This document shows positions 1 through 55,031 of a DNA stretch of 55,031 nucleotides, one piece after another. The notes beneath the pieces were generated by a model, which saw only the letters and a list, made by a program, of their open reading frames with translations, ran no database searches and was not told the DNA's origin. Every line of letters starts with the position of its first letter. Positions within the stretch are counted from its first letter, which is position 1. The translations under genes were made by a program, and so were the position numbers. The DNA is from Bacteroidaceae bacterium (GTDB taxonomy: Bacteria > Bacteroidota > Bacteroidia > Bacteroidales > Bacteroidaceae), in NCBI GenBank assembly GCA_017616915.1, contig JAFZXF010000110.1, forward strand, positions 1-55,031, given 5' to 3'.

Positions 1-2225
1 ACCTCGCCGCTCACCTTCACCGTGTTGGTGAACTGCGGTATTGACAGGGCGTCGCCCTTACGCAGCACAATGTCGTAGGCACCACCCGGGTTCGCCATAG
101 CCTTATCCAGGTCCACAGCTACAGGATAGGTGTCGTCAAGGCTCATCTTCATGCTCAGCAGTGTGTCCGCCTTCTCAAAGTCCATCTTGGCATTCTCAGC
201 CTTCAGAGCCTGCTCATAGAGCTGAATCTGTGCCTGACGGAACGCGTTGTCCCTCTGCAGCTTCTCAGCTTCGGTCAGGCGGCGCACCAGGCGGGCTCCC
301 GGCACATAGGCCAGCGAAGTGAAACCGCCCGCAGCCTTCACCAGGTCGCTCAGACGGTAGTCCTTGCGAGTCATCGTGTACTGACCTTTGAAGTTCACGC
401 AGCCATCAACGCTAACGTTCTGCTGCTCCTCATAGCCCGGACTCCGGCGGATATACACCTCATCGAAAGGCTTAAGATAGAACACCGTGTCCTGAGTCAG
501 GTTAAAGTATTCGTCAAGCTGGAACGAGAACTGCTCCGCCAACCGATCATTGTCCTGCGTAGCAGTGGGGTTCGAGATTCGCCTATACACATTTACATGA
601 GCCAGACTCGCTGCTTCCGTCAGGCCGCCGGCCTGCAGGATAATGTCTTTCAGCGTAGTGTTCTCCGCAAAGGGATACTTGCTCGGGTACACCACCTCGC
701 CTCTTACGCTGAACGTCCACTGACCCCTCATCTCCGTGCGGCTCGGCACAAACAGCATATCGTTTTTCTGCAACGGCACATCTGCCACCGTACCGTCCAT
801 AATACCTTTCAGATCCACGCCTACCATCTCCAGCGAGAGGTCAGGACGCATACGGTGCATCACCGCACGCTCCGTGTAGGCATCCTCTCTCAAACCGCCG
901 GCCAACTCAATCAGGTCCTTAACGCTCTGAGTGTTGCTGCCCAGCTCAAACTTGCCAGCATGGTTGATGGCGCCGCGCACCTCCACCATGTTGCTATATT
1001 TCATAACCACACTGTCCACATACACCTCGTCGCCGTCCTCCAGCGTGAAGCCGCCCATCTGGAACTCGTCGATAGTGTGGATGCTACGCTCAACACCAGC
1101 TTTGCGCGTCAGCCTTACATTCTGAGTGTACGCATCACCAGTGAAACCGCCCGTAAAGCGGAGCAGCTGCTTCACGCTCTCACCGTTGCGCATCTCGTAG
1201 TACATCGGGCGCTTCACCTTGCCCTCCACCTTCACCAGGCGGTCGTAGGTGCCCACCACGATGATATCCTTGTCCTGCAACCTCACGTCGCTCGAACTGT
1301 TCCCGTTTACCAGATAGTCGTAAACGTCCACCGTCGCAATCACCCTGTTGTTACGATAAACCTTGATGTTACGCACCGTACCGATATCCTTGATTCCGCC
1401 GGCGGCATACAACGCGTTGAAAGCAGTCGCAAAACCACTAAGCGCAAATGAGCTGGGCATCTCCACTTCGCCCACCACCTGCACCTGGATAGTACGAGTG
1501 TTGCCTACCGACAAGTTAATCTTACTCCCTGCGTAATACTGCCCCAGCTTGCTCTTCAGCGCAGCCTTCGCAGCCTGCACGCTCAGACCCGCCAGATAGA
1601 TAGGACCAACCTCGTCAATCACTATCACACCGTCCGGCGATATCGTGCAGTCAAACGTCTTCTGGCTTGCGCCCCACACGTCCACTATCACCTGGTCGCC
1701 AGCACCCAGCGTGTAGTTCGCCGGAGTCGGCATGTTCATGTTAGGCTCAAACGTCAGGTTCTCCTTGTTGAAGATGTCATGACCGAAGATAGCCTTCTGC
1801 GCTGTCAGTCCGTCCATGTAGATCATCAGCGAGTCCTGCATCGCGTCATTGTATAGAGCCACGTTGTTAACCGTCTCATACTGATCCACACCCGGCTTCA
1901 GCTGATCCTGATGCCGTTCTTCAGCCTTCACGCGGATGTCTTCATCCATCTTCTGACGGCTACGCTCGATGCCCTTCGACAACTGAGAGTTCGGCTCCGC
2001 CATCGTGTTCTGCTTCGAGAGGTAATTCTTCCTCACCCTCTTCAGCTGAGCCGTCGTGACCCCCTTGCCTATCAGGTTCTGCACAATCATTTGCTGGCTC
2101 GTGCCCTTGCCGAGCTCATTGGTGATATACATAGCCACCTGCTCGTCAGTCATCTGGCCTTGCGCCCATGTTGCCATCGTGCTCATACAAAGCACTGCGG
2201 CGAGAATAAGAGATTTTCGTATCAT
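1..2225 (-). CDS. Polysaccharide export outer-membrane protein (Wza/BexD-like, Poly_export + SLBB repeats); C-terminal end runs off the window
   Basis: Absent from the ORF track because it is open at the window edge. My minus-strand translation from the ATG at 2225 gives MIRKSLILAAVLCMSTMATWAQGQ (signal peptide). It continues with LGAGDQVIVDVWGASQKTFDCTISPDGVIVIDEVGPIYLAGLSVQAAKAALKSKL (Poly_export-like) and several SLBB-like segments. The frame is uninterrupted down to position 1 (last residues ...FTNTVKVSGE). Confidence 0.8.
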   Translation of the reverse strand, partial: MIRKSLILAAVLCMSTMATWAQGQMTDEQVAMYITNELGKGTSQQMIVQNLIGKGVTTAQLKRVRKNYLSKQNTMAEPNSQLSKGIERSRQKMDEDIRVKAEERHQDQLKPGVDQYETVNNVALYNDAMQDSLMIYMDGLTAQKAIFGHDIFNKENLTFEPNMNMPTPANYTLGAGDQVIVDVWGASQKTFDCTISPDGVIVIDEVGPIYLAGLSVQAAKAALKSKLGQYYAGSKINLSVGNTRTIQVQVVGEVEMPSSFALSGFATAFNALYAAGGIKDIGTVRNIKVYRNNRVIATVDVYDYLVNGNSSSDVRLQDKDIIVVGTYDRLVKVEGKVKRPMYYEMRNGESVKQLLRFTGGFTGDAYTQNVRLTRKAGVERSIHTIDEFQMGGFTLEDGDEVYVDSVVMKYSNMVEVRGAINHAGKFELGSNTQSVKDLIELAGGLREDAYTERAVMHRMRPDLSLEMVGVDLKGIMDGTVADVPLQKNDMLFVPSRTEMRGQWTFSVRGEVVYPSKYPFAENTTLKDIILQAGGLTEAASLAHVNVYRRISNPTATQDNDRLAEQFSFQLDEYFNLTQDTVFYLKPFDEVYIRRSPGYEEQQNVSVDGCVNFKGQYTMTRKDYRLSDLVKAAGGFTSLAYVPGARLVRRLTEAEKLQRDNAFRQAQIQLYEQALKAENAKMDFEKADTLLSMKMSLDDTYPVAVDLDKAMANPGGAYDIVLRKGDALSIPQFTNTVKVSGE

Positions 2226-2280
2226 GTCTGGTTTTGTTTATTCTACTACCAAATTTTTCTATAACTGAAAACTCAGCGCG

Positions 2281-2288
2281 CAAAGTTA
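2281..2288 (-). promoter_or_regulatory. Candidate Bacteroidetes -7 box (TAACTTTG on minus strand) for the exporter gene
   Basis: The forward sequence CAAAGTTA is the reverse complement of TAnnTTTG. It lies about 56 nt upstream of the ATG at 2225. Confidence 0.4.
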
Positions 2289-2512
2289 CGAAAAAAAACG
2301 CATATAGCAGTCCCTCGCACGCGCATACTTACCTTATATAACGCGAAAACCCAAATTATATTGCTTTCGCCTATCAAAACTTCAACGCAATGCGCAACGT
2401 TTTCCAAGTTTGGAACAAACCGAGGTTTTTGCTTTCATTGATTTTTCCGGTTTTTGCTTTCATTACCCCAAACGGGACTTAGATCTAAAGCCGGTCCGTG
2501 ACCGGTCAATTT

Positions 2513-3712
2513 TTAAAATTCCAATTCCACCACGATCGGGAGATGATCAATGAACCCACCCCGGTACAGCGGCCCCTGCCACGTTCTCCACGGTTTCAGC
2601 CCCCCGTAAGTGATATCCTGCTCCAGGAGAAAACGCAAGCCAACCACCTGCAACCCACGAGCACTGACATGCAGAGGCTCTGTCGGAGATAGCAGATGAC
2701 TACTCACAATACACTGGTCCAGCATCTCCCAGTTACCTTTGTAACGATATGAAGCCTCCACACCGTTCCCCGCGATGCGACCGCCATCAGCAGAGCGTTG
2801 CCACTTTGCAGGCCTGTGCTCTACACGGCGCAGATCCGAATCCGGCCCCGTCAGAATCGTACGCATGTCGCGGCTGTCCGGAGTGTCGTTCATGTCCCCA
2901 ATTATAATAATGTTCGCGCGAGTTTGTGGGGGCGCGGAGGCAGCAATCGAGTCGCAATATGAGCGGAGATCCGTCAGGATTGCGCGACGGTATTTTTTCG
3001 AACTCAGTTTACCCGCCTTGCTCGGCATGTGACAAACCATGATATAGAGCGTATCACCGCTTCGCGCCAATCCCTCCACATGGAGCATGTGGCGAGTGGG
3101 CAAGACTGTTCCCAACCGCTCACCCCAACTGACGCTACTACTCTGCAGGGGGCGAAACGCACCGGGATGATAAAGCAATGCCACGCGGACACCGCGTCCG
3201 TCATCGGTCCCGCCCAGTATATACTCATAACCCAGCGCCCTCAGGCCCGTCCCCCGAGAGAGATCCCTCATCACCGCGTCGCTCTCCACCTCTACCAGCG
3301 CCACCAGGTCAACGGGTTGTTCCGTGCTTATGGCTACTATCTCCCGCGCTATCATATTGAGTTTGCGCCAGTACCGCTGGCTGGTCCAGTGGCGCTCGCC
3401 CTGCGGCAGGAACTCTTCATCGCGGGTAGTCGGGCAGTCGATGGTGTCAAACAGGTTCTCACAATTCAGTTCGGCAATGCGCAAACATCGTCTGCCTTGC
3501 CGCCGCATACCCTGCGCCAGCGAATCTTGCCGCGGTGAATCTTGCCGCGGTGAATCTTGTGCAAAGCAGGGGGTCAACCCTCCGCCCAAGAAAAGGGCGA
3601 ACCCGCCGGTTAGCCAGGGGGTCAACCCTCCGCCAAACAAAATGTTGAAAAGGAGTGCAAATATTGTTGTTTTTCGCATTAATTTCGTGCTATCGTGTGA
3701 TTTTTCCTGCAA
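2513..3712 (-). CDS. Secreted endonuclease/exonuclease/phosphatase (EEP) family protein
   Basis: 399-aa ORF with a hydrophobic N-terminus. The body has an EEP-like layout (LRIAELNCENLFD ... IIIIGDMNDTP ... GFIDHLPIVVELEF). The exact start is uncertain (M1 at 3712 or M12 at 3679). Confidence 0.7.
   Translation of the reverse strand: MQEKSHDSTKLMRKTTIFALLFNILFGGGLTPWLTGGFALFLGGGLTPCFAQDSPRQDSPRQDSLAQGMRRQGRRCLRIAELNCENLFDTIDCPTTRDEEFLPQGERHWTSQRYWRKLNMIAREIVAISTEQPVDLVALVEVESDAVMRDLSRGTGLRALGYEYILGGTDDGRGVRVALLYHPGAFRPLQSSSVSWGERLGTVLPTRHMLHVEGLARSGDTLYIMVCHMPSKAGKLSSKKYRRAILTDLRSYCDSIAASAPPQTRANIIIIGDMNDTPDSRDMRTILTGPDSDLRRVEHRPAKWQRSADGGRIAGNGVEASYRYKGNWEMLDQCIVSSHLLSPTEPLHVSARGLQVVGLRFLLEQDITYGGLKPWRTWQGPLYRGGFIDHLPIVVELEF
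3522..3559. repeat. 15-bp tandem repeat (GAATCTTGCCGCGGT x2.5) inside the EEP gene, encoding QDSPR-QDSPR-QDS
   Basis: Two perfect adjacent copies at 3522-3536 and 3537-3551, plus a partial third. In addition, the 18-mer GGGGGTCAACCCTCCGCC is duplicated at 3569-3586 and 3617-3634 (GGGLTP motif). Confidence 0.9.
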
Positions 3713-3760
3713 ATTTATATTTTTTTACTCTGATGTTGCAGGTGTATGAGGGATTTTTCG

Positions 3761-3768
3761 TATTTTTG
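3761..3768 (+). promoter_or_regulatory. Candidate -7 box TATTTTTG upstream of frr
   Basis: Matches TAnnTTTG, 40 nt upstream of the ATG at 3808. Confidence 0.45.
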
Positions 3769-3807
3769 TCTGCAATTTTTATGCAAATAATCCAAAAACC
3801 TAACAAT

Positions 3808-4368
3808 ATGATTGACGTTAAAGCATGTCTTGCTGAGCAAGAGAAGAAGATGGAACTGGCTGCAAAGTTCCTGGAAGAGACCCTGTCGCACATGCGTGCC
3901 GGTAAGGCTAATGTGCATATCCTTGACGGCATCAAGGTGAACTCCTACGGTGCCTCGCTGCCGCTGAGTAATGTGTCGGCTATCACTACGCCTGACCAGC
4001 GCACTATCGCTATCAAGCCTTGGGACAAGTCGATGTTCCCTGCCATCGAGAAGGCTATCATCGACTCGGAGGTTGGCATCATGCCTGAGAACAACGGTGA
4101 GATTATCCGCCTGAACATTCCGCCTCTCACGGAGGAGCGCCGTAAGGACCTGGCTAAGAAGTGCGGCAAGGAGGGCGAAACGGCTCGCATCAGCATCCGC
4201 AACGCCCGCCGCGACGGAATAGAGAAGTTGAAGAAGGCTATCAAGGAGGGTCTGAGCGAAGACAACGAGAAGGACGCTGAGGCCGAGCTGCAGAAGCTGC
4301 ACGACAAGATGATGAAGAAAATCGACTCAATCCTTGCTGAGAAGGAGAAGGAGATTATGACGGTTTAG
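3808..4368 (+). CDS. frr: Ribosome recycling factor
   Basis: 186 aa starting at MIDVKACLAEQEKKMELAAKFLEETLSHMRAGKANVHILDGIKV, with the typical RRF length and sequence. The track ORF start at 3655 adds a hydrophobic junk extension, so I rejected it. Confidence 0.95.
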   Translation: MIDVKACLAEQEKKMELAAKFLEETLSHMRAGKANVHILDGIKVNSYGASLPLSNVSAITTPDQRTIAIKPWDKSMFPAIEKAIIDSEVGIMPENNGEIIRLNIPPLTEERRKDLAKKCGKEGETARISIRNARRDGIEKLKKAIKEGLSEDNEKDAEAELQKLHDKMMKKIDSILAEKEKEIMTV

Positions 4369-4370
4369 GA

Positions 4371-4398
4371 CATTGAACATTGAACATTAAACATTGGA
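4371..4398. repeat. Period-7 tandem repeat, 4 units (CATTGAA CATTGAA CATTAAA CATTGGA)
   Basis: Read directly in the frr-rsgA spacer. The last unit contains the TTG start codon of rsgA (4394). Confidence 0.9.
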
Positions 4399-5326
4399 CG
4401 GTCTCGTCATAAAGAACACGGGCAGCTGGGTGGATGTGCGCACCGACGGCGGCGAAGTGGTGAGGTGCAAGGTGAAGGGCAACTTTCGCCTGAAGGGCAT
4501 CAGGAGCACCTCGCCGGTGGTGGTGGGCGACTACGTGACCTTTGAGCGGAACAGCGAGGGGACGGCGTTTATCAACGACATCTGCGACCGCCGCAACTAC
4601 ATCATCCGTAAGTCGATAAACCTCTCGAAACAGAGCCACATACTGGCTGCGAACGTGGACGTGTGCCTGCTGGTGGTGACGCTGCGCGAGCCGGTGACGT
4701 CGATAGTGTTCATCGACCGATTCCTCGCCACGGCCGAGGCCTACTCGATACCGGTAAGTATAATAATAAATAAGGTGGACCTGCTGAGCGCAGAGGAGAA
4801 GGAGGAGGCGGAACGGCTGGCAAAGCTATACAGCGACATTGGCTACCACACGCTGATAACGTCTGTGACGAAGCGCCTTGGACTGGAGTCGCTACCTGAC
4901 CTGCTCAAGGATAAGACGGCGCTGCTGGCCGGCAACTCGGGCGTAGGGAAGTCGGAACTGCTGAACTGGCTGGTGCCGGGTGCGGGAGCGAGGACGGCTC
5001 CCATCTCGGAGGCTCACCTGAGCGGTATGCACACGACGACTTTCTCGGAGATGTATGACCTGCCCTTCGGGGGGAGACTCATCGACATCCCGGGGGTAAA
5101 GGGCTTCGGCACGTTCAACTTTGAGCGCGAGGAAGTGAGCCACTACTTCCGCGAGATTTTCACGGTGGGCAGGGGCTGCCGCTTCAGCAACTGCATACAT
5201 GTCAACGAACCGGGCTGTGCAGTGCGCGAGGCTGTGGAACGGGGCGAGATAGCGGGGTCACGCTACAGTTCGTACCTCAACATGCTGGACGATCAGGACG
5301 AAAGTAAATACCGAGAAGGGTACTGA
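4394..5326 (+). CDS. rsgA: Ribosome small-subunit-dependent GTPase A
   Basis: 310 aa with an N-terminal OB-like segment (GLVIKNTGSWVDV). The circularly permuted GTPase has NKVDL followed by GNSGVGKSELLN. A C-terminal zinc-knuckle-like CRFSNCIHVNEPGC is also present. Confidence 0.9.
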   Translation: MDGLVIKNTGSWVDVRTDGGEVVRCKVKGNFRLKGIRSTSPVVVGDYVTFERNSEGTAFINDICDRRNYIIRKSINLSKQSHILAANVDVCLLVVTLREPVTSIVFIDRFLATAEAYSIPVSIIINKVDLLSAEEKEEAERLAKLYSDIGYHTLITSVTKRLGLESLPDLLKDKTALLAGNSGVGKSELLNWLVPGAGARTAPISEAHLSGMHTTTFSEMYDLPFGGRLIDIPGVKGFGTFNFEREEVSHYFREIFTVGRGCRFSNCIHVNEPGCAVREAVERGEIAGSRYSSYLNMLDDQDESKYREGY

Positions 5327-5351
5327 CGAAGTTAACGCGGCTTTGCCGCTC

Positions 5352-5405
5352 GAAGTTAACGAAGTTATAGAAGCTATAGAAGTAATAGAAGTAATAGAAG
5401 TAAAT
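5352..5405. repeat. 9-bp tandem repeat x6 (GAAGTTAAC GAAGTTATA GAAGCTATA GAAGTAATA GAAGTAATA GAAGTAAAT)
   Basis: Read directly in the rsgA-nfeD intergenic spacer. CGAAGTTAACG also occurs once more at 5327-5337. Confidence 0.9.
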
Positions 5406-5424
5406 CGTCAAATTGTAAATATCC

Positions 5425-5898
5425 ATGACTTTAACAATTCTGATAATAATCTTTGCACTGGCCCTGGTGCTGTGCGTAGTGGAGACATTTCTCATCCCGG
5501 GCTTCGGGGTGTGCGGTGTGCTGAGTGCGCTGTGTGCGCTGATCGGCGTTGGTGCCACGTTTGGAATGTACGGTCTGGCGGCGGGTGCCATCGCCACAGC
5601 GGTGGTGCTGCTTGTGGGCGGCCTGCTGCTATACTGGGTGATGCACTCCAAGCGCATTGAGCGGCTCTCGCTTCATGCCACTATCGATTCCTCGGTAGCC
5701 ACCGAGGCGCAGAGCACCGTCAAGGTAGGCGATAAGGGTACGGCTCTCACCCGCCTCGCCCTGGTGGGAATGGCCCGCCTCGGAGAGGTGGAAGTGGAGG
5801 TGCGCTCCGCCAGCGGCTTTATCGATGAAGGGACGCCGATCGTAGTGACGAAGATAAACAATAGCGAAATTTACGTTGGTTTGAACATTGACCACTAA
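5425..5898 (+). CDS. NfeD-family membrane protein (partner of SPFH/flotillin proteins)
   Basis: 157 aa with three N-terminal hydrophobic helices. The C-terminal OB-like segment is VKVGDKGTALTRLALVGMARLGEVEVEVRSASGFIDEGTPIVV. It lies immediately upstream of floA, the classical nfeD-SPFH operon arrangement. Confidence 0.8.
   Translation: MTLTILIIIFALALVLCVVETFLIPGFGVCGVLSALCALIGVGATFGMYGLAAGAIATAVVLLVGGLLLYWVMHSKRIERLSLHATIDSSVATEAQSTVKVGDKGTALTRLALVGMARLGEVEVEVRSASGFIDEGTPIVVTKINNSEIYVGLNIDH
5874..5894. repeat. Period-7 repeat, 3 units (CGTTGGT TTGAACA TTGACCA) forming the last codons of nfeD
   Basis: Read directly. It encodes the C-terminal VGLNIDH, just before the TAA stop. Confidence 0.7.
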
Positions 5899-5917
5899 AA
5901 AATAAAAATTAAATAAT

Positions 5918-6925
5918 ATGGAAACAACAATCCTTTTTCCCGCCATCATTGCCATCGCGGCAATCATTGTGCTCTCAATCTTTTTCCACTTCGTGCCATT
6001 CTTCCTGTGGCTCAGCGCTCACGTAAGCGGAGTGCATATCTCGCTGATCCAACTGTTCCTGATGCGCATCCGTAATGTGCCGCCCAACATGATTGTGCCC
6101 TCGCTGATTGAGGCTCACAAGGCAGGGCTCGACACCGTGACCCGCGACAAGCTGGAGGCTCACTTCCTTACCGGCGGTCATGTGCAGAGAGTGGTGCATG
6201 CGCTGGTATCGGCAAGCAAAGCGAACATAGAGCTGAGCTTTGAGAAAGCCGCCGCCATCGACCTTGCCGGCCGTGACGTGTTTGAAGCAGTGAAGACGAG
6301 CGTTAACCCCAAGGTTATCGACACCCCGCCGGTAGCAGCGGTAGCCAAGAACGGTATCCAGCTGATTGCCAAGGCTCGCGTCACCGTGAGAGCCAACATC
6401 CAGCAGCTGGTGGGCGGTGCAGGCGAAGACACCATCCTAGCCCGAGTAGGCGAAGGTATCGTGTCGTCAATCGGTTCGGCCGATACTCACGAGATGGTGC
6501 TCGAGAACCCCGACTCAATCTCCAAGCTGGTGCTGCGCAAAGGACTTGACGCCGGCACCGCATTCGAGATTCTCTCGATCGACATCGCCGACATCGACGT
6601 GGGTAAGAATATCGGTGCAACCCTTCAGATTGACCAAGCGAACGCCGATAAGAACATCGCTCAGGCAAAGGCAGAGGAACGCCGAGCGATGGCTGTGGCC
6701 CTTGAACAGGAGAATGTGGCCAAGGCTCAGGATGCCCGTGCTCAGGTTATCATGGCAGAGGCCGAAGTTCCCAAGGCTCTGGCTCAGGCTCTGCGCGACG
6801 GCAACATGGGCTTCATGGACTACTACAAACTACAGCAGGTGAAGGCCGACGCCTCGATGCGGGAGAATATCGGCAAGCTTGACCTCAGCGCCGCCAAAGA
6901 TATCCTGAAGCCGAAGAAAGACTAA
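5918..6925 (+). CDS. floA: Flotillin-like protein FloA (SPFH domain, YqfA/UPF0365 family)
   Basis: 335 aa with one N-terminal TM helix, then [33 protein letters not shown], which is typical of FloA. The tail is Ala/Glu-rich and coiled-coil-like. Confidence 0.85.
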
Positions 6926-6983
6926 GCGGCCTAAGGAAAATGTAAAAATTGAAAAACGGAAAACTGAAATTCTTCCATTCTAA

Positions 6984-8102
6984 TTGAATAAGATTTGCTG
7001 CATATACAATAGCGGGCTGCACTACCGCTGGGCGATATTCAAAGCACTGGCCGACAATTTTGATATCGACTTCTGCTTCGGTCCTGACACAGCCTACACC
7101 AAGTCGATCAAAACCTTCGACTACAACCAACTGCCCGGCTTCACCCGGATGCTCAAGAACCGGCGTCTTTTCGGCAAATTCTATTGGCAGAGCGGAGCTG
7201 TGAGGCAAGCCTTTAAGCCGTACCGCCAGTACCTGATGCTCGGCGAGGCTTACTGCCTCTCCTCGTGGGTTATCCTGCTGCTGACGAAGGTGATGGGCAA
7301 GCAGACGGTGTGCTGGACTCATGGCTGGTACGGGCGAGAAAGCGGCATGAAGCGCCGCATTAGCAAATGGTTTTATTCGCTTTTCAATCAAATACTTACT
7401 TACAACAATTACTCGAGGCAATTGCTTATCCAAGGAGGTATCAGTGCCGACAAGATACGTGTCATCGGCAATTCACTCGACTCTGCCAAACATCGAGAGA
7501 TGCGTAGTGGCCTAAGCAAGACCGACATCTTCACATCCCATTTCGGCAACAGCGATCCGGTGCTGCTCTACTGCGGACGAATACAGCAGTCGAAGCGCCT
7601 TGACCTGATGATCACGGCAGCCACGCAGCTCAAGCAGGAAGGCACACCTGTCAACCTCGTATTTGTTGGCAAGGACTCCGAGGACGTTGGACTCGACTCG
7701 CTGGCAGCTGAAGCCGGCATTACCGAAAGAGTGTGGATGTATGGCCCCTGCTATGACGAAGGTCAGCTTGCGGAACTTTTCTACAATTCAGCCCTCTGCG
7801 TGTCGCCGGGCAATGTGGGGCTCACCGCCGTGCATGCTCTGTCGTTTGGCTGCCCTGTAGTTACTCACGACAACCTGCCCTGGCAGGGTCCGGAATTTGA
7901 GTGCATCAAACCCGGAGTGACTGGAGATTTCTTCCGTCAAAACGATGCAGATGATCTTGCTCGCGTTGTCAAAGGTTGGCTCCACCGCACCGATGCAGAG
8001 CGTAGCGCCACCGCTGCTGCCGCCTTTGCCGAGATTGATGCCCATTGGAACGTAGAGAGCCAAATAGAAATCTTTAAAGAGGTATTAATCAATAGAATAT
8101 AG
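6984..8102 (+). CDS. Glycosyltransferase, GT4-like (GT-B fold)
   Basis: 372 aa with a TTG start. The C-terminal half has the GT4-type donor-binding region: LLYCGRIQQSKRLDL ... VSPGNVGLTAVHALSFGCPVVTHD ... GPEFECIKPGVTGDFF. Confidence 0.7.
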   Translation: MNKICCIYNSGLHYRWAIFKALADNFDIDFCFGPDTAYTKSIKTFDYNQLPGFTRMLKNRRLFGKFYWQSGAVRQAFKPYRQYLMLGEAYCLSSWVILLLTKVMGKQTVCWTHGWYGRESGMKRRISKWFYSLFNQILTYNNYSRQLLIQGGISADKIRVIGNSLDSAKHREMRSGLSKTDIFTSHFGNSDPVLLYCGRIQQSKRLDLMITAATQLKQEGTPVNLVFVGKDSEDVGLDSLAAEAGITERVWMYGPCYDEGQLAELFYNSALCVSPGNVGLTAVHALSFGCPVVTHDNLPWQGPEFECIKPGVTGDFFRQNDADDLARVVKGWLHRTDAERSATAAAAFAEIDAHWNVESQIEIFKEVLINRI

Positions 8103-8106
8103 AATA

Positions 8107-8757
8107 ATGTTAAAGTTTTTATTTCAGATAATCGGCAATCTCTTTAAGCGCAATATATCGCTCACGGCGATGGTATATGCGGGCTCCAAGGTTGACTCCT
8201 CAGCCCACATTCATCGTGGATGCAAGGTGCGCAATTCCCATATTGGGGCTCATTCTTATGTGGCCGCAAATTCGTGGCTTACCAACACCAACGTAGGGCG
8301 CTTCTGCTCCATCGGCAACAACGTAGTGGCCGGCTTGGCAACCCACACGCTAAGCAATGCCTCAACCTCCCCTATTTTCACTCTGCGAAAAAACGCCACC
8401 TGCACGGCATGGGTAAGCCAAGACGTTGCAGAGAACACCGACTCGTTTCCGCGCACCACCATTAGCGATGATGCCTGGATTGGCAGTAATGCCATGATTA
8501 TGAGCGGCATCAACATAGGTGTGGGGGCAGCAGTAGGGGCCGGAGCCGTTGTCACAAAGGATGTGCCGCCATACGCCATCGTAGCCGGAGTGCCTGCCCG
8601 CATCATCAAATATCGCTTCAGCGAAACAGTACGCAGTAAATTGCTTGCATCCCGCTGGTGGGAGATGGATGACGAACAGCTCAAGAATCGCCTTCCGCAC
8701 TTCCAACAGCCACTTAGTGATGACAATATCGACAATTTTCTGGCACAATTGAAGTAA
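8107..8757 (+). CDS. Hexapeptide-repeat (left-handed beta-helix) O-acetyltransferase, CatB/Vat-like
   Basis: 216 aa with hexapeptide repeats (ISDDAWIGSNAMIMSGINIGVGAAVGAGAVVTKDVPPYAIVAGVPARIIKYRF). It starts 4 nt after the glycosyltransferase gene ends. Confidence 0.75.
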   Translation: MLKFLFQIIGNLFKRNISLTAMVYAGSKVDSSAHIHRGCKVRNSHIGAHSYVAANSWLTNTNVGRFCSIGNNVVAGLATHTLSNASTSPIFTLRKNATCTAWVSQDVAENTDSFPRTTISDDAWIGSNAMIMSGINIGVGAAVGAGAVVTKDVPPYAIVAGVPARIIKYRFSETVRSKLLASRWWEMDDEQLKNRLPHFQQPLSDDNIDNFLAQLK

Positions 8758-8792
8758 GAGAGGAGGAAAAACACCACTTCAGGCAAAAAAAT

Positions 8793-8820
8793 CTCCATTC
8801 CCAACTCGCAATTCTCATTT
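8793..8820. repeat. Period-7 repeat, 4 units (CTCCATT CCCAACT CGCAATT CTCATTT)
   Basis: Read directly in the spacer upstream of rpsP. It is related to the tract inside cdsA (49006-33). Confidence 0.6.
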
Positions 8821-8826
8821 TTTTAC

Positions 8827-8834
8827 TACCTTTG
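8827..8834 (+). promoter_or_regulatory. Candidate -7 box TACCTTTG upstream of rpsP
   Basis: Matches TAnnTTTG, 68 nt upstream of the ATG at 8902. Confidence 0.45.
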
Positions 8835-8901
8835 CACCCGCAATCACGAGATGGTTGCATAAAATTCAATCAAAGTTTCAAAAATTATTAAAAGTTAAAA
8901 G

Positions 8902-9519
8902 ATGGCAACTAAAATCAGATTACAGCGTCGCGGCCGTAAGAGCTATGCTTTCTACAGCATTGTAATTGCCGACGCTAATGCACCACGCGATGGTAGATTT
9001 ACTGAGAAGATTGGTACTTACAACCCCAACACCAATCCTGCCACAGTAGATTTGAATTTTGACCGTGCACTCTATTGGGTGGAGGTTGGCGCTCAGCCCA
9101 CCGACACAGTGCGCAACATTCTCTCCCGTGAGGGCGTCTATCTTATGAAGCACCTTCGTGGAGGCGTGAAGAAAGGCGCTTTTGATGAGGCCGCTGCACA
9201 GAGCAAGTTTGATGCTTGGAAGCAGGAGAAGACCGCCAAGCTCAACAAGATTTCTGCAGACGAGAAGGCCGCTAAGCGCGCCGATGTTAAGGCACGTCTT
9301 GAGGCAGAGAAGAAAGTTAATGACGCAATAGCTCAGAAGGTAGCCGAAAAGAAGGCTGCCATCGAGGCTGCCAAGGCCGAGGCACTTGCTGCAGCCGCTG
9401 CAGAAGCAGCAGAAGCTGCTGCCGCTCAGGAAGCTCCTATCGAGGCTCCCGAAGCTCCCGCCGAGGAGGCTACTGAAGCACCTGCTGAAGAGGCTACTGA
9501 GGCACCCGCCGAGGCATAA
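8902..9519 (+). CDS. rpsP: 30S ribosomal protein S16 with long Ala/Glu/Lys-rich C-terminal extension
   Basis: The N-terminal 85 aa ([46 protein letters not shown]...) are canonical S16. The tail contains a 24-bp tandem repeat at 9451-9516 encoding EAPAEEAT. Confidence 0.95.
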
Positions 9520-9537
9520 AGCCTGCACCATTTCACA

Positions 9538-9577
9538 AAAGAGGAGGAAAACAAATCGGTTTTCCTCCTCTTTTTTA
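9538..9577 (+). terminator. Rho-independent terminator of rpsP
   Basis: Perfect 12-bp stem: GAGGAGGAAAAC (9541-52) pairs with GTTTTCCTCCTC (9559-70). The loop is 6 nt and a T6 tract follows. Confidence 0.85.
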
Positions 9578-9603
9578 TGATGCCTAAAATGTCGGGAAAG
9601 GCA

Positions 9604-11118
9604 CTATTTTCTACGTAACACACGTTTCGCAACCGTCTTAAGAGAGCGAACAGCATTATGCCGATAATAGCGAACCGCCATTGGAAGTCGCTGCATGAAA
9701 GGCAGAGGTGGTTGGCGAAGAGAATAGCCATTGTAACGGCTGTCGTAAGGCACACGAAGGAAGCTTTGAGACTGAGCATTATCTGTTAAAGCTTGGCGCA
9801 TAATCTTTTTCTCATGTATCTTATGGAATCGCTCTTTTTCGTCAAAGCTCATCAAGGTACTCATAAAAAGGCGGCAATTGCACATCTGCACAGAGGTAAT
9901 TCCATCCATCATATCATATGCCTGCTCAAGCGAAGAAAGCCAACAACCCTCACGCTGATCCCAGAAAAGGCGCGTCCAACTATTGATATCCTGATTGTAT
10001 GGATCATCAGCCACCAGCTGTCGCCAATACTCAATCGATTGATGGATAGGCTCACATTGCAACGCATAAGGATAGAGACGATAGATATCAAGCGGATCAG
10101 TGTGATGGCGATAATGATCATCGGTGCACTCCCAGATACTGTTGCGAAGCAGCAATACAGGCTTGCCCTCAACCTGCTCAGACAACTGTCTATACTGACC
10201 ATAAGCCCAGAAATTGCGGTCTTGATCTACGGCATAACCACCACTGTGAGTGGTGTAGTCATCATATAACCTTTGACTCAGTTCAGAACGCATAACCAGC
10301 TTATGACTGCGCCCGAAGAGCCGCGCAAGATAGGGTGGAATATCGCAGTCGCCCGTCGTGATGCGAGGATGCCAAGCAGTAAAGGTAATGTAGTCGAGAC
10401 CGGAAGCCTCGAGCAAGCTCATAGCTACACGGGAATCAACACCACCAGTCAGTGCAAGGCAAAGCACATAATCTGGGAAATGGCTGCGCATGTTTCGCAG
10501 CGATGTCGTAAAAATGTTAATAAAGAAGTCGAGCTGAGCCTTCTCAGACGGAAACTGCCGCACTCCGAATGGAAGGAGCGGACGAGGCTGCGGGGCGAAC
10601 TTCAGGGACTGAGTATCTGAAATAGCAAGCTTAAGCACCTGACTCGGCAACAAACGGAAGATGCCATCATAACCAGTCAAAGGTCCAGGCATAAAATTGG
10701 GAGAAACGCCATACTTGATGTCTGGATTTACCACATCTCGTCCTTCGGCGTGACACAAAACACGGATACTACTTGAAATACTCGTGGAGGAGTAAAAAAC
10801 TCCCATCATACCACAATTATCAAGCAACAGTAAATCGTTATAGATAAGGATATAACGCCCACACCAAGACTGTTCCATATCATAGATTTGCTCCAGACTC
10901 TTGTCGCCACCATCTGACTTCACAAGTTCTGACGGAGACAACGCATCGGGCAACACCTGCCACGCATGGCCGAGTAAAAGAACACTACACTCCTCGTTGT
11001 GACAAACGCGGAGCTGCTGGTGATAAGACAAAACAAGGCCGCACTGGAGCGATATGCTCTTCCAGCCTTCACGCCCCAGTGGTTGTCGACGAATAATAAA
11101 CTGCCTATCGTCAATCAT
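9604..11118 (-). CDS. Hypothetical PP-loop ATP-pyrophosphatase-like protein (asparagine-synthetase-B-like C-domain), function unknown
   Basis: 504 aa. The segment LCLALTGGVDSRVAMSLLEASG resembles the SGGxDS PP-loop of AsnB/adenine-nucleotide alpha-hydrolases. There is no Cys2 glutaminase nucleophile (the N-terminus is MIDDRQ). Confidence 0.5.
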   Translation of the reverse strand: MIDDRQFIIRRQPLGREGWKSISLQCGLVLSYHQQLRVCHNEECSVLLLGHAWQVLPDALSPSELVKSDGGDKSLEQIYDMEQSWCGRYILIYNDLLLLDNCGMMGVFYSSTSISSSIRVLCHAEGRDVVNPDIKYGVSPNFMPGPLTGYDGIFRLLPSQVLKLAISDTQSLKFAPQPRPLLPFGVRQFPSEKAQLDFFINIFTTSLRNMRSHFPDYVLCLALTGGVDSRVAMSLLEASGLDYITFTAWHPRITTGDCDIPPYLARLFGRSHKLVMRSELSQRLYDDYTTHSGGYAVDQDRNFWAYGQYRQLSEQVEGKPVLLLRNSIWECTDDHYRHHTDPLDIYRLYPYALQCEPIHQSIEYWRQLVADDPYNQDINSWTRLFWDQREGCWLSSLEQAYDMMDGITSVQMCNCRLFMSTLMSFDEKERFHKIHEKKIMRQALTDNAQSQSFLRVPYDSRYNGYSLRQPPLPFMQRLPMAVRYYRHNAVRSLKTVAKRVLRRK

Positions 11119-11124
11119 TGCTGG

Positions 11125-11535
11125 CTAATACTTCCTGAAAGTTAGTCGCACATCATCGGTGCGCAGAATGAGTGCCTGCTTGGTGAGACGCTCGATAGCG
11201 AACTTGCCGTCAGCAGGTACGCCGTATTTGGCCAACTCATCGTAGCCTACGATGTCATCCTTCGGACCATGATAAACGGTGCCGATAAAGAGACTGTCGC
11301 TTGTACGGCGGAAACGAGCAAGATATTGGTCTTTACCATTAAAAGCCATGAGGTCAAGTTGAACGCTATAGTATATGCCGTCGTGCTTGTCAGCCACAAT
11401 CTGACCGTCAGCAAGATTCTTCCACTCGGTGAGTTGCCACATACCGGCAAAATCGCCGTTGGTCTCCAATTTGTCACAGCCGATAAAACAAAACAGCGGA
11501 CAGAGTATCAAAATATAGAGGATAAGCTTTTTCAT
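11125..11535 (-). CDS. Lipocalin-like domain lipoprotein
   Basis: 136 aa with a lipobox (LFCFIGC), followed by a GDFAGMWQLTEW motif typical of Bacteroidetes lipocalin-like (Lipocalin_4) proteins. Confidence 0.6.
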   Translation of the reverse strand: MKKLILYILILCPLFCFIGCDKLETNGDFAGMWQLTEWKNLADGQIVADKHDGIYYSVQLDLMAFNGKDQYLARFRRTSDSLFIGTVYHGPKDDIVGYDELAKYGVPADGKFAIERLTKQALILRTDDVRLTFRKY

Positions 11536-11574
11536 ACTTTATATATAATGTCGTTAGGGATTACTTATGATTCT

Positions 11575-13044
11575 CTACTTTTTTGTGAAAAGACCATTAT
11601 AGGCCAGCGTGAACTGGACACCATTGCTATTACCGAGTAATTCTCCACCATTGTGGCCATACGCCATAGCGAAACTTAGTCCTTTGAAGCAGCGAGGCTT
11701 GAGAGTAGCCTCGGCGAAAATAGTCCAGCCGGTTTGCGGATCAGTGAGAGGTGCACCGTATGTTCCCCAACTCTTTTGGTCGCTATAAAGCAAGCGATAA
11801 CTAATCCCGTCAGCGGGTTGTCCTGCAATACCAAGATGATGAGAAATCAAACGATTATGGCGGATAGATATGCTGCCCGGATAATAGATGGGCGAGATTA
11901 CCAGTCCGCAGCCATTCATAAAGCCCGCGTGCTGCCACGCTCCATAAAGGCCATGACCCCAATAACCATCCTTGGCACTAATCTGGTCAGGGATATTGGG
12001 AGTATGGTCATGGTAGATAGGCCCACTTTCATGCTTAGTATAGAGATACTCGAAAACCACATCCGAAACTATAGGATTATTAGGAAGATTAAGTTCAAGT
12101 CCCCAGAGCATATCCTTCCATCCATATTGCCAGAAGCACTGGCTGTGGTCATCAAACACATGCTCGGCATAACCGCGAGCTCCCCATCCTTTGCCTTTGT
12201 AATCGAGGCTAAAATGCCAAGAGCCGATCACGTTGCCCATCTCATTGGAGTAAATTCCATCAGTTGGATCATCACCGCTAAGCACAAGGACATTCCAAAA
12301 AGCCCCGAGGTCGGACTTCAGATGCAGCTTTTCATTAGTTCCCTTACGGTATCGCGTTCCTCCAAACTGTGTATTCATCTCCAAGCCACCTGTGAATGTG
12401 AGAGGAAATTTCTCCTCATTACCAATGCGCAACCAACCTGCCTTAGTATGGTAGAGAGAGTTCTTAGTATATGAATTATTGATGTCAACAAAATCCTGCT
12501 GCCAACCATTGTCAGTAAAGAAGCCATAACCAAGGCGTGCTTTCAGTCCGAGCCAACCATGTGTACCCGGTATGTCCCAGAAATCAGGCAGCTCCACACG
12601 CAATTGCGGTATAGGACGAGAATTGATACCACTAGTCAAACCACCAGCACTGAGCGCTTGATTACGTAATTCAGAAGGGCGCTCTTTCGCTCCCACCGAT
12701 AGGCGGAGCTTCTTATATTGTATATCAAGGTATGCCTGCTGCACCACAAAGCGAGAATCGTGGCTTTGTATTACAGGAGCGAACTCAAGGCCATAACCGG
12801 TCTGCCATTTGCGTCCTGCGTCACCCGACTGACTGCGGCTTACGCCAAGGCGCATAGCTCCCCATCGCGGGTTGACAGAGGCCACACCATATCGGTTGTT
12901 ACTCATCCAGTAGGGCGAATAATCACCGTGACTGAGAGTTGCGGTTAGCTCTGCGTGAAGCTGCAAAGTGTCGGTAAGGCGTGAGAGCTGTCCACTCGCA
13001 CCTACAGCTACAACCATTGCAACGATAAAGAGAATTTTCTTCAT
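11575..13044 (-). CDS. Outer-membrane beta-barrel protein, capsule-assembly Wzi-like
   Basis: 489 aa with a signal peptide. It is rich in alternating aromatic/Gly beta-strand patterns and ends in an aromatic residue context (LAYNGLFTKK). The N-terminal GDYSPYWMSNNRYGV resembles the Wzi family. This is a family-level call by eye only. Confidence 0.5.
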   Translation of the reverse strand: MKKILFIVAMVVAVGASGQLSRLTDTLQLHAELTATLSHGDYSPYWMSNNRYGVASVNPRWGAMRLGVSRSQSGDAGRKWQTGYGLEFAPVIQSHDSRFVVQQAYLDIQYKKLRLSVGAKERPSELRNQALSAGGLTSGINSRPIPQLRVELPDFWDIPGTHGWLGLKARLGYGFFTDNGWQQDFVDINNSYTKNSLYHTKAGWLRIGNEEKFPLTFTGGLEMNTQFGGTRYRKGTNEKLHLKSDLGAFWNVLVLSGDDPTDGIYSNEMGNVIGSWHFSLDYKGKGWGARGYAEHVFDDHSQCFWQYGWKDMLWGLELNLPNNPIVSDVVFEYLYTKHESGPIYHDHTPNIPDQISAKDGYWGHGLYGAWQHAGFMNGCGLVISPIYYPGSISIRHNRLISHHLGIAGQPADGISYRLLYSDQKSWGTYGAPLTDPQTGWTIFAEATLKPRCFKGLSFAMAYGHNGGELLGNSNGVQFTLAYNGLFTKK

Positions 13045-13066
13045 ATTCTTTTTTATTTAGAGTCTT

Positions 13067-14338
13067 TTAGGAGCAATTAGAATCACTGATATCTTCTTCC
13101 AAAGGATAGAGGAAATCATTATAAGGGAAACGCTGGACATGAAGTTGCCGCACACGTTGATAGAGTAGCTGACGAAACTCATCGATACCCTGACGAGTAA
13201 GTGCAGAGAGGAACACGCAGTCGTTACCGAGCTTAGCAAGCCACGACTGTTGCAGCTCTTGCATAGTCATATTCTCTCGGGTGGCTGGAGTAAGGTCAAA
13301 CTCATCTTTCTCCACAAAAGTGTAAGCATCTATCTTATTAAAGATAATAAGGGTAGGCTTCTCGGCACAACCCAAGTCTGCCAGAGTTTTGTTGACCACG
13401 CTAATCTGTTCCTCAAAATCGGGGTGACTCACATCCACAACATGCAGCAGCAAGTCAGCCTCGCGCACCTCGTCAAGAGTTGACTTAAACGAATCCACAA
13501 GGTCGGTAGGAAGCTTTCGGATAAAGCCCACAGTGTCGCTAAGCAAGAAGGGCAAATTTTGCACAGTCACTTTACGCACTGTGGTGTCAAGTGTGGCAAA
13601 GAGTTTGTTTTCGGCAAACACCTCGCTTTTAGCCATCAGATTCATCAATGTCGATTTGCCCACATTGGTATAGCCCACCAAAGCTACCCTGATAAGGCGC
13701 CCGCGATTCTGACGTTGGGTAGTCTTCTGCTTGTCAATCTCGGCAAGGCGTTTTTTGAGCAATGACATGCGGTTGAGGATGATACGACGGTCCATCTCCA
13801 GCTGTGTCTCGCCGGGACCACGTAATCCCACCGAGCCCTTGCCGCCACCTGAGCCGCTACCGCCACCTTGTCGCTCAAGGTGAGTCCACAGTCTGCTTAG
13901 ACGAGGTAGCATATATCGATACTGAGCCAACTCCACTTGTGTCTTAGCATTGGCCGTCTGGGCTCGCATAGCAAAGATGTCCAAGATGAGAGTGGTGCGG
14001 TCAAGTATCTTAATTTTCAGCACCTTCTCGATATTGCGCAATTGCCGCGCAGATAGTTCGTCATCAAAAATCACCATTCCCACCTCGCGTTCGGCCTCTG
14101 CCTCCGCCTCAATATAGCGGCGGATTTCCTCCAGTTTACCAGCACCCACATAAGTGGTAGTGTTGGGGCCCTCGGCACGCTGGGTAAAGCGCTTGACGGC
14201 ATGAGCTCCAGCAGTCTCGGCCAAGAACTCCAGTTCGTCGAGGTATTCTGCTGTCTTACGCTCGTCTTGCTGCGATGTGACGATAGCCACAAGTACAGCA
14301 TTCTCTGTCTGAGCCTCAGATATTACAAATTCCTTCAC
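13067..14338 (-). CDS. hflX: GTPase HflX
   Basis: 423 aa with the HflX N-domain, then G1 GYTNVGKSTLMN, G3 DTVGF and G4 NKID. Confidence 0.92.
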   Translation of the reverse strand: MKEFVISEAQTENAVLVAIVTSQQDERKTAEYLDELEFLAETAGAHAVKRFTQRAEGPNTTTYVGAGKLEEIRRYIEAEAEAEREVGMVIFDDELSARQLRNIEKVLKIKILDRTTLILDIFAMRAQTANAKTQVELAQYRYMLPRLSRLWTHLERQGGGSGSGGGKGSVGLRGPGETQLEMDRRIILNRMSLLKKRLAEIDKQKTTQRQNRGRLIRVALVGYTNVGKSTLMNLMAKSEVFAENKLFATLDTTVRKVTVQNLPFLLSDTVGFIRKLPTDLVDSFKSTLDEVREADLLLHVVDVSHPDFEEQISVVNKTLADLGCAEKPTLIIFNKIDAYTFVEKDEFDLTPATRENMTMQELQQSWLAKLGNDCVFLSALTRQGIDEFRQLLYQRVRQLHVQRFPYNDFLYPLEEDISDSNCS

Positions 14339-14368
14339 GCAATAAGGTGTAAGTGATAAGCGAACAAA

Positions 14369-15232
14369 TTACTTCACCTGAATTACCAGATAGCGGCTCA
14401 CACTCCAGAAGGTTGAAGGATTGGTGATATGGAGAGTGTAAGTCTTGTCCTCGTTTTTCTCGAGCGTATAGCTGCCCTTAGGATGAGTGGTCAGAATCTT
14501 AGCCGACTTGGAACCAAGTGGTATGGTGCGGAGATCGCGAATATCAATCTCGGTAAAGTAACTGCTGTTAAAGTCACTCTTTGTAAGCACTTCGCCACTC
14601 TTGAGGATATTGTGATCCTTGAGCTCACGCTTAGTACCAAAGATATACCATGCCTTGTTGAGGTTTCTGTCCTGCTGGCTGATAGTACGTGACTTAGCCT
14701 CATTTTCTTCATTAAGTCTTGCCTTGTCGCGTGAGAGTCTATCCTTGTCAGAGTTGAGCCCGGAAATTTGCTCAGCCTGCTGCTTGATAGTAAGGTCACG
14801 GTCAGCCAATTCTGCTGTAAGCCTTTGTATCTGCATCGACTTGTCATTGAGCTGGGACTGCAGCGAGGTGATAGTAGCCTTAAGGCTCTGCGCATTGATA
14901 TTGCTGTTCTTGAGCTCTTTCTCCAGCTGAGTGATACGTTCCTGATTCAGCTCCATAGTGCGCTGTATGAAGGCCATCTGCTCACGGATGTCGTTGGCAG
15001 CAGAAGCTTCATTGCCCATGCCCTTGAGTTCGTTGATGCGGCCTTGTGCCTCAGTGATTTGGCGCAAGCCGTCCTGGATGTCATTTACAGTGCCGAGAAG
15101 ATTGTTGATTTCGGCATCTTTCTGATTAAGGATGCGATTCACGGAGTCACCATCCACCAGATTCTCTTTCTTGCCTTCGCCGCATGAGATGATAAGAGCG
15201 GCAGCAAATGTCATGAGTAAAAGCTTTTTCAT
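14369..15232 (-). CDS. Coiled-coil lipoprotein, function unknown
   Basis: 287 aa with a lipobox (LIISCG). A long heptad-like Gln/Leu/Glu-rich region (about residues 30-190) is followed by a small C-terminal beta domain. Confidence 0.6.
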   Translation of the reverse strand: MKKLLLMTFAAALIISCGEGKKENLVDGDSVNRILNQKDAEINNLLGTVNDIQDGLRQITEAQGRINELKGMGNEASAANDIREQMAFIQRTMELNQERITQLEKELKNSNINAQSLKATITSLQSQLNDKSMQIQRLTAELADRDLTIKQQAEQISGLNSDKDRLSRDKARLNEENEAKSRTISQQDRNLNKAWYIFGTKRELKDHNILKSGEVLTKSDFNSSYFTEIDIRDLRTIPLGSKSAKILTTHPKGSYTLEKNEDKTYTLHITNPSTFWSVSRYLVIQVK

Positions 15233-15280
15233 TTTAATCTATTTTAAGGTCAATTATTCGTTTAGGATAGTTAATGGTTG

Positions 15281-15946
15281 TTATGGATGTGGACCAATTA
15301 CAATTACAAACTCGCCTCGAGGTTCATTGGCTTGGAAGTGAGCTATCGCGTCACTCAGGGTGCCACGCACAGCCTCTTCATGTATCTTGCTTATTTCGCG
15401 GCACACAGCTACTAGGCGTTCAGGCCCCATAACTTCAGCCAGCTGCATGAGCGTCTTCAGCACCCGATAGGGGCTTTCGTATATCACCACTGTGCGCTCC
15501 TCGGCGGCAATCTGCTGCAGGCGGGTCTGGCGTCCTTTCTTCTGAGGCAAGAAGCCCTCAAACACAAATTTGTCGCAAGGCAAACCGCTCATCACCAACG
15601 CAGGCACTAAGGCCGTAGCACCGGGCAGGCACTGTACTTCCACACCTTCCTTCACGCACTCTCGAGCCAATAGGAAGCCCGGATCGCTAATTCCCGGAGT
15701 ACCGGCATCACTCACCAATGCCATAGTCTCGCCCCCCTTCAAACGCTCCACCAACGGCAGTACCGCCTTATGCTCGTTAAATTTATGATAACTCTGCATA
15801 GGAGTGTGGATATCGTAGTGGCGGAGCAGGACGCTCGATGTGCGGGTGTCCTCTGCGAGGATAAGGTCAGCCTCCTTCAGGATGCGCAAGGCACGAAGCG
15901 TGATATCCTCCAGATTTCCTACCGGTGTGGGTACTACATACAACAT
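15281..15946 (-). CDS. rsmI: 16S rRNA (cytidine1402-2'-O)-methyltransferase
   Basis: The sequence from M34 of the track ORF (MLYVVPTPVGNLEDITLRALRILKEADLILAEDTRTSSVLL) is the canonical RsmI N-terminus. I rejected the Phe-rich upstream extension to 16045. Confidence 0.9.
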   Translation of the reverse strand: MLYVVPTPVGNLEDITLRALRILKEADLILAEDTRTSSVLLRHYDIHTPMQSYHKFNEHKAVLPLVERLKGGETMALVSDAGTPGISDPGFLLARECVKEGVEVQCLPGATALVPALVMSGLPCDKFVFEGFLPQKKGRQTRLQQIAAEERTVVIYESPYRVLKTLMQLAEVMGPERLVAVCREISKIHEEAVRGTLSDAIAHFQANEPRGEFVIVIGPHP

Positions 15947-16045
15947 AGAAATGCAAAGGTAGTAAAAAAACGGGAAAAGCGAAAAGAGAAAAGTGAAAAA
16001 TAAGAAATGACAAGTAAAAAGTGCTGATAAATCAAATAAAAACAC

Positions 16046-16053
16046 TAATTTTG
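16046..16053 (+). promoter_or_regulatory. Candidate -7 box TAATTTTG upstream of the AI-2E transporter gene
   Basis: Matches TAnnTTTG. The 17-mer AAAAACACTAATTTTGC is repeated at 42172-42188 upstream of corA. Confidence 0.45.
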
Positions 16054-16102
16054 CAGCGTAAAGTCATTTCGCAATTGCACAATTTCACGATTTCACAAAA
16101 TA

Positions 16103-17161
16103 ATGAAGCCTATTACATTCGATTCGTTCATCCGCGGTGGATTGGTAGTATTGTCCATTGTGCTCATAGTATTGACCATCGACTACCTGAGCGTAGTGCT
16201 CGTTCCTTTCTTCGTAGCCTGGTTCCTGGCCTACCTCGTCAACCCCGTTGTTGATTTCTTCCAGCATAAGCTGAAGTTCAAGTTCCGCGTTCTGGCCATC
16301 CTGGCGACACTACTGCTTATCGGTGGCATAATTACGGGCATAGTGCTACTGGTGATGCCGTCTGTAGCCGAGGATTTTCAACGCTTCGTGAAGATCGTTG
16401 ACAATTACCTCAAGCATAAGTCCTACGACAATCAGATTGAGCATTTCCTGGCGAGCTATTTCAACCAGTTCAACATAAGCAAGCTACTTCATGACGGCCA
16501 GTTTGTTGACCTTGTCAAGACCGTCATGCCCCGCATGATTTCATTCCTCCAGCACACCGCCGGCATTATTGTGAGCATCTTCTCATGGGGTATTGCCGTG
16601 CTGTATTTCTTCTTTATCCTTTACGATTACGACCGTATCTCGCAAGGCTTCCACAAGATGGTGCCGCGCCGCTATGCCCGTTTCACTGCTCAGCTGCTGG
16701 GTGACCTTGAGCGAGGCATGAACGCATACTTCCGCGGCCAGTTCCTGATAGCCCTGTGTGTTGGCATACTGTTCTGCATCGGCTTCACTATCATTGATTT
16801 CCCCCTCGCCATACCGATGGGCTTGCTCATCGGAGCCCTCAGCTTCATCCCTTACCTTCACGCATTGGGCCTCATCCCTGCCCTGCTGCTCTGCATCCTC
16901 AAGAGTGCCGAGACAGGTCAGAATTTCTGGATTGTGGCCGGAGGTTGCGCCGCCGTGTTTATAGTGGTGCAGGTGATAGAGGACGCCGTGCTCACCCCGC
17001 GCATCATGGGTAAGGCAATCGGCTTGCCGCCCTACCTCATCCTGCTGAGTCTGAGTGTATGGGGATATCTGTTGGGTATTATCGGCATGATTATAGCCCT
17101 GCCTGTCACCACCCTGATTTGTTCTTATTACAAACGGTATATAGCCAAAACCGAAGACTAG
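16103..17161 (+). CDS. AI-2E family transporter (PerM/YhhT, UPF0118)
   Basis: 352 aa with about 8 TM helices in the typical AI-2E layout, and a conserved C-terminal VIEDAVLTPRIMGK motif. Confidence 0.85.
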   Translation: MKPITFDSFIRGGLVVLSIVLIVLTIDYLSVVLVPFFVAWFLAYLVNPVVDFFQHKLKFKFRVLAILATLLLIGGIITGIVLLVMPSVAEDFQRFVKIVDNYLKHKSYDNQIEHFLASYFNQFNISKLLHDGQFVDLVKTVMPRMISFLQHTAGIIVSIFSWGIAVLYFFFILYDYDRISQGFHKMVPRRYARFTAQLLGDLERGMNAYFRGQFLIALCVGILFCIGFTIIDFPLAIPMGLLIGALSFIPYLHALGLIPALLLCILKSAETGQNFWIVAGGCAAVFIVVQVIEDAVLTPRIMGKAIGLPPYLILLSLSVWGYLLGIIGMIIALPVTTLICSYYKRYIAKTED

Positions 17162-17168
17162 CTTTCCT

Positions 17169-19727
17169 ATGAAAAAAACGCTGACATTTTTCTTCGCATT
17201 GCTGCTTGCCGCCCCGATGATGCAAGCTGCACAAAAGGTAAATAAGAAGGCGCAATTAAGCGCAGCTCGTCAGGTGATTGACCGTTTCCTGCAGCAATCT
17301 TCAACAGCCAATGGTCAACGGTCAACGGTCAACGTCCAGATGTCAATGGACAAGGTGCAGGGCTGCGACCAATACTGCGTGGGTGTGGATCGCAAAGGCA
17401 CGCTACAGATTGACGCATCCAGTCCGGTAGCAGCGTGCAGGGCTTTCTATGAATACCTCCGCCTGCATGGCTACGGCATCAATTCATGGACCGGCAACCG
17501 CTTGCAGATACCTGCCACCTTTGAGCCGGAGGCCGACCGCCATGTGGTGTCGCCCTACAAACACCATAATTATTATAATGTGGTAACCTACGGCTACACC
17601 CTCCCCTATTGGAGCTGGCCGCAGTGGGAAAAGGAGCTCGATTGGATGGCCCTGCACGGCGTGGATATGCCGCTCGCCCTCGTAGCTAACGAGGCTATCA
17701 GTGCCCGGGTGTGGAAGAAACTCGGCCTCACCGATGAGGAGATACAGAATTATTTCGTTGGCCCCGCCCACTTGCCATGGATGCGTATGGGCAACATCAC
17801 CAAGATTGACTCGCCCATGCCCTTGAGCTGGCACAAAGACCAGATAGCCCTGCAACACAAGATACTGCAGCGTATGCGCGAACTGGGCATGAAGCCCATC
17901 TGCCCGGGCTTTGCAGGTTTCCTACCGCCGGAGATTAAGCGCATATATCCCGAGGCCAACCTGGTGCAGACCGACTGGGACGCTTTCCACGGTTGGATGC
18001 TGATGGCTGACGACCCCCTCTTCCCCAAAATCGGCAAGATGTTTATCGAGGAATGGGAAAAGGAATTCGGCAAGTGCGAGTTCTACATCGCCGACTCGTT
18101 TAATGAGATGTCCATCCCCTTCCCGCCCAAGGGCACCCAGGAGCGCTACGACAAGCTCGCCCATTACGGACGCACAGTCTTTGAGGGCATCCACGCAGCC
18201 AACCCCGATGCAGTATGGGTGATGCAGGGCTGGATGCTCGGCTCCACTCGCGGCATCTGGGATTATGAAACCCTCTCCGCGCTGTTGCGCGATGTGCCCG
18301 ACGACAAGATGCTCATCCTCGACATGGCCGCCGACTATAACTACATCTTCTGGCACAACGGCGCCAACTGGGAGTTCTACAAAGGCTTCGACGGCAAGCA
18401 GTGGATATTCTCCACCATCCCCAATATGGGCGGCAAAACTCCGCTCACCGGCATACTGGAGTTCTACGCCAATGGTGCACGCATCGACGCACTCAACTCG
18501 GCTTACAGAGACAACCTCGTGGGCTACGGCACCGAGCCTGAGGGCACCGAGAACAATGAAGTGGTCTATGAACTTATCAGCGATGCCGGCTGGACTGCCG
18601 ACAGCATCAACCTCAAGGACTGGCTGCAGAACTACACCCTCTGCCGCTACGGCAAGACCTGCGACCGCCTCAACGACTACTGGCAGGAGATTACCCAGTC
18701 GGCCTACGGCGAGTTCATCGACTGGCCCCACTACCTCTGGCAGCTCTGTCCGGGCGTCTATGAACGCGGCACCGCTCCCATTGACTCGCTCTTCCTCCAT
18801 GCCCTTGAGCAGTTTGCCGACGCGGCACCCCAGATGAAGGACAGCCCGCTCTATGCCACCGACCTCACCGAGATGGTGGCTCACTATGCCTCTGCCAAGA
18901 TGGAGATACTCATGCAGTCGGTCAAGAACTGCGTGATGTGGGATGACATGGGCAAGACCGACTCGCTCATTGCAGTCCTCAACGATATCGCCATCCGCAC
19001 CGACCAGGTGCTCAGCACCCACCCAATCCTGGATATGCAGCGCTGGATTGACTTCGCCAAGGCCCATGCCACCAATGCCGAAGAGTCCGCCTACTACGAG
19101 CGCAACGCCAAGCGTATCGTCACCGTTTGGGGACCGCCCGTCAACGACTACTCCGCCCGCATCTGGAGCGGACTGATTCGCGACTTCTACCTACCGCGCC
19201 TCAACAACTACCTGCAAAGCCTCAAGAGCGGAGACACCTTCGACGTCGGCAAGTGGGAGGTCAACTGGGTGGAGAACAGCAAGGGGCTCAGCCCCGTCAG
19301 CAAGCCCGCCGACAAGGTGCAGGCAGCCCTCGACCTCATGGCCATCGCCAAGACCGTGCCCTACAAAGCCTTTACCGCCGCCAACGCCAAAACGTTCGAC
19401 CACTGGACGCCCGACATGATGAGCCTCGACTGGACCACAGTGGAGTGGCCCGTTCCCGCCGCCGAGCTGGAAGGACTCAAAGGGTTTAGCTTCCACTGGA
19501 CTCACGGCCCCGAGAAACTGGAGATCAGTAAGGTGGAGCTCCTGCAGGACGGCAAGGTCGTGGCTGTCAACGAACACCAGGGTGAGACCGGCCTCATGAA
19601 CATTCACAACGACTATCCGCTCACGAAAGGTTCAGTGCTCAATCCTCAGAAGGATGCCGTGCTCCGTGCCACCGTTCGCACCACCGGCCACTGTGTTTCC
19701 TACGGCGACGTGATAATAGTAAGATAA
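17169..19727 (+). CDS. Alpha-N-acetylglucosaminidase (GH89, NAGLU-like) with extra C-terminal domain
   Basis: 852 aa with a signal peptide. It has NAGLU-type N-, TIM-barrel and C-terminal regions, for example YYNVVTYGYTLPYWSWPQWEKELDWMALHGVDMPLA and FIEEWEKEFG..EFYIADSFNEM. Confidence 0.85.
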   Translation: MKKTLTFFFALLLAAPMMQAAQKVNKKAQLSAARQVIDRFLQQSSTANGQRSTVNVQMSMDKVQGCDQYCVGVDRKGTLQIDASSPVAACRAFYEYLRLHGYGINSWTGNRLQIPATFEPEADRHVVSPYKHHNYYNVVTYGYTLPYWSWPQWEKELDWMALHGVDMPLALVANEAISARVWKKLGLTDEEIQNYFVGPAHLPWMRMGNITKIDSPMPLSWHKDQIALQHKILQRMRELGMKPICPGFAGFLPPEIKRIYPEANLVQTDWDAFHGWMLMADDPLFPKIGKMFIEEWEKEFGKCEFYIADSFNEMSIPFPPKGTQERYDKLAHYGRTVFEGIHAANPDAVWVMQGWMLGSTRGIWDYETLSALLRDVPDDKMLILDMAADYNYIFWHNGANWEFYKGFDGKQWIFSTIPNMGGKTPLTGILEFYANGARIDALNSAYRDNLVGYGTEPEGTENNEVVYELISDAGWTADSINLKDWLQNYTLCRYGKTCDRLNDYWQEITQSAYGEFIDWPHYLWQLCPGVYERGTAPIDSLFLHALEQFADAAPQMKDSPLYATDLTEMVAHYASAKMEILMQSVKNCVMWDDMGKTDSLIAVLNDIAIRTDQVLSTHPILDMQRWIDFAKAHATNAEESAYYERNAKRIVTVWGPPVNDYSARIWSGLIRDFYLPRLNNYLQSLKSGDTFDVGKWEVNWVENSKGLSPVSKPADKVQAALDLMAIAKTVPYKAFTAANAKTFDHWTPDMMSLDWTTVEWPVPAAELEGLKGFSFHWTHGPEKLEISKVELLQDGKVVAVNEHQGETGLMNIHNDYPLTKGSVLNPQKDAVLRATVRTTGHCVSYGDVIIVR
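17307..17348. repeat. Period-7 repeat, 6 units (GCCAATG GTCAACG x3 TCCAGAT GTCAATG) in frame in the GH89 gene
   Basis: Read directly. It encodes ANGQRSTVNVQMSM just after the signal peptide. Confidence 0.9.
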
Positions 19728-19755
19728 CCATTTCTACACACCTACACACACTTCA

Positions 19756-19783
19756 CCCCCGAGAGTATTGCAACTTTCGGGGG
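19756..19783 (+). terminator. Hairpin downstream of the GH89 gene
   Basis: CCCCCGAGAG pairs with CTTTCGGGGG (10-bp stem, 1 mismatch, 8-nt loop), 29 nt after the stop. The T tract is weak. Confidence 0.5.
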
Positions 19784-19810
19784 TTAATGCGTTTATCAAT
19801 CATCCAATCA

Positions 19811-19906
19811 TACCTCGTATCGATTGTGAATTCATACCTCGTATAAGGTATGAGCTTTTACCTCGTACAAGCTACCACCTTTTACCTCATACAAGTTGAG
19901 ACCCTT
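19811..19906. repeat. Phased array: TACCTC(G/A)TA(T/C) core repeated 4 times at exactly 24-bp spacing
   Basis: The cores start at 19811, 19835, 19859 and 19883. The 14-bp intervening segments differ from one another. Confidence 0.85.
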
Positions 19907-19954
19907 TCCGGAGGGTGAAATTTTAATCGACCATTATGAAAAAGACCAAAAATT

Positions 19955-20086
19955 AATCGGTTGCGACCAACTTACGAATCGGTAACAACCAACTGGGCAA
20001 TCGGTACGTACCAATATGAGAATCGGTACGTACCAACTGGACAATTGGTACGTACCGACATAATTACCGAATAGTTACCGAATTAT
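19955..20086. repeat. 22-bp tandem array (about 6 units) with AATCGGT(ACGTACC) cores; three units carry the perfect palindrome GGTACGTACC
   Basis: Units start at 19955, 19977, 19999, 20021, 20043 and 20065. The last unit overlaps the stop codon (20075-77) of the CotH-like gene. Confidence 0.85.
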
Positions 20087-23000
20087 TACCTTCTCCTTGT
20101 TGATGATATAAACGCCAGGAGGCAGGGTGATGGTCTCGCGGCCACCCTTGAGGCTGTAGAGTCGATAAACTCTGCCGTCGGCACCATAGACGGGAACTAC
20201 GGCAGCCTCGCTGCTGCTCAGCGTTACACTGTTGCCCTGCTGCCCAACGATGGACACGGCACTGTTGATGCCCGTAGGCTCCTCGAGGCAGAATTCTACC
20301 GTGCGGCTGCGACTACGCTCGTCCTCACCGAGGGCGGTAGAGAAGAGAACGTTGCTGAGAGAGGTGCTAAGCAATTGAGAATTATTTTTTCCTAACTCAA
20401 GGGTCAGCTCGCTCTTGCCGCGAGGCAACTTATGCTTGCCGCTAGCATAGATTGAAACTCTGTAGCATTGAGCATTGTCAAGCTCGGTAATGGAGACGTC
20501 GAAGTCGGGAAGGGAGCGGCTCAGGTCAAGATTGTCGAGCGTCATGCCATCGGGGATACGCAGGTCGAACTGCAGGCCGCTGTAATCGCCGTCATCCACG
20601 GCAATAACGAGCGGGATGGCCACACCCTCGTCGGTGTAGGCCACACAGCCCGAAGAAATGGCTGCATCGGCCTCAGGCAAGCCGTAGTAGCGACCGCTGA
20701 AGACGATTGGTGGTGTGGTGGTAGTGATGAGGTTGCGCACATTAATCACATCGGCCACGGTGATTATACCATTCTTGTCGGTGTCGGCCTGATAGAACTC
20801 AAAGTCCTCGTTGGGCAGGTTGAGCATATAGTTGAGCACGCACACCACATCGGAGGTAGTGACGCTACCGTCACCGTTGACATCGCCTATCAGCGGCCTG
20901 CCGCCATTGGGCTCAAGATATCCCTTGGAGGCATAGCCGAGGGTGTTGCTCATATAATTGAAGATGAAGTTTGCACGGTCTTTGAGCCACGTCTTGGCGC
21001 TGCGGGTGATGCTGGCATAAGTCTGAGCATTGCCACGACCCCAGCGCGAATTATCGTGAGAAAAGGAGGGGGCTGCAAACTGATAATAGTCGTCGCAGAA
21101 ATCTACAAGCTCGTCAAGGCTGCCGTCGTTGATGAAGTCGTACCAGAGGTTGTAGTATTTCTTGTCGAGGGCGGTAATGTTATAGCGCATGTCCTTCGAC
21201 CAAGCAAAACCTACCTCGGAGCCTGTACGCGACCAGAAATCGAGCGTAGCATGGGTGGTGAAATAGTCGCGGTTGGAGGAGAAACCGTAAGCCCAGTCAA
21301 AGTCCCACACCGGACCAAACACGTAAGGCGAACTGCTGTCCTTGATGTTGGCGTTATATACGAAGGTGCTCTTGGGGTGCATCAGCTCCACATTAGCGGT
21401 ATAGTCGGTGACGAACAGGAAACGAGCCAGATAGTCAAGGTCATAGTAAAACTCCAGGTACTCATCCTTGTTCTTCAGGGCCTCGGTGGAGCGATTGAAG
21501 CTCTCCTGAATCATGCTCTGGGTCAGACTGGTGGTGCCCTCGCTGAAGTCAGGCTCCTTGATATTCACCGGCAGGTTGTAGCTCTGGTCGCGGAACTTAT
21601 AGGTCTCGTCATAGTAGCTGTCGAGCTCCAGCAACACCGCATTGGTCTCATCGTCAAGGTCCACACTGTTGTTGGAGAGGCCTATCTTCTCCGTGAGATT
21701 GTAGGAACCGCGGTATTCGCCGTTGACATACAGCTCCACGGGTATCTCGTGATTGAAGCCCGCCGTCTCCACCAGTTGCGCCATCTTCATGGCTACGGCA
21801 TTACTGGTCATTGAATGGCTCTGGGCATTGGCAATGAGATTCCAGTGCTTGCCCTTCTTGAGACCGAGCACCTTGGTGGCGGTTTCAAACTTAAAATGGT
21901 AAGGGGCCTTGCCGCTGGATGTCCACGAACTGTTGCCGCGACCCTTAATCTGCATGTCTGTTTCTGGCAGGTCGGGGAACACTCCCGCACCGTCGATGCG
22001 TATCTTGCCGTCCCAATAGTAATGCTTCGAGGTGATACTGGTGCCGTCGTTTGTAGTGACATATACTGACGGAACCTTGTATGAGGAATTGGAATGGTCG
22101 GTGGCAAAATCCACACGCACCGTATAATCCTGTCCGTAAGGCCTTACAAGGTATTCACCGTTGAACCGGCGACGCAGGATGGTCTGACCACAACGGGCCA
22201 CGGTATAGACCACATCCTTATCAAAGCGAACACGGGTCACCTTGCTATGCTGCAAAGAATCGCCAATCCAGGCCTGCACATCCTCGTCGAGCTTAAACGA
22301 AGGACGCAGCGTCTTGCCGATGCCCACCACCTGCAGAGTGATGAGGGTATCTTCCTCAAACACACCGATGGCATCCTCGATGATATGGTGGTTGAACTTG
22401 TTGTTGAACTTAAAGCTATTGAACTCCGGCAGCGGTGGCGATACCTCGCTAAGGGAGTCCACCTCGTAGTCCTTGAATGTATAAGTGGGGCCACTGTCCT
22501 TGGTGGTGATTGATAATTGACCATCGAACATTGACCATGGGCCATTGAGCGTTGACCATTCACCATTGGGCATTAAGCATTGAACTTTATCTATATAAGC
22601 ACGGGGGAAAGCCTCTACCCTACCGTCGGCACGATAGACAAAGAGAATCTTGCCAGTGACCGGCTCCAGCTGACTGCCGGTGGTGTCAGGGTCAATAGGG
22701 TCAGGGTCGCTACTGGTGTGAAACTGCTTGCCCTTTTCGTCGTAGAGGTTGAATGTTTCGTTCAGTCCGTAAGGGATGCCGCTCTTGCTGTAAGCTCCAA
22801 GGGCATAAGTGCCGTTACGAACGTTAAAGAAATAACTCCCGTTGGCAACACTCTGGAAATAGAACAGCTCGGAGCCGTCGTCTGCAGTGGTATTGCAGAT
22901 ATACCACAGCGATGCCTCAGCCTCTATGCTGGAAGACAAATGCACATAGCGCAGTATCTCCGGCGAGTTGGTGTACTGGTCATCAAGGGTGATATACTGG

Positions 23001-23284
23001 CTGGTGGAGGCATTCTTAAGAGCATACTTGCCCGTGCCGGTGCCCTGCTCAATAAAATACCACAAGCAGTCGGCAGCATCAGGATCCTGGGTGGTTACGC
23101 ATAGCGGCGAGTTTACACCATGATTGACACCCAGTGCCGCACTACTGCCCTCCAGGAAGAGGGACTCGATGCGATACTTGGTCTTGCTATCAATTCCGGT
23201 AATGATATCTGCCCCGCAATAAGAGACAAAAAACGAGAACTGAAAGAAAAGGACTGTCCAGAAGGCCGCTACTCTTGCTTTCAT
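20075..23284 (-). CDS. Secreted multidomain protein B: lectin-like N-domain, CotH-kinase-like core, dockerin, cohesin-like module, T9SS C-terminal sorting domain
   Basis: 1069 aa with a signal peptide. The evidence by region:
- CotH-like core: IKGRGNSSWTSSGKAPYHFKFE..GLKKGKHWNLIANAQSHSMTSN..PVELYVNGEYRGSYNLTEKIG..FGPVWDFDWAYG.
- Dockerin: DVNGDGSVTTSD..DTDKNGIITVAD.
- Cohesin-like: GVAIPLVIAVDDGDYSGLQFDLRIPDGMTL.
- T9SS CTD: VPVYGADGRVYRLYSLKGGRETITLPPGVYIINKEKVIIR. Confidence 0.75.
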   Translation of the reverse strand: MKARVAAFWTVLFFQFSFFVSYCGADIITGIDSKTKYRIESLFLEGSSAALGVNHGVNSPLCVTTQDPDAADCLWYFIEQGTGTGKYALKNASTSQYITLDDQYTNSPEILRYVHLSSSIEAEASLWYICNTTADDGSELFYFQSVANGSYFFNVRNGTYALGAYSKSGIPYGLNETFNLYDEKGKQFHTSSDPDPIDPDTTGSQLEPVTGKILFVYRADGRVEAFPRAYIDKVQCLMPNGEWSTLNGPWSMFDGQLSITTKDSGPTYTFKDYEVDSLSEVSPPLPEFNSFKFNNKFNHHIIEDAIGVFEEDTLITLQVVGIGKTLRPSFKLDEDVQAWIGDSLQHSKVTRVRFDKDVVYTVARCGQTILRRRFNGEYLVRPYGQDYTVRVDFATDHSNSSYKVPSVYVTTNDGTSITSKHYYWDGKIRIDGAGVFPDLPETDMQIKGRGNSSWTSSGKAPYHFKFETATKVLGLKKGKHWNLIANAQSHSMTSNAVAMKMAQLVETAGFNHEIPVELYVNGEYRGSYNLTEKIGLSNNSVDLDDETNAVLLELDSYYDETYKFRDQSYNLPVNIKEPDFSEGTTSLTQSMIQESFNRSTEALKNKDEYLEFYYDLDYLARFLFVTDYTANVELMHPKSTFVYNANIKDSSSPYVFGPVWDFDWAYGFSSNRDYFTTHATLDFWSRTGSEVGFAWSKDMRYNITALDKKYYNLWYDFINDGSLDELVDFCDDYYQFAAPSFSHDNSRWGRGNAQTYASITRSAKTWLKDRANFIFNYMSNTLGYASKGYLEPNGGRPLIGDVNGDGSVTTSDVVCVLNYMLNLPNEDFEFYQADTDKNGIITVADVINVRNLITTTTPPIVFSGRYYGLPEADAAISSGCVAYTDEGVAIPLVIAVDDGDYSGLQFDLRIPDGMTLDNLDLSRSLPDFDVSITELDNAQCYRVSIYASGKHKLPRGKSELTLELGKNNSQLLSTSLSNVLFSTALGEDERSRSRTVEFCLEEPTGINSAVSIVGQQGNSVTLSSSEAAVVPVYGADGRVYRLYSLKGGRETITLPPGVYIINKEKVIIR
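22508..22584. repeat. Period-7 repeat, about 11 degenerate units (forward CATTGAC-type), in frame in protein B
   Basis: Read directly. The sense strand is of the GTCAATG type and encodes LMPNGEWSTLNGPWSMFDGQLSI. Confidence 0.85.
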
Positions 23285-23287
23285 TCC

Positions 23288-24340
23288 TTACTCTCCTTGG
23301 ATGATGAAGTTGTATATGGTAATAACATCGACAGAGTTGACATCGCCATCGCCATTGGTATCAGCGTATTCGCGGATGATTCCGCTCTCTTCGCCAATAA
23401 TGATGTAGTTATACACGCTCACCACATCTACCGAGTTGACGCTACCGTCACCATTGACGTCGCACACATAGCGATACTTGGCGGTTAAGGTCACATCACG
23501 AGCCGGCATCGACCATTGATCGTTGACCATTGACCATTGACCATCGACCAGCTCGCCCCAGCCCACAAACTTCTGACCGTCGAGGTCGCCAGGAACGAAT
23601 GCAGGCAGAGGATTGTTATATGCAACCTGCTCGGCATGTACCACCATATCGTCCACAACGAACTGGAGCGTATAGGAGTTGACACACCATCCAGCATAAA
23701 GGTCGAGGTTATGAGAAGGCATAACCGAGGGAACATCGCCCCACCCGCAGAAGGAATAGCCTTCACGCTCGGCAGGCTCATCAATCATAGGAATGGGTAT
23801 TCCGGCCATGAGGTTGGTAGTGTAATATACCGTATCTGCATTCCAATAGGTCAGCTTATACGATGAACCCTGAGGCTCCAACGTAAATGAGGCTACAGCA
23901 TTGTTCAGCACTGTCTCGGCACCAGCATTGGTGGTAAGACGCACATTCTTTGCCACCACGTCATATGTGCCTTCCGGAAATGTGGAAGTAGCATTAAACT
24001 TGATAGAGAACAGGTTACCACTGTTGCCCGTGATATTATTCTTCTTTGCCGAGGCGTAACCCACGATACGCGGCAGGCCATTGGTAGCGGTGCCGACCTT
24101 TATAGTCAGATTGCGAGTACGCAAAGAAGAGGTAAGCGACGCAGCATCCAGCGTCACCCCACTGGGCAATACGAAATCCATCTGGAAGCCACTATAAATG
24201 GTGGAAGGGTTATCCAGCTCTACCGTCAGAGTCCACTGACGACCGTCACCTTTCACAATGCCCATCTTTATGACATCGTCAGCCGCCCATACCACGAAGG
24301 GCATGATTGCCAGCACAATTAATGAGAATATGCGTTTCAT
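23288..24340 (-). CDS. Secreted cohesin-like / Listeria-Bacteroides-repeat / dockerin protein
   Basis: 350 aa with a signal peptide (VVWA/ADD). The evidence by region:
- Cohesin-like: WTLTVELDNPSTIYSGFQMDFVLPSGVTLD...GNLFSIKFNATSTFPEGTYDV.
- Two Flg_new-type repeats (EGYSFCGWGD, GQKFVGWGE).
- C-terminal dockerin: DVNGDGSVNSVD...DTNGDGDVNSVD.
- Its start overlaps the upstream gene's stop as ATGA. Confidence 0.7.
   Translation of the reverse strand: MKRIFSLIVLAIMPFVVWAADDVIKMGIVKGDGRQWTLTVELDNPSTIYSGFQMDFVLPSGVTLDAASLTSSLRTRNLTIKVGTATNGLPRIVGYASAKKNNITGNSGNLFSIKFNATSTFPEGTYDVVAKNVRLTTNAGAETVLNNAVASFTLEPQGSSYKLTYWNADTVYYTTNLMAGIPIPMIDEPAEREGYSFCGWGDVPSVMPSHNLDLYAGWCVNSYTLQFVVDDMVVHAEQVAYNNPLPAFVPGDLDGQKFVGWGELVDGQWSMVNDQWSMPARDVTLTAKYRYVCDVNGDGSVNSVDVVSVYNYIIIGEESGIIREYADTNGDGDVNSVDVITIYNFIIQGE
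23508..23549. repeat. Period-7 repeat, 6 units (CATCGAC CATTGAT CGTTGAC CATTGAC CATTGAC CATCGAC)
   Basis: Read directly. It is in frame and encodes VDGQWSMVNDQWSM. Confidence 0.9.
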
Positions 24341-27300
24341 CTTATTATGATTTTCTGCTTGTTGATGATATATACGCCAGGAGGCAGGGTGATAGTCTCG
24401 CGGCCACCCTTCAAGCCGTACAGTCGATAAACTCTGCCGTCAGCACCATAGACGGGAACTACGGCAGCCTCCGTGCTGCTCAGCGTTACACTGTTGCCCT
24501 GCTGCCCAACAATAGCCACAGCACTGTTGAGGCCCGTCAGCTCTTCAGAGGTAAACTCTGCTGTGCGGCTTTGGCTACGCTCGTCCTCACCGAGGGCGGT
24601 AGAGAAGAGAACGTTGGACAGAGAAGCTGACAGTAATTGAGCATTATCTATTGACCTTTGACCATTATATTTTCCCAATTCAAGGGTCAGCTCACTCTTG
24701 CCAAAAGGCAACTTATGCTTAGCACTGGAATAGATGGAAACCCTGTAACATTGACCATTGACCATTGACCGTTGGCCATTATCAAGCTCGGCCACAGTGA
24801 TATCGAAATCGGGAATAGCATGGCTGATGTCAAGATTGTCTATCGTCATACCCTCGGGAATGCGAAGGTCAAACTGGAGACCGCTGTAATCGCCATCAGC
24901 AACGGAAATAGTAAGCGGAATAGTCACTCCTTCCTCAGTATAGCTCACCGATCCGGTAGCAATGGTAGCATTAGCTTCGGGCAAGCCATAGAATGTACCG
25001 CTCTTGATTCCACTCGTTTCCACAATATTACGCACTCCAATAATATCGGCAACGGTAATCATATTATTCTTGTCGGTGTCGGCCTGCTCGTACTTGAAAT
25101 CTTCATTGGGTAGATTAAGCATATAGTTGAGAACAGCCACCAGGTCAGAAGTTGTCACACTACCGTCACCGTTTGCATCACCCATCAGCACTCCGGTGTC
25201 ATAATCATTGAGGTAACCCATTGCATTGTAACCTAACGTGTTACCTAGATAGTCGTAAATATAGTTAGCTCTCTTGCGTAACCAATCCTTAGACTTCTCC
25301 GTTATAGTGGCATAGGTGGTTGCATCGCCGTGACGCCAGCGGGTATTATCGTGAGTATAGGAGGGCGCAGCAAACTGATAATAGTCGTCGCAGAAATCTA
25401 TCAAGTCATCCAGACAGCCGGTCGTCATGAAGCGATGCCAAGTCTGATAGTATATCTTGTCGAAGTTGGTGCCGCAATAGCGTAAGTTATGTCCCCAAGC
25501 ACTGGCCTCCATAGATGACCTGCTCCAAAAGTCGTAAGCTGGTGAGCCGTTGAAATAACCGCCGCTGTACTGGTAGCCATAGCCCCAGTCGAAGTCCCAC
25601 ACCGGACCAAACACAAAGGTGGAGCTGCTGTCGAGCAAGTTAGGATTGTACCAGAAAGTGCTCTTGGGATGGAAGAGTTCGTAGTTTTCGCTAAATTCAT
25701 CCACCAGCAGGAATCGAGCCAGGTAGTCCAGGTCAACCACATACTGCATATCTTCGCCCCTATAGAGAGTGTCCCAAACGCGGTTCACACTTTCCTCTAT
25801 CATGCTCTGAGTTAGCTTAGTAGTACCTTCGCTGAAGTCAGGCTCTTTAATATTAATAGGAAGATTGAAACTGGAAGACCGGAACTTATAGGTCTCGTCA
25901 TAGTAGCTGTCGAGCTCAAGGAGAGTGGCATAGCTCTCATCTTCAAGATCCACACTGTTGTTGGAGAGGCCTATCTTCTCCGTGAGGTTGTAGGAACCGC
26001 GGTATTCGCCGTTGATATACAGCTCCACGGGTATCTCGTGGTTGAAGCCGGCAGCCTCCACCAATTGCGCCATCTTCATGGCGATAGCGTTGGTAGTCAT
26101 AGAACGGTTAATAGCGTTGGCAATCAGGTTCCAGTGCTTACCCTTCTTGAGGCCAAGTACCTTGATGGAATTCTCAAACTTGAAATGATAAGGAGCCTTG
26201 CCTGTGGATGTCCACGAACTGTTGCCGCGCCCCTTTATCTGCATGTCAGTCTCAGGCAGGTCAGGGAACACTCCTGCACCGTCGATGCTTATCTTGCCGT
26301 CCCAATAATAACTCTTAGAGTTAATGCTGGTACCGTCATTTGTGGTGATATAGACAGTAGGCACCTGACACTCTCCCGTAGAATGATCGGTGGCAAAATC
26401 CACACGCACCGTCACCTCTCGACCATAGGGCCGGGTGACATATTGTCCATCTCCAGTGCGACGCAGGATGGTCTGGCCACAACGCGCCACGGTATAGACC
26501 ACATCCTTATCAAAGCGAACACGGGTCACCTTGCTATGCTGCAAAGAATCGCCAATCCAGGCCTGCACGTCATCGTCGAGTTTAAACGAAGGACGCAGAG
26601 TCTTGCCGATGCCCACCACTTGCAAAGTTATGAGACTATCTTCATCAAACACACCGATGGCATCGCCTATGATGTGAGGGTTGAACTTGTTATTGAACTT
26701 AAAGCTACTGAACTCCGGCAGCTCGGGGGCCACATAAGATAGCGAATCGACCTCATAGGCTGCATAGGAGATGGTTTGTAACTTGTGGAAGGAAGCCTTG
26801 GGCATGAGAGTAAACGTCAGTCCTTCAGATGGCAATGCACTTCCTGGCAGGGGTAGCGAAGGAACATCTCCCTTTATATACTCCTGCGGTATAGCCTCTA
26901 CACGCCCATCAGCTCTATAAACATAAACCACAGGACCACTAATTGGCTCCAGCTCAGAAGGATCTACACTTGAAGTGTCAACAGGAATGGTATCCACAGG
27001 AGCTGTGCTACCAGGCGTTACAAGTCCCTTAGAGGCAAGATAGTCACGATGACGGGCATCCTTGGACAGGAATGTAAACGTGGAGCCACCGTCAACGGTG
27101 AACCAGCAAATTCCCCCACTACTATAATCGTTCCAAAAAGTGCGGCCTGTAATAATGTGAATATTATTCTCGCTGTTTTCACTACATGTCTTCACCCCTA
27201 TGGCATAACCTTCATAGTCTCCGCGAGAGCTCCAAGTAATCGACCAAGTGTGGTCATTGGCCTTAGGTGAACCCGAAACCACAGTAACATCGCTATCGGT

Positions 27301-28140
27301 GGTGTTCATTGTGTCCGTAAACTTACCACTCACGTAGTTGCCGCCTTCCACCATAATCTGCACACCGTCTTCTGCTTCTACGAAGTAAAAACGAGTCTTC
27401 GGGAGCTCACTGTCCTGACTCAGGCTACCCCATCCCGCATAAGTCAGCGGCTCAACCCAGTTCATGGAGCGCGAATTGCGGATATAGTAATACACTGGGC
27501 TATTGGGGTTGGTAGTCATCACCACCGGCACATCCAATCCATAGGATGTCCAATAAAGACCTTGCTCATCCTGACCGCATACATCATTATAATCTTTCCC
27601 GGGGTCATAGTACGAACCGTCCTCTTTCAGAATATAGAATATCTCATTACTTGCAGCCTCACTGGAACCGTGAGCATAAGTACCGAGAGCTCCCGAACCA
27701 CTACGGATATTGAAATAGTAATTATCCATGGCCACATTGACGAAGTAGTAGATATCCTCGTCATACACCCCGATAGTCCAAAGCGAGGAATCGCCCTTGA
27801 GTTCAGTGGTCAGGTTTAGGTAGCGGCGTATAGGATTATCAGAGCGCACATCATCCCAAGTCATATACTCTCCAGTCTTGGCGTTGCGCAATGCATATTG
27901 ACCCGCCTTATATTCCTGCACATACCAGAAGCAGTCGTCATCCGTAGCATTAACATCGGTAACACACAACGGAGAGTTCACTCCGTGAGTACTACCCGGA
28001 GCTACCGAACTACCTTCGGTGCGAACTGCCTGGATGCGAAACTTCGTCAACGGATTGAATGAAAAATTATCTGCTGACGCACCTAAGCACACTAGCACAC
28101 ATATTATCTGTAACAAAAAAGTCTTCATTCTATGTTGCAT
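24337..28140 (-). CDS. Secreted multidomain protein A (paralog of B, with an extra N-terminal module of about 250 aa): lectin-like domains, CotH-kinase-like core, dockerin, cohesin-like module, T9SS C-terminal domain
   Basis: The likely start is MQHRMKTFLLQIICVLVCLGASA (ATG at 28140, alternative at 28128). I rejected the track start at 28296. It has the same CotH, dockerin (DANGDGSVTTSD..DTDKNNMITVAD), cohesin-like (GVTIPLTISVADGDYSGLQFDLRIPEGMTI) and CTD (VPVYGADGRVYRLYGLKGGRETITLPPGVYIINKQKIIIR) modules as protein B. Confidence 0.75.
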   Translation of the reverse strand: MQHRMKTFLLQIICVLVCLGASADNFSFNPLTKFRIQAVRTEGSSVAPGSTHGVNSPLCVTDVNATDDDCFWYVQEYKAGQYALRNAKTGEYMTWDDVRSDNPIRRYLNLTTELKGDSSLWTIGVYDEDIYYFVNVAMDNYYFNIRSGSGALGTYAHGSSEAASNEIFYILKEDGSYYDPGKDYNDVCGQDEQGLYWTSYGLDVPVVMTTNPNSPVYYYIRNSRSMNWVEPLTYAGWGSLSQDSELPKTRFYFVEAEDGVQIMVEGGNYVSGKFTDTMNTTDSDVTVVSGSPKANDHTWSITWSSRGDYEGYAIGVKTCSENSENNIHIITGRTFWNDYSSGGICWFTVDGGSTFTFLSKDARHRDYLASKGLVTPGSTAPVDTIPVDTSSVDPSELEPISGPVVYVYRADGRVEAIPQEYIKGDVPSLPLPGSALPSEGLTFTLMPKASFHKLQTISYAAYEVDSLSYVAPELPEFSSFKFNNKFNPHIIGDAIGVFDEDSLITLQVVGIGKTLRPSFKLDDDVQAWIGDSLQHSKVTRVRFDKDVVYTVARCGQTILRRTGDGQYVTRPYGREVTVRVDFATDHSTGECQVPTVYITTNDGTSINSKSYYWDGKISIDGAGVFPDLPETDMQIKGRGNSSWTSTGKAPYHFKFENSIKVLGLKKGKHWNLIANAINRSMTTNAIAMKMAQLVEAAGFNHEIPVELYINGEYRGSYNLTEKIGLSNNSVDLEDESYATLLELDSYYDETYKFRSSSFNLPINIKEPDFSEGTTKLTQSMIEESVNRVWDTLYRGEDMQYVVDLDYLARFLLVDEFSENYELFHPKSTFWYNPNLLDSSSTFVFGPVWDFDWGYGYQYSGGYFNGSPAYDFWSRSSMEASAWGHNLRYCGTNFDKIYYQTWHRFMTTGCLDDLIDFCDDYYQFAAPSYTHDNTRWRHGDATTYATITEKSKDWLRKRANYIYDYLGNTLGYNAMGYLNDYDTGVLMGDANGDGSVTTSDLVAVLNYMLNLPNEDFKYEQADTDKNNMITVADIIGVRNIVETSGIKSGTFYGLPEANATIATGSVSYTEEGVTIPLTISVADGDYSGLQFDLRIPEGMTIDNLDISHAIPDFDITVAELDNGQRSMVNGQCYRVSIYSSAKHKLPFGKSELTLELGKYNGQRSIDNAQLLSASLSNVLFSTALGEDERSQSRTAEFTSEELTGLNSAVAIVGQQGNSVTLSSTEAAVVPVYGADGRVYRLYGLKGGRETITLPPGVYIINKQKIIIR
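24635..24669. repeat. Period-7 repeat, 5 units, in frame in protein A
   Basis: Encodes KYNGQRSIDNAQLL, where paralog B has KNNSQLL. The difference is 7 aa (21 nt). Confidence 0.8.
24749..24783. repeat. Period-7 repeat, 5 units (CATTGAC x3 perfect, CGTTGGC, CATTATC), in frame in protein A
   Basis: Encodes DNGQRSMVNGQCY. Paralog B has only 2 units at 20466-20479, encoding DNAQCY. The difference is exactly 21 nt. Confidence 0.9.
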
Positions 28141-28158
28141 TGAAATTAGGGTTGTCGG

Positions 28159-28166
28159 CAAAATTA
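28159..28166 (-). promoter_or_regulatory. Candidate -7 box TAATTTTG directly upstream of protein A
   Basis: The forward sequence CAAAATTA is the reverse complement of TAnnTTTG. It lies 19 nt upstream of the ATG at 28140. Confidence 0.4.
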
Positions 28167-28257
28167 CGTATATTTTCTGATATACAATGTAAAATAGGGT
28201 AAAAAAGAGCATTTTACCTAATGTAATGCACCGAAACGAGTAAGATTTGAATACAAT

Positions 28258-28290
28258 CGGTGCCGTGCAGCAACATTCTGCACGGCACCG
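28258..28290 (-). terminator. Strong hairpin between the lipoprotein genes and protein A (terminator, attenuator or processing site)
   Basis: Perfect 13-bp stem: CGGTGCCGTGCAG pairs with CTGCACGGCACCG, with a 7-nt loop. GCACCGAAAC direct repeats flank it at 28228-37 and 28285-94. Confidence 0.55.
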
Positions 28291-28322
28291 AAACACAGTG
28301 TGTAGTTATTTAGCGTCTACGA

Positions 28323-28904
28323 TTAGTCGTTCTCTGCGAGACCGCTGTAACGTACACCGCTCACTCTATACTTGGCATAGCCGTCATCCGGATACCAAGG
28401 ATCACCTTCATAGCTTACATAGAATACTATACTGTCAGCTACGGAACCGTTGTTCTGGTGACCGGCACCTTTCAGGATCTTACCCTCGGTGATAGTAATC
28501 GGATAAAGGTCACATTCATATCCGTTGACTTCTGCCAAATTCTCGGCATTATTGCAGGAGAAGGTGAGACTCTTCGTGTCGATATTAACCTTGCTTTTGA
28601 AAGCATAGCTAGGATAACCACCATAACCATAGAAGTCAGCAATGTCGAATGCGCTGAGGTCATCCACGAACATCTCGGTTGACTTGTTGTCTGCGGTATT
28701 ATAGGTAAGAAGTAGTACACGTCCTACGCCAAAATAATCCTCGCCGCCGTCAATGGGATTACCGTCATCATCAACGGCATCAATCTGCACATACCACTGA
28801 CCGGCCATCGAAACCGTAGCAGTCTTTTCTATGTCATCCTTCTCGCACGAGATAAGAAACGCGGGCAGAAGGAGCATTGCTGCGAAATATAATACTTTCT
28901 TCAT
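28323..28904 (-). CDS. PUL-associated surface lipoprotein, function unknown
   Basis: 193 aa with a lipobox (AFLISC) followed by Asp/Glu residues typical of surface-exported Bacteroidetes lipoproteins (CEKDD). It sits in the SusE/F-like position downstream of susD. Confidence 0.6.
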   Translation of the reverse strand: MKKVLYFAAMLLLPAFLISCEKDDIEKTATVSMAGQWYVQIDAVDDDGNPIDGGEDYFGVGRVLLLTYNTADNKSTEMFVDDLSAFDIADFYGYGGYPSYAFKSKVNIDTKSLTFSCNNAENLAEVNGYECDLYPITITEGKILKGAGHQNNGSVADSIVFYVSYEGDPWYPDDGYAKYRVSGVRYSGLAEND

Positions 28905-28910
28905 AGTAAT

Positions 28911-29621
28911 TTACTCTTTAACTTGTTTTACCCATGTCTGAACAAAATCCATGTTGGCATACTTAGTGGTCAGTGTAAACGTACCTGTTGCGGCATCGAA
29001 AGTTCCCTCGAAGCCTTCATCGGGACCATCATCCCAGCCCGGCACATAGCCATCCTCAAGAGTAACAGTGCCATCTGCAACAGATATTGTAGCACCCATT
29101 GCATAATCACTGCCGTAGCCTGCACGGTAGCAATACCAACCACCTAGCATGTCATCAACATCGTAGGTGCCATCCCCATTGCTGAGGACAACTACAGGAT
29201 ATTCATTACCATACTTAACCTCAGCACCCTGGCGGATTCTATAACTGTCCGAGCTATTCCAGTAGAGTCCCTCAACAGGGTCGTTAGGATCAGCCACGAT
29301 TACAGTACGAGTAGTCGAAGCGCCGAAGCCATCCTCATTCTTTGCGGTTGTGTAAGTCAAGGTATATAAACCCGGCTTGCTTGTATCTACGTTACCGCTT
29401 ATGGTAACCTGGTCGGATACGTCCTCGCCACCCATAATGGATGTATAACCGGGATCCTCCCATGTAGAGCCCTTATCAGCCACATAATACGATCCTCCGG
29501 TCAACTCAATGGTCGGGTAGTAAGTGATTCGCGACTTTCCTGCCGAATCGTCATCGCCGCAGCTAACCATAACGAAAGCAGCTGCCACGAAAAGCATTGT
29601 ATATAAAATATTCTTTTTCAT
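28911..29621 (-). CDS. PUL-associated surface lipoprotein with N-terminal Ig-like (DUF5011-type) domain
   Basis: 236 aa with lipobox VMVSCGDDD. The segment PTIELTGGSYYVADKGSTWEDPGYT...GEDVSDQVTISGNVDTSKPGLYTLTYTTAKNEDGFGASTTRTVIV matches the bacterial Ig-like pattern. Confidence 0.6.
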   Translation of the reverse strand: MKKNILYTMLFVAAAFVMVSCGDDDSAGKSRITYYPTIELTGGSYYVADKGSTWEDPGYTSIMGGEDVSDQVTISGNVDTSKPGLYTLTYTTAKNEDGFGASTTRTVIVADPNDPVEGLYWNSSDSYRIRQGAEVKYGNEYPVVVLSNGDGTYDVDDMLGGWYCYRAGYGSDYAMGATISVADGTVTLEDGYVPGWDDGPDEGFEGTFDAATGTFTLTTKYANMDFVQTWVKQVKE

Positions 29622-29648
29622 AATTTATTCAATATGAAATTAAAGTTT

Positions 29649-31163
29649 TTACTTTCCCCAGAAGATGGGAACGGTGTAGCCGGGGAACTCGGGTGAGTTT
29701 CCGTTGCGTGCAGATGAGCTCTCGGGATAAATCCAGCGCTCCAATATCTGGTTGGGGCCAACCTTGTCATCCACCTGGATGGGAGTGTAGAGCGTACCGG
29801 GCTTGTAGAGCTGGGGCTTGTAGGAAGAGTCATCCTTGAGGTTGTACATCTGGCTGCCCTGAACAGTGCCGAAGGCAGGATAATTCAGACGGCGAGCCTC
29901 ACACCATGCCTCAAAGTTGTTGGTACCAGCGAGGGCAATCCACTTGGAGATACCGATGCACTCCTGCCACTTTGCCTGAGTATAAGGGAACTGGGCAATA
30001 ACATCCTCAGCGCCATCAACACCAGCGGAAGCGCAAGATGCCTCGATAGCTGCATTGTAGTGAGCCTCAGCCTCAGTAGCATTGTTCTGACGAGCATAGT
30101 ACTCTGCGATGAAGAATTCAATCTCGGAAACGGTGATCAGATAAACTGGCATATCATACGATGCCACAGGGCGGCACCAGTAGGTTGACTTGTAGGCATT
30201 CGATGTAGAGAAGTTGGTACCAGAGATACCACCGGTATATGCACCTGTGGCATTCTTCTCAAAGAAAGCACCCAGACGCGGATCCTCATAGATTACGTCA
30301 TCGTTAGCATCCTTCTGAAGCATGGTGCCGATAATAGCCAGATTGGCTACTACGTTCTCCTGATCAGAACCCCAAGCAGAAGTGAACTCTTCTGCATAGA
30401 ACGGACTGAATGATCCGGTCTCATCCTTCCAGCAGCCAGCATAAGCCACGTCCTCGGTGGGGAAGTTGCCCTCCTCGATAAGTGCCTTAACCTTAGCCGG
30501 TGCATCGTCAGCAACATCATACTCACGCATAAGCAGTTTAAGCTTCAATGCGTTTGCAAACTGAATCCACTTAGCAGCATTCTCATCCGGGAACAGGAAG
30601 TTGGTTGCTACGCGGTCACCAGCCTGAGCTTTCTCCAAAGCCTCATCCAGCTCCTGCAGTACACCGGCATAGATATCCTTACCTTCGTCATACTTGGGTG
30701 AGGTTTTGCCTGAGAATGCCTCACTATAGGGCACTTCACCATAGCAGTCAACAAGCACCTGATAGATAAAGGCGCGCAGTGTCTTAGCAGCCAGATAGCT
30801 ACCCCATTCTTCGTTCTTCTCTGCGAGATCGCAGATAGTAGTGAGATTCTTCAAAGCACGGCCGTTAAGCTGAGTATAAGTAGAGCTTGAACGGGTAGCA
30901 GACATCGTAAACTGCGAAAAATCAAGAAAGTTCGACGTACCGAAAGCCTGAGTATAGTGTTGTGCATAGTATCCACCCGTTATACGCAAGAAGTCGCCAT
31001 AGCTACCTGCCAGGTTCATCTCTGCTGCAGGCATCAAAATGTCGGGGGTCATATTCTCCTCGCTGGGAGAGTTGGGATCCTGGTTGATATCCAGATAGCT
31101 GTCGCACGAAGCGGTCAGCAGCAGTCCCAAAGCAATTGTAGTTAAAAATGCTATTTTTTTCAT
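29649..31163 (-). CDS. SusD/RagB family nutrient-binding outer-membrane lipoprotein
   Basis: 504 aa with lipobox LLTASCDSYLDINQDPNSP (the canonical SusD N-terminus) and a TPR-like helical body. It starts 20 nt after the susC stop. Confidence 0.9.
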   Translation of the reverse strand: MKKIAFLTTIALGLLLTASCDSYLDINQDPNSPSEENMTPDILMPAAEMNLAGSYGDFLRITGGYYAQHYTQAFGTSNFLDFSQFTMSATRSSSTYTQLNGRALKNLTTICDLAEKNEEWGSYLAAKTLRAFIYQVLVDCYGEVPYSEAFSGKTSPKYDEGKDIYAGVLQELDEALEKAQAGDRVATNFLFPDENAAKWIQFANALKLKLLMREYDVADDAPAKVKALIEEGNFPTEDVAYAGCWKDETGSFSPFYAEEFTSAWGSDQENVVANLAIIGTMLQKDANDDVIYEDPRLGAFFEKNATGAYTGGISGTNFSTSNAYKSTYWCRPVASYDMPVYLITVSEIEFFIAEYYARQNNATEAEAHYNAAIEASCASAGVDGAEDVIAQFPYTQAKWQECIGISKWIALAGTNNFEAWCEARRLNYPAFGTVQGSQMYNLKDDSSYKPQLYKPGTLYTPIQVDDKVGPNQILERWIYPESSSARNGNSPEFPGYTVPIFWGK

Positions 31164-31183
31164 AATATTATCCTCCTTTTTAT

Positions 31184-34100
31184 TTAGAATTTCACACTGA
31201 CGCTGAAACCGATGGTGCGGCAGGCGGGGTTGGAGTACAATTCACCGAACATACCTTCAAGGTCGTTACCATAGGACGAGGTCTCAGGATCGAGATAACG
31301 ATTGCCCCTATGAGTCCAAGTAATGAGATTGTTGGCAAACAGAGAGAGGGTAATGTCGCTCAGGTAGAGCTTCTTAACGAGAGTCTTCGGCAGAGCATAA
31401 GCCAAAGTGATGTTACGCAGTTTCACGAAGGAACGCTTGATGAGGTAGAACTCGCCACCCATAGCGGCTCCATAGTCATTAAAGTAATCCTGATAACTGC
31501 TATTGTTAAGATAGATAGGAGTGGTATTCTCCGTTCCGTCAGCATATACCGAATTGGGGATAATGAACGGGTTACGGTCATTGTAAAGAGTTATATCGCC
31601 ATTACCGGTAAACTGCATGAGGTCCTTAGTACGAGAGAACATGTAACCGCCCTGACGAACATCAAGAGATGCGCTGAGGGTGAAGCCGTAGGCCGAGAAC
31701 GATGTGGTCAGACCTCCGGTCCAATCGGGATTCACGTTCTTGCCGGTGTCCATCACCTCATCGCTAAGAAGTGGCTGACCGCTGGCACCTACGATGAGCT
31801 TGCCATCATCAGTGTATTGCGGCATGTATGTAAAGAGTTCGCCCATGGGCTTGCCCTCAACAGCTCGCATATAAACTGCATTATTACCTGCGGAGAAGGA
31901 GTTGATGTTAACCATACCACCGTCGAGGCTTGCAGGCATCGAAACGACCTTATTGCTGTTCTTAGCAAAGTTGAGACCCAACTCCCAGCGGAACTTCTTG
32001 TTCTGCACGGGCACAGTGTTGAGCAACATCTCGACACCCCTGTTGCGTACCTTACCAAAGTTGGTAACCATAAAGCTATAACCTGTAGCGGGATCTACCG
32101 GCAGAGTGAATATCTGGTCGGTGGTGTTACGGTCGTAGTAAGAGAAGTCGAAATTGATGCGGTTCTTCAAGAACGACAGGTTAACACCCATCTCAAACTC
32201 GGTGGTCATCTCAGGCTTCAGACTATTGGAGCCAGCAGTGGAAGCTGCCTGGAATGCGTTCTTGCCGTTGAAGGGGAACTTCGTTAGATCGGAACCATAG
32301 TAACCGTTGGAGTAACCCTGCACATAGCGGGGGAATACCTGATATACATCAGCGTCGTTACCAGTCTTACCATAGGCCATACGAGCCTTACCGAAGGTGA
32401 GAATGTCATTCTTGGGGAGGAGCTTGGTGAAAATCCAGCTCAGAGTTGCGCCCGGATAGAAATAATGATTCTTCTCCAGAGGCAGAGTACTCGACCAATC
32501 GTTACGTGCAGTCAGATCAAGGAATACCATATCATCCCAACCAAGGGTAAGGTCTGCGAAGAGACCTACGCTACGACGCTTCCACTGACTTTCAAATATC
32601 TCAGTCTTAGTAGAACCGTTGCTCAAATCCCAGAAACCTGTACCGAAAGTAAGACCGTCGGTCTGGTTGCGGCTCATTGTCATGCTGCGCTCATTGATGT
32701 TGACACCTGCCATCAGGTTAACATCAAGCCTGTCGTTGAGATACTTGTCCTTCCAGTTGGCAAGGAAGTCCTGGTTGAACTCATACTTACGCTGATAGGT
32801 GGTGGAAACATAACCGGACTGGTTCACACCCTGAGAGGGAGAATAGCCGTAGTCCTCGTTGATAAGAGCATCGTCGAGATTAATCTCTGGCACGCCGATC
32901 TTATGATCATAGTCGGTATAATCGAAACCAAAACGATAGGTCAGCGTCAGCTGCTTGAGAGGCTGGAGGTCAGCCTGAATCTTACCAAACACCTGCTTGG
33001 CATCGTTGTGGTTGTAGTTGTTTTCAATAGCCCAATAGGGGTTGGTGATACCATAGGGGGTAAACCAAGCCTCCGGAGTGTTGAAGGCCACACTGAGATC
33101 CTTACGGTCAACAAGGCTGATGTCACGCGCGAACTCGTAGATACCATCAATCATGGAACGACCTTGGAAGGTTGCCACGGTGTTGGTCTTACTCTTAGCA
33201 ATATTCACGCTGGAACTCAGCTTAATCCAGTCATTAGCCTGATAGCTGCCGCGATAAGCGATAGTGTTACGCTTATAGGTGTCCTTGTCACCCGGGATGA
33301 TGCCATTGTCCCTGGAGTCAGAGTAGCTCAGGTAGTATGTCATCCTGTTGTCGCTGGATACACCGTTGAGAGCAATACTGTGGTTTGTGGTGAGACCAGT
33401 CTCAAAGAAGTCCCTGATGTTGCTCTTCAATGCGCTGTACTTATGGATAAGCTGCTGGTTGTTCCAGATAGGACCATAAACCTGCTGCGAGCCGTCAAAC
33501 TCAGGCCCCCAAGAGCCGTTCTCGATAAAGGTCTGAGTACCGTTCCAGCCCTGACCGAAGCGGTTCTGCAGCTTAGGCAGAGTGGAAACTGTACGCCACT
33601 GCCAGCTACCATCGTAGCTGATGGTGAAGTTCTTATCACCCTCCTTCTTTCCACTCTTAGTGGTAATCATGATGACACCGTTGGCAGCGCGGCTACCATA
33701 GAGAGCGGTAGCGGCAGCGCCCTTGAGCACCGTCATGGTCTCTATATCGTTGGGGTTGATGCTGGAGATACCGCCTACGGCATTAGTCATCTCCTCTGCC
33801 TCATTCTGAAGACCTTCAAAGGTAGTCTGCTGGAGAGGCACACCGTCCACTACGTAGAGAGGCTGGTTGTTACCGTTGATGGAGCTGATACCACGGATAA
33901 TCACCGAATTGGCCTGACCCGGGTCGCTGGAGGTGGTGTTTACCTGCACACCGGCTACTTGTCCGGCCAGTGAGCTGGTCACATCGGTCAGGTTACCGAG
34001 GGTCAGTTTCTCGTTGTCCAGCGTCTGGGATGAATAACCCAGCGTCTTCTGCTCACGCTTCACACCCATAGCAGTAACCACGACCTCATTGAGGTTCACC

Positions 34101-34384
34101 TGAGCAACGCGCAGGAAAATCTGCATTGAGGGCTTGGCAGCAATCTGCTGAGTCTCCTAGCCCACTGCGCTAACAAACAGGTGAGTCCTGCCCTTGGGCA
34201 CGTTCAAAGAGAACTTTCCGTCTGCCTTTGTCTCGGCAATTACGTTGGTACCTGTAACTACCACGATGACATTCTGCAGAGGCACACTGTCTTCCGACAT
34301 CACGATGCCGTTGACCTTCATCTGTGCCAACGCTCCTTGCCCTATTGCGAACAGGAGCGCCAAGAGAAATAGGATTTTTTTCAT
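31184..34384 (-). pseudogene. SusC/RagA family TonB-dependent receptor interrupted by one in-frame TAG (codon 76)
   Basis: Track ORFs 34157..34384 (signal peptide plus CarboxypepD_reg-like domain, ending ...HLFVSAVG*) and 31184..34126 (plug plus barrel) are in the same frame. The junction reads GTG GGC TAG GAG ACT CAG. The TAG sits where the conserved Tyr of the (S/I)xGY-x-TQ motif is expected. Confidence 0.8.
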
Positions 34385-34555
34385 GATAGAGAATTTAGAA
34401 TTAAACTTAAATTATCTGATTACTTGTGTTTGTTTCTGATGTTTGTGTTATATAATACAACAAAGCACGCCATCGGGACAAATCGAAACCGATTTCCCTA
34501 CGCGCGTACCTTATTTATATGTTAGTATTATGCAGTGTCATTTGAAAGTCAGCTG

Positions 34556-34563
34556 CAAAATTA
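34556..34563 (-). promoter_or_regulatory. Candidate -7 box TAATTTTG for susC
   Basis: The forward sequence CAAAATTA lies 172 nt upstream of the ATG at 34384. It is the only TAnnTTTG match I found in the 630-bp AT-rich upstream region. Confidence 0.35.
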
Positions 34564-34818
34564 TAACTTTTTTCTACAATTCAAAGCCTTTTTGTGAAAA
34601 AAAATCAAAAAACATTAAAAATTTATACTTACCGCGCTAAAAATATCAATTTTTACACATCAATATGAGCAAAATGTCACCACATCGCCTAAATAGCACA
34701 ACCCATCATTGTGTGGCAATCAAAGTCAAAATAAAGCCGTTTTAAAATCGACAAAGTACATGCCGAAACATATTAACTTCGACCTCACGCCAGGAAAGAA
34801 CGTGCGGAAAATTTTTCT

Positions 34819-34894
34819 ATGCCCTTAAAAATCCATTTGAAAGGGCATTCAAATACATTTTTAAGCCCATCAAAATGCATCTTGATGGGCTTAA
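34819..34894 (-). terminator. Two tandem hairpins downstream of recA
   Basis: The first is ATGCCCTT/AAGGGCAT, an 8-bp stem at 34819-48. The second is TTAAGCCCATCAA/TTGATGGGCTTAA, a perfect 13-bp stem at 34861-94. Both have A/T-rich flanks and there is no clean U tract. Confidence 0.5.
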
Positions 34895-35019
34895 AAATAT
34901 AATGAGAACGTTCTAAATTAAAATTAGGTCGTACTTAATCCGATTCTCCACACTCTTAATCACCGTGCGAACATTATTAATAAATGTAAACACATTGAGC
35001 AGAGAGAAGAGGATTGGGA

Positions 35020-36081
35020 TTAATCATTGAATTCGTCTTCGTCATCCTCGTAGAACGCTCCACTTTGCTCTGCTTCTATGCAGTACAGCACCTTTGCCTC
35101 TATCTCGGCAAACATTTCAGGATTGTCCTTCAGCACTTTCTTAAGTCGGTCACGACCCTGTGCGATGCGCTGTCCCTCATAGCTGAACCAACTGCCCGCC
35201 TTCTGGATAATCTCATAACCAGTGGCAATATCTGCCAGTTCGCCGGCGCGGGAGATTCCTTCACCGAAGGTTATCTCAAACTCTGCCTTGCGGAAAGGAG
35301 GTGCCACCTTGTTCTTAACCACCTTGACACGCACAAGGTTGCCCTTGACCTCATCACCACTCTTGATGGACGACACTCGACGAATATCGAGCCGCACAGT
35401 GGAATAGAACTTCAGAGCATTACCACCCGTAGTCGTCTCGGGATTACCAAACATTACACCTATCTTCTCGCGTAACTGGTTAATGAAGATGCAGCATGTC
35501 TTGGTCTTGCTGATAGTGGAGGTAAGCTTGCGCAGGGCTTGACTCATCAGGCGAGCCTGAAGTCCCACTCTATTGTCGCCCATATCGCCCTCAATCTCGG
35601 CGCGAGGGGTTAGAGCTGCTACGGAGTCGATAACGATGATATCCACCGCAGCAGAGCTAATGAGCTGATCAGCAATGTCGAGTGCCTGCTCACCATCATC
35701 AGGCTGTGAGACGAGCAAATCGGAGATATTTACGCCGAGCGCTGTTGCATAATAAGGATCAAAGGCATGCTCAGCATCGATGAATGCTGCCACACCGCCC
35801 AGTTTCTGAGCCTCTGCCATAGCATGGAGAGCAAGTGTAGTTTTACCAGAGGACTCTGGGCCGAAAATCTCGATGATTCGGCCACGCGGATAGCCTCCCA
35901 CGCCTAGAGCGGCATTGAGAGCTATGCTGCCGGAGGGAATCACTTCTACCTTCTCTACAGGTTGGTCACCAAGCTTCATGATTGAGCCTTTACCAAAGTC
36001 TCTCTCTATCTTATCCATCGCCATTTGTAAGGCTCTGAGCTTATCCTCCATCATATTGGAGGCAGATGATTTTTTTGCCAT
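35020..36081 (-). CDS. recA: Recombinase RecA
   Basis: 353 aa with [32 protein letters not shown]-type sequence, including the Walker A motif. Confidence 0.97.
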
Positions 36082-36118
36082 AATTGTTATTTTTTATTGA
36101 TTATTGAACATTATTAGA

Positions 36119-37348
36119 TTAATCATTGTAGTGGGCTGTGATAGCACATATCTGTACAATAGTGTCCATAGCCTTGTGCATCGACGGAATGGGCAGATAC
36201 TCCAATGGACCATGGAAATTTAGGCCGCCAGCGAAGATGTTGGGACAAGGCAGTCCTTTGAAGGAGAGCTGGGCTCCGTCAGTACCACCACGGATGGGCT
36301 GTATCTTGACAGGTACTCCGGCACGCTCCATCGCCTTGATAGCAATATCGATTACGTGCATCACTGGCTCCAACTGTTCGCGCATGTTGTAGTACTGGTC
36401 TTTCACCTCTGCTTTAACTACTGCTGAGCCATATTTTTGATTGAGCCTGTCACACACATCAGCGATGAAGCGCTTACGGTCTTCAAAGAGTTTGCGGTCA
36501 TGGTCGCGAATGATATAGCTTAGTTCGGCTCGCTCCACATTACCACTGAAAGAGGTGAGATGATAGAATCCCTCATAACCTTCAGTCTGCTCAGGAGTCT
36601 CCTTAGCAGGGATCATTGCCACAAGTTCGGCAGCTATGCGAGCAGCATTAAGCATCTTACCCTTTGCATATCCTGGATGCACACTCATACCGGTGACAGC
36701 AATCTTGGCGGATGCGGCATTAAAATTCTCAAACTCCAGCTCGCCAACCTCGCTACCATCCATGGTGTATGCCCACTCGCAACCGAACTTCTCAACATTG
36801 AACTTATGCGCTCCCATACCTATCTCCTCATCCGGATTGAATGCCACGTGGATGTTGCCATGCTCTATCTCGGGATGCTCCATCAGATAGACCATAGCCT
36901 GAACAATCTCGGCGATACCGGCTTTGTCATCGGCTCCAAGCAGAGTGTGGCCATCAGTCACAATGATATCCTCACCCTTATGGCTGAGAAGTTCGGGGAA
37001 GGTCTGAGGCGATATGCGAATGTCAGCCTCAGCATCGAGCACAATATCGCCACCATCATAGCTCTCGACTATTCGCGGCTGGATATCGGCACCAGAACAG
37101 TCAGGGCTGGTATCCATGTGAGCTATGAAACCTATATCGGGAGCTTTCTTGCCACAGTTGGAGGGTAGTACTGCATAGAGATAGCCGTTATCGTCAAGCT
37201 CCACGTCATCGAGACCTATATCCTCAAGTTCGCCTTTAAGGTAGCGGGCAAAAGCCCACTGCTTGTCGGTGGACGGAGTGGTAGTGCTGTCTTCGGCAGA
37301 CTGGGTGTCAAACTTAGTGTAATTCAGAAATCTTTCTACAATGTTCAT
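36119..37348 (-). CDS. pepT: Peptidase T (tripeptide aminopeptidase, M20B)
   Basis: 409 aa with the canonical PepT N-terminus ([14 protein letters not shown]) and [12 protein letters not shown] metal-ligand region. Confidence 0.92.
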
Positions 37349-37369
37349 AGTAATGATTATTAATGTCGT

Positions 37370-37612
37370 TTAGTTATTGTCTTTGGGTAGCTTATAAGCC
37401 TTGCGGCCGGGAGTCTTCGCCTCGCCCGAGATGGTAGTGGCCAGTTCCGGCTTCAGCTCCAATGCTCGTTTCAGATCTTGCCATGCTCCATCCTTGTCAT
37501 GAAGTTGAAAAAGTATCTGACCGCGTTGCATCAGGAGTTCTGCATTGTCAGGCTCGTTCTGTAGACTTAGCGTCAGGTCTGCCAACTGGCGATATATGTC
37601 TTGTTCATTCAT
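37370..37612 (-). CDS. Small TPR-like protein, function unknown
   Basis: 80 aa. The segment AELLMQRGQILFQLHDKDGAWQDLKRALELKPE looks like a single TPR unit. Confidence 0.45.
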   Translation of the reverse strand: MNEQDIYRQLADLTLSLQNEPDNAELLMQRGQILFQLHDKDGAWQDLKRALELKPELATTISGEAKTPGRKAYKLPKDNN

Positions 37613-37627
37613 TGCGAGGTATGTTTT

Positions 37628-40249
37628 CTAGCTTCTACTTATCTGCAGGCCGTTAGCTGACAGGCTCATCATCACCACTCGAGAAGTAGCACAAAGAGGC
37701 TCCTCTGTTAGTATGCGGCGCAAACGGCAAGCAGCATCAGGGTCTTTTGCTACCATATACATATAGCCACCGCCACCGGCTCCCAGCAGCTTATAACCCA
37801 GACATAAGTCATCGATGCGGCGGCATAGCTCCTGCACTTTTGCAGGATTGGTACCGCTGTCGAGACGGCAGTTGAACTCCCATGAGCGGCGCACCAAGCG
37901 ACCATAGTCATTCATGCTATTCTGTTCTAAAGCGCGTTGCATATTCAGAGCGTGTTGTTTCATCTCTCTCAAGATGACAAGCCGTTCCGCTTCCTTAACA
38001 AACATACCCTTCACTATATCTACAAGTATGTGCTTAGCTGTACGAGTGATGCCTGTGTAGAACATCAGGTGGCAGTTGGCCGCCTCCCCACCGAAGATAT
38101 GTGTTGGCAAATACGTAGCATCTATCTTCTGATTAAGTCCTGGACGGCTTTGCAACAGCTTCACTCCCGGCAGCACTCCACCATACTGATCCTGCCAGCC
38201 ACCACCGGTAGTAAGAAGTTGTTCAAGTACCAAAGTGCGACGACACACCTCCTGCTGACTCCACCCCAGACCGCAAAAATCGGACAAAGTTGCCAACACT
38301 GTGGCGGCCAATATACTACTGGTACCTAGACCGGAACCCGCAGGCACTGCAGCAAGCATTACTATTTCAAGACCGCAACCCATCGCCTCCAGCTGATTAT
38401 GCAACGAATCGTATTCCTCACCGCAAAAACGCGGCAGGAAACCAGCGAGTGCCAGTGCTGCCTTGGGAATAGAGAAAGGCGAACCTACCTTGCCAAACGA
38501 ATCCAACTCCTCATAAGTTGCAATGGTCTCGCTCATACCAAGGTCGATAGAGCGGCACACCATAACAAAATCCTTAATAGGCTTGATATAAACGTGAAGC
38601 GGTGGCTGTCCATTGATATCAAAAGCAAAATTCACTACTTTGCCGCCCTCATAAACAGAATAAGGAGGAGTGTCGGTCCACCCACCGGCGATATCAGCTC
38701 TAACGGGACAGCGCCCACATACGACCTGATCGGGAAGCACTGTCATGCGTGGTACACTCTTGTTACTTAGCATATTGTCCACCAGGCCGTCACGAAGTTC
38801 TGCGAAGGCTTGGTCGTAATCGGCAATTGGAATCTTCATGGCAGGAAGGTGACTGAGTTTGGTGCGCTGAATCTGAACACGAAGTAGTGCTGCCTTTATC
38901 AATATTGTATTGGCTGACACTCGCCGACAGCGACGCCATAACTCACTGACGCCTCTATCGGGCTTCTCGTCTACAAACCAACGCAACATGCTACCCAACA
39001 ACTCTATGTCTCTGCTTACCGGAAACAGCTCTGCGTCCTGTATATCGGCAGTGTTGGAGAAATCCGCAGAGGTTACACCGCGCTTTTCCATCCATTGCTC
39101 CAACCACTGCTCCATAAACATAGTTGACTTATCTGTGACAGCTCCACTGAATTTATCGTTAAATCCATAAGGTCGCAGGACGAAATCCTCCTCATCCACT
39201 GGCACAATATCCACACAGCGACCTTCACTCAGAGTAATTTGCCAATCATTAGCAGGAACACCAGTAACAATATTCCGTCCACAGAGAGTCCAACTGGCAG
39301 GCAAGTACGAATTCTCCACCCACACATTGGTAGCGACATCATTTATAGAAGCTTTGCTGTCGGCATTGAATACAAACTGTGCCTTATCCAATCCTGGCCG
39401 TAGCGATGCTGTAGAACTGAGCAACTCGCGACTGGTGCCATAATGCAGGAAGCGACCGTCAAGGTTAACTATCTTCACATTGAGATCTGCCAACTGATTG
39501 CATGGTTTCGAAGGTTTGCGCCCCAGACCTAGACCATAGTCTCCGTAGAGGTCGTAATAATTTATATTACCATTCTCATCAGAAGCGAGACTTATCAGCC
39601 GCTCCACTGCCCTATCGCTAAGCAGCCATAGACCAATATCCATCAGGAAAGAATGGGTGGTAGAAAGTTCGTTGAGCACCTCTGTCGAAGGTTTTTGCAG
39701 CATATAGTCCAACACGTCAGGCTCCTCGCGACTCACGACGAACACGCCATGATTACTTGCCAACGAAGTAGGCTCCTTCATTCCGAAACAAACCACATCG
39801 GCATCAGGAATGTCACCTATTTCGGACGCTGTGATCATCACATCACCCGAGACAATCATAGTATTAAGCGAAGTCGGAGCATGTTCTATCACGCGGCTAT
39901 AGAAAGGAGTCTGCAGGTCGAGCAGAGTTCGGGCTTCACACGGTTTCTCATTATCACTGATTAGCGGAATAGGAGTAAGCACCTTGCCGCAAGAAGCATA
40001 GGCGGGAATACGCCGGCCACAACCTCCGGCGTGAATCAGCACACGCTTATCTGTCTTTAGCCATTGACTGAATGTTACTTCGTTTCCCTCCGCCTCCTTG
40101 CACCGGCTAAGTAGCCACACTGTGCCACCACCCGACCCCAGTCGACTATCGACAGGATCGGCTGTGCAAAACCAGCTATCGGCACTATGACCTGTAAGTT
40201 CGTGGAAATGCTCCACCAAATTAGGAGGAAGAGAGAGAAGGTACTTCAT
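37628..40249 (-). CDS. fkp: Bifunctional L-fucokinase / fucose-1-phosphate guanylyltransferase
   Basis: 873 aa. The N-terminal region is pyrophosphorylase-like (LGSGGGTVWLL, IHAGGCGRR). The C-terminal part is a GHMP kinase with the motif VPAGSGLGTSSILAATV. Confidence 0.85.
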   Translation of the reverse strand: MKYLLSLPPNLVEHFHELTGHSADSWFCTADPVDSRLGSGGGTVWLLSRCKEAEGNEVTFSQWLKTDKRVLIHAGGCGRRIPAYASCGKVLTPIPLISDNEKPCEARTLLDLQTPFYSRVIEHAPTSLNTMIVSGDVMITASEIGDIPDADVVCFGMKEPTSLASNHGVFVVSREEPDVLDYMLQKPSTEVLNELSTTHSFLMDIGLWLLSDRAVERLISLASDENGNINYYDLYGDYGLGLGRKPSKPCNQLADLNVKIVNLDGRFLHYGTSRELLSSTASLRPGLDKAQFVFNADSKASINDVATNVWVENSYLPASWTLCGRNIVTGVPANDWQITLSEGRCVDIVPVDEEDFVLRPYGFNDKFSGAVTDKSTMFMEQWLEQWMEKRGVTSADFSNTADIQDAELFPVSRDIELLGSMLRWFVDEKPDRGVSELWRRCRRVSANTILIKAALLRVQIQRTKLSHLPAMKIPIADYDQAFAELRDGLVDNMLSNKSVPRMTVLPDQVVCGRCPVRADIAGGWTDTPPYSVYEGGKVVNFAFDINGQPPLHVYIKPIKDFVMVCRSIDLGMSETIATYEELDSFGKVGSPFSIPKAALALAGFLPRFCGEEYDSLHNQLEAMGCGLEIVMLAAVPAGSGLGTSSILAATVLATLSDFCGLGWSQQEVCRRTLVLEQLLTTGGGWQDQYGGVLPGVKLLQSRPGLNQKIDATYLPTHIFGGEAANCHLMFYTGITRTAKHILVDIVKGMFVKEAERLVILREMKQHALNMQRALEQNSMNDYGRLVRRSWEFNCRLDSGTNPAKVQELCRRIDDLCLGYKLLGAGGGGYMYMVAKDPDAACRLRRILTEEPLCATSRVVMMSLSANGLQISRS

Positions 40250-40252
40250 CGT

Positions 40253-40468
40253 CTAATCGTCGAAGTGGGTTTTCCACCAAGGAGTCTCACGCAGTTCGTC
40301 CATCAACTGACGAGCATCCTTCTCACTGCACGTGCCATCAGGAGCGCCTACTACCAACGAATAGCCGAATACCGAGGCACGCGTCATCATCTTACGGTTG
40401 GCTACAGCCATGCCGTGCTGCACTTTACGCGCGTAGGGAGTGAGCGGAGAGTTGTAGTCGTTACGCAT
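40253..40468 (-). CDS. Small hypothetical protein (71 aa) overlapping the zeta-like ATPase gene by 8 nt
   Basis: The ATG at 40468 lies inside ...AGCCATGCGTAA, the end of the upstream gene. The product is MRNDYNSPLTPYARKVQHGMAVANRK.... I rejected the longer track start at 40519. The gene ends 3 nt before fkp. Confidence 0.45.
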   Translation of the reverse strand: MRNDYNSPLTPYARKVQHGMAVANRKMMTRASVFGYSLVVGAPDGTCSEKDARQLMDELRETPWWKTHFDD

Positions 40469-41027
40469 GGCTGATGATTTTGTTATAGCGATCCATGTCA
40501 AAGACAGTAGTCTCGCCATGATTAGTCTCTGCTACAACTACAGAGGTGGTGTTGTTATCTATCAGTATCCAGCGGTCAACTATTTGGCTGTAGGTCTCTA
40601 TCAGATTCTGAATACCTGCATCGTAGCGGCGGCGTATCACATCCTCAGGAATATGATGACCGCCCTCCGAAACTCGCTTGGCCACACGTTTTACAGCCAC
40701 ATCGGGCGACGAAAGCCAGAGGAAGATAAGTTCCACCAGATAGCCCGCCTTATGAGCACGCTTGATCAGGTTCACATACGAATGAGTGGAGAGAGTAGTC
40801 TCTACTGCAAAAGTCACGCCCTTCTTCATCAGGTCGCCAATACGCTGAATCATCAGACGGCCGGCCTCGATGGGCACACTCTCCGGATGAAACGGTGAAA
40901 GACCACGAGCTATCTCGTCTGCGTTGATATACTCATCGCATTGCATAAACTCAGGCAGTATGGTAAAGCTGGCAGTAGTCTTGCCGGCACCGTTACACCC
41001 CGCAATGATATACATTTTCTTAGCCAC
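40461..41027 (-). CDS. Zeta-toxin-family P-loop kinase / AAA ATPase (COG4185-like)
   Basis: 188 aa with Walker A IIAGCNGAGKTT. Downstream are the INADEIA and FAVETTLS motifs typical of zeta/PezT-like phosphotransferases. Confidence 0.7.
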   Translation of the reverse strand: MAKKMYIIAGCNGAGKTTASFTILPEFMQCDEYINADEIARGLSPFHPESVPIEAGRLMIQRIGDLMKKGVTFAVETTLSTHSYVNLIKRAHKAGYLVELIFLWLSSPDVAVKRVAKRVSEGGHHIPEDVIRRRYDAGIQNLIETYSQIVDRWILIDNNTTSVVVAETNHGETTVFDMDRYNKIISHA

Positions 41028-41186
41028 GATATATTCTTTTTGAAATTTGAGGTTTAAGGTATGAAAATTGAGTGTTCTTTACATCTTACATCTAATCGAG
41101 TTTGCAAATTTATGATTTTAGAATCATATATGCCCTAAATCTGACCGCTTTTTTAGCTTTTACGACCATTTTTCCCATTTTTTTAG

Positions 41187-41194
41187 TACTTTTG
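41187..41194 (+). promoter_or_regulatory. Candidate -7 box TACTTTTG for rsmA (near-leaderless)
   Basis: Matches TAnnTTTG and ends 8 nt before the ATG at 41203. Confidence 0.45.
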
Positions 41195-41202
41195 CAACCA
41201 AA

Positions 41203-42060
41203 ATGAGACGACGCGACGTTAAAGCTAAGAAAGCTCTTGGGCAGCATTTCCTCACCGACATCGAAATTGCATGCCGTATTGCGGACACAGTAGATATTGT
41301 GCCTGATTTGCCTGTACTAGAGGTTGGTCCCGGCACCGGTGCCCTCACCGAACACCTAGTAGCGAAAGGACGCGACATCACCGTAGTGGAACTGGATCGC
41401 GAAAGCATCGCCTATCTCAAAGAGCATTTCCCCATGCTTCGGGGCGGACGACTTATTGAAGGTGATTTCCTCCGCATGGATCTGGCCAAACTGTATGATG
41501 GCAAGCCCTTTGTGCTCACTGGCAACTATCCTTATAATATCAGTAGTCAGATTTTCTTCAAAATGCTCGACTACAAGGACATCATCCCCTGTTGCACCGG
41601 TATGATACAAAGGGAAGTAGCTTTGCGACTCTGCTCGGGCCCTGGCAACAGGGACTATGGCATACTTAGTGTACTACTGCAGGCATGGTATGATACAGAG
41701 TACCTCTTCACCGTTGAAGAGAGTGCCTTCAACCCGCCGCCCAAGGTCAAGAGTGCTGTAGTTAGGTTTACCCGCAATGACGTTCACAACCTTGGCTGCG
41801 ATGAGCGACTCTTTCGTCGCGTAGTAAAAACCACGTTCAATCAGCGACGCAAGATGATGCGCGGCTCCATCAAGCCCCTGCTCGCCCAACTTGACAACGA
41901 ACGCGGTAATCAACCACAGCCAATGTTTAATGCACAATCCTCTTTCGACCACACCGCGTTCTTAGAATTACCTATTCTTACCAAGCGACCCGAACAACTC
42001 AGTGTACAAGAGTTCGTGGAACTGACCAACACCTTAGAAAAGGAATACACCGTTTCATAA
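41203..42060 (+). CDS. rsmA: 16S rRNA (adenine1518/1519-N6)-dimethyltransferase
   Basis: 285 aa with KALGQHFL at the N-terminus, the SAM motif VLEVGPGTGALT and NYPYNISS. Confidence 0.93.
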   Translation: MRRRDVKAKKALGQHFLTDIEIACRIADTVDIVPDLPVLEVGPGTGALTEHLVAKGRDITVVELDRESIAYLKEHFPMLRGGRLIEGDFLRMDLAKLYDGKPFVLTGNYPYNISSQIFFKMLDYKDIIPCCTGMIQREVALRLCSGPGNRDYGILSVLLQAWYDTEYLFTVEESAFNPPPKVKSAVVRFTRNDVHNLGCDERLFRRVVKTTFNQRRKMMRGSIKPLLAQLDNERGNQPQPMFNAQSSFDHTAFLELPILTKRPEQLSVQEFVELTNTLEKEYTVS

Positions 42061-42177
42061 TCGCCCAAGCGGTCTTTTTAATACCGTTTTTGCCAATTAG
42101 GTATTTACGTTTCTGCTTTTTTGTCGGTGATTGTGCAAAAAAAATGGATTTCTGTCCTCTTTTTCAAAAAAAAACAC

Positions 42178-42185
42178 TAATTTTG
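42178..42185 (+). promoter_or_regulatory. Candidate -7 box TAATTTTG upstream of corA
   Basis: Matches TAnnTTTG and lies inside the same 17-mer seen at 16039-16055. Confidence 0.45.
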
Positions 42186-42317
42186 CGGCCGTTAATTCAA
42201 ATCGTAACATCTAATGGACGACTATTACGCGGATTATTACAAACGGAATTGAGGCAAAGTGACGGATTTTTAGCATCTCCACTCTGCCTCGGGGCCTTTA
42301 TCAGTGGAGGACTAAAA

Positions 42318-43244
42318 ATGCGAACCTTTTGGAACATCAACCGTACACTGCGTACACTGAATGAATGGGAACCTAACTGCTGGGTGCAGGTTACGTGTCC
42401 CACACAGAGAGACGAAGACTATCTAACCACGGAACTACAAGTGCCGAGTTGGTTTTTGGATGACATCCGAGATAAGGATGAGCGTGCCCGTTATGAATAT
42501 GATGAAGGCTGGGGGCTAATCATTCTGCGCATCCCATACGTTAAGGAAGTGCGCTCACGCACTCCCCACACCACCGTGCCTCTAGGCATACTGATGCATG
42601 ACGATGTGTGCATCACGGTGTGCAACTACGAGACCAATATGATGATTGACTTTGTGAGCTACCAGCAGAAACGTAACCAAGGTTTCACCGATGCCGTGGA
42701 TCTTGTTTTCAGACTCTTCCTCAGCAGTTCTGTGTGGTATCTGAAAAGACTGAAACAAATCAGCGTGCTCATTGACGAATCTAAGCAAAAACTTGATCAG
42801 AAAATCAGCAACGAAGACCTCATCGGTCTCTCGCGATTGCAGGATAGTTTGACGTACTTCGTCACTTCACTTCGTGGCAATGAGACGCTGCTATCAAAAC
42901 TAAAATTCAAGCTGCCGGTGGATGAGTTGGATGCCGACCTTATCGAAGATGTAAACATCGAGATGAACCAGGCACGCGAGACTACTAATATCTACACCCA
43001 CATCCTTGACTCCACAATGGATACCTATGCCAGCATCATTAACAACAACACCAACTCGGTAATGAAGACGATGACTTCTATTAGCATCGTGCTGATGTTC
43101 CCCACGCTGGTTGCAAGCTTGTTTGGAATGAACCTGTTCACCGGCATTGAGGGCACTTGGTGGGGCTTCCCATTGGTAACCGTGCTCTCTATCGGTGTAG
43201 CTGTATTCAGTTTCTGGATTTTTAAACACCGCCATTGGATTTAG
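42318..43244 (+). CDS. corA: CorA-family magnesium/cobalt transporter
   Basis: 308 aa starting at MRTFWNINRT. It has two C-terminal TM helices with the signature FGMNLF (GMN motif). I rejected the track start at 42090. Confidence 0.85.
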   Translation: MRTFWNINRTLRTLNEWEPNCWVQVTCPTQRDEDYLTTELQVPSWFLDDIRDKDERARYEYDEGWGLIILRIPYVKEVRSRTPHTTVPLGILMHDDVCITVCNYETNMMIDFVSYQQKRNQGFTDAVDLVFRLFLSSSVWYLKRLKQISVLIDESKQKLDQKISNEDLIGLSRLQDSLTYFVTSLRGNETLLSKLKFKLPVDELDADLIEDVNIEMNQARETTNIYTHILDSTMDTYASIINNNTNSVMKTMTSISIVLMFPTLVASLFGMNLFTGIEGTWWGFPLVTVLSIGVAVFSFWIFKHRHWI

Positions 43245-43320
43245 CGACACTTAAATATATATAAGGTACGCGCGAGGAACTACGCCACATACACCAACAA
43301 TAGTAGGCGCATCCCAAGAA

Positions 43321-43362
43321 ATGCCAAAAAAGGCAAAAAACACTGCCTTTTTTGGCATTTTC
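43321..43362 (+). terminator. Rho-independent terminator of corA
   Basis: Perfect 15-bp stem: ATGCCAAAAAAGGCA (43321-35) pairs with TGCCTTTTTTGGCAT (43344-58). The loop is 8 nt, followed by TTTCGCATTTT. Confidence 0.75.
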
Positions 43363-43490
43363 GCATTTTATGCCATAAAAAACAACAAAAATGGGTAAAA
43401 AACTTGGGCATATTGAGAAATTTTATTTCATTTGCAGTTCGCAAACCTGTAAAACAGGCTATAATCACTAATTGTTTAAATGATATCAAC

Positions 43491-45509
43491 ATGGAAAATG
43501 TTACTGATCCAAGAACTGACGAGTTGCAGGAGCAGCCTGTCGTTGAACAACCCGCAGAAACCGCTGCTCCCGTAGCAGAGGAAGAGGTTAAAGAGACTGT
43601 CGCCGAGGTTACCGAGACCGTAGCTGAAGCAGAAGAAACTGATGTAGAAGAAACCGAGACCTTTGCTGAGGAAACTCCTGAAGAACCAGCAGAAGAACCG
43701 GAAGAAACAGAAGAAGCTCCCGTTGATTTGCCCGACACCAAGGAAGGCATCATAGAGCGCATTGCAGCGATTGCCGCAAGTGGCGATGCCGGCTCACGCG
43801 CCGAACAGGAGCAACTGAAGCAGGCATTCTATCGTCTGCAGCGCGAAGAAAAAGCAAAAGCTCTGGCCGATTTCATTGCCAACGGTGGCAATGAGGCAGA
43901 CTTCACTCCCGATGAAGATCCGCTTGAGGATGAGCTTAAGGCACAGCTGACACTGCTTAAAGAACTACGCGCAAAACAGATAGAAGACAACGAAAAGAAA
44001 AAGGAGGCTAACCTCGAGCGTAAGAAAGCTATCATTGAGGAAATCAAAGCTATCTGCACCTCGCCAGAGGAGGCCAACAAAGCATATGACACCTTCCGAA
44101 AGCTACAAGCCGAATGGAAGGAAATAAAGCCCATACCCGAAAGTGCAGCCAACGAAGTTTGGAAGCAGTTCCAGTTCTGCCAAGACCAATTCTATGATCT
44201 ACTGAAGACCAATTCTGCACTGCGTGATTACGACTTCAAGAAGAATCTAGAAGCCAAGACCCGCTTATGTGAAGCTGTAGAGGCACTAATCGATGACCCC
44301 GACATCATACGCGCCTCTCACCAACTTCAGCAACTTCATCAGGAGTTCCGTGAGATAGGTCCCGTAGCAAAAGAATTGCGTGAAGATCTGTGGACACGAT
44401 TCAAGACCGCATCCACGGCTATCAATAAGCGTCATGCCCAATACTTTGAGGGACTTAAAGAAAAAGAGGAAGAAAACCTTGCCAAGAAGACCGCCATCTG
44501 CGAAGAAATAGAGGCCATCGAGCTCGACAATCTCAGCGGATATGCTCAATGGGACGGCATCACCAAGCAGATAATAGCCCTGCAGGAAGAGTGGAAGACC
44601 ATCGGTCGCGCCACTAAGAAGATGAATACAAAGATATTCGAACGTTTCCGTGCTGCGTGCGACAACTTCTTCAATAAGAAGGCCGAATTCTTTAAAGAGC
44701 AAAAGAAGAACTACTCCGAAAATGCCGCCAAAAAGCTGGCACTCGTTGAGAAAGCCGAGTCTCTAAAGGAAAGTACCCAGTGGACTGCCACCACTAACGA
44801 GCTCATCAAGCTACAGAAGGAGTGGAAGGAAATCGGTGCTACCACCCACAAACTGAGCAACTCGCTCTGGGAGCGCTTTAATGCTGCATGCAACGAATTC
44901 TTCGACAAGAAGAAGACTATCCTCGGCGATCAGCACAAAGAGGAGAGCGAGAACCTTATAAAGAAAAAGACCGTAATCGAAAAACTGGAAGCTCTTGCAA
45001 TCGAGGGAGGCGAGAATATTGCCGAGGCTGTCAAACAACTCCAGGAGGAGTGGAACAGCATTGGACATGTGCCCTTCAAGAACAAGGACAAGATTTACGC
45101 CAAATATCGCGACATAATTGACAAACTCTACAAGGAATTTAACCTCCGTAGCCCACGCCGCACTCAACGAAACGGCAAGGAAGGTAGCGGACGTCCGATG
45201 CCCGAAGGCAACAATCTGCTACGCCTTTATGAAGCTAAGAAAGCCGAGTTGGCCACATACGAGAATAACATCTCCTTCCTCACCTCCAACTCCAAGAAAG
45301 GCTCTGCCCTTATCGACACGATGATGAAGAAGATTGAGACTCTAAAGGCAAACCTTGCAGAACTTGCTGAGAAGATTAACAATCCACAACCCGAAACTGT
45401 AGTTGAGGAAACTCCTGCGGAGGTTGCCGAAACTCCAGTTGAGGCTCCCGCAGTGGAGGAGGCTCCTGCCGTGGAAGAAACTCCTGCAGAAACTCCAGCT
45501 GAAGAATAA
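43491..45509 (+). CDS. DUF349 repeat protein with acidic Glu/Pro/Ala/Thr-rich termini
   Basis: 672 aa starting at MENVTDPRTDE. It has repeated W..F......F helical motifs (EVWKQFQFCQDQFY, DLWTRFKTAS, KIFERFRAACDNFF, SLWERFNAACNEFF) characteristic of DUF349. Confidence 0.8.
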   Translation: MENVTDPRTDELQEQPVVEQPAETAAPVAEEEVKETVAEVTETVAEAEETDVEETETFAEETPEEPAEEPEETEEAPVDLPDTKEGIIERIAAIAASGDAGSRAEQEQLKQAFYRLQREEKAKALADFIANGGNEADFTPDEDPLEDELKAQLTLLKELRAKQIEDNEKKKEANLERKKAIIEEIKAICTSPEEANKAYDTFRKLQAEWKEIKPIPESAANEVWKQFQFCQDQFYDLLKTNSALRDYDFKKNLEAKTRLCEAVEALIDDPDIIRASHQLQQLHQEFREIGPVAKELREDLWTRFKTASTAINKRHAQYFEGLKEKEEENLAKKTAICEEIEAIELDNLSGYAQWDGITKQIIALQEEWKTIGRATKKMNTKIFERFRAACDNFFNKKAEFFKEQKKNYSENAAKKLALVEKAESLKESTQWTATTNELIKLQKEWKEIGATTHKLSNSLWERFNAACNEFFDKKKTILGDQHKEESENLIKKKTVIEKLEALAIEGGENIAEAVKQLQEEWNSIGHVPFKNKDKIYAKYRDIIDKLYKEFNLRSPRRTQRNGKEGSGRPMPEGNNLLRLYEAKKAELATYENNISFLTSNSKKGSALIDTMMKKIETLKANLAELAEKINNPQPETVVEETPAEVAETPVEAPAVEEAPAVEETPAETPAEE

Positions 45510-45615
45510 ATAAGCATTTACCGCGAGATTCGCATGAAACGCTGTCAAGACGACTTTTTCATGGCGAATTGTGCGAATTTCGCGGATTTTATTTGGCAGG
45601 TATTAAAAAAAGTCT

Positions 45616-45623
45616 TACCTTTG
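45616..45623 (+). promoter_or_regulatory. Candidate -7 box TACCTTTG for tRNA-Ala
   Basis: Matches TAnnTTTG, 17 nt upstream of the tRNA 5' end. Confidence 0.5.
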
Positions 45624-45639
45624 CCGCGAAAAACCTTTT

Positions 45640-45713
<74 letters not shown>

Positions 45714-45812
45714 CCCAGAACCGCAGAAGTAGCTCTCAATGAGCGCCGACGCGGTTTTAATTTTATCAACACATCGACTAACAACTAAACATAAAACATT
45801 AATCCTGCGCGC

Positions 45813-45847
45813 AAAAAAATAATCGCGCAACTATTAAAGATGCGCGA
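45813..45847 (-). terminator. Rho-independent terminator of tRNA-Gln
   Basis: On the minus strand, a 7-bp stem TCGCGCA/TGCGCGA is followed by TTATTTTTTT. Confidence 0.6.
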
Positions 45848-45854
45848 CTTTTAG

Positions 45855-45925
45855 TTGGGATACCCGGACTCGAACCAGGAAAGGCAGGACCAGAATCTGC
45901 AGTGTTACCATTACACCATATCCCA
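45855..45925 (-). tRNA. tRNA-Gln (anticodon CTG)
   Basis: On the minus strand the acceptor stem TGGGATA/TATCCCA has the U1:A72 pair typical of tRNA-Gln. The anticodon loop is TTCTGGT and the T arm is CCTGG-TTCGAGT-CCGGG. There is one A:C mismatch at the base of the anticodon stem. Confidence 0.8.
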
Positions 45926-45939
45926 ATCGTTTTGCGATG

Positions 45940-45947
45940 CAAAATTA
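45940..45947 (-). promoter_or_regulatory. Candidate -7 box TAATTTTG for tRNA-Gln
   Basis: The forward sequence CAAAATTA lies 15 nt upstream of the tRNA 5' end. Confidence 0.5.
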
Positions 45948-46010
45948 TAACATTTGGCTAACACTGCAAAGAAATATCAGAAAAAAAATGGTTTTTCCCT
46001 GAAAAAATAC

Positions 46011-46018
46011 TATTTTTG
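46011..46018 (+). promoter_or_regulatory. Candidate -7 box TATTTTTG for rsfS-ftsH-cdsA
   Basis: Matches TAnnTTTG, 54 nt upstream of the ATG at 46072. Confidence 0.45.
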
Positions 46019-46071
46019 CACCCCGAAACATAGTTTTTTGACCTACACAAACATTTTTCAGCATAAAATAC

Positions 46072-46455
46072 ATGCAAAACAAGACAATAGAAAAGAAAAA
46101 CAACACAAAGAAACTGCTAACAGCCATCACCGAAGGTATCCAGGAGAAAAAAGGACACCGAATAGTGATTGCCGACTTCTCAAACATCAAAGATTCCATC
46201 TGCAAATATTTTGTTATATGCCAAGCCAACACTGCCACGCAGGTTGAGGCGATAGCCGGCTCAGTGAGCGATACTACACGCGAAAAACTTGGCGAAAAAG
46301 CCATCGGTGTTACCGGACTGGAAAACGCATACTGGGTAGCTATCGACTACGGTGACATCATTGTACATGTGTTGCAGCCGCAAGCTCGAGAGTTCTACGA
46401 TCTGGAACATCTATGGGCTGATGCAAAACTTACAGAAGTTCCCGAAGACTATTAA
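46072..46455 (+). CDS. rsfS: Ribosome silencing factor RsfS (iojap-like)
   Basis: 127 aa. YFVICQANTATQVEAIAGSV ... WVAIDYGDIIVHVLQPQAREFYDLEHLW is canonical RsfS sequence. Confidence 0.9.
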   Translation: MQNKTIEKKNNTKKLLTAITEGIQEKKGHRIVIADFSNIKDSICKYFVICQANTATQVEAIAGSVSDTTREKLGEKAIGVTGLENAYWVAIDYGDIIVHVLQPQAREFYDLEHLWADAKLTEVPEDY

Positions 46456-46471
46456 AAAAGACCATATACAT

Positions 46472-48508
46472 ATGAGCGCAAACAATAATAATAACACGAA
46501 GATGCCCAAGTTCAGTTTTAATTGGGCCTACATGATTATCATCCTTATACTGGCCTACATGTTCTATAACAACTCGAACAACGGCAACAGTTTTCAAAAG
46601 GAAGTCACTTATTCTGATTTTCAGGAATATGTCCAGAAAGGCTATGCTCGCAACATCGTTGTAAACAAGGGCGACGGAAATGTAAAGATGTTTATCAAGC
46701 AACCATACGTAGGTGAAATCTTCGGCAAGGCTGCTGAAGCCGGGCGTGACCCATCGGTTGTGGCCGAGTTCCCTTCTGTTAGCGATGTCAACGAGTTCCT
46801 CGCTGCGGAAAGAAATGCCAAGCATTTCACAGGCAAGATAGAGTATGACGCAAATAGCAACTTCCTTGGCTCTCTGTTCCTCAATGTAGTGCTACCCGTA
46901 TTGCTTTTTGTAGGCATTTGGGTATTCTTGATGAGACGTGCCGGTGGTGGCGGAGCAGGCATTTTCTCCGTCGGAAAAAGCCGTGCCCAACTCTACGATA
47001 AGGGCGCCAAAATAAGTATCACTTTCAATGATGTAGCAGGACAAGACGAAGCCAAGCAGGAGGTACAAGAGATTGTGAAATTCCTCAAAGACCCCAAGAA
47101 ATATACCGAGTTGGGCGGCAAGATTCCCAAAGGCGCCCTGTTGGTAGGTCCTCCGGGCACTGGTAAGACTCTGCTTGCTAAGGCAGTGGCCGGCGAAGCT
47201 GACGTACCTTTCTTCTCGTTGTCGGGCAGCGATTTTGTGGAGATGTTCGTTGGTGTTGGTGCTAGCCGTGTAAGAGATTTGTTCCGCCAAGCTAAGGAGA
47301 AAGCCCCATGTATTGTTTTCATCGATGAGATTGATGCTGTGGGACGTGCCCGTGGAAAGAATCCTGCTATGGGCGGCAACGATGAGCGTGAAAGCACGCT
47401 CAACCAGTTGCTCACCGAGATGGACGGCTTCGGCACAAATAGCGGTATCATCGTGATGGCAGCTACCAACCGCGCCGATATTCTTGACAAAGCGTTATTG
47501 CGTGCCGGACGTTTCGACCGCCAAATCCACGTAGAACTGCCGGGACTGCCGGAGCGTAAACAAATTTTCCTTGTACACGTTAAGCCTCTTAAAGTTGACC
47601 AGAGCGTAGATCTCGACCTCTTATCACGCCAAACCCCGGGCTTTTCCGGAGCCGACATAGCCAATGTCTGCAATGAGGCCGCCCTGATTGCTGCACGCCA
47701 CGACAAACAAGCTGTAGGTATGCAGGATTTCCTTGATGCCATCGACCGTATTATCGGTGGTTTGGAAAAGAAGACGAAGGTGATGACTCAAGAAGAGAAA
47801 CGTAGCATCGCTATCCACGAGGCTGGTCACGCCACCATATCATGGTTCTGCCAGTATGCCGACCCACTTATCAAGGTCACTATTGTACCACGCGGTCAAG
47901 CACTCGGCGCAGCATGGTATCTGCCTGAAGAACGGGTAAATGTTACAAAGGAGCAGATGCTTGACAAGATATGCTCTCTACTGGGTGGACGTGCCGCCGA
48001 AGAATTGTTCACCGGTCACATATCCACAGGAGCCCTCAACGATTTGGAACGCGCCAACAAGATGGCTTTCAGCATGGTAGCCTACTACGGCATGAGCGAC
48101 AACTTATACAATATAAGCTTCTACACCGCTCAGCAGGACTACTTCCAAAAGCCCTACTCTGACATCACTGCCAAGCAAATTGACGAAGAGGTGAAAGCAC
48201 TTATTGCCGAACAGTATGAACGGGCAAAGAGCATCCTCGCCGAGCATAGCGAGGGTCATAGTAAGGTGGCTCAATTGCTTATCGACAAGGAGGTAATATT
48301 TGCCGAAAATGTAGAGCAGATATTTGGTAAGCGCCAATGGACTAGCCGCTCCGATGAGATAATTGCCGAGAACGAGCGACTAGCAAAGGAGCGGGCCGAA
48401 GCCGAAGCTAAGGAAGCCGACAAGAAAGAGGAGGAACAAAAAGCAGAGATAGACAAACTCATTCCCGGCATCGCCAAAGAAAAGAAAGGAGAAGACAAAA
48501 ATGCCTAA
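46472..48508 (+). CDS. ftsH: ATP-dependent zinc metalloprotease FtsH
   Basis: 678 aa starting at [16 protein letters not shown]. It has Walker [14 protein letters not shown], the SRH region and the zinc motif HEAGHA. I rejected the track start at 46352, which lies inside rsfS. Confidence 0.95.
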
Positions 48509-49355
48509 CGTACTGATTCGCACACTATCTGGCATCGCCTTTGTGGCAGTGATAGTAGGATGTCTGCTTTGGGGCATGTCAACCTACTGCGTGCTTTTCG
48601 CCGCCATCACCGCCCTGCTAATCAATGAGTTCAACGAACTGTTACTTGAGCACAATTTGGCGCAGGTCAATAACACCGTCAGCATCATAAGCGGTGTCTA
48701 TCTGTTTATTGCCTTCTTCCTATATTGTAGCGGCAGCGCAGGCTCTGCTGTGTTTGCCCCATATTTACTGTCCTTGATTTTCGTGCTGGTTAGCGGTCTT
48801 TACTTCAAGCAAGAAAATCCCGTCAGCTCTTGGGCTTATACCTTTGCCGGCCAACTCTACATCGCCCTGCCAATGGCACTACTTAATGTGTTGGCTTTCA
48901 ATCAAATCTACTCCCCCACCCTGCCTTTGGCCGTTTTCGTTTTCCTTTGGCTTAACGACACGGGCGCCTACTGTTTCGGTTGCACCTTGGGCAAGAGAAT
49001 CAAATTCCAATTCTCCATTCTCAATTTCCATTTTACCCAGAAACTCTTCCCCTCGCTCTCTCCTAAGAAAACGTGGATTGGCAGTCTGGGCGGTGGCATC
49101 GTAGTATTGCTGGGCGCATGGGCTTTCCACCTACTCAGCGGCGAAGGCAGCCTACTTTTTTGGTTGGGTCTCGGCGCCACCGTTTGCGTGTTCGGTACAT
49201 GGGGAGATCTGGTGGAGAGTCAACTCAAGCGCTATCTCGGCATCAAAGACAGTGGTCACTTTCTGCCCGGCCACGGTGGAGCGCTCGACCGTTTCGACAG
49301 CGCCCTACTAGCCATTCCTGCCGCCACTACCTATGTTCTTTTCTGGGCAGCATAG
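48501..49355 (+). CDS. cdsA: Phosphatidate cytidylyltransferase
   Basis: 284 aa polytopic membrane protein with the CdsA signature SQLKRYLGIKDSGHFLPGHGGALDRFDS. It overlaps ftsH by 8 nt. Confidence 0.85.
   Translation: MPNVLIRTLSGIAFVAVIVGCLLWGMSTYCVLFAAITALLINEFNELLLEHNLAQVNNTVSIISGVYLFIAFFLYCSGSAGSAVFAPYLLSLIFVLVSGLYFKQENPVSSWAYTFAGQLYIALPMALLNVLAFNQIYSPTLPLAVFVFLWLNDTGAYCFGCTLGKRIKFQFSILNFHFTQKLFPSLSPKKTWIGSLGGGIVVLLGAWAFHLLSGEGSLLFWLGLGATVCVFGTWGDLVESQLKRYLGIKDSGHFLPGHGGALDRFDSALLAIPAATTYVLFWAA
49006..49033. repeat. Period-7 repeat, 4 units (TCCAATT CTCCATT CTCAATT TCCATTT), in frame in cdsA
   Basis: Read directly. It encodes FQFSILNFHF, inserted just before the conserved SPKKTW segment. 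Confidence 0.75.
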
Positions 49356-49361
49356 ATTATT

Positions 49362-52085
49362 ATGCGACTTCTTCTTTCTGTATTGCTGAGTATGTGCGTC
49401 TTAACTTCTGGGGCGCAGGTCATAGCTGAGCAATATCGTGAGTTGCTAGTACAATCCAGAGACATATATCAGCAAGCCATCGGGAAGGTATCGGAAATGA
49501 TTCCTATCACCGGTGACCAGCTAAGCAGCAACGCCAGTGATTTTCAAGAAGGGAAACATATCGAACATATGGTTGACGGCAACGCCACTACTTTTTGGCA
49601 CAGCGACTGGCACAATCAAATTCAAGACACACACTACATACAGGTTGACTTCAACCAGCCTGTCGGTGGCAACATCGGACTCTATGTGTTGCGGCGGCAG
49701 ACCAGTGCCAACCATGTTACCCTGATGGGAGTTCTGGGGAGTAATGACAACACACAATGGGATGAATTGGGCACAATAGCGCTCGGCAATGCAAGCTCCG
49801 GTCAGGAATATACCTCAGCCCCCGTTTCTTTAGGCGATAAAACCTATCGGTCGTTGCGTTTCACCATACTCGCTAACACCTCAGGAAATAAATTCGGTCA
49901 TTTTGCAGAGTTCCGACCAATCCATGTTAATATTTACGGTCCTTCTTACCTGATTGATTTGGGTCCTATCGCCACCGCTTTGCACAAGCAGATAATGGCG
50001 GGCGAAGTTCTCAACGATGATGAAATCACAGATGATGTTCTGCAAGAGCTGCAGGAGGCATACAATACCTTTTGTTCTGAGTTGGATGGTCTGCGCCAAG
50101 GTAATATTCCCTCCTACATTAAGCAGCATACCAACTTGCCGAGTCTCTATATCAACACTTACGACGGCTCCGACATAACCAGCAAACAAGTCTATCAATA
50201 TGCCAAGATGTGGCGCGTACGCGATGGACTCATCGAGATATTCGATTCTTTGCAGATTCGCGGCCGAGGCAATAGCACCTGGCGCTTGCCAAAGAAGCCC
50301 TATCGCATCAAGTTCAAGCACAAATCCAAATTCCTCGGCAACAATCATGCAAACGCCCGCAACTGGACACTGATGGCCAACTGCTGCGACAAATCTCTTA
50401 TCCGCAATGCCGTTGCCAGTTATATAGGCAAGAATTTGGGACAATCCTTTGTGCCCGCCGCCATGTTTGTGGATATCAGTTTGAACTCCAACTACGTTGG
50501 CAATTATCAGGTGAGCGACCAGATTGACATACACAAATACCGCATTGACATTGTGGAGCAAGACACCATACCCACCGACAATTCCGATATCTCCGGCGGC
50601 TATTTCATGGAGATAGGTGCGCCTGCCGCATGGGAAAGCTGTTCGTTCCGTACCGACAAGAGCGTGCCCATTTCCGTCCGTTCGCCTGATAGTGATGTCA
50701 TACAAGACACGCAGGTCGACTATATCCGCCAGTTTATGAACAACGTGGAGACCCATATCTTCTCCGACGATTTTAAAGACCCCGACAAAGGCTACCGCTC
50801 TCTCTTTGACAGCCTATCACTCGCCACATGGTTTCTCACTGTGGAATACAGCGGCAATTGCGATGGTTTCTACAGTATCTATTGCTACAAGCAACGAGCC
50901 GACGACCACCTCTACATGGGGCCGATATGGGATTACGACATTGCCTTCAACAACTGTCATCGCATTGGCGAAGTCACGAATCGTCTTATGCTCGATGCAG
51001 GATACGGCGGTAACAACGGCAAGAATTGGTTTGTCCGCATGTACGATGATCCGTGGTTTCGCAACCTCGTTGGCAGGCGATGGCATCAAGCGGTCTGTAA
51101 GGAAAGCCTAGTTGAAAAGACTCTCGCCTTTGTTGACAGCCTGACAGCAGAAATTGACCAAAGTCAGCAGCTGAATTATCAGGTTTGGCCAATCAATCAG
51201 CGCACTCACGACGAGCTGCAGCTATTCAGCACCTATCAGGAAGGTATCGATTATCTGAAAGACTTCCTCGTTGATCACGCCACCTACCTGTCGTCAGTTT
51301 TCCCAAATCCCGACAATCTTGAGCCACCCATGCCGCCACCAACTAATCCGATGGACATCGACGAGGATTACTACTATTACATCTACAATGTAGGGGTGGA
51401 TCATCCAATCGACATTTGCGACGGAACCGACCTCATCGGTACCTGGAGCCGCGACAATGACAGATATCTGACACAACAATGGGATATTCGTCCCGTTACT
51501 GCCGATTATTATCGCCTCGTAAGCAGAGAAAGCAAACTCGCCATTACCGATATGGCCGCCTACACTGACGGGCAGTATACCACTGGTGCCCAGCTGCAGC
51601 TCATGCCTGTTGATGACAATGACAACCGCCAGCTATGGCGATTTGTGAAAGCCGGTGACTATTGGGCCATCGAAAACAAGGCAACCTCTTTAGCCTGGAA
51701 TAACTCACATGGCGCAAGCACCAACGGAAACGCCGTAATCAGCTGGGCCAATAATGCCGACAATGCTACTAAACTCACACGCCAGTGGTATGTGGAGTTG
51801 GCTGACGAAAGTGTATCGGCAGTTATGGCGATGCACTCAAACGAAGATATCGATTACCGCATTACACTCGACCCTCACACCCGGCAAATTCATTTCCGCT
51901 TACCCGATGGTCAGAATTTGATGTTCAATGCCCAATGCTCAATGTCCCTTTATAACCTTAGCGGACACATGCTTGCATCCGGCTGTATAAATCAGCCGAT
52001 TGATGCGTCAGTGCTGCCCTCGGGAGTTTACATCCTCCGCTGGACAATAAACGGGCATAGCCGCTCAATAAAGATTAAATTATAG
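49362..52085 (+). CDS. Secreted F5/8-type-C (discoidin) / CotH-kinase-like / ricin-B-lectin protein with T9SS C-terminal domain
   Basis: 907 aa with a signal peptide. The evidence by region:
- Discoidin-like: MVDGNATTFWHSDWH.
- CotH-like: IRGRGNSTWRLPKKPYRIKFK..NWTLMANCCDKSLIRN..YMGPIWDYDIAFNN.
- Ricin-like: QQWDIRPV, RQLWRFV, TRQWYVE.
- T9SS CTD: LYNLSGHMLASG..LPSGVYILRWTINGHSRSIKIKL. Confidence 0.75.
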   Translation: MRLLLSVLLSMCVLTSGAQVIAEQYRELLVQSRDIYQQAIGKVSEMIPITGDQLSSNASDFQEGKHIEHMVDGNATTFWHSDWHNQIQDTHYIQVDFNQPVGGNIGLYVLRRQTSANHVTLMGVLGSNDNTQWDELGTIALGNASSGQEYTSAPVSLGDKTYRSLRFTILANTSGNKFGHFAEFRPIHVNIYGPSYLIDLGPIATALHKQIMAGEVLNDDEITDDVLQELQEAYNTFCSELDGLRQGNIPSYIKQHTNLPSLYINTYDGSDITSKQVYQYAKMWRVRDGLIEIFDSLQIRGRGNSTWRLPKKPYRIKFKHKSKFLGNNHANARNWTLMANCCDKSLIRNAVASYIGKNLGQSFVPAAMFVDISLNSNYVGNYQVSDQIDIHKYRIDIVEQDTIPTDNSDISGGYFMEIGAPAAWESCSFRTDKSVPISVRSPDSDVIQDTQVDYIRQFMNNVETHIFSDDFKDPDKGYRSLFDSLSLATWFLTVEYSGNCDGFYSIYCYKQRADDHLYMGPIWDYDIAFNNCHRIGEVTNRLMLDAGYGGNNGKNWFVRMYDDPWFRNLVGRRWHQAVCKESLVEKTLAFVDSLTAEIDQSQQLNYQVWPINQRTHDELQLFSTYQEGIDYLKDFLVDHATYLSSVFPNPDNLEPPMPPPTNPMDIDEDYYYYIYNVGVDHPIDICDGTDLIGTWSRDNDRYLTQQWDIRPVTADYYRLVSRESKLAITDMAAYTDGQYTTGAQLQLMPVDDNDNRQLWRFVKAGDYWAIENKATSLAWNNSHGASTNGNAVISWANNADNATKLTRQWYVELADESVSAVMAMHSNEDIDYRITLDPHTRQIHFRLPDGQNLMFNAQCSMSLYNLSGHMLASGCINQPIDASVLPSGVYILRWTINGHSRSIKIKL
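51903..51944. repeat. Period-7 repeat, 6 units (..TTTGATG TTCAATG CCCAATG CTCAATG), in frame in the third CotH-like gene
   Basis: Read directly. It encodes DGQNLMFNAQCSMS at the start of the T9SS CTD. Confidence 0.8.
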
Positions 52086-52098
52086 TGGAAAGTTTTCC

Positions 52099-53271
52099 TT
52101 AAGGCACATTCAGTTTCTCCACTATAATCTTGGCAGCACGCTGGGGCGCTCCGGGGGCGCCAAGATATTGAGCCATCTCTTCGTAACCCTCAAGCTGGGC
52201 ATCACGGTCAGCACCTCCTCTAACAATACCAGCCAAGCGGGCGGATAGGTTGGGCACCGTCATATCGCTTCCCACCAATTCGGGTACTAACTCGCGGTCA
52301 ACTATAAGGTTAACAAGCGAGATATACTTTACTTTCAGGAGCACCTTTCGCAAAAGAGCAAAGAACCATCCTGCCTTGATGTAATAACATACTACCTGTG
52401 GTACATGGAAAAGAGCCGTCTCAAGCGTAGCAGTACCGCTTGTCACAAGGGCAGCCTCGCTATTTGCCAGCAGTTCGAAAGTCTTGCCATTGACCAACAT
52501 TATGTCGGAATCTCCATCTAAGTCCGAATTGAGAATTGAAGAATGACCAATAACCTTGCTCGTTATTTGTTTGTAGAAACTTTCTTCGAAATTGGGCGCT
52601 CCGGCAATAACAATCTTGTAGCCTTTTTCTACATACGGAGCGGCAGCCTGAAGCATACGACTCAGATTATCGGTTATCTCTTTGCTGCGAGAGCCTGGCA
52701 ACAGGGCGATGATGGGAGATTGGAACTTGGACAATAACCTATTGTCCGTTGCCTGTTGTCTCCACTCAGCTATCTCATCAACAGTAGGATTGCCAACATA
52801 GTGTATGGGATAATCGTGGCGGTTGTAGAAATCCACCTCAAAGGGCAGTATCGAGAACATCTCGTCCACATCGCTCTTGATGGCTTTGATGCGATGTTCC
52901 TTCCACGCCCATATCTTAGGAGAGATATAGTAATATACGGGTATGCTGGTATGCTGGCGCAGATACTTGGCTATTTTCAGGTTGAAGCCCGGATAGTCAA
53001 CGAGGATTACCACATCGGGCTGCCATTCCACGATTGCTTCGCGGCATTGTTGCATAGCTTTGAGTATCGTGCGCAGATGAATCAGCACGGTGAGAAAACC
53101 CATGTACGCTATATCCTTGTAGTGCCGCAATAAAGTACCGCCCACAGCCTTCATCTTGTCGCCACCATAGTAACGAAAATCGGCATTAGGATCTTCCTGC
53201 ATCAGCGCCCTCATCAGATTCGACGCATGCAAATCGCCACTAGCTTCACCAACTATAAGAAAGTATTTCAT
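52099..53271 (-). CDS. lpxB: Lipid-A-disaccharide synthase
   Basis: 390 aa with the canonical LpxB N-terminus MKYFLIVGEASGDLHASNLMRAL and the GT19 layout. Confidence 0.92.
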   Translation of the reverse strand: MKYFLIVGEASGDLHASNLMRALMQEDPNADFRYYGGDKMKAVGGTLLRHYKDIAYMGFLTVLIHLRTILKAMQQCREAIVEWQPDVVILVDYPGFNLKIAKYLRQHTSIPVYYYISPKIWAWKEHRIKAIKSDVDEMFSILPFEVDFYNRHDYPIHYVGNPTVDEIAEWRQQATDNRLLSKFQSPIIALLPGSRSKEITDNLSRMLQAAAPYVEKGYKIVIAGAPNFEESFYKQITSKVIGHSSILNSDLDGDSDIMLVNGKTFELLANSEAALVTSGTATLETALFHVPQVVCYYIKAGWFFALLRKVLLKVKYISLVNLIVDRELVPELVGSDMTVPNLSARLAGIVRGGADRDAQLEGYEEMAQYLGAPGAPQRAAKIIVEKLNVP

Positions 53272-53282
53272 TGATTAAATCC

Positions 53283-53303
53283 TTCAATAGTCAACGGTCA
53301 ACG
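53283..53303. repeat. Period-7 repeat, 3 units (TTCAATA GTCAACG GTCAACG) in the surE-lpxB spacer
   Basis: Read directly. Confidence 0.8.
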
Positions 53304-53304
53304 G

Positions 53305-54063
53305 CTAAAGATCCCACTCTTTAAGAGCCTGTATCAGTTCATAATCGGTGGGGTCAATCATTATCGGAGTGATAGCCACGTAGTCGTGACTCATCGCCCA
53401 CAGGTCGGTGGAATCATCACTCGGTTCATCATCAACCTGCTCCCCACTAAGCCAGAAGTAGTGGCCGCCGCGACTGCGCGGACACGGCTCAAACTCCTCC
53501 ACCCAGCGGCTGTAGGCCATACGGCAAACTCGGATGCCCTGTATTTCTTCCGTTTCGGGGATATTCACATTAAGGTAGGAACCATACGGCAGGCCCTGCT
53601 CAAGCACCAATCCGGCAATATGGGTGCATATCGGCACCAGGTGCTCCAACCTTGCCTGTGGGTCATGATTATTGAGCGAGAACGCCACCGATGGTATGCC
53701 GTGAAGCGCTGCTTCGGTGGTCACAGCCGTAGTGCCCGAATAGTGTACATTTATCGAGGCATTACTACCGTGATTTATACCTGCTACTATAAGGTCGGGT
53801 TGTCGCATGAGTAGCTGGTCGAGCGCCAGCTTGGTACACATCACGGGCGACCCGCTACACGAATAAATCTTAAGACCTTCCTCTGAGTGGACATGCTTGT
53901 AGCTAACAGGCACCGCATCTGTAATCGAGCAACTCGCCCCGGAACGAGGACCGTCAGGAGCTACCACGAAAATATCGCCCAAAGGGCGCATTGCATCAAT
54001 GAGAGCCGCCAAACCACGGGAAGTATATCCGTCGTCGTTAGAGATTAGTATCAGTGGACGCAT
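53305..54063 (-). CDS. surE: 5'/3'-nucleotidase SurE
   Basis: 252 aa starting at MRPLILISNDDGYTSRGLAALIDAM (the SurE NDDG motif). I rejected the track start at 54138. Confidence 0.92.
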   Translation of the reverse strand: MRPLILISNDDGYTSRGLAALIDAMRPLGDIFVVAPDGPRSGASCSITDAVPVSYKHVHSEEGLKIYSCSGSPVMCTKLALDQLLMRQPDLIVAGINHGSNASINVHYSGTTAVTTEAALHGIPSVAFSLNNHDPQARLEHLVPICTHIAGLVLEQGLPYGSYLNVNIPETEEIQGIRVCRMAYSRWVEEFEPCPRSRGGHYFWLSGEQVDDEPSDDSTDLWAMSHDYVAITPIMIDPTDYELIQALKEWDL

Positions 54064-54198
54064 AACATTTGCTTTATCTGCGGCAAAATTACTACAATAT
54101 TCACAAATGAAAAAGAAAACTAAGCTCGTATAACACATTTTTTAACATAAATAATCATAAAATTCCGCGAAAATGCGGTCTAATCGAGAAATATGCGC

Positions 54199-54206
54199 TA
54201 TCTTTG
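54199..54206 (+). promoter_or_regulatory. Candidate -7 box TATCTTTG upstream of parA
   Basis: Matches TAnnTTTG, 63 nt upstream of the ATG at 54269. Confidence 0.45.
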
Positions 54207-54268
54207 CAGTTATATTTGCCTTGATAGACGGGAAACCGCCTGTTTCAGGGGCGCAAAACAAAAATAAT

Positions 54269-55031
54269 ATGGGTAAGATAATAGCTATAGCCAATCAGAA
54301 GGGCGGCGTGGGCAAGACCACCACTGCTATCAACCTCGCAGCCTCACTGGCAATGATGGAAAAGAGTGTTCTGCTCGTAGATGCCGACCCTCAGGGCAAC
54401 TCATCTTGCGGTCTCGGTTTGGGCACGATAGATATCGACTGCACCATCTACGACTGTCTCATCAAAGGCGTTGACCCGCATGAGGCAATCTACACCACCA
54501 ATGTCCCTAACGTGGAAATTATCACCAGTCAGGTTAATCTGGCCGGTGCAGAACACGAACTGTTTGCGATTGAGAAAAACAGGGAAAAGGTGATGAAGGA
54601 AATGCTCGACAAACTAAAGGACGAGTACGACTTCATCCTCATCGACTGTAGTCCTTCGCTGGGCTCAGTTACGGTCAACGCTATTACCGCCGCCGACTCC
54701 GTGATTATCCCCGTACAATGCGAATACTTTGCTCTGGAGGGTATCGCCCAGCTCCTCAACACCATCAAACTCATCAAGCGCAAGCTCAACCCCCAGCTGC
54801 AAATAGAGGGTTTCCTCATCACCATGTACGACGGACGGCTCAAGCTCGCCAATCAAGTATATAATGATGTTAAGCGCCACTTCGAAGACCTGGTCTTCAA
54901 GACCGTCATCCAGCGCAACGTCAAGCTAAGTGAAGCTCCCTCCCACGGACTCGCTGTGGTGCAGTATGATGCCGATGCCAAAGGCTCACGCAACTATCTC
55001 TCACTAGCAAAGGAAATCCTCAGCAAGAATA
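54269..55031 (+). CDS. parA: ParA/Soj chromosome-partitioning ATPase (3' end truncated by the window edge)
   Basis: Absent from the ORF track because it is open at the edge. My translation is MGKIIAIANQKGGVGKTTTAINLAASLAMMEKSVLLVDADPQGNSS..., with the deviant Walker A KGGVGKT. It continues to ...LSLAKEILSKN at the window end. Confidence 0.9.
   Translation, partial: MGKIIAIANQKGGVGKTTTAINLAASLAMMEKSVLLVDADPQGNSSCGLGLGTIDIDCTIYDCLIKGVDPHEAIYTTNVPNVEIITSQVNLAGAEHELFAIEKNREKVMKEMLDKLKDEYDFILIDCSPSLGSVTVNAITAADSVIIPVQCEYFALEGIAQLLNTIKLIKRKLNPQLQIEGFLITMYDGRLKLANQVYNDVKRHFEDLVFKTVIQRNVKLSEAPSHGLAVVQYDADAKGSRNYLSLAKEILSKN

What the first reader, a model, noticed from the sequence alone, without database searches (positions are those of the whole stretch)
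4371..53303. Dispersed period-7 repeat (GTCAATG / CATTGAC)n at 9 or more sites, always in the stop-free orientation when inside genes
Short tandem tracts of a degenerate heptamer occur throughout the window. The sites are 4371-98, 5874-94, 17307-48, 22508-84, 23508-49, 24635-69, 24749-83, 51903-44 and 53283-303. Related CTCCATT/CTCAATT tracts lie at 8793-820 and 49006-33.

Six tracts sit internally in ORFs: GH89, CotH-like A (two tracts), CotH-like B, the cohesin/dockerin protein and the third CotH-like protein. In all six, the sense strand carries the GTCAATG orientation.
- That orientation cycles through V-N-G-Q-W-S-M with no stop in any frame.
- The encoded peptides are NGQRSTVNVQMSM, NGEWSTLNGPWSMFDGQ, DGQWSMVNDQWSM, NGQRSIDNAQ, NGQRSMVNGQ and DGQNLMFNAQCSMS.
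- The opposite orientation (CATTGAC)n has TGA in all three frames.
- Relative to the flanking genes, that stop-containing orientation is what the intergenic copies show (frr-rsgA spacer, surE-lpxB spacer).

This pattern fits a repeat that seeds or expands genome-wide and is then filtered by selection. It preferentially survives in surface/secreted proteins. A 7-nt unit is not a multiple of 3, so gaining or losing a single unit would shift the frame. That creates potential for slipped-strand phase variation of T9SS cargo genes.
Basis: seen in the sequence. Interest (0 to 1): 0.7.

Follow-up and report, generated by a model that had tools for sequence, protein, structure and literature searches.

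The report
Dispersed seven-base repeat writing protein loop insertions
A rumen Prevotella-like bacterium carries short tandem runs of one seven-base unit (GTCAATG) scattered through its genome; they gain and lose whole units between strains, and inside genes they survive only as in-frame blocks of three units that add seven amino acids to protein loops.

Summary
A tract finder gives 9 GTCAATG-type tracts in 55 kb against 0.22 in shuffles, and 5 of 6 tracts from an unbiased period-7 scan share the unit nTCAAyG.

It is a lineage-specific dispersed heptanucleotide microsatellite, the kind known as STRR in cyanobacteria, TAACTGA repeats in Beggiatoaceae and GGGAATC repeats in Xanthomonas.

**Supported**
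- Close strains differ by whole units. The frr-rsgA spacer has 3, 4 or 7 units, the nfeD end has 2 or about 5, and one CotH gene differs from two otherwise identical assemblies only by 21 nt.
- Genic tracts are insertions into loops, shown for GH89 and for two 21-nt indels between the CotH paralogues.

**Not supported**
- Phase variation: five genic tracts have the same length in up to 13 strains, and only 21-nt in-frame changes were seen.
- A preference for secreted or T9SS proteins: CdsA in the window carries a decayed tract, and in related rumen genomes so do PurM, PurD, MetH, UvrD and RibD.
- The "stop-free orientation" rule, which is forced for any intact ORF with three or more units.

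**Unusual**
About two thirds of tracts are intragenic in rumen Prevotellaceae, against about 5% in cyanobacteria. How the unit stays sequence-specific is unresolved.

The parts
4371..4398 (-). Tract of 4 units (TTCAATG type). It fills the whole 25-nt spacer between the frr stop (4366-68) and the rsgA start; the TTG start at 4394 lies in the last unit. The mRNA-sense strand reads CATTGAA.
   Evidence: Related strains have 3 (L123), 4 (L122) and 7 (L121) units.
5874..5894 (-). Two units at the 3' end of the nfeD-like gene (5425-5898, encoding ...LNIDH*), 19 nt upstream of floA.
   Evidence: Strain L121 has about 5 units here (+22 nt), and there a TGA from the tract becomes the nfeD stop.
17307..17348 (+). 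Tract (GTCAACG type) inside GH89/NAGLU, encoding ANGQRSTVNVQMSM (aa 46-60).
   Evidence: It is an insertion of about 8 aa relative to all 23 aligned homologues. In the AlphaFold model it forms a coil with a pLDDT dip between helix 2-42 and strand 54-57. Its length is identical in L124 and L125.
22508..22584 (-). Longest tract, about 10.7 degenerate units, inside CotH/dockerin protein B (aa ~233-259, NGEWSTLNGPWSMFDGQ).
   Evidence: Its length is invariant in 13 strains, with 3 substitutions in the more distant ones.
23507..23550 (-). Tract of about 6 units inside Flg_new/dockerin protein C (VDGQWSMVNDQWSM, aa 264-277).
   Evidence: It is identical in 13 strains.
24635..24669 (-). Site 2 tract in CotH/dockerin protein D (YNGQRSIDNAQ). 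It is 21 nt longer than the same site in paralogue B.
   Evidence: Strains L131, L133 and L136 carry a same-length allele with 7 differences in 28 nt that lies closer to the consensus. Homologues carry other heptapeptide modules at this loop.
24749..24783 (-). Site 1 tract in protein D (DNGQRSMVNGQ), including 3 perfect units. It is 21 nt longer than paralogue B.
20466..20479 (-). Short state of site 1 in protein B: two cores 7 nt apart (CAATGCTCAATG), 21 nt shorter than D.
20373..20387 (-). Short state of site 2 in protein B (AATAATTCTCAATTG). It is polymorphic: other strains have 21 nt more.
   Evidence: L124 and L125 are 100.00% identical over the rest of the 3.2-kb gene and have perfect (AATTCTC)x4. 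L131 and L133-L136 have AATGCTC(AATGGTC)x3. B is 1069 aa in the window and 1076 aa elsewhere.
51903..51944 (+). Degenerate tract (core 51921-44) in CotH/RicinB protein E (DGQNLMFNAQCSMS), at the start of its T9SS type A sorting domain.
   Evidence: Only identical strains were available, so there is no polymorphism information.
53283..53303 (+). Three units (GTCAACG type) in the 33-nt surE-lpxB spacer. It starts 2 nt after the surE stop and ends 12 nt before the lpxB ATG. The mRNA-sense strand reads GTTGACC.
49006..49033 (+). Decayed CTCAATT/CTCCATT-type tract inside cdsA (KFQFSILNFHF).
   Evidence: The window has 20 residues between the GK and SPKKT motifs where T. maritima CdsA (4q2e) has 6, read from the sequences printed.
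8789..8817 (+). Weak CTCCATT/CTCAATT-like period-7 stretch in an intergenic region.
   Evidence: The score is marginal, so this may be a decayed tract or chance.

Best explanation
The tracts are a lineage-specific family of dispersed tandem heptanucleotide repeats. This is a long simple-sequence repeat of the STRR type, with unit nTCAAyG and consensus GTCAATG.

**Anatomy**
Each array is bounded by the conserved core: [CAATGnn]n CAATG.

**Dynamics**
- Shown: arrays gain and lose whole units between strains.
- Shown: new units are copies of the neighbouring unit. Examples are the TTCAATG run before rsgA, the GTCAACG run in GH89, and perfect (AATTCTC)x4 in protein B of two strains.
- Inferred: growth is local, most likely by slipped-strand misalignment at sites that already hold two cores 7 nt apart.

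**Selection filter**
- Inside genes only the GTCAATG-sense orientation can persist, because the other orientation puts TGA in all three frames.
- Only changes of three units (21 nt) keep the frame. Each surviving event therefore adds or removes seven residues of the cyclic peptide V-N-G-Q-W-S-M in a tolerant loop.
- Between genes any unit number is allowed, and the TGA-containing orientation predominates. Those tracts usually sit directly after a stop codon and/or just before the next start.

**Unresolved**
I could not determine why one unit dominates a whole clade. My inference is a sequence-dependent bias in the expansion step, or seeding of new sites from existing arrays.

The tracts act as a source of loop-length variation, not as on/off switches.
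For: - **Non-random, single unit family:**
- **Whole-unit polymorphism between strains at 97.8-99.9% flanking identity:** frr-rsgA has 3, 4 or 7 units; the nfeD end has 2 or about 5 units.
- **In-frame 21-nt events in genes:**
  - Two exact 21-nt indels separate paralogues B and D.
  - A 21-nt indel is the only difference between the window's B gene and L124/L125.
  - Three different alleles exist at that one site.
  - At D site 2 a same-length allele has 25% divergence in the tract against 0-6% in the flanks.
- **Local amplification:** tract-specific unit variants are repeated in tandem.
- **Core-bounded arrays:** 32 of 40 genic tracts start at (TC)AATGG, p=3e-6, and the modal length is 31-34 nt, which equals a 12-nt two-core site plus 21. 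The short states in B are exactly such sites.
- **Insertions into loops:** GH89 against 23 homologues and its AlphaFold model; PurM against 80 orthologues; variable modules at the same loops in homologues of D.
- **The same phenomenon across rumen Prevotellaceae:** 39 of 59 tracts lie in ORFs (36 in the stop-free sense orientation), including cytoplasmic enzymes.
- **The kind is known:** heptanucleotide repeats are reported as the most abundant long SSR class, with polymerase slippage proposed (PMC4679880, summarising Mrazek 2007). Strain-level length variation of intergenic heptamers is reported in Xanthomonas (PMC4692102).
Against: - Simple slippage cannot add three units to a 1.5-unit site in one step. 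Stepwise growth in essential genes such as PurM, MetH or CdsA would pass through frameshifted intermediates.
- Pure local slippage does not explain why more than 80% of period-7 arrays in the window share one core, or why the same unit recurs across many rumen Prevotellaceae species.
- In L131 and L133-L136 the three extra units at B site 2 are the genome-wide consensus AATGGTC. They are not copies of either flanking partial unit.
- Five of the six indel events seen are exactly three units. Two of these lie outside or at the very end of coding sequence, where the reading frame should not matter.
- The single-stranded arrays have no predicted structure that would promote slippage.
- The single recent genic indel rests on metagenome assemblies.
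Confidence: 0.6

Rival explanations
1. Templated spread, or a tiny mobile element. New tracts would be written by copying several consensus units from an existing array, by microhomology-mediated template switching at CAATG or by a dedicated sequence-specific enzyme. Insertion would then occur in blocks of about 21 nt or more rather than by local slippage.
For: - The same perfect consensus unit occurs at dozens of unrelated genes in many Prevotellaceae MAGs, often with 31-35 perfect bases.
- Boundaries are non-random and fall at the CAATG core.
- The consensus-type units at B site 2 in L131 and L133-L136 differ from both flanks.
- Three-unit steps occur even outside coding sequence.
- Tracts occur in inverted pairs flanking short spacers (L013, L053, L113, L033).
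- Viral contigs of about 50% GC carry similar 31-34 nt genic tracts.
- From my own recollection, not checked here: Elhai et al. 2008 described very small mobile repeats embedded in heptamer arrays in Nostoc.
Against: - Tract-specific variant units repeated in tandem, including perfect (AATTCTC)x4, show local duplication.
- Both short states seen still hold 1-1.5 units.
- I found no terminal structure, target-site duplication or associated gene.
- The perfect-consensus sample was selected by an exact 21-mer search, which biases it toward consensus units.
Confidence: 0.2
2. Functional cis-element. The arrays would be binding sites for an RNA- or DNA-binding protein, or unstructured spacers with stops in all frames, that tune translation at gene junctions. 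This was proposed for TAACTGA repeats. Genic copies would be by-products.
For: - Window intergenic copies sit 0-25 nt upstream of the rsgA, floA and lpxB starts, in the TGA-containing sense orientation.
- There is an orientation bias: 11 of 13 in Prevotellaceae plus the window, and 43 of 66 over all groups.
- The arrays are predicted to be unstructured.
- PMC4679880 describes the same placement for TAACTGA.
Against: - Unit number at the same junction varies between 3, 4 and 7 among near-identical strains.
- Most copies in this lineage are inside genes.
- Part of the orientation bias is classification. A stop-free tract at a gene end is counted as genic, and a stop-containing one as intergenic.
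- No candidate binding protein was identified.
Confidence: 0.1
3. Contingency loci. Single-unit slippage would shift the frame and switch T9SS cargo genes on and off.
For: - A 7-nt unit is not a multiple of 3.
- Single-unit changes do occur in an intergenic tract.
- The window's genic tracts lie in secreted multidomain proteins.
Against: - Five genic tracts show no length change in up to 13 strains, and D has no indels.
- The tracts are degenerate, with at most 3 perfect units, and lie mid-gene or near the 3' end.
- The only genic change seen is in-frame.
- The same tracts sit in housekeeping enzymes in relatives.
- The one disrupted gene nearby, a SusC-like transporter, is broken by a point nonsense mutation and not by a repeat.
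Confidence: 0.06
4. Protein-level repeat. The NGQWSMV-like peptides would be selected motifs, and the 7-nt periodicity would be a side effect.
For: Similar N-x-Q-x-S-x-x modules recur at the same loops in homologues.
Against: - Intergenic copies exist in both orientations.
- Every residue of the repeat uses one and the same codon. All three frames of one heptamer give the peptide.
- Hosts range from cytoplasmic enzymes to signal peptides.
Confidence: 0.03

Closest known systems
Cyanobacterial STRR (short tandemly repeated repetitive) heptanucleotides. Mazel et al. 1990 is cited as reference 39 in PMC4692102; the unit sequences CCCCAGT, TTGGTCA and CAACAGT are from my own knowledge.
   Same: - Tandem 7-nt units of a lineage-specific sequence, dispersed at many loci.
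- The exact (GTCAATG)x3 also occurs in Calothrix, Nostoc, Fischerella and Tolypothrix.
- The STRR2 array (GTCATTG)n differs from this unit by one base.
   Different: - In the cyanobacterial loci 38 of 40 tracts are intergenic. In rumen Prevotellaceae 39 of 59 are genic (Fisher p=3e-10).
- The host phylum differs.
- The arrays here are short, about 4-5 units.
TAACTGA direct repeats of Beggiatoaceae, cyanobacteria and a few Bacteroidetes (MacGregor 2015, PMC4679880)
   Same: - The heptamer contains TGA, so one orientation stops all three frames and the other is open.
- Intergenic copies lie just upstream of start codons in the stop-containing orientation.
- Occasional open-orientation copies occur inside ORFs.
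- Related heptamers differ by lineage.
   Different: - The unit is different.
- That family is overwhelmingly intergenic and was interpreted as a translational regulator.
- Strain-level unit gain and loss and in-frame 21-nt insertions were not described there.
GGGAATC / GGGGAYT heptamer repeats of Xanthomonas and Nostoc (Rehm 2015, PMC4692102)
   Same: - A dispersed heptamer family with conserved core positions and variable others.
- Length variation between closely related genomes at the same intergenic site.
- Some inverted pairs.
   Different: - Those repeats are G-rich, form quadruplexes and are intergenic.
- The arrays here have no predicted structure.
Phase-variable simple-sequence contingency loci (Haemophilus, Neisseria, Moraxella)
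   Same: Tandem short units that change copy number by slippage.
   Different: - Here no frame-shifting variants were seen in genes.
- The tracts are short and degenerate.
- One unit is dispersed through housekeeping genes as well.
Tandem repeats in Borg elements that create disordered protein regions (PMC9879509)
   Same: Rapidly evolving DNA tandem repeats inside ORFs add new peptide segments, and only frame-preserving lengths persist.
   Different: - Borg genic units are themselves multiples of 3 and differ from site to site.
- Here a single 7-nt unit is reused genome-wide and works in triplets.

Membership tests
Dispersed heptanucleotide long SSR (STRR-like) | Head-to-tail tandem copies of a 7-nt unit | tested here: met
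   TRF period-7 rows; lag-7 scan; sequences read directly.
Dispersed heptanucleotide long SSR (STRR-like) | The same unit at many separate loci of one genome, beyond chance | tested here: met
   9 tracts against 0.22 in shuffles. 5 of 6 unbiased period-7 tracts share the unit. Control units give 0.
Dispersed heptanucleotide long SSR (STRR-like) | Unit-number polymorphism between close relatives | tested here: met
   3, 4 or 7 units in the frr-rsgA spacer; 2 or about 5 at the nfeD end; 1 or 4 at B site 2.
Dispersed heptanucleotide long SSR (STRR-like) | Predominantly intergenic location, as described for STRR, TAACTGA and GGGAATC | tested here: not met
   6 of 9 window tracts and 39 of 59 tracts in rumen Prevotellaceae loci are inside ORFs. 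This is why I call it a variant rather than a plain member.
Phase-variable contingency locus | Frame-shifting (non-multiple-of-3) length variants of the genic tract among strains | tested here: not met
   Five genic tracts are invariant in length in 2-13 strains. D shows no indels. The only change is 21 nt.
Phase-variable contingency locus | A long, perfect tract in the 5' coding region or promoter | tested here: not met
   At most 3 perfect units. The positions are aa 46-60 of 852, 233 of 1069, 264 of 350, 1171 and 1209 of 1319, and 847 of 907.
Miniature mobile element (MITE / REPIN / small dispersed repeat) | Presence/absence polymorphism with an empty site that lacks the element | tested here: inconclusive
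   Both short states seen still hold 1-1.5 units. Homologues of GH89 and PurM that lack the tract are too distant for a DNA-level empty site.
Miniature mobile element (MITE / REPIN / small dispersed repeat) | Defined ends, target-site duplication or an associated transposase | tested here: not met
   The only regularity is the core at both ends. Inverted pairs exist but flank native sequence. No associated gene was seen in the window.
   E scores 23.3 bits against a cut-off of 23. B scores 16.6 bits, below the cut-off. D, GH89 and C have no hit.

The most novel reading that the evidence does not exclude
A sequence-specific process that writes blocks of about three units (21 nt) of one clade-specific heptamer at sites holding a CAATG core. 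The process could be a dedicated enzyme, or templated copying from existing arrays. It would act on any DNA replicating in these hosts, phages included. In effect this would be the smallest kind of self-propagating repeat and a built-in generator of 7-residue loop insertions, even in essential enzymes.
Probability: 0.15. Interest if true: 0.8.

Novelty: new variant of a known kind. Interest (0 to 1): 0.5.

Why it matters
Heptanucleotide repeats have been reported as the most over-represented long simple repeats in bacteria, but nobody knows why, and the described families are almost all intergenic.

This lineage offers something different:
- The same unit sits mostly inside genes.
- It changes between near-identical strains.
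- It leaves a readable record: in-frame 21-nt steps and core-bounded ends.

That makes the expansion mechanism testable with metagenomic read data and with simple reporters.

It also shows a route by which one DNA-level process inserts the same 7-residue peptide into loops of unrelated proteins, housekeeping enzymes included. This matters for protein evolution, for annotation (spurious small ORFs are called over long arrays) and for strain typing of rumen Prevotella.

Tried and rejected
- **BLAST of the window against the 120 loci that hold (GTCAATG)x3:** no match, so the window's genome was not among them.
- **Cross-phylum sharing as a sign of a special or transferred sequence:** rejected. 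Two arbitrary heptamers of the same composition form perfect 3-unit arrays in viral contigs at similar or higher frequency: 6 and 27 loci against 9.
- **Protein search with (NGQWSMV)x6:** it returned only short spurious ORFs laid over long arrays, and none of the large host proteins.
- **LpxB and SurE look-ups:** they found only strains identical to the window, so there is no polymorphism information for the E tract or the surE-lpxB spacer.
- **The split SusC-like gene as a possible repeat-driven frameshift:** it is a TAT-to-TAG point mutation.
- **The split D gene in L136:** the split coincides with a run of N, a scaffolding gap, at 26.8 kb in the alignment.
- **Rfam:** nothing at any tract, only two tRNAs.
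- **DNA folding of both strands of the array:** no structure.
- **Literature:** a search for the repeat sequence itself gave no relevant paper. The Mrazek 2007 paper could not be opened.
- **O-glycosylation sequon D-(S/T)-x:** considered from memory. The peptides do not contain it.
Full report

Yes. All nine listed sites carry period-7 tracts of the stated unit.
- The dimer GTCAATGGTCAATG with up to three mismatches occurs 38 times against 5.2 +/- 2.2 in dinucleotide shuffles.
- My ungapped tract finder gives nine tracts against 0.22 in shuffles.
- A scan that knows nothing about the unit (self-match at lag 7) gives six tracts against 0.3 expected. Five of the six belong to this family.
- Two control heptamers of the same composition give none.
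- The position-by-position unit is G/T/C - T - C - A - A - T/C - G. Position 5 is invariant and position 1 is the most variable.
- The CTCAATT/CTCCATT relatives are a weaker excess, 6 against 1.0.
- The quoted peptides and host genes are correct.
- The 5874-94 tract actually encodes the last residues of an NfeD-like gene.
- Pfam finds dockerin and a Listeria-Bacteroides repeat in protein C, but no cohesin.
- The rule that genic copies are always in the stop-free orientation carries no information. Three or more CATTGAC units put TGA in every frame, so an intact ORF cannot contain them.

**2. Whose genome is it?**

Proteins identical to its own occur on rumen metagenome contigs and on two MAGs, GCA_017551605.1 and GCA_017615695.1. 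One close homologue is labelled "Bacteroidaceae bacterium" by NCBI.

These look-ups gave a population of strains 94-100% identical to the window. They cover positions 0.8-7.4 kb and 13.3-39.6 kb, plus identical strains for 48.4 kb to the window's end.

**3. The tracts change between strains, by whole units.**
- The 25-nt spacer between the frr stop and the rsgA start consists entirely of the tract, and the rsgA TTG start lies in its last unit.
- That spacer has three units in L123, four in the window and L122, and seven in L121. The flanks are otherwise almost identical.
- At the end of nfeD the window has two units and L121 about five. In L121 a TGA from the tract serves as the nfeD stop.
- Inside genes the picture is different. 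Five genic tracts (GH89, B, C and both in D) have the same length in every strain available, up to 13. D has no indels at all.

**4. In genes the step is 21 nt.**
- Paralogues B and D differ in their C-terminal domain by two exact 21-nt gaps. Both lie at tract sites where B keeps only two cores seven bases apart, such as CAATGCTCAATG.
- At the second of these sites the window's B gene differs from L124 and L125 by 21 nt and nothing else over 3.2 kb.
  - Those strains have perfect (AATTCTC)x4.
  - Strains L131 and L133-L136 have AATGCTC(AATGGTC)x3 at the same place.
  - Hence B is 1069 aa in the window and 1076 aa elsewhere.
- At D site 2, two alleles of equal length differ at 7 of 28 tract bases while their flanks differ by 0-6%.
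- So the tract turns over faster than its surroundings while keeping the frame.
- Caveat: the recent B indel rests on metagenome assemblies and should be checked against reads.

**5. Genic tracts are insertions into loops.**
- The GH89 tract is about eight extra residues relative to all 23 homologues aligned.
- In an AlphaFold model (mean pLDDT 85) it forms the coil between helix 2-42 and strand 54-57. Confidence dips there.
- Homologues of the D C-terminal domain carry other heptapeptide modules at the same two loops: NGQWSMV, NGQLSIV, NSQISNF, NSQLSAA, NYQLSTI twice, and EELGVRS twice.
- The window's CdsA has 20 residues between its GK and SPKKT motifs where T. maritima CdsA has 6. The extra stretch is the decayed CTCAATT-type tract.

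**6. The wider picture.**
  - About 38 come from rumen Prevotellaceae/Bacteroidales MAGs.
  - The rest come from Chitinophagaceae and other Bacteroidota, heterocystous cyanobacteria, Chloroflexi, Acidobacteria and others.
- With crude ORF calls, 39 of 59 tracts in the Prevotellaceae loci lie in ORFs, 36 of them in the stop-free sense orientation. In cyanobacteria the figure is 2 of 40 (Fisher p=3e-10). Coding fractions are 0.88 and 0.71.
- The Prevotellaceae hosts include many cytoplasmic and membrane-embedded proteins: PurM, PurD, MetH, UvrD, RibD, HPPK, a GH94 phosphorylase, an agmatine-deiminase-type enzyme, radical-SAM proteins, an ECF sigma factor, transporters and ResB.
- They also include secreted proteins: a TonB-dependent receptor, GH43, and M16 and M23 peptidases.
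- The typical insert reads NGQWSMVNGQ or SMVNGQWSM.
- The idea that the repeat survives mainly in secreted or T9SS proteins therefore does not hold. Only E reaches the T9SS sorting-domain cut-off, and barely.
- In 680 kb around 80 PurM orthologues from gut and rumen Prevotella-like genomes there are 25 period-7 tracts.
  - Their units differ by lineage but often share a TCAA core: GTCAATT, TTCAATA, TCAACTA, CTCAACT, TTCAAAG, TTCAAAA.
  - One orthologue has a different heptamer insertion (NSQLSTV type) in the same PurM loop as L013.
- The cross-phylum occurrence of this exact unit is not special. Two arbitrary heptamers also form perfect three-unit arrays in viral contigs, at 6 and 27 loci against 9.

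**7. Anatomy that bears on mechanism.**
- Tracts begin at (TC)AATGG in 32 of 40 genic cases (p=3e-6) and end at TCAAT(G). The modal length is 31-34 nt.
- This is what a 12-nt site with two cores becomes after gaining 21 nt. The short states in B are exactly such sites.
- Variant units are repeated in tandem within a tract, which shows that growth copies the neighbouring unit.
- Against simple slippage:
  - A 1.5-unit site cannot gain three units in one misalignment.
  - Five of the six indel events seen are three units, including two where the reading frame should not matter.
  - The consensus-type units at B site 2 in L131 and L133-L136 match neither flank.
- Some tracts occur as inverted pairs around native sequence.
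- Neither strand of the array is predicted to fold, and no Rfam family overlaps any tract.

**8. Intergenic orientation.**
- Between co-directional genes the TGA-containing orientation is on the sense strand in 3 of 3 window cases and 8 of 10 Prevotellaceae cases, together p=0.02. Over all groups it is 43 of 66.
- Part of this is bookkeeping. A stop-free tract at a gene end is read as coding, while a stop-containing one ends the gene and counts as intergenic (one search shows such a case).

**9. What it is, and how new.**

The best-supported reading is a lineage-specific dispersed heptanucleotide microsatellite of the kind long known from other bacteria:
- STRR in cyanobacteria.
- TAACTGA repeats (PMC4679880).
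- GGGAATC repeats (PMC4692102).

It grows and shrinks by whole units and is filtered by selection to the open orientation and to three-unit steps inside genes.

It departs from the described families in two ways. It is mostly intragenic, and it inserts one 7-residue module into loops of unrelated proteins. No held paper contains the repeat sequence. I therefore rate it a new variant of a known kind.

Frameshift phase variation is not supported. What makes one unit dominate a whole clade, and whether there is a 21-nt quantum, remain open.

Noticed in passing
window 5352-5401 (rsgA-nfeD spacer); L121:4540-4800: A 9-nt tandem repeat (GAAGTTATA/ATAGAAGTA, about 5.6 copies) also varies by one unit between strains: L123 has one more. 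In L121 the whole spacer is replaced by about 160 nt of unrelated sequence. That sequence has terminator-like hairpins and its own (CATTGAG)x6 tract.
   Followed up: partly
window ~34127-34129 (minus strand), inside the SusC-like gene 31184-34384: The window strain, with L125 and L130, has TAG where five other strains have TAT. This splits the TonB-dependent transporter of this polysaccharide-utilisation locus into a 75-aa piece and a 980-aa piece. It is either an inactivating nonsense mutation or a site of read-through.
   Followed up: partly
window 19728-20090 (between convergent GH89 and CotH protein B): The spacer is packed with other tandem repeats: period 24 at 19835-95, periods 22 and 44 at 19966-20063, and period 11 at 20053-90. 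In strains L131, L133 and L136 the spacer holds an extra 146-aa ORF with no Pfam hit.
   Followed up: no
window 20075-34384: A SusC/SusD-type locus is followed by a BT_2262-like surface protein, a lipid-binding protein, two large CotH-kinase-domain proteins with type I dockerins, and a Flg_new/dockerin protein. Dockerin-bearing CotH proteins in a Bacteroidota utilisation locus look unusual.
   Followed up: no
L013:4640-4820, L053:7230-7420, L113:660-850, L033:1480-1690: Heptamer tracts occur as inverted pairs 30-55 nt apart.
- In L013 (PurM) and L053 (ECF sigma) the antisense arm stays open only because one TGA per frame is mutated.
- In L113 the two arms bracket a start codon plus a lipoprotein signal peptide.
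- In an acidobacterial locus (L033) two different heptamers form nested inverted arrays.
   Followed up: partly
L227, L228, L233-L235 (IMG/VR viral contigs, about 50% GC): Viral contigs carry 31-34 nt GTCAATG tracts inside long open frames, the same form as in rumen Prevotellaceae genes. If these are phages of those hosts, the process acts on phage DNA too. The hosts were not determined.
   Followed up: partly
L018:5212-5291, L054:102-231: Long arrays show higher-order periodicity. L054 has 21-nt super-units (AATGTTC AATGTTC AACGGTC). L018 has 31-nt super-units: (AATGGTC)x3, then AATG, then an A run.
   Followed up: no
proteins P0132-P0251: Public gene callers annotate many 30-75 aa 'hypothetical proteins' that are merely translations of long (GTCAATG)n arrays. 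They occur in cyanobacteria, Niastella, Ignavibacteria, Glaciimonas and others, and two are even labelled 'plasmid maintenance system killer protein'.
   Followed up: no

Follow-up and report, generated by a model that had tools for sequence, protein, structure and literature searches.

A gene trio for predicted secreted CotH-fold, dockerin and cohesin-like proteins next to a BT2264-BT2261-type SusCD operon in a Prevotella-like bacterium

Canonical polysaccharide utilisation loci (PULs) combine a SusC/D pair with carbohydrate-active enzymes (CAZymes) and a sensor of the HTCS, ECF/anti-sigma or SusR-like type. PUL27 of Bacteroides thetaiotaomicron (BT2261-BT2264; PDB 5FQ6/5FQ7/5FQ8) is expressed constitutively, lacks a defined substrate and yielded crystals that contain an oligopeptide ligand (PMC8121099, PMC7782687). 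Its proteins form a stable four-component complex (bioRxiv 10.1101/2022.08.15.503959), and this complex, with the peptide ligand in the SusCD cavity, is known only for B. thetaiotaomicron (PMC7782687; bioRxiv 10.1101/2022.08.15.503959). In CotH of Bacillus, an atypical Ser kinase of the spore coat, the WDYD motif supplies an adenine-stacking Trp and the metal-binding Asp251 (PMC12189002; PMC7821199). Dockerin-bearing CotH proteins also occur in cellulosomes, where their function is undefined (PMC12774918, PMC12484212).

The window, a stretch of 55,031 nt from a Bacteroidaceae bacterium (GCA_017616915.1, JAFZXF010000110.1), contains between 20075 and 34384 the seven co-oriented ORFs that an earlier note on this DNA had described; all lie on the minus strand. 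They encode SusC, SusD, two further lipoproteins and three proteins that we call CotHA (1267 aa), P350 (350 aa) and CotHB (1069 aa). Profile searches of the seven genes confirmed the reading by eye in that note, finding neither a GH, PL or CE family nor a regulator, and the block lacks the composition of a canonical PUL. The missing CAZymes and regulator are explained by a known property of the BT2261-2264/PUL27 locus type (PMC8121099). Among the other window ORFs scanned, no GH or PL family and no regulator was found besides a convergent GH89 gene (17169-19727, plus strand), which adjoins CotHB just outside the block and is the only CAZyme nearby. This gene and an in-frame TAG in susC had both escaped the earlier note.

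The first four genes (34384-28323) resemble PUL27 in every member. The product of susC (31184-34384; 1066 aa if read through), a SusC/RagA-type TonB-dependent transporter and homologue of BT2264, reaches 559.7 bits for TIGR04056 against a cutoff of 368, 64.2 bits for TIGR04057 and E 3.7e-19 for the Plug domain, and matches PDB 5FQ6_B over its full length (E 2.5e-257). It is followed by the SusD-like lipoprotein lid homologous to BT2263 (29649-31163; SusD-like_2, Pfam E 1.6e-53; 5FQ6_A, E 3e-48; lipobox LTASC|DSY). Next comes a BT2262-like surface lipoprotein of 236 aa (28911-29621), which consists of an Ig-like and a BT_2262-like C-terminal domain (PF16403 and PF16404) and matches 5FQ7_G (E 1.8e-38; lipobox VMVSC|GDDD). 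The last gene of the operon encodes a BT2261-like lipoprotein of 193 aa (28323-28904; Lipid_bd, PF12888, E 3e-36; 5FQ6_E, E 1.3e-16; lipobox FLISC|EKDD). Among 22 metagenomic relatives, every one that extends far enough has kept this block of four. A pattern search placed a candidate Bacteroidetes -7 box (TAATTTTG; 34556-34563, minus strand) about 170 nt upstream of the susC ATG; the motif occurs 38 times in the window against 27±5 expected, which is no significant enrichment, and the evidence for the box is positional only.

Compared with BT2261-BT2264, the four proteins are homologous, the gene order is identical and CAZyme and regulator are absent from both. All three lipoproteins here carry a lipobox followed by acidic residues, and the BT2261-like protein is longer (193 aa against the 148-residue PDB chain). 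As judged by homology, the unit is thus a member of the known BT2264-BT2261 locus type, predicted to form a four-protein outer-membrane importer. A further difference is the premature TAG at codon 76 of susC (34157-34159, minus strand), which lies within the N-terminal carboxypeptidase-regulatory-like domain. Relatives encode Met or Tyr here, with a reading frame that is conserved both before and after the stop. The interruption leaves a downstream ORF of 980 aa devoid of a signal peptide, while L074, another contig from this species, has an intact product of 1066 aa called. The TAG reflects a nonsense mutation specific to this strain or an error of sequencing; with susC cut at codon 76, the strain may lack a working importer.

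The remaining three genes are tightly packed: the start of P350 (23288-24340) overlaps the stop of CotHA (24337-28140; start ATG at 28140) by 4 nt, and 3 nt separate P350 from CotHB (20075-23284). CotHA begins with a signal peptide, two tandem β-trefoils (approximately aa 33-370) and a β-sandwich region, followed by a CotH-fold domain (approximately aa 635-961), a dockerin (987-1037), a cohesin-fold module (approximately 1055-1195) and a tail resembling those of type IX secretion system (T9SS) cargo. CotHB is built likewise from a signal peptide, one β-trefoil (aa 30-185), a β-sandwich region (210-395), the CotH-fold domain (400-785), dockerin (797-855), cohesin-fold module (870-998) and T9SS-like tail (1010-1069). 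The two proteins are 69% identical over 897 aa. For the CotH domain, the Pfam family PF08757 scored 68.0 bits in CotHA (E 1.3e-18) and 66.2 bits in CotHB (20930-22087; E 4.7e-18) against a cutoff of 23.8. The CotHB AF2 model (pLDDT 84, pTM 0.66) has the B. cereus CotH kinase structures 5JDA and 5JD9 as its top Foldseek matches (5JDA: E 4.7e-11, TMt 0.73, 408 columns), which identifies the domain as an atypical kinase-like fold. Residues 25-470 of CotHA were modelled with a pLDDT of 86 and matched tandem β-trefoil lectins such as HA33 over about 345 columns. The β-trefoil matches comprise HA33, MOA, SSA and designed trefoils with TMt up to 0.85, those to the Pfam family RicinB_lectin_2 being below cutoff; in relatives, the N-terminal trefoils are replaced by discoidin-type modules.

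The type I dockerin of CotHB (20720-20896; PF00404, 28.3 bits against 22.9) contains both Ca2+-binding F-hand loops, DVNGDGSVTTSD and DTDKNGIITVAD, in the pattern D-x-N/D-x-D/N-G, and the family profile of these dockerins matches dockerins in the PDB. At 22.8 bits, the CotHA dockerin falls 0.1 bit below the cutoff of 22.9. Foldseek matched the CotHB model to the cohesins 2JH2, 2VO8, 2XDH, 6KGC (TMt 0.71) and 5N5P with TMt of 0.58-0.71; since the program gives no query residues, these matches were assigned to 20291-20677 as the only β-sandwich of matching size in the model. Pfam Cohesin gave no match in CotHA or CotHB at E<=0.01. The model ends in a further β-sandwich of about 60-80 aa (20078-20257), which resembles a T9SS type A sorting domain and scores 17.9 bits for TIGR04183, under the 23-bit cutoff; 15 of 22 tails of the family match this profile at E<=0.05, the best at 5.6e-6. 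P350 consists of an SPI-type signal peptide, a cohesin-like module (aa 20-155), a Listeria-Bacteroides repeat (223-288; Flg_new, E 2e-7) and a dockerin (294-345; E 8e-13, 48.8 bits against 22.9), an architecture common to eleven homologues. P350 reaches E 0.005 for Cohesin (PF00963; 17.4 bits, below the cutoff of 24.1). Its N-terminus and the cohesin-fold module of CotHB share 27% identity (E 2e-6), the fold of P350 being assigned by this homology only. Neither a C-terminal sorting domain (CTD) nor a lipobox was found in P350, a point against its predicted place at the surface. Profiles and predicted folds together support the domain reading of the earlier note, namely a CotH-like core with dockerin and cohesin-like modules, lectin-like N-domains and T9SS-type tails.

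The reading that we regard as likely is that two independent transcription units were juxtaposed by genome rearrangement and that the trio works as one assembly, for which we infer surface location, binding partners, enzymatic activity and substrate as follows. CotHA, P350 and CotHB would all enter the periplasm through Sec; CotHA and CotHB would cross the outer membrane by T9SS via their C-terminal tails and remain on the cell surface. As each protein would contribute one dockerin and one cohesin-fold module, the three could link to each other or to other dockerin/cohesin proteins and so build a small cellulosome-like assembly that depends on Ca2+, with P350 as a putative adaptor. The N-terminal β-trefoils would steer this complex to a glycan or glycoprotein, and the CotH-fold domain may carry out a nucleotide-dependent reaction of the phosphoryl-transfer type on this extracellular target. 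ATP is scarce outside cells, which counts against a kinase reaction.

The conservation of the active-site region bears directly on this last step. The CotH motifs quoted in the earlier note are confirmed and do not vary among 42 relatives. In CotHB, the W660-D661-F-D663-W motif (21293-21307) corresponds to WDYD of Bacillus CotH; all 88 related CotH domains have D661 and all 42 aligned relatives have W660, so that metal-binding Asp and stacking Trp are both present. A variant loop, N631-V-E633-L-M-H636-P-K638-S639 (21368-21394), places E633 at the catalytic Asp228 of B. subtilis CotH, the counterpart of D166 in PKA, when aligned via a canonical paralogue to 5JD9, an equivalence by transitive sequence alignment and predicted secondary-structure register and not by residue-level structural superposition. 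This Glu is invariant in all 88 domains, none of which has the catalytic Asp; the third CotH paralogue in the window (49362-52085) has kept it. The position equivalent to PKA N171 appears to be changed too (K638 or S639). Each of K459, K465, N631, E633, H636, K638, S639, D661 and D663 is unchanged in 87-88 of the 88 domains, which share 33-72% identity, as for a putative active site under selection; of 140 further cluster representatives, 110 carry the loop signature. Judged by these alignments, the Glu-loop is an invariant variant that marks a large, uncharacterised CotH subfamily. With Glu at the catalytic Asp and a changed N171 position, kinase activity is not assured.

Of the alternatives, the one that survives best holds that the CotH-fold domains are not enzymes and that the trio proteins are adhesins or structural surface proteins, which bind host or plant ligands or scaffold a cohesin-dockerin layer. 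The CotH invasins of Mucorales, for comparison, bind GRP78. Such a role would suit the Glu in place of the catalytic Asp, a following loop unlike that of Bacillus CotH, the low extracellular ATP and an architecture dominated by lectin-like, Ig-like, cohesin and dockerin modules; for cellulosomal CotH proteins, which have no defined function, a structural role has been proposed (PMC12484212, PMC12774918). It is harder to reconcile with nine essentially invariant residues in domains of such low overall identity, a pattern that extends to hundreds of cluster representatives. The conserved set includes the Lys residues of the N-lobe motif as well as the Trp that stacks on adenine and the Asp that binds metal, and the exchange of Asp for Glu is conservative and keeps the carboxylate. 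On sequence grounds, the invariant residues are more readily explained by catalysis or nucleotide binding than by a surface that only binds ligands, and we consider a non-enzymatic trio unlikely.

Less probable still, and in our view doubtful, is that the cohesin-fold modules do not bind the trio's own dockerins but recruit dockerin-bearing enzymes, for example CAZymes, encoded elsewhere in the genome, the trio serving as the scaffold of a broader cellulosome-like system in Bacteroidota. The cohesin fold and the intact double F-hand dockerins would allow it, dockerin-like double F-hands were found by a crude motif in 26 of 140 related representatives, and GH89 genes and genes with an FGE-sulfatase domain recur beside the trio at some of the loci. 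Against this stand the other window ORFs scanned, among which no further dockerin or cohesin match was found, and the adjacent GH89, which gave no dockerin match. Each protein has cohesin and dockerin in a one-to-one ratio, and a CotH giant is conservedly paired with a small cohesin protein, which fits a closed, self-contained assembly better.

For the preferred reading of two units brought together by rearrangement, the 182-nt gap between them is informative. It contains a hairpin (28257-28291, minus strand) with a perfect 14-bp stem, 10 G-C pairs and a 7-nt loop. Its ΔG is -31.7 kcal/mol (z -4.7); no other terminator-like site in 19600-34900 is as strong, and it is the probable terminator of the SusCD operon. 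A hairpin stands at the equivalent position 3' of the BT2261-like gene in 10 of 10 related loci examined, and in L074 it is identical. Downstream, a candidate -7 box of the trio (again TAATTTTG; 28159-28166, minus strand; pattern search) ends 19 nt before the start codon of CotHA, and a TAnnTTTG box precedes the CotHA homologue by 26-121 nt in L001, L003, L004, L007, L011, L013 and L074. Hairpin and box had both been quoted in the earlier note (28258-90 and 28159-66) and are borne out with the slightly longer stem given here; together with the locus comparison, they support the possibility, raised there as a caveat, of a separate transcription unit for the CotH trio. The adjacency itself is real, since it is present in L074, and with co-oriented genes read-through past the hairpin is possible.

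Comparison with other genomes separates the two units further. The order of long CotH, protein of about 350 aa and short CotH was found in 14 other loci, more distant loci keep the pair of CotH giant and small cohesin-like protein, and Prevotellaceae of rumen and gut share the cassette. None of the 73 species-level CotH loci showed a close SusC, or a SusD, BT2262 or BT2261 homologue of any degree, within flanks of up to 10 kb where the contig allowed. One of these loci (L032) has an unrelated SusC nearby, 23% identical. Conversely, CotH followed SusCD in 0 of 10 related loci with 2.5-8.7 kb of downstream sequence. The two units adjoin elsewhere only in L074, which is 99% identical. In the closest other species (L007 and L001), suf genes, RNase HII (rnhB), ribD and DUF4738 lie upstream of the trio, and L007 retains the downstream synteny of the window at 68-92% amino acid identity. 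The description of the CotH proteins as downstream cargo of a SusC/D locus therefore does not hold, and at these 73 CotH and 10 SusCD loci the two units do not co-occur outside this species, an outcome that the earlier note had itself named as speaking against its proposal.

That proposal, in which all seven genes form one SusC/D-centred locus whose CotH proteins stand in for CAZymes by capturing or modifying a substrate that SusCD imports, can draw on seven adjacent, co-oriented genes only 182 nt apart at the boundary, an arrangement kept in L074, a transporter type without known substrate or partner enzymes (PMC8121099) and the predicted surface location of both protein sets, but it is largely refuted by the comparative data already and very improbable given the lack of linkage at 73 CotH and 10 SusCD loci, the housekeeping genes upstream of the trio in the nearest other species, the strong, position-conserved hairpin that closes the SusCD operon, the trio's own candidate promoter and a susC that is prematurely stopped next to an intact trio. 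SusCD and the CotH trio are, by genome comparison, independent units that lie side by side only in this rumen/gut Prevotella-like species. The point of interest is the trio, a widespread, unstudied cassette of secreted kinase-like proteins predicted at the surface, the SusCD unit being of a type already known. A literature search on CotH with T9SS or Prevotella found no paper, in accordance with the earlier statement that CotH has no described role on Gram-negative gut anaerobes.

The trio shares features with several known systems. The model of CotHB ends in a C-terminal β-sandwich like that of T9SS type A cargo (TIGR04183); the tails in the window score below the cutoff (17.9 against 23 bits). 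The best cohesin structural matches to the post-dockerin module come from the glycosidase/toxin complexes of C. perfringens (2JH2, 2VO8, 2W1N) and from an A. fulgidus cohesin (2XDH). Systems of the C. perfringens type pair cohesin and dockerin for non-cellulolytic secreted proteins, a likeness that concerns the predicted fold here, with Pfam Cohesin below threshold.

Bacillus CotH (5JD9/5JDA; PF08757) shares the fold, the basic N-lobe motif GRGNSSW...K.PY.FKF and the Trp-Asp of the WDxD motif at just 13% identity, and differs in that its catalytic Asp228 is replaced here by the invariant Glu of an N-x-E-x-x-H-P-K-S loop. Bacillus CotH is a 360-aa cytoplasmic enzyme of the mother cell, whereas the domain in the trio sits in secreted multidomain proteins of 1000-1300 aa in a Gram-negative, non-sporulating bacterium. 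Similar in architecture are the cellulosomal CotH proteins of clostridia and anaerobic fungi, for example Ccel_1101 of R. cellulolyticum, which are, as predicted for the giants here, extracellular fusions of CotH with a type I dockerin from plant-fibre or gut habitats. In contrast to these, the trio occurs in a Bacteroidota host, has T9SS-type tails where those proteins use Gram-positive secretion, joins dockerin and cohesin-fold module in one polypeptide, and adds lectin-like β-trefoils and a dedicated gene for a small cohesin-dockerin partner.

Pfam and NCBIfam profile searches, by which the domains were assigned, bore out the earlier note's description of seven genes at 20075-34384, all on the minus strand, including its domain calls. 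Four of them form a first unit, namely a SusC/RagA transporter gene (31184-34384; TIGR04056, 559.7 bits, with a Plug domain), a SusD-like_2 lipoprotein gene (29649-31163; E 1.6e-53) and genes for a BT_2262-like protein of 236 aa (28911-29621; PF16403 and PF16404) and a Lipid_bd protein of 193 aa (28323-28904; PF12888, E 3e-36). All three lipoproteins of this unit exhibit a lipobox cysteine followed by acidic residues. In a search of solved structures (PDB 5FQ6/7/8) SusC matched BT2264 over its full length (E 2.5e-257), SusD matched BT2263 (E 3e-48), the 236-aa protein BT2262 (E 1.8e-38) and the 193-aa protein BT2261 (E 1.3e-16). For each of the four proteins these chains were the best or the sole strong match, and the gene order is identical to that of BT2261-BT2264, the PUL27 complex of Bacteroides thetaiotaomicron. 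The SusCD part is an already known locus type, a copy of a complex whose structure has been solved, and not a new kind of polysaccharide utilisation locus.

PUL27 yields a stable outer-membrane complex of four components (bioRxiv 10.1101/2022.08.15.503959), its crystal contains an oligopeptide ligand inside the SusCD cavity (PMC7782687), and it is constitutively expressed, contributes to fitness in vivo and has no defined substrate (PMC8121099). The first unit is most likely a PUL27-type importer, of a nutrient that is probably peptide-like. No GH, PL or CE family and no regulator was found by profile search in the seven genes, as the earlier note had seen by eye, or in the other window ORFs scanned, with the exception of a GH89 gene at 17169-19727. 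Such an absence is normal for this locus type and does not point to CotH proteins as replacement cargo. In every related rumen metagenome locus long enough to show them, the four-gene block and a terminator hairpin behind it are present, which extends the picture of BT2261-64-type operons.

Codon 76 of susC is an in-frame TAG (34157-34159, minus strand), overlooked in the earlier note together with the GH89 gene beside CotHB, the 1069-aa CotH protein of the block. As this codon is Met or Tyr in SusC relatives and the frame is kept on both sides, the stop is either a recent strain-specific change that makes susC a pseudogene or a sequencing error. On a second contig of the same species (L074) susC is called intact with a product of 1066 aa. 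Judged from the stop codon, the importer may be inactive in this strain.

The remaining three genes form a tightly packed second unit. CotHA (24337-28140, minus strand; 1267 aa from the ATG at 28140; CotH E 1.3e-18, dockerin 22.8 bits) overlaps by 4 nt with the start of P350 (23288-24340, minus strand; 350 aa; dockerin E 8e-13, Flg_new and a sub-threshold Cohesin match), which is separated by 3 nt from CotHB (20075-23284, minus strand; CotH E 4.7e-18, dockerin 28.3 bits).

The linkage of both units in other genomes was investigated from either side. A search with CotHA against one genome per species of the GTDB set gave 73 loci, all in Prevotellaceae or 'Bacteroidaceae' MAGs of the rumen, the hindgut or the human gut; each was taken with flanks of at most 10 kb per side, as far as its contig reached. 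By tblastn, the four SusCD-unit proteins were found near the CotH genes in none of the 73; the sole match was an unrelated SusC of 23% identity in one locus (L032). Conversely, SusD searched against metagenome contigs gave 22 loci of 62-82% identity in which the four-gene block is kept wherever the contig is long enough, and past the BT2261-like gene no relative of CotH or P350 was found in the ten loci with 2.5-8.7 kb of downstream sequence. The arrangement recurs only on L074, where CotHB is 99% identical, and the adjacency is confined to this species. The earlier note had taken the CotH, dockerin and cohesin-like proteins for downstream cargo of the SusC/D locus and had named a lack of co-occurrence in other genomes as an argument against this; outside this species the two units were never found together, and the cargo claim is not supported.

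In the closest other species, from goat rumen (L007), the genes downstream of the trio are shared with the window at 68-92% amino acid identity, and sufBCDS, RNase HII, ribD and a DUF4738 gene lie upstream. At least rnhB, ribD and DUF4738 are likewise found upstream of the trio in a further locus (L001). Given the synteny of L007 downstream of the trio and the other genes upstream, the breakpoint falls exactly between the BT2261-like gene and CotHA, in their 182-nt spacer.

Two side observations were made on these loci. In public records L005, L010, L011 and L046 are assigned to B. thetaiotaomicron, Lactococcus garvieae, Anaerovoracaceae and Opitutae despite Prevotellaceae-type CotH trios or relatives, and they are probably mislabelled metagenomic bins. 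In four related SusCD loci (L083, L084, L088, L093) SusC is preceded by homologues of the window genes 15281-15946, the counterpart of an L074 gene called TP_methylase, and 14369-15232; in the window, the CotH trio stands between these two genes and the SusCD unit. The region has undergone repeated rearrangement in this lineage.

The hairpin and the promoter-like box noted earlier in the spacer are both present. The hairpin (28257-28291) has a perfect, G+C-rich 14-bp stem, its 91-nt context folds with a ΔG of -31.7 kcal/mol (z -4.7), and it is the top-ranked terminator-like site within 19600-34900. A long perfect hairpin, often with a U tract behind it, occurs about 30-60 nt past the BT2261-like stop in all ten related SusCD loci with downstream sequence, and from this matching position we conclude that it belongs to the SusCD operon as its own predicted terminator. 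Past the hairpin, the candidate promoter box TAATTTTG (TAnnTTTG; 28159-28166) ends 19 nt before the CotHA ATG, and in seven other loci the CotHA homologue is preceded by such a box at 26-121 nt. With 38 copies in the window compared to 27±5 expected from shuffled sequence, a marginal excess, the motif alone is weak evidence, and the candidate promoters were called from where the boxes lie and from their return in other loci; a sigma-70-type promoter scan is uninformative for Bacteroidota.

The trio proteins are built from shared modules. CotHA and CotHB are paralogues with 69% identity over 897 aa, from the pre-CotH β-domains through the C-terminus, compared to 41% in the first N-terminal module. 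An AF2 model of CotHB (mean pLDDT 84, pTM 0.66) comprises a signal peptide, a β-rich region (30-185), β-sandwiches (210-395), an α/β domain (400-785), a small helical domain (797-855), a β-sandwich (870-998) and a terminal β-sandwich (1010-1069). Foldseek against the PDB matched it first to the B. cereus CotH kinase (5JDA/5JD9, E ~5e-11, TMt 0.73, 408 columns), followed by cohesins of C. perfringens (2JH2, 2VO8, 2W1N), A. fulgidus (2XDH), C. acetobutylicum (6KGC, TMt 0.71) and R. flavefaciens (5N5P), and also to the β-trefoil lectins HA33, MOA and SSA. By size of the aligned region and secondary structure of the model, the cohesin matches were placed at aa 870-998 and the trefoil matches at aa 30-185. 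A model of CotHA aa 25-470 (pLDDT 86) matches tandem-trefoil proteins over about 345 columns, so the additional 200 aa of CotHA are a second β-trefoil. P350 aa 20-155 and the cohesin-fold module of CotHB are homologues (27% identity, E 2e-6). All three proteins thus have a single cohesin-fold module, together with a single dockerin whose two Ca2+-binding loops are intact. CotHA and CotHB end in tails similar to T9SS type A sorting domains; the CotHB tail scores 17.9 bits against TIGR04183, below the cutoff of 23, and 15 of 22 family tails match, the best with 5.6e-6. P350 and all 11 homologues examined from L001-L014 have an SPI-type signal peptide and a C-terminal dockerin, and neither a T9SS sorting domain nor a lipobox was found in any of them. 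Piggy-back export after periplasmic cohesin-dockerin binding is a possible route of P350 to the surface.

The order of long CotH, 340-480-aa cohesin/Flg_new/dockerin protein and short CotH is found in 14 further loci, one of which (L004), judged by its isolate name UMGS2057, appears to be a human-gut MAG. Distant relatives (35-48% identity; e.g. L016 8747-13177 and L020 10010-14595) have a single CotH-dockerin giant with N-terminal F5/8-type-C or ricin-type modules plus Big_2. The next gene encodes a small protein (199-213 aa) whose N-terminus is P350-like and which in L020 also has a dockerin. The persistence of this pair in distant loci indicates that a CotH giant with a small cohesin protein is the conserved core of the cassette, and seemingly its ancestral form.

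ORF clustering of 15 loci gave the trio itself as sole universal content; DUF4738/ribD/rnhB (5-7 loci), MTHFR/holB/PSP1/Ppx (6 loci) and GH89 (5 loci) were rejected as parts of the system, being lineage-specific synteny. The GH89 gene, of the α-N-acetylglucosaminidase (NAGLU) family, lies on the plus strand just outside the block and is convergent with CotHB. It was also considered as a 'missing CAZyme' and dismissed, as it is convergent, outside both units, absent from most trio loci and without a dockerin match. GH89 adjoins the trio in L006, L008, L009, L014, L074 and L075 and in none of the other trio loci; L008 and L075 have an FGE-sulfatase-domain gene alongside it. This recurrence may hint at host glycans or merely be lineage synteny. 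A mobile-element origin of the trio was discarded, with no integrase or transposase among the window ORFs scanned and no composition break. Rfam gave no match in the block; the only matches in the whole window are two tRNA genes on opposite strands (45640-45713, plus; 45855-45925, minus). Elsewhere in the window, an 873-aa ORF (37628-40249, minus strand) combines a fucose-pyrophosphorylase domain with GHMP-kinase domains and may correspond to a bifunctional Fkp-type L-fucokinase/GDP-fucose pyrophosphorylase, an enzyme of fucose salvage for surface glycans, and a 184-aa ORF (40461-41015, minus strand) resembles a small zeta-toxin/AAA_33-like kinase.

B. subtilis CotH requires Asp228 and Asp251 (PMC7821199), and CotH retains the equivalents of PKA D166, N171 and D184, with the adenine stacked between Tyr and Trp (PMC12189002). 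Direct comparison of CotHA and CotHB with solved CotH structures gave no sequence link, as phmmer and a 42-sequence profile against the PDB returned dockerins only, and with a CotH-domain HMM only the WDxD stretch of 5JD9 could be aligned. The link was therefore made via Foldseek and a canonical paralogue in the window, a third CotH gene (49362-52085, plus strand; 907 aa; CotH Pfam E 5e-41) with F5/8-type-C (discoidin), CotH and ricin-type trefoil modules and a CTD-like tail, without dockerin. This paralogue keeps both Asp residues of 5JD9 (GNCDGF...WDYD compared to QNFDGF...WDYD). In CotHB, E633 aligns with the first Asp and W660-D661 with the Trp-Asp, and the model supports this register with N631 at the helix end and a strand following. 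E633 would accordingly fit the position of the catalytic Asp228 by transitive alignment and model register, and in the trio CotH domains the catalytic Asp would be exchanged for Glu, within the loop N-V-E-L-M-H-P-K-S. Regarding the catalytic residues of CotH, the likeness proposed in the earlier note stands for the adenine-stacking Trp and the metal-binding Asp (W660-D661) and fails in this alignment for the catalytic Asp, which is replaced by Glu633. With Asp kept in 49362-52085 and Glu in the trio, the genome appears to hold both loop types among its secreted CotH proteins.

Of the 88 CotH domains from the 73 loci (33-72% identity), 87-88 share each of the residues K459, K465, N631, E633, H636, K638, S639, D661 and D663, and such near-invariance of nine residues argues that the Glu-type loop is not a product of decay. 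When 1.84 billion cluster representatives were searched exhaustively, 7290 relatives of the CotH domain were obtained at E<=0.001; at the stricter E<=1e-30 there were 464. Among 140 further representatives inspected from the latter, the signature N.E..H.K[ST]...WD.D is exact in 110, and Asp occurs in just one. This signature marks a large, distinct, uncharacterised CotH subfamily under strong constraint at its putative active site.

From these modules a most likely mode of action can be proposed. All three proteins would be exported via Sec, T9SS would move CotHA and CotHB to the cell surface, and cohesin-dockerin pairing would join them with P350 into a surface complex, in which the trefoil modules might bind a glycan or glycoprotein that the CotH domains modify in a nucleotide-dependent manner. 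A more far-reaching reading would make the trio a T9SS-exported, self-assembled, lectin-steered surface phosphotransferase of a Gram-negative gut or rumen anaerobe, whose variant loop N-x-E-x-x-H-P-K-S ... W-D-F-D-W carries out a reaction unlike the Ser phosphorylation of Bacillus CotH, e.g. one that phosphorylates or nucleotidylates extracellular glycans or glycoproteins of the host or of plants. We regard this further reading as speculative and rather unlikely; if true, it would be a new functional class within the CotH superfamily. The main rival of the proposed mode of action, a non-catalytic adhesin or scaffold role, would agree with the Asp to Glu change and the scarcity of extracellular ATP, but is disfavoured by the invariant putative active site, and we consider it rather unlikely. 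A scaffold or adhesin role has already been suggested for cellulosomal CotH, and the CotH invasins of Mucorales are adhesins.

With the adjacency confined to one species and the SusCD part known, the false lead of a new polysaccharide utilisation locus is removed, and what remains of interest is entirely the conserved CotH/cohesin/dockerin cassette. This cassette, a CotH kinase-like fold with cohesin, dockerin and T9SS modules, is kept in many uncultured rumen and human-gut Prevotellaceae. In our literature search no paper was found on CotH with T9SS, on CotH function in Prevotella, or on a T9SS cargo or system with cohesin-dockerin pairs of the trio kind. Relatives of the giants are labelled 'CotH kinase family protein' by NCBI. 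For secreted CotH function the Bacteroidota trio offers three handles, a variant but invariant active site, lectin modules that can be swapped and a dedicated small partner. Extracellular dockerin-linked CotH proteins of clostridial and anaerobic-fungal cellulosomes have long been described without a defined function (PMC12774918; PMC12484212). The trio is a Bacteroidota version of this known dockerin-CotH theme, with a predicted link to T9SS, cohesins of its own and a distinct catalytic loop.

Follow-up and report, generated by a model that had tools for sequence, protein, structure and literature searches.

A conserved gene trio joining cohesin, dockerin, and CotH modules in ruminant and gut Bacteroidales: a candidate non-cellulosomal surface assembly

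Introduction

Cohesin-dockerin pairing outside cellulosomes has been described in Clostridium perfringens, where the cohesin of GH84C/NagJ pairs with the dockerin of mu-toxin (2jh2, 2o4e, 2vo8, 2w1n); there the effectors themselves carry the cohesin, the dockerin, or both, and no dedicated scaffoldin is needed for a complex to form. Small proteins with one cohesin and one dockerin are represented by the monovalent adaptor scaffoldins ScaC and ScaH of Ruminococcus flavefaciens, the latter described as a variable-length spacer (PMC12484212). CotH domains fused to dockerins have been described in the cellulosomes of clostridia, ruminococci, and anaerobic fungi, where their role is unclear (PMC12484212). 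Dockerins from rumen metagenomes were assigned to Prevotella and Bacteroides by Bensoussan et al. 2016, including a peptidase C10-dockerin protein, and Bacteroidetes accounted for 1.7% of the cohesins versus 8.8% of the dockerins (PMC6487960).

The locus described here consists of three adjacent genes, designated A, S, and B, within a window (the whole stretch of DNA that was analyzed) of 55,031 nucleotides from a Bacteroidaceae bacterium. The original prediction was that each of the three secreted proteins carries one dockerin and one cohesin-like module and that together they form a cellulosome-style surface complex. The observation is confirmed and the interpretation is partly supported: the trio is a real feature whose modules are real and conserved.

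Results and Discussion

The three open reading frames are as originally described, with every quoted motif present, and all lie on the minus strand, as do all features given below. Gene A (24337..28140; 1,267 aa) encodes a secreted, CotH-bearing protein; its open reading frame spans 24337..28296, with a likely start at 28140 or 28128. Based on the open reading frame, Pfam, and a local HMM map, protein A comprises a signal peptide, a ricin-like lectin (sub-threshold), an extra region of ~220 aa, a middle region of ~250 aa, CotH, a dockerin, a cohesin-like module, and a T9SS-type C-terminal domain (CTD). Gene S (23288..24340; 350 aa) encodes a signal peptide, a cohesin, InlB B-repeats (Flg_new), and a dockerin, as judged from the open reading frame, Pfam, and an alignment of 22 homologs. 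Gene B (20075..23284; 1,069 aa) is a paralog of A (69% identity over 897 aligned positions) without the extra region. Public databases name A "CotH kinase family protein" and S "InlB B-repeat-containing protein."

The genes are tightly coupled and translationally juxtaposed, the predicted 4-nt ATGA overlap of A and S (24337-24340) and 3-nt gap (GGA) between S and B both being present in the sequence. The published promoter consensus of Bacteroides is TAnnTTTG. Read from sequence, the intergenic region 5' of A (28141..28322) has a hairpin rich in G+C that follows the Lipid_bd gene. It also has TAATTTTG, which resembles the Bacteroides -7 element and lies ~20 nt upstream of the start codon at 28140. 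This arrangement suggests that A-S-B has its own promoter. The trio is not a cellulosome, and the predicted "cellulosome-style" content was not borne out, as the A-S-B locus encodes no glycoside hydrolase or any other CAZyme and no multi-cohesin scaffoldin, and its cargo is lectin-like and CotH.

Each protein contains one dockerin scoring at or above the Pfam Dockerin_1 cut-off of 22.9 bits. The dockerin of S (aa 293-350; 23291..23464; motifs DVNGDGSVNSVD and DTNGDGDVNSVD) scored 48.8 bits (E 8.3e-13), that of B (aa 800-856; 20717..20887; motifs DVNGDGSVTTSD and DTDKNGIITVAD) scored 28.3 bits, and that of A (aa 987-1043; 25012..25182; Ca loops DANGDGSVTTSD and DTDKNNMITVAD) scored 22.9 bits, exactly equal to the cut-off. 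The two halves of the S dockerin are near-identical, and it matches the PDB dockerins 1daq and 2mte (E 3.8e-5); the B dockerin aligns to the Clostridium thermocellum Xyn10B dockerin 2ccl_B, both Ca loops included (E 1.3e-4). There are two dockerin classes, asymmetric in A/B and symmetric in S. Conservation of the Ca-coordinating positions, which the original prediction had singled out for checking in homologs, is essentially complete, with positions 1, 3, 5, and 12 invariant or nearly so in 34 orthologous dockerins (23 from A/B and 11 from S).

The cohesin-like modules also fall into two classes, A/B and S. The S cohesin (aa 19-156; 23873..24286) scored 17.4 bits with Pfam Cohesin (E 0.0054), below the cut-off of 24.1 bits, and its AlphaFold2 (AF2) model (pLDDT 94.9, pTM 0.88) returned only cohesins among the top 30 Foldseek matches in the PDB (E from 3e-6, TM 0.52 to 0.69). 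A Pfam Cohesin search gave no match for the modules of A and B, which share the motif GV.IPL..DGDYSGLQFDLRIP.GMT and are homologous to the S module (33% identity, E 3e-7). The AF2 model of the B module (aa ~861-1004; 20273..20704) is of moderate confidence (pLDDT 77.8, pTM 0.72); the A module (aa ~1056-1202; 24535..24975), identified by alignment with B and by profile match, has two 7-aa loop insertions relative to B, derived from repeats (heptanucleotide arrays). Top matches of the B model were the non-cellulosomal cohesins 2jh2, 2xdh, 2vo8, and 2w1n together with CohA2 (6kgc/6kgd), with E-values of 6e-6 to 1.8e-4 and TM of ~0.6; those from C. perfringens head the list, and 2xdh of Archaeoglobus fulgidus ranks fourth. 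The best profile-to-PDB match was the R. flavefaciens cohesin 5n5p_A, 5n5p also being fold rank 3 and 4 for S. Pfam Cohesin was the family matched by the largest number of members (4 of 18), and the S/A/B profile coincides with above-threshold Pfam Cohesin regions in related proteins (for example, P0036, 1168-1295 versus Pfam 1165-1294; L024, 504-616 versus Pfam 502-608).

In the models, cohesins are the best PDB matches for both module classes. The A/B and S segments have the cohesin fold as modeled, and the fold does not guarantee dockerin binding. Canonical cohesins bind dockerins via the sheet containing strands 3, 6, and 8. Q, D, R, and N are invariant across both cohesin classes, with G and Y nearly so, and by strand prediction these residues lie on strands 3, 6, and 8 and probably occupy the canonical dockerin-binding sheet. 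A reading of these modules as structural leftovers is quite improbable; in it, the dockerin-like segments would act only as Ca-binding stabilizers and the cohesin-like domains only as Ig-like spacers before the CTD, with the three genes adjacent merely by duplication. Such spacers would fit the failure of Pfam Cohesin on A and B and the additional Foldseek matches of the B model to YcnI, pilins, and CBM2 (E-values slightly weaker than those of cohesins), and an Ig-like domain ahead of the CTD is common in T9SS cargos. However, cohesins led the fold matches in both rank and number, the modules are homologous to others that pass Pfam Cohesin, the polar residues on strands 3, 6, and 8 are invariant across classes, and the pairing of dockerin with cohesin is systematic in thousands of proteins.

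The CotH domains of A (aa 635-961; 25258..26238; Pfam PF08757, E 1.2e-18, profile positions 1-322 of 322) and B (aa 446-790; 20915..21949; E 4.7e-18) cover the whole profile, the two proteins scoring 68 and 66 bits (cut-off, 23.8 bits). Fusion to CotH had been listed among the features of a distinct system; joined to a dockerin, CotH has precedent in cellulosomes (PMC12484212). A and B share with those proteins the fusion of CotH to a dockerin in a fiber-associated gut or rumen organism but add their own cohesin, a T9SS-like tail, and a lectin-like N terminus, and they occur in a Bacteroidales host with no cellulases in the locus.

The predicted T9SS sorting domains of A and B are type A-like tails. 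Those of A (aa ~1203-1267; 24340..24534) and B (aa 1005-1069; 20078..20272; E 0.0058) scored 16.6 and 11.7 bits with TIGR04183, both below the curated threshold of 23 bits. TIGR04183 was the only family matched by the orthologous A/B tails (9 of 17), and a profile of these tails matches related proteins solely at their extreme C termini. A third CotH protein within the window also has a T9SS-like tail; no T9SS genes were seen in the window.

Protein S has the reversed module order that was predicted, cohesin first and dockerin last. It has a signal peptide, and because it contains no Cys near the N terminus and ends in the dockerin, the claim that it has neither CTD nor lipobox is correct. Its modules are separated by an InlB B-repeat spacer (23471..23788; Pfam Flg_new, E 2.3e-7; NCBIfam internalin repeats) that holds an in-frame (ATGGTCA)n repeat, detected by TRF as a period-7 array at 23507-23550. 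The layout of N-terminal cohesin, spacer, and C-terminal dockerin follows the logic of the R. flavefaciens adaptors; S differs from ScaC and ScaH in its diderm host, in the absence of sortase or SLH anchoring, in a spacer made of InlB B-repeats, and in candidate partners that are CotH proteins each also bearing both modules.

S contains no recognized export signal beyond Sec and no known route across the outer membrane. Its dockerin-ending relatives (L017, L020, and L049) likewise have a Sec signal peptide and neither CTD nor lipobox, whereas partner proteins without a dockerin end in a CTD-like tail instead. These features would also suit a periplasmic partner of the A/B dockerin or cohesin, acting either as an assembly chaperone against premature polymerization or as a T9SS passenger ("piggyback"), rather than a surface adaptor. 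T9SS moves folded cargo, and gene coupling would deliver S along with A and B. A literature search, however, found no precedent for T9SS passenger export, and we regard a periplasmic S as rather unlikely.

The A-S-B order and architecture recurs in ~12 other genomes of ruminant and gut Bacteroidales, counted at species level, with S strictly co-conserved between A and B (L001 and L007-L016 have identical order and architecture; L011 and L018 are partial). The trio forms a single branch within a large module family that has no name in public annotation. The S/A/B cohesin profile finds 6,456 representative proteins, among them T9SS-tailed proteins with several cohesins, as well as peptidase C10 or BspA-LRR proteins whose C-terminal part is the same dockerin-cohesin(-CTD) cassette. 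This cassette, followed by a cohesin-first gene, is widespread in Bacteroidales on cargos that include peptidase C10, BspA-type LRR, and PKD, and the start/stop overlap between the two genes occurs in unrelated loci too. A-S-B is conserved as a unit, and it does not stand alone as a system. Peptidase C10, the cargo reported with a dockerin by Bensoussan et al. 2016, was found here with the dockerin-cohesin dyad (L017, L020, and L023); very few Bacteroidetes cohesins were seen in that study, whereas here cohesins adjoin the dockerins, below the Pfam threshold.

Because the dockerin adjoins the cohesin in A and B, intrachain binding is possible and would leave nothing free for S. The A/B dockerin might dock on the next cohesin of its own chain, or reciprocally in a homodimer, forming a rigid, Ca-stabilized stalk just before the T9SS anchor, with S binding other partners or none in the locus. 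The dyad is conserved as a unit, its two modules joined by a short linker (13 to 51 aa in 51 of 52 family-representative tandems, ~17 aa in B), it is found on many unrelated cargos and also beside neighbor genes without a dockerin, and the A. fulgidus protein whose cohesin is 2xdh has a dockerin in that chain as well. That protein is unlike A and B in being archaeal, with no CTD anchor, no adaptor gene, and a different cargo. Self-binding is nevertheless unlikely: S is strictly co-conserved and start/stop coupled, it brings a cohesin and a dockerin that belong to distinct classes and would make little sense beside self-sufficient A and B, and many loci have a cohesin-first gene after the dockerin-cohesin protein.

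We consider it moderately likely that A-S-B forms an operon whose products build a non-cellulosomal cohesin-dockerin assembly at the cell surface of a ruminant or gut Bacteroidales bacterium. The paralogs A and B are secreted proteins with a lectin-like N terminus, CotH, and a conserved terminal cassette of dockerin, cohesin, and T9SS sorting domain; T9SS would export and anchor them. S, as a small bivalent adaptor of cohesin, InlB B-repeat spacer, and dockerin, has no sorting signal and so would have to join A/B by binding, before or after export. Ca-dependent contacts would link the three as hetero-oligomers near the outer membrane, most likely through cross-class wiring in which the S cohesin binds the A/B dockerin and the S dockerin binds the A/B cohesin, so that S would bridge or clamp both CotH proteins. 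Class-specific HMMs applied to the wider family revealed no consistent wiring rule.

As in C. perfringens, the modules are carried by the effectors themselves; that system differs in its Gram-positive secreted toxins and enzymes (versus putative T9SS cargo), its glycosidase rather than CotH cargos, and the absence of both a dockerin-cohesin dyad beside an anchor and a small adaptor gene between paralogs. A-S-B would represent a new form of non-cellulosomal cohesin-dockerin assembly, in which the plug-and-socket parts of cellulosomes are carried by non-enzymatic surface proteins.

Gene arrangement and its conservation

The paralogous genes A (ORF 24337..28296) and B (20075..23284) and the gene for the 350-aa protein S between them (23288..24340) form a tightly coupled head-to-tail series on the minus strand, with an ATGA overlap (24337-24340) joining the stop codon of A to the start of S and a 3-base gap separating S from B. 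Both junctions had been read from the sequence in the original prediction and are present, as are all of the motifs quoted there from the ORFs. The start of A proposed at position 28140 (MQHRMKTF...) is a reasonable one, with a promoter-like motif and a hairpin found upstream: a Bacteroides -7-like element, TAATTTTG, lies ~20 nt upstream of that start, within the longer ORF, and a G+C-rich hairpin follows the gene preceding A. Public records hold versions of A of 1263, 1267, and 1291 aa and name the trio proteins "CotH kinase family protein" and "InlB B-repeat-containing protein". Aligned over 897 positions, the paralogs A and B share 69% identity, and A carries ~200 further residues after the lectin-like domain.

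Directly upstream of A on the minus strand (28323-34126) are genes encoding a TonB-dependent receptor (SusC-like), SusD-like_2, a BT_2262-like surface protein, and a Lipid_bd lipoprotein, a set which we take to have the same composition as the B. thetaiotaomicron BT2261-2264 complex. A role of these genes in the trio was considered and rejected because the hairpin and the promoter-like motif separate them from A and because they are missing upstream of the trio at locus L001 in another genome. On the other side, the intergenic region after B (19835-20090) is packed with tandem repeats, including 22- and 44-nt units carrying the palindrome GGTACGTACC 3' of B (19966-20063), an 11-nt array spanning the B stop codon (20053-20090), and a 24-nt array (19835-19895).

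Close homologs of S were found only in Bacteroidales metagenome-assembled genomes (MAGs), and synteny is conserved among them. A relative with 43% identity to S has the same order, with a CotH protein of 1240 aa, S, and a CotH protein of 1082 aa, and on one of its contigs (L002) the trio is followed by a convergent NAGLU gene, as it is in the window. In a synteny scan using one genome per GTDB species, loci L007-L016 and L018 contained the complete trio or whatever part of it fits on the contig. The large genes at these loci encode a ricin-like domain, in some cases an extra segment, the middle region, CotH, dockerin, cohesin, and a C-terminal domain (CTD), and they stand on both sides of a gene that opens with a cohesin and ends with a dockerin. 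The source records of the trio are mostly MAGs from the rumen or other ruminant gut, together with one human-gut MAG (UMGS2057).

The cohesin and dockerin of S are separated by InlB-type repeats, which match Pfam Flg_new with an E-value of 2.3e-7. The window protein has two of them, plus heptamer-derived filler, LVDGQWSMVNDQWSM (23471-23788). Many of the aligned S orthologs have a third repeat and some a fourth, with lengths of 339 to 480 aa, so that the cohesin-dockerin spacer varies in length between species. The filler belongs to a set of in-frame period-7 arrays in the S, B, A, and NAGLU coding sequences, in which (ATGGTCA)n-like units encode peptides of the GQWSMVN type; arrays were located in B (22509-22583), S (23507-23550), A (24749-24780 and 24652-24665), and NAGLU (17311-17331, plus strand). 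The 21 matches compare with a chance expectation of 0.92. In A, the arrays lengthen two loops of the cohesin-like module by 7 aa each. The sole difference between B and a strain 99% identical to it is NSQFSIL, encoded by (AATTCTC)x3, in the same loop, where relatives carry other heptamer-derived inserts (NYQLSTI and SQESRVK). The arrays could be slipped-strand hot spots or phase-variable sites; the variants observed all keep the reading frame.

Two classes of dockerin

The dockerins are real and conserved. Pfam Dockerin_1 (PF00404) scores 48.8 bits on S, 28.3 on B, and 22.9 on A, the last exactly on the gathering threshold of 22.9 bits, and each of the three proteins has, in two copies, the segment that characterizes type I dockerins, an EF-hand-like calcium loop with a helix after it. 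Conservation of the calcium-coordinating Asp and Asn positions in homologs, a check that the original prediction had proposed, was borne out in 23 A/B and 11 S orthologs. At calcium positions 1, 3, 5, and 12, the A/B dockerins have D23, N23, D23, and D22 in loop 1 and D23, D23, N23, and D23 in loop 2, and the S dockerins have D11, N9/D2, D11, and D11 in loop 1 and D10/N1, N9/D2, D11, and D11 in loop 2. The solved dockerins 1daq, 2mte, and 2ccl_B align to those of the trio with both loops in register. The S ortholog at L012 (6791-7996) has just one of the two dockerin segments at its end. This half-dockerin could have arisen by natural truncation, or it could be an artifact of assembly or of a frameshift.

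Outside the calcium loops, the A/B dockerins are asymmetric, with conserved motifs VVCV(L/F)NYML in helix 1 and (L/V)I.VRNL in helix 3, whereas the two halves of the S dockerins are near-identical, with conserved motifs VVA(I/V)Y.YI and V..(I/V)YN.I. Among cellulosome dockerins, symmetric ones are associated with dual binding and asymmetric ones with single binding (PMC12484212). Since the A/B and S dockerins differ consistently and the cohesins also form two classes, the locus holds two classes of each module. A cross-wired adaptor system would require such a set, which does not by itself prove one. Profile hidden Markov models of the A/B-type and S-type dockerins and cohesins did not separate the classes outside the CotH clade, and no wiring rule emerged from them.

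Divergent cohesin modules

The segments described as cohesin-like in the original prediction are related to cohesins in both fold and homology, and all three fall short of the Pfam Cohesin (PF00963) gathering threshold of 24.1 bits. Pfam Cohesin gave no match to A or B and a partial one to S (17.4 bits, E 0.0054), and a single-sequence search of the PDB with the A/B cohesin-like and CTD segment returned only a chance antibody match. A homolog search with the C-terminal 211 aa of B yielded only 7 fragments, and the module alignment was broadened with the S family. The A/B segment is homologous to the N-terminal domain of S (33% identity, E 3e-7), and the two align over their full length with G.Q.D...P, R...Y, and N motifs in common. 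More members of the resulting alignment matched Pfam Cohesin than any other family (4 of 18 module sequences, best E 5e-4), and the best match of the 18-module profile among PDB sequences, a weak one (E 0.021), was the R. flavefaciens cohesin 5n5p_A. In P0036, a representative protein from the profile search, the S/A/B profile covers residues 1168-1295 and Pfam Cohesin covers 1165-1294 (whole-protein E 1.9e-32); the profile likewise overlaps above-threshold Pfam Cohesin matches in P0039 and in an ORF at L024.

Structure prediction agrees with this assignment. The AlphaFold model of the S module (pLDDT 94.9, pTM 0.88) retrieved cohesins as Foldseek hits 1 to 30 in the PDB (E 3e-6 to 1e-4, TM 0.52 to 0.69). 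The B module gave a weaker model (pLDDT 77.8, pTM 0.72) whose eight top-ranked matches were also cohesins: the noncellulosomal cohesins of C. perfringens (2jh2, 2vo8, and 2w1n) and A. fulgidus (2xdh), and CohA2 of C. acetobutylicum. Both models form the ~140-aa nine-stranded beta-sandwich expected of cohesins, with cohesins as the nearest folds. From the alignments and models together, we conclude that the A/B and S modules are divergent members of the cohesin superfamily.

Across both cohesin classes, a Gln, an Asp, an Arg, and an Asn are invariant and a Gly and a Tyr nearly so, and all six are placed on predicted strands 3, 6, and 8. Canonical cohesins bind dockerins through the 8-3-6-5 sheet. 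As these strands belong to that sheet, the predicted position of the conserved residues is an indirect point in favor of dockerin binding. An unlikely alternative is that the cohesin and dockerin modules of the trio are inert.

CotH and lectin-like cargo

Both large proteins match CotH (PF08757, cut-off 23.8) over its full length, A with 68.2 bits (profile positions 1-322 of 322) and B with 66.2 bits, and RicinB_lectin_2 was detected in both below the Pfam cut-off. CotH in Bacillus spore coats is an atypical kinase, with D228 and D251 as the catalytic Asp residues in B. subtilis (PMC7821199). A W-D-[FY]-D-W motif is kept in the A/B orthologs shown, as WDFDW in all but one of them. No solved CotH structure was recovered for A or B by phmmer or by a profile, the latter polluted by the discoidin domain of a third CotH protein.

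This third protein (907 aa, 49362-52085, plus strand) combines an F5/8 type C (discoidin) domain, CotH (E 5e-41), a significant RicinB_lectin_2 match, and a T9SS CTD-like tail, and contains neither a dockerin nor a cohesin. With a lectin domain in this protein as well, the genome pairs CotH and lectin domains repeatedly, which speaks for the lectin assignment made for A and B and suggests that they may be glycan-binding surface proteins. CotH is a recurrent and unexplained dockerin-bearing component of cellulosomes (PMC12484212). It is such a passenger in rumen Firmicutes and fungi, and this locus adds a third rumen lineage.

Candidate secretion signals and possible export of S

The type IX secretion system (T9SS) CTDs ascribed to the ends of A and B are candidates. 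TIGR04183, the type A sorting-domain model and the only one that matches the two tails, scores 16.6 bits on B and 11.7 on A, both below the curated threshold of 23 bits, and Pfam Por_Secre_tail (PF18962) gave no match to either at E <= 1. TIGR04183 was the sole family matched by the orthologous tails (9 of 17, best E 6.8e-4), and a profile built from them hits related proteins nowhere but at the extreme C terminus. Some orthologs carry a short form of the tail, YDLQGRK...LPKGIYI..G.K.

S was correctly described as having no CTD: it ends with its dockerin and has a cleavable signal peptide with no cysteine near it. The same kind of ending recurs in partner proteins at other loci, and for S and these dockerin-ending partners, which carry no recognized signal for crossing the outer membrane, the sequences suggest one of two fates, either staying in the periplasm or leaving it bound to T9SS cargo. 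An alternative to the preferred reading gives S a periplasmic role, as a chaperone or a passenger of A and B. Literature searches found no precedent for export of a passenger bound to T9SS cargo. The lack of a CTD in S turns this into a concrete question of how proteins without sorting signals exit the periplasm. A more general idea, that partner proteins as a rule lack a CTD, was dropped. Ten partners scanned against NCBIfam gave no TIGR04183 match, but many of them end in what resembles a short Bacteroidales CTD, and only the partners with a terminal dockerin are without one.

A wider family of cohesin-dockerin loci

Many further loci have a large protein that ends with a dockerin and a cohesin in tandem (a dyad), often with a CTD, and then a gene that opens with a signal peptide and a cohesin, frequently with a 4-nt start/stop overlap between the two. 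The cargo preceding the dyad is varied. Peptidase C10 (streptopain-like) with an I69 inhibitor domain is found at L017, L020, and L023, BspA-type leucine-rich repeats (LRR) are found at L021, L022, L023, and L049, and PKD is found at L086. The C10 or BspA-LRR proteins at L017 (587-3391), L020 (466-3561), L023 (5850-9959), L022 (7923-9980), and L049 (7381-9987) end with dockerin-cohesin(-CTD), and each is followed by a cohesin-first gene. The partner proteins consist of a cohesin and InlB B-repeats and end either in a dockerin (the S family, L017, L020, and L049) or in a short Bacteroidales CTD-like tail (L022, L025, L026, L033, L034, L039, and others). At L084 (7358-10882), CotH, a degenerate dockerin, a cohesin, two InlB B-repeats, and a CTD occur in a single chain, and the cohesin-InlB unit of S can thus share a chain with CotH cargo.

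Searched against 1.84 billion representative proteins, the module profile built from the S, A, and B cohesins matched 6456 at E <= 0.001 and 2985 at E <= 1e-10. The top matches were multimodule proteins, including two scaffoldin-like ones, P0035 (3008 aa), in which 14 modules alternate with CarboxypepD_reg, and P0036 (2099 aa, encoded at L087 4113-10412), which has 8 modules and 12 InlB B-repeats; both have a significant Pfam Por_Secre_tail. With S and its homolog P0017 set aside, the dyad occurred 52 times in the 148 best representatives, and its spacing is conserved, with a gap of 13 to 51 aa in 51 of the 52. Such proximity of the two modules is also what the alternative in which the A/B dyad binds itself would draw on; S would in that case have other partners, or none at this locus.

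Assembly model and relation to known systems

In the established T9SS pathway, a protein crosses the inner membrane by way of Sec, folds once it is in the periplasm, is exported, and is anchored upon cleavage of its tail. A and B would follow this pathway, a step that depends on their subthreshold tail assignment. The dockerin and cohesin beside the anchor would then form calcium-dependent contacts. The preferred wiring runs across classes: an A/B dockerin would receive the S cohesin, and an A/B cohesin the S dockerin. S would then link A to B or clamp just one of the two, its InlB repeats acting as a spacer. We lean slightly toward assembly of A, S, and B by cohesin-dockerin contacts.

The reading of the trio as a cellulosome-style assembly holds insofar as the dockerins and the cohesin-fold modules are real and conserved; the features that define a cellulosome are not found. 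A cellulosome is built on a scaffoldin with several cohesins, whereas each trio protein has a single cohesin, multicohesin T9SS proteins occurring elsewhere in the module family, outside the trio locus. Cellulosome subunits are carbohydrate-active enzymes, whereas A, S, and B had no match to GH, PL, CE, or CBM families in Pfam and the cargo is CotH with a subthreshold RicinB lectin. Cellulosomes are anchored by SLH or sortase modules in monoderm cells, whereas the trio has no such modules and carries T9SS-like tails in diderm Bacteroidales. The closest functional analogues are the noncellulosomal complexes of C. perfringens and the monovalent adaptor scaffoldins ScaC and ScaH, small proteins whose one cohesin and one dockerin differ in specificity. 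The architecture of S fits that of the adaptors, and its dockerin differs in class from those of A and B.

Dockerins of rumen Bacteroidetes, including a peptidase C10-dockerin protein, have been reported with very few cohesins (PMC6487960), and later genome surveys at Pfam thresholds listed Bacteroidota dockerins without cohesins (PMC10266427; see PMC9763041). Neither a T9SS-linked cohesin-dockerin system nor the dyad was described in the full-text literature searched, in which subscription journals are thinly covered. The trio is a putative addition to the known noncellulosomal cohesin-dockerin assemblies. Its cohesins adjoin the dockerins, score beneath the Pfam threshold, and are part of a family that has thousands of representatives. 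The presence of such cohesins beside dockerins in Bacteroidota makes the question of partners for "orphan" dockerins testable. A far broader proposal, which we regard as improbable in its entirety, is that ruminant and gut Bacteroidales have a large T9SS-tied cohesin-dockerin system, in which a dyad precedes the CTD on CotH, C10, BspA-LRR, and PKD proteins, the next gene is cohesin first, and S, once docked in the periplasm to A or B, reaches the surface only by passing through the T9SS with them. If it were true, the orphan Bacteroidota dockerins would be explained and passenger export would join the repertoire of the T9SS.

If the modules bind, Bacteroidales would be making outer-membrane assemblies from the parts of Firmicutes cellulosomes, anchored by the T9SS instead of by sortase or SLH modules. 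This would be a third solution to the anchoring of cohesin-dockerin parts, of interest to surface display in gut Bacteroidales.
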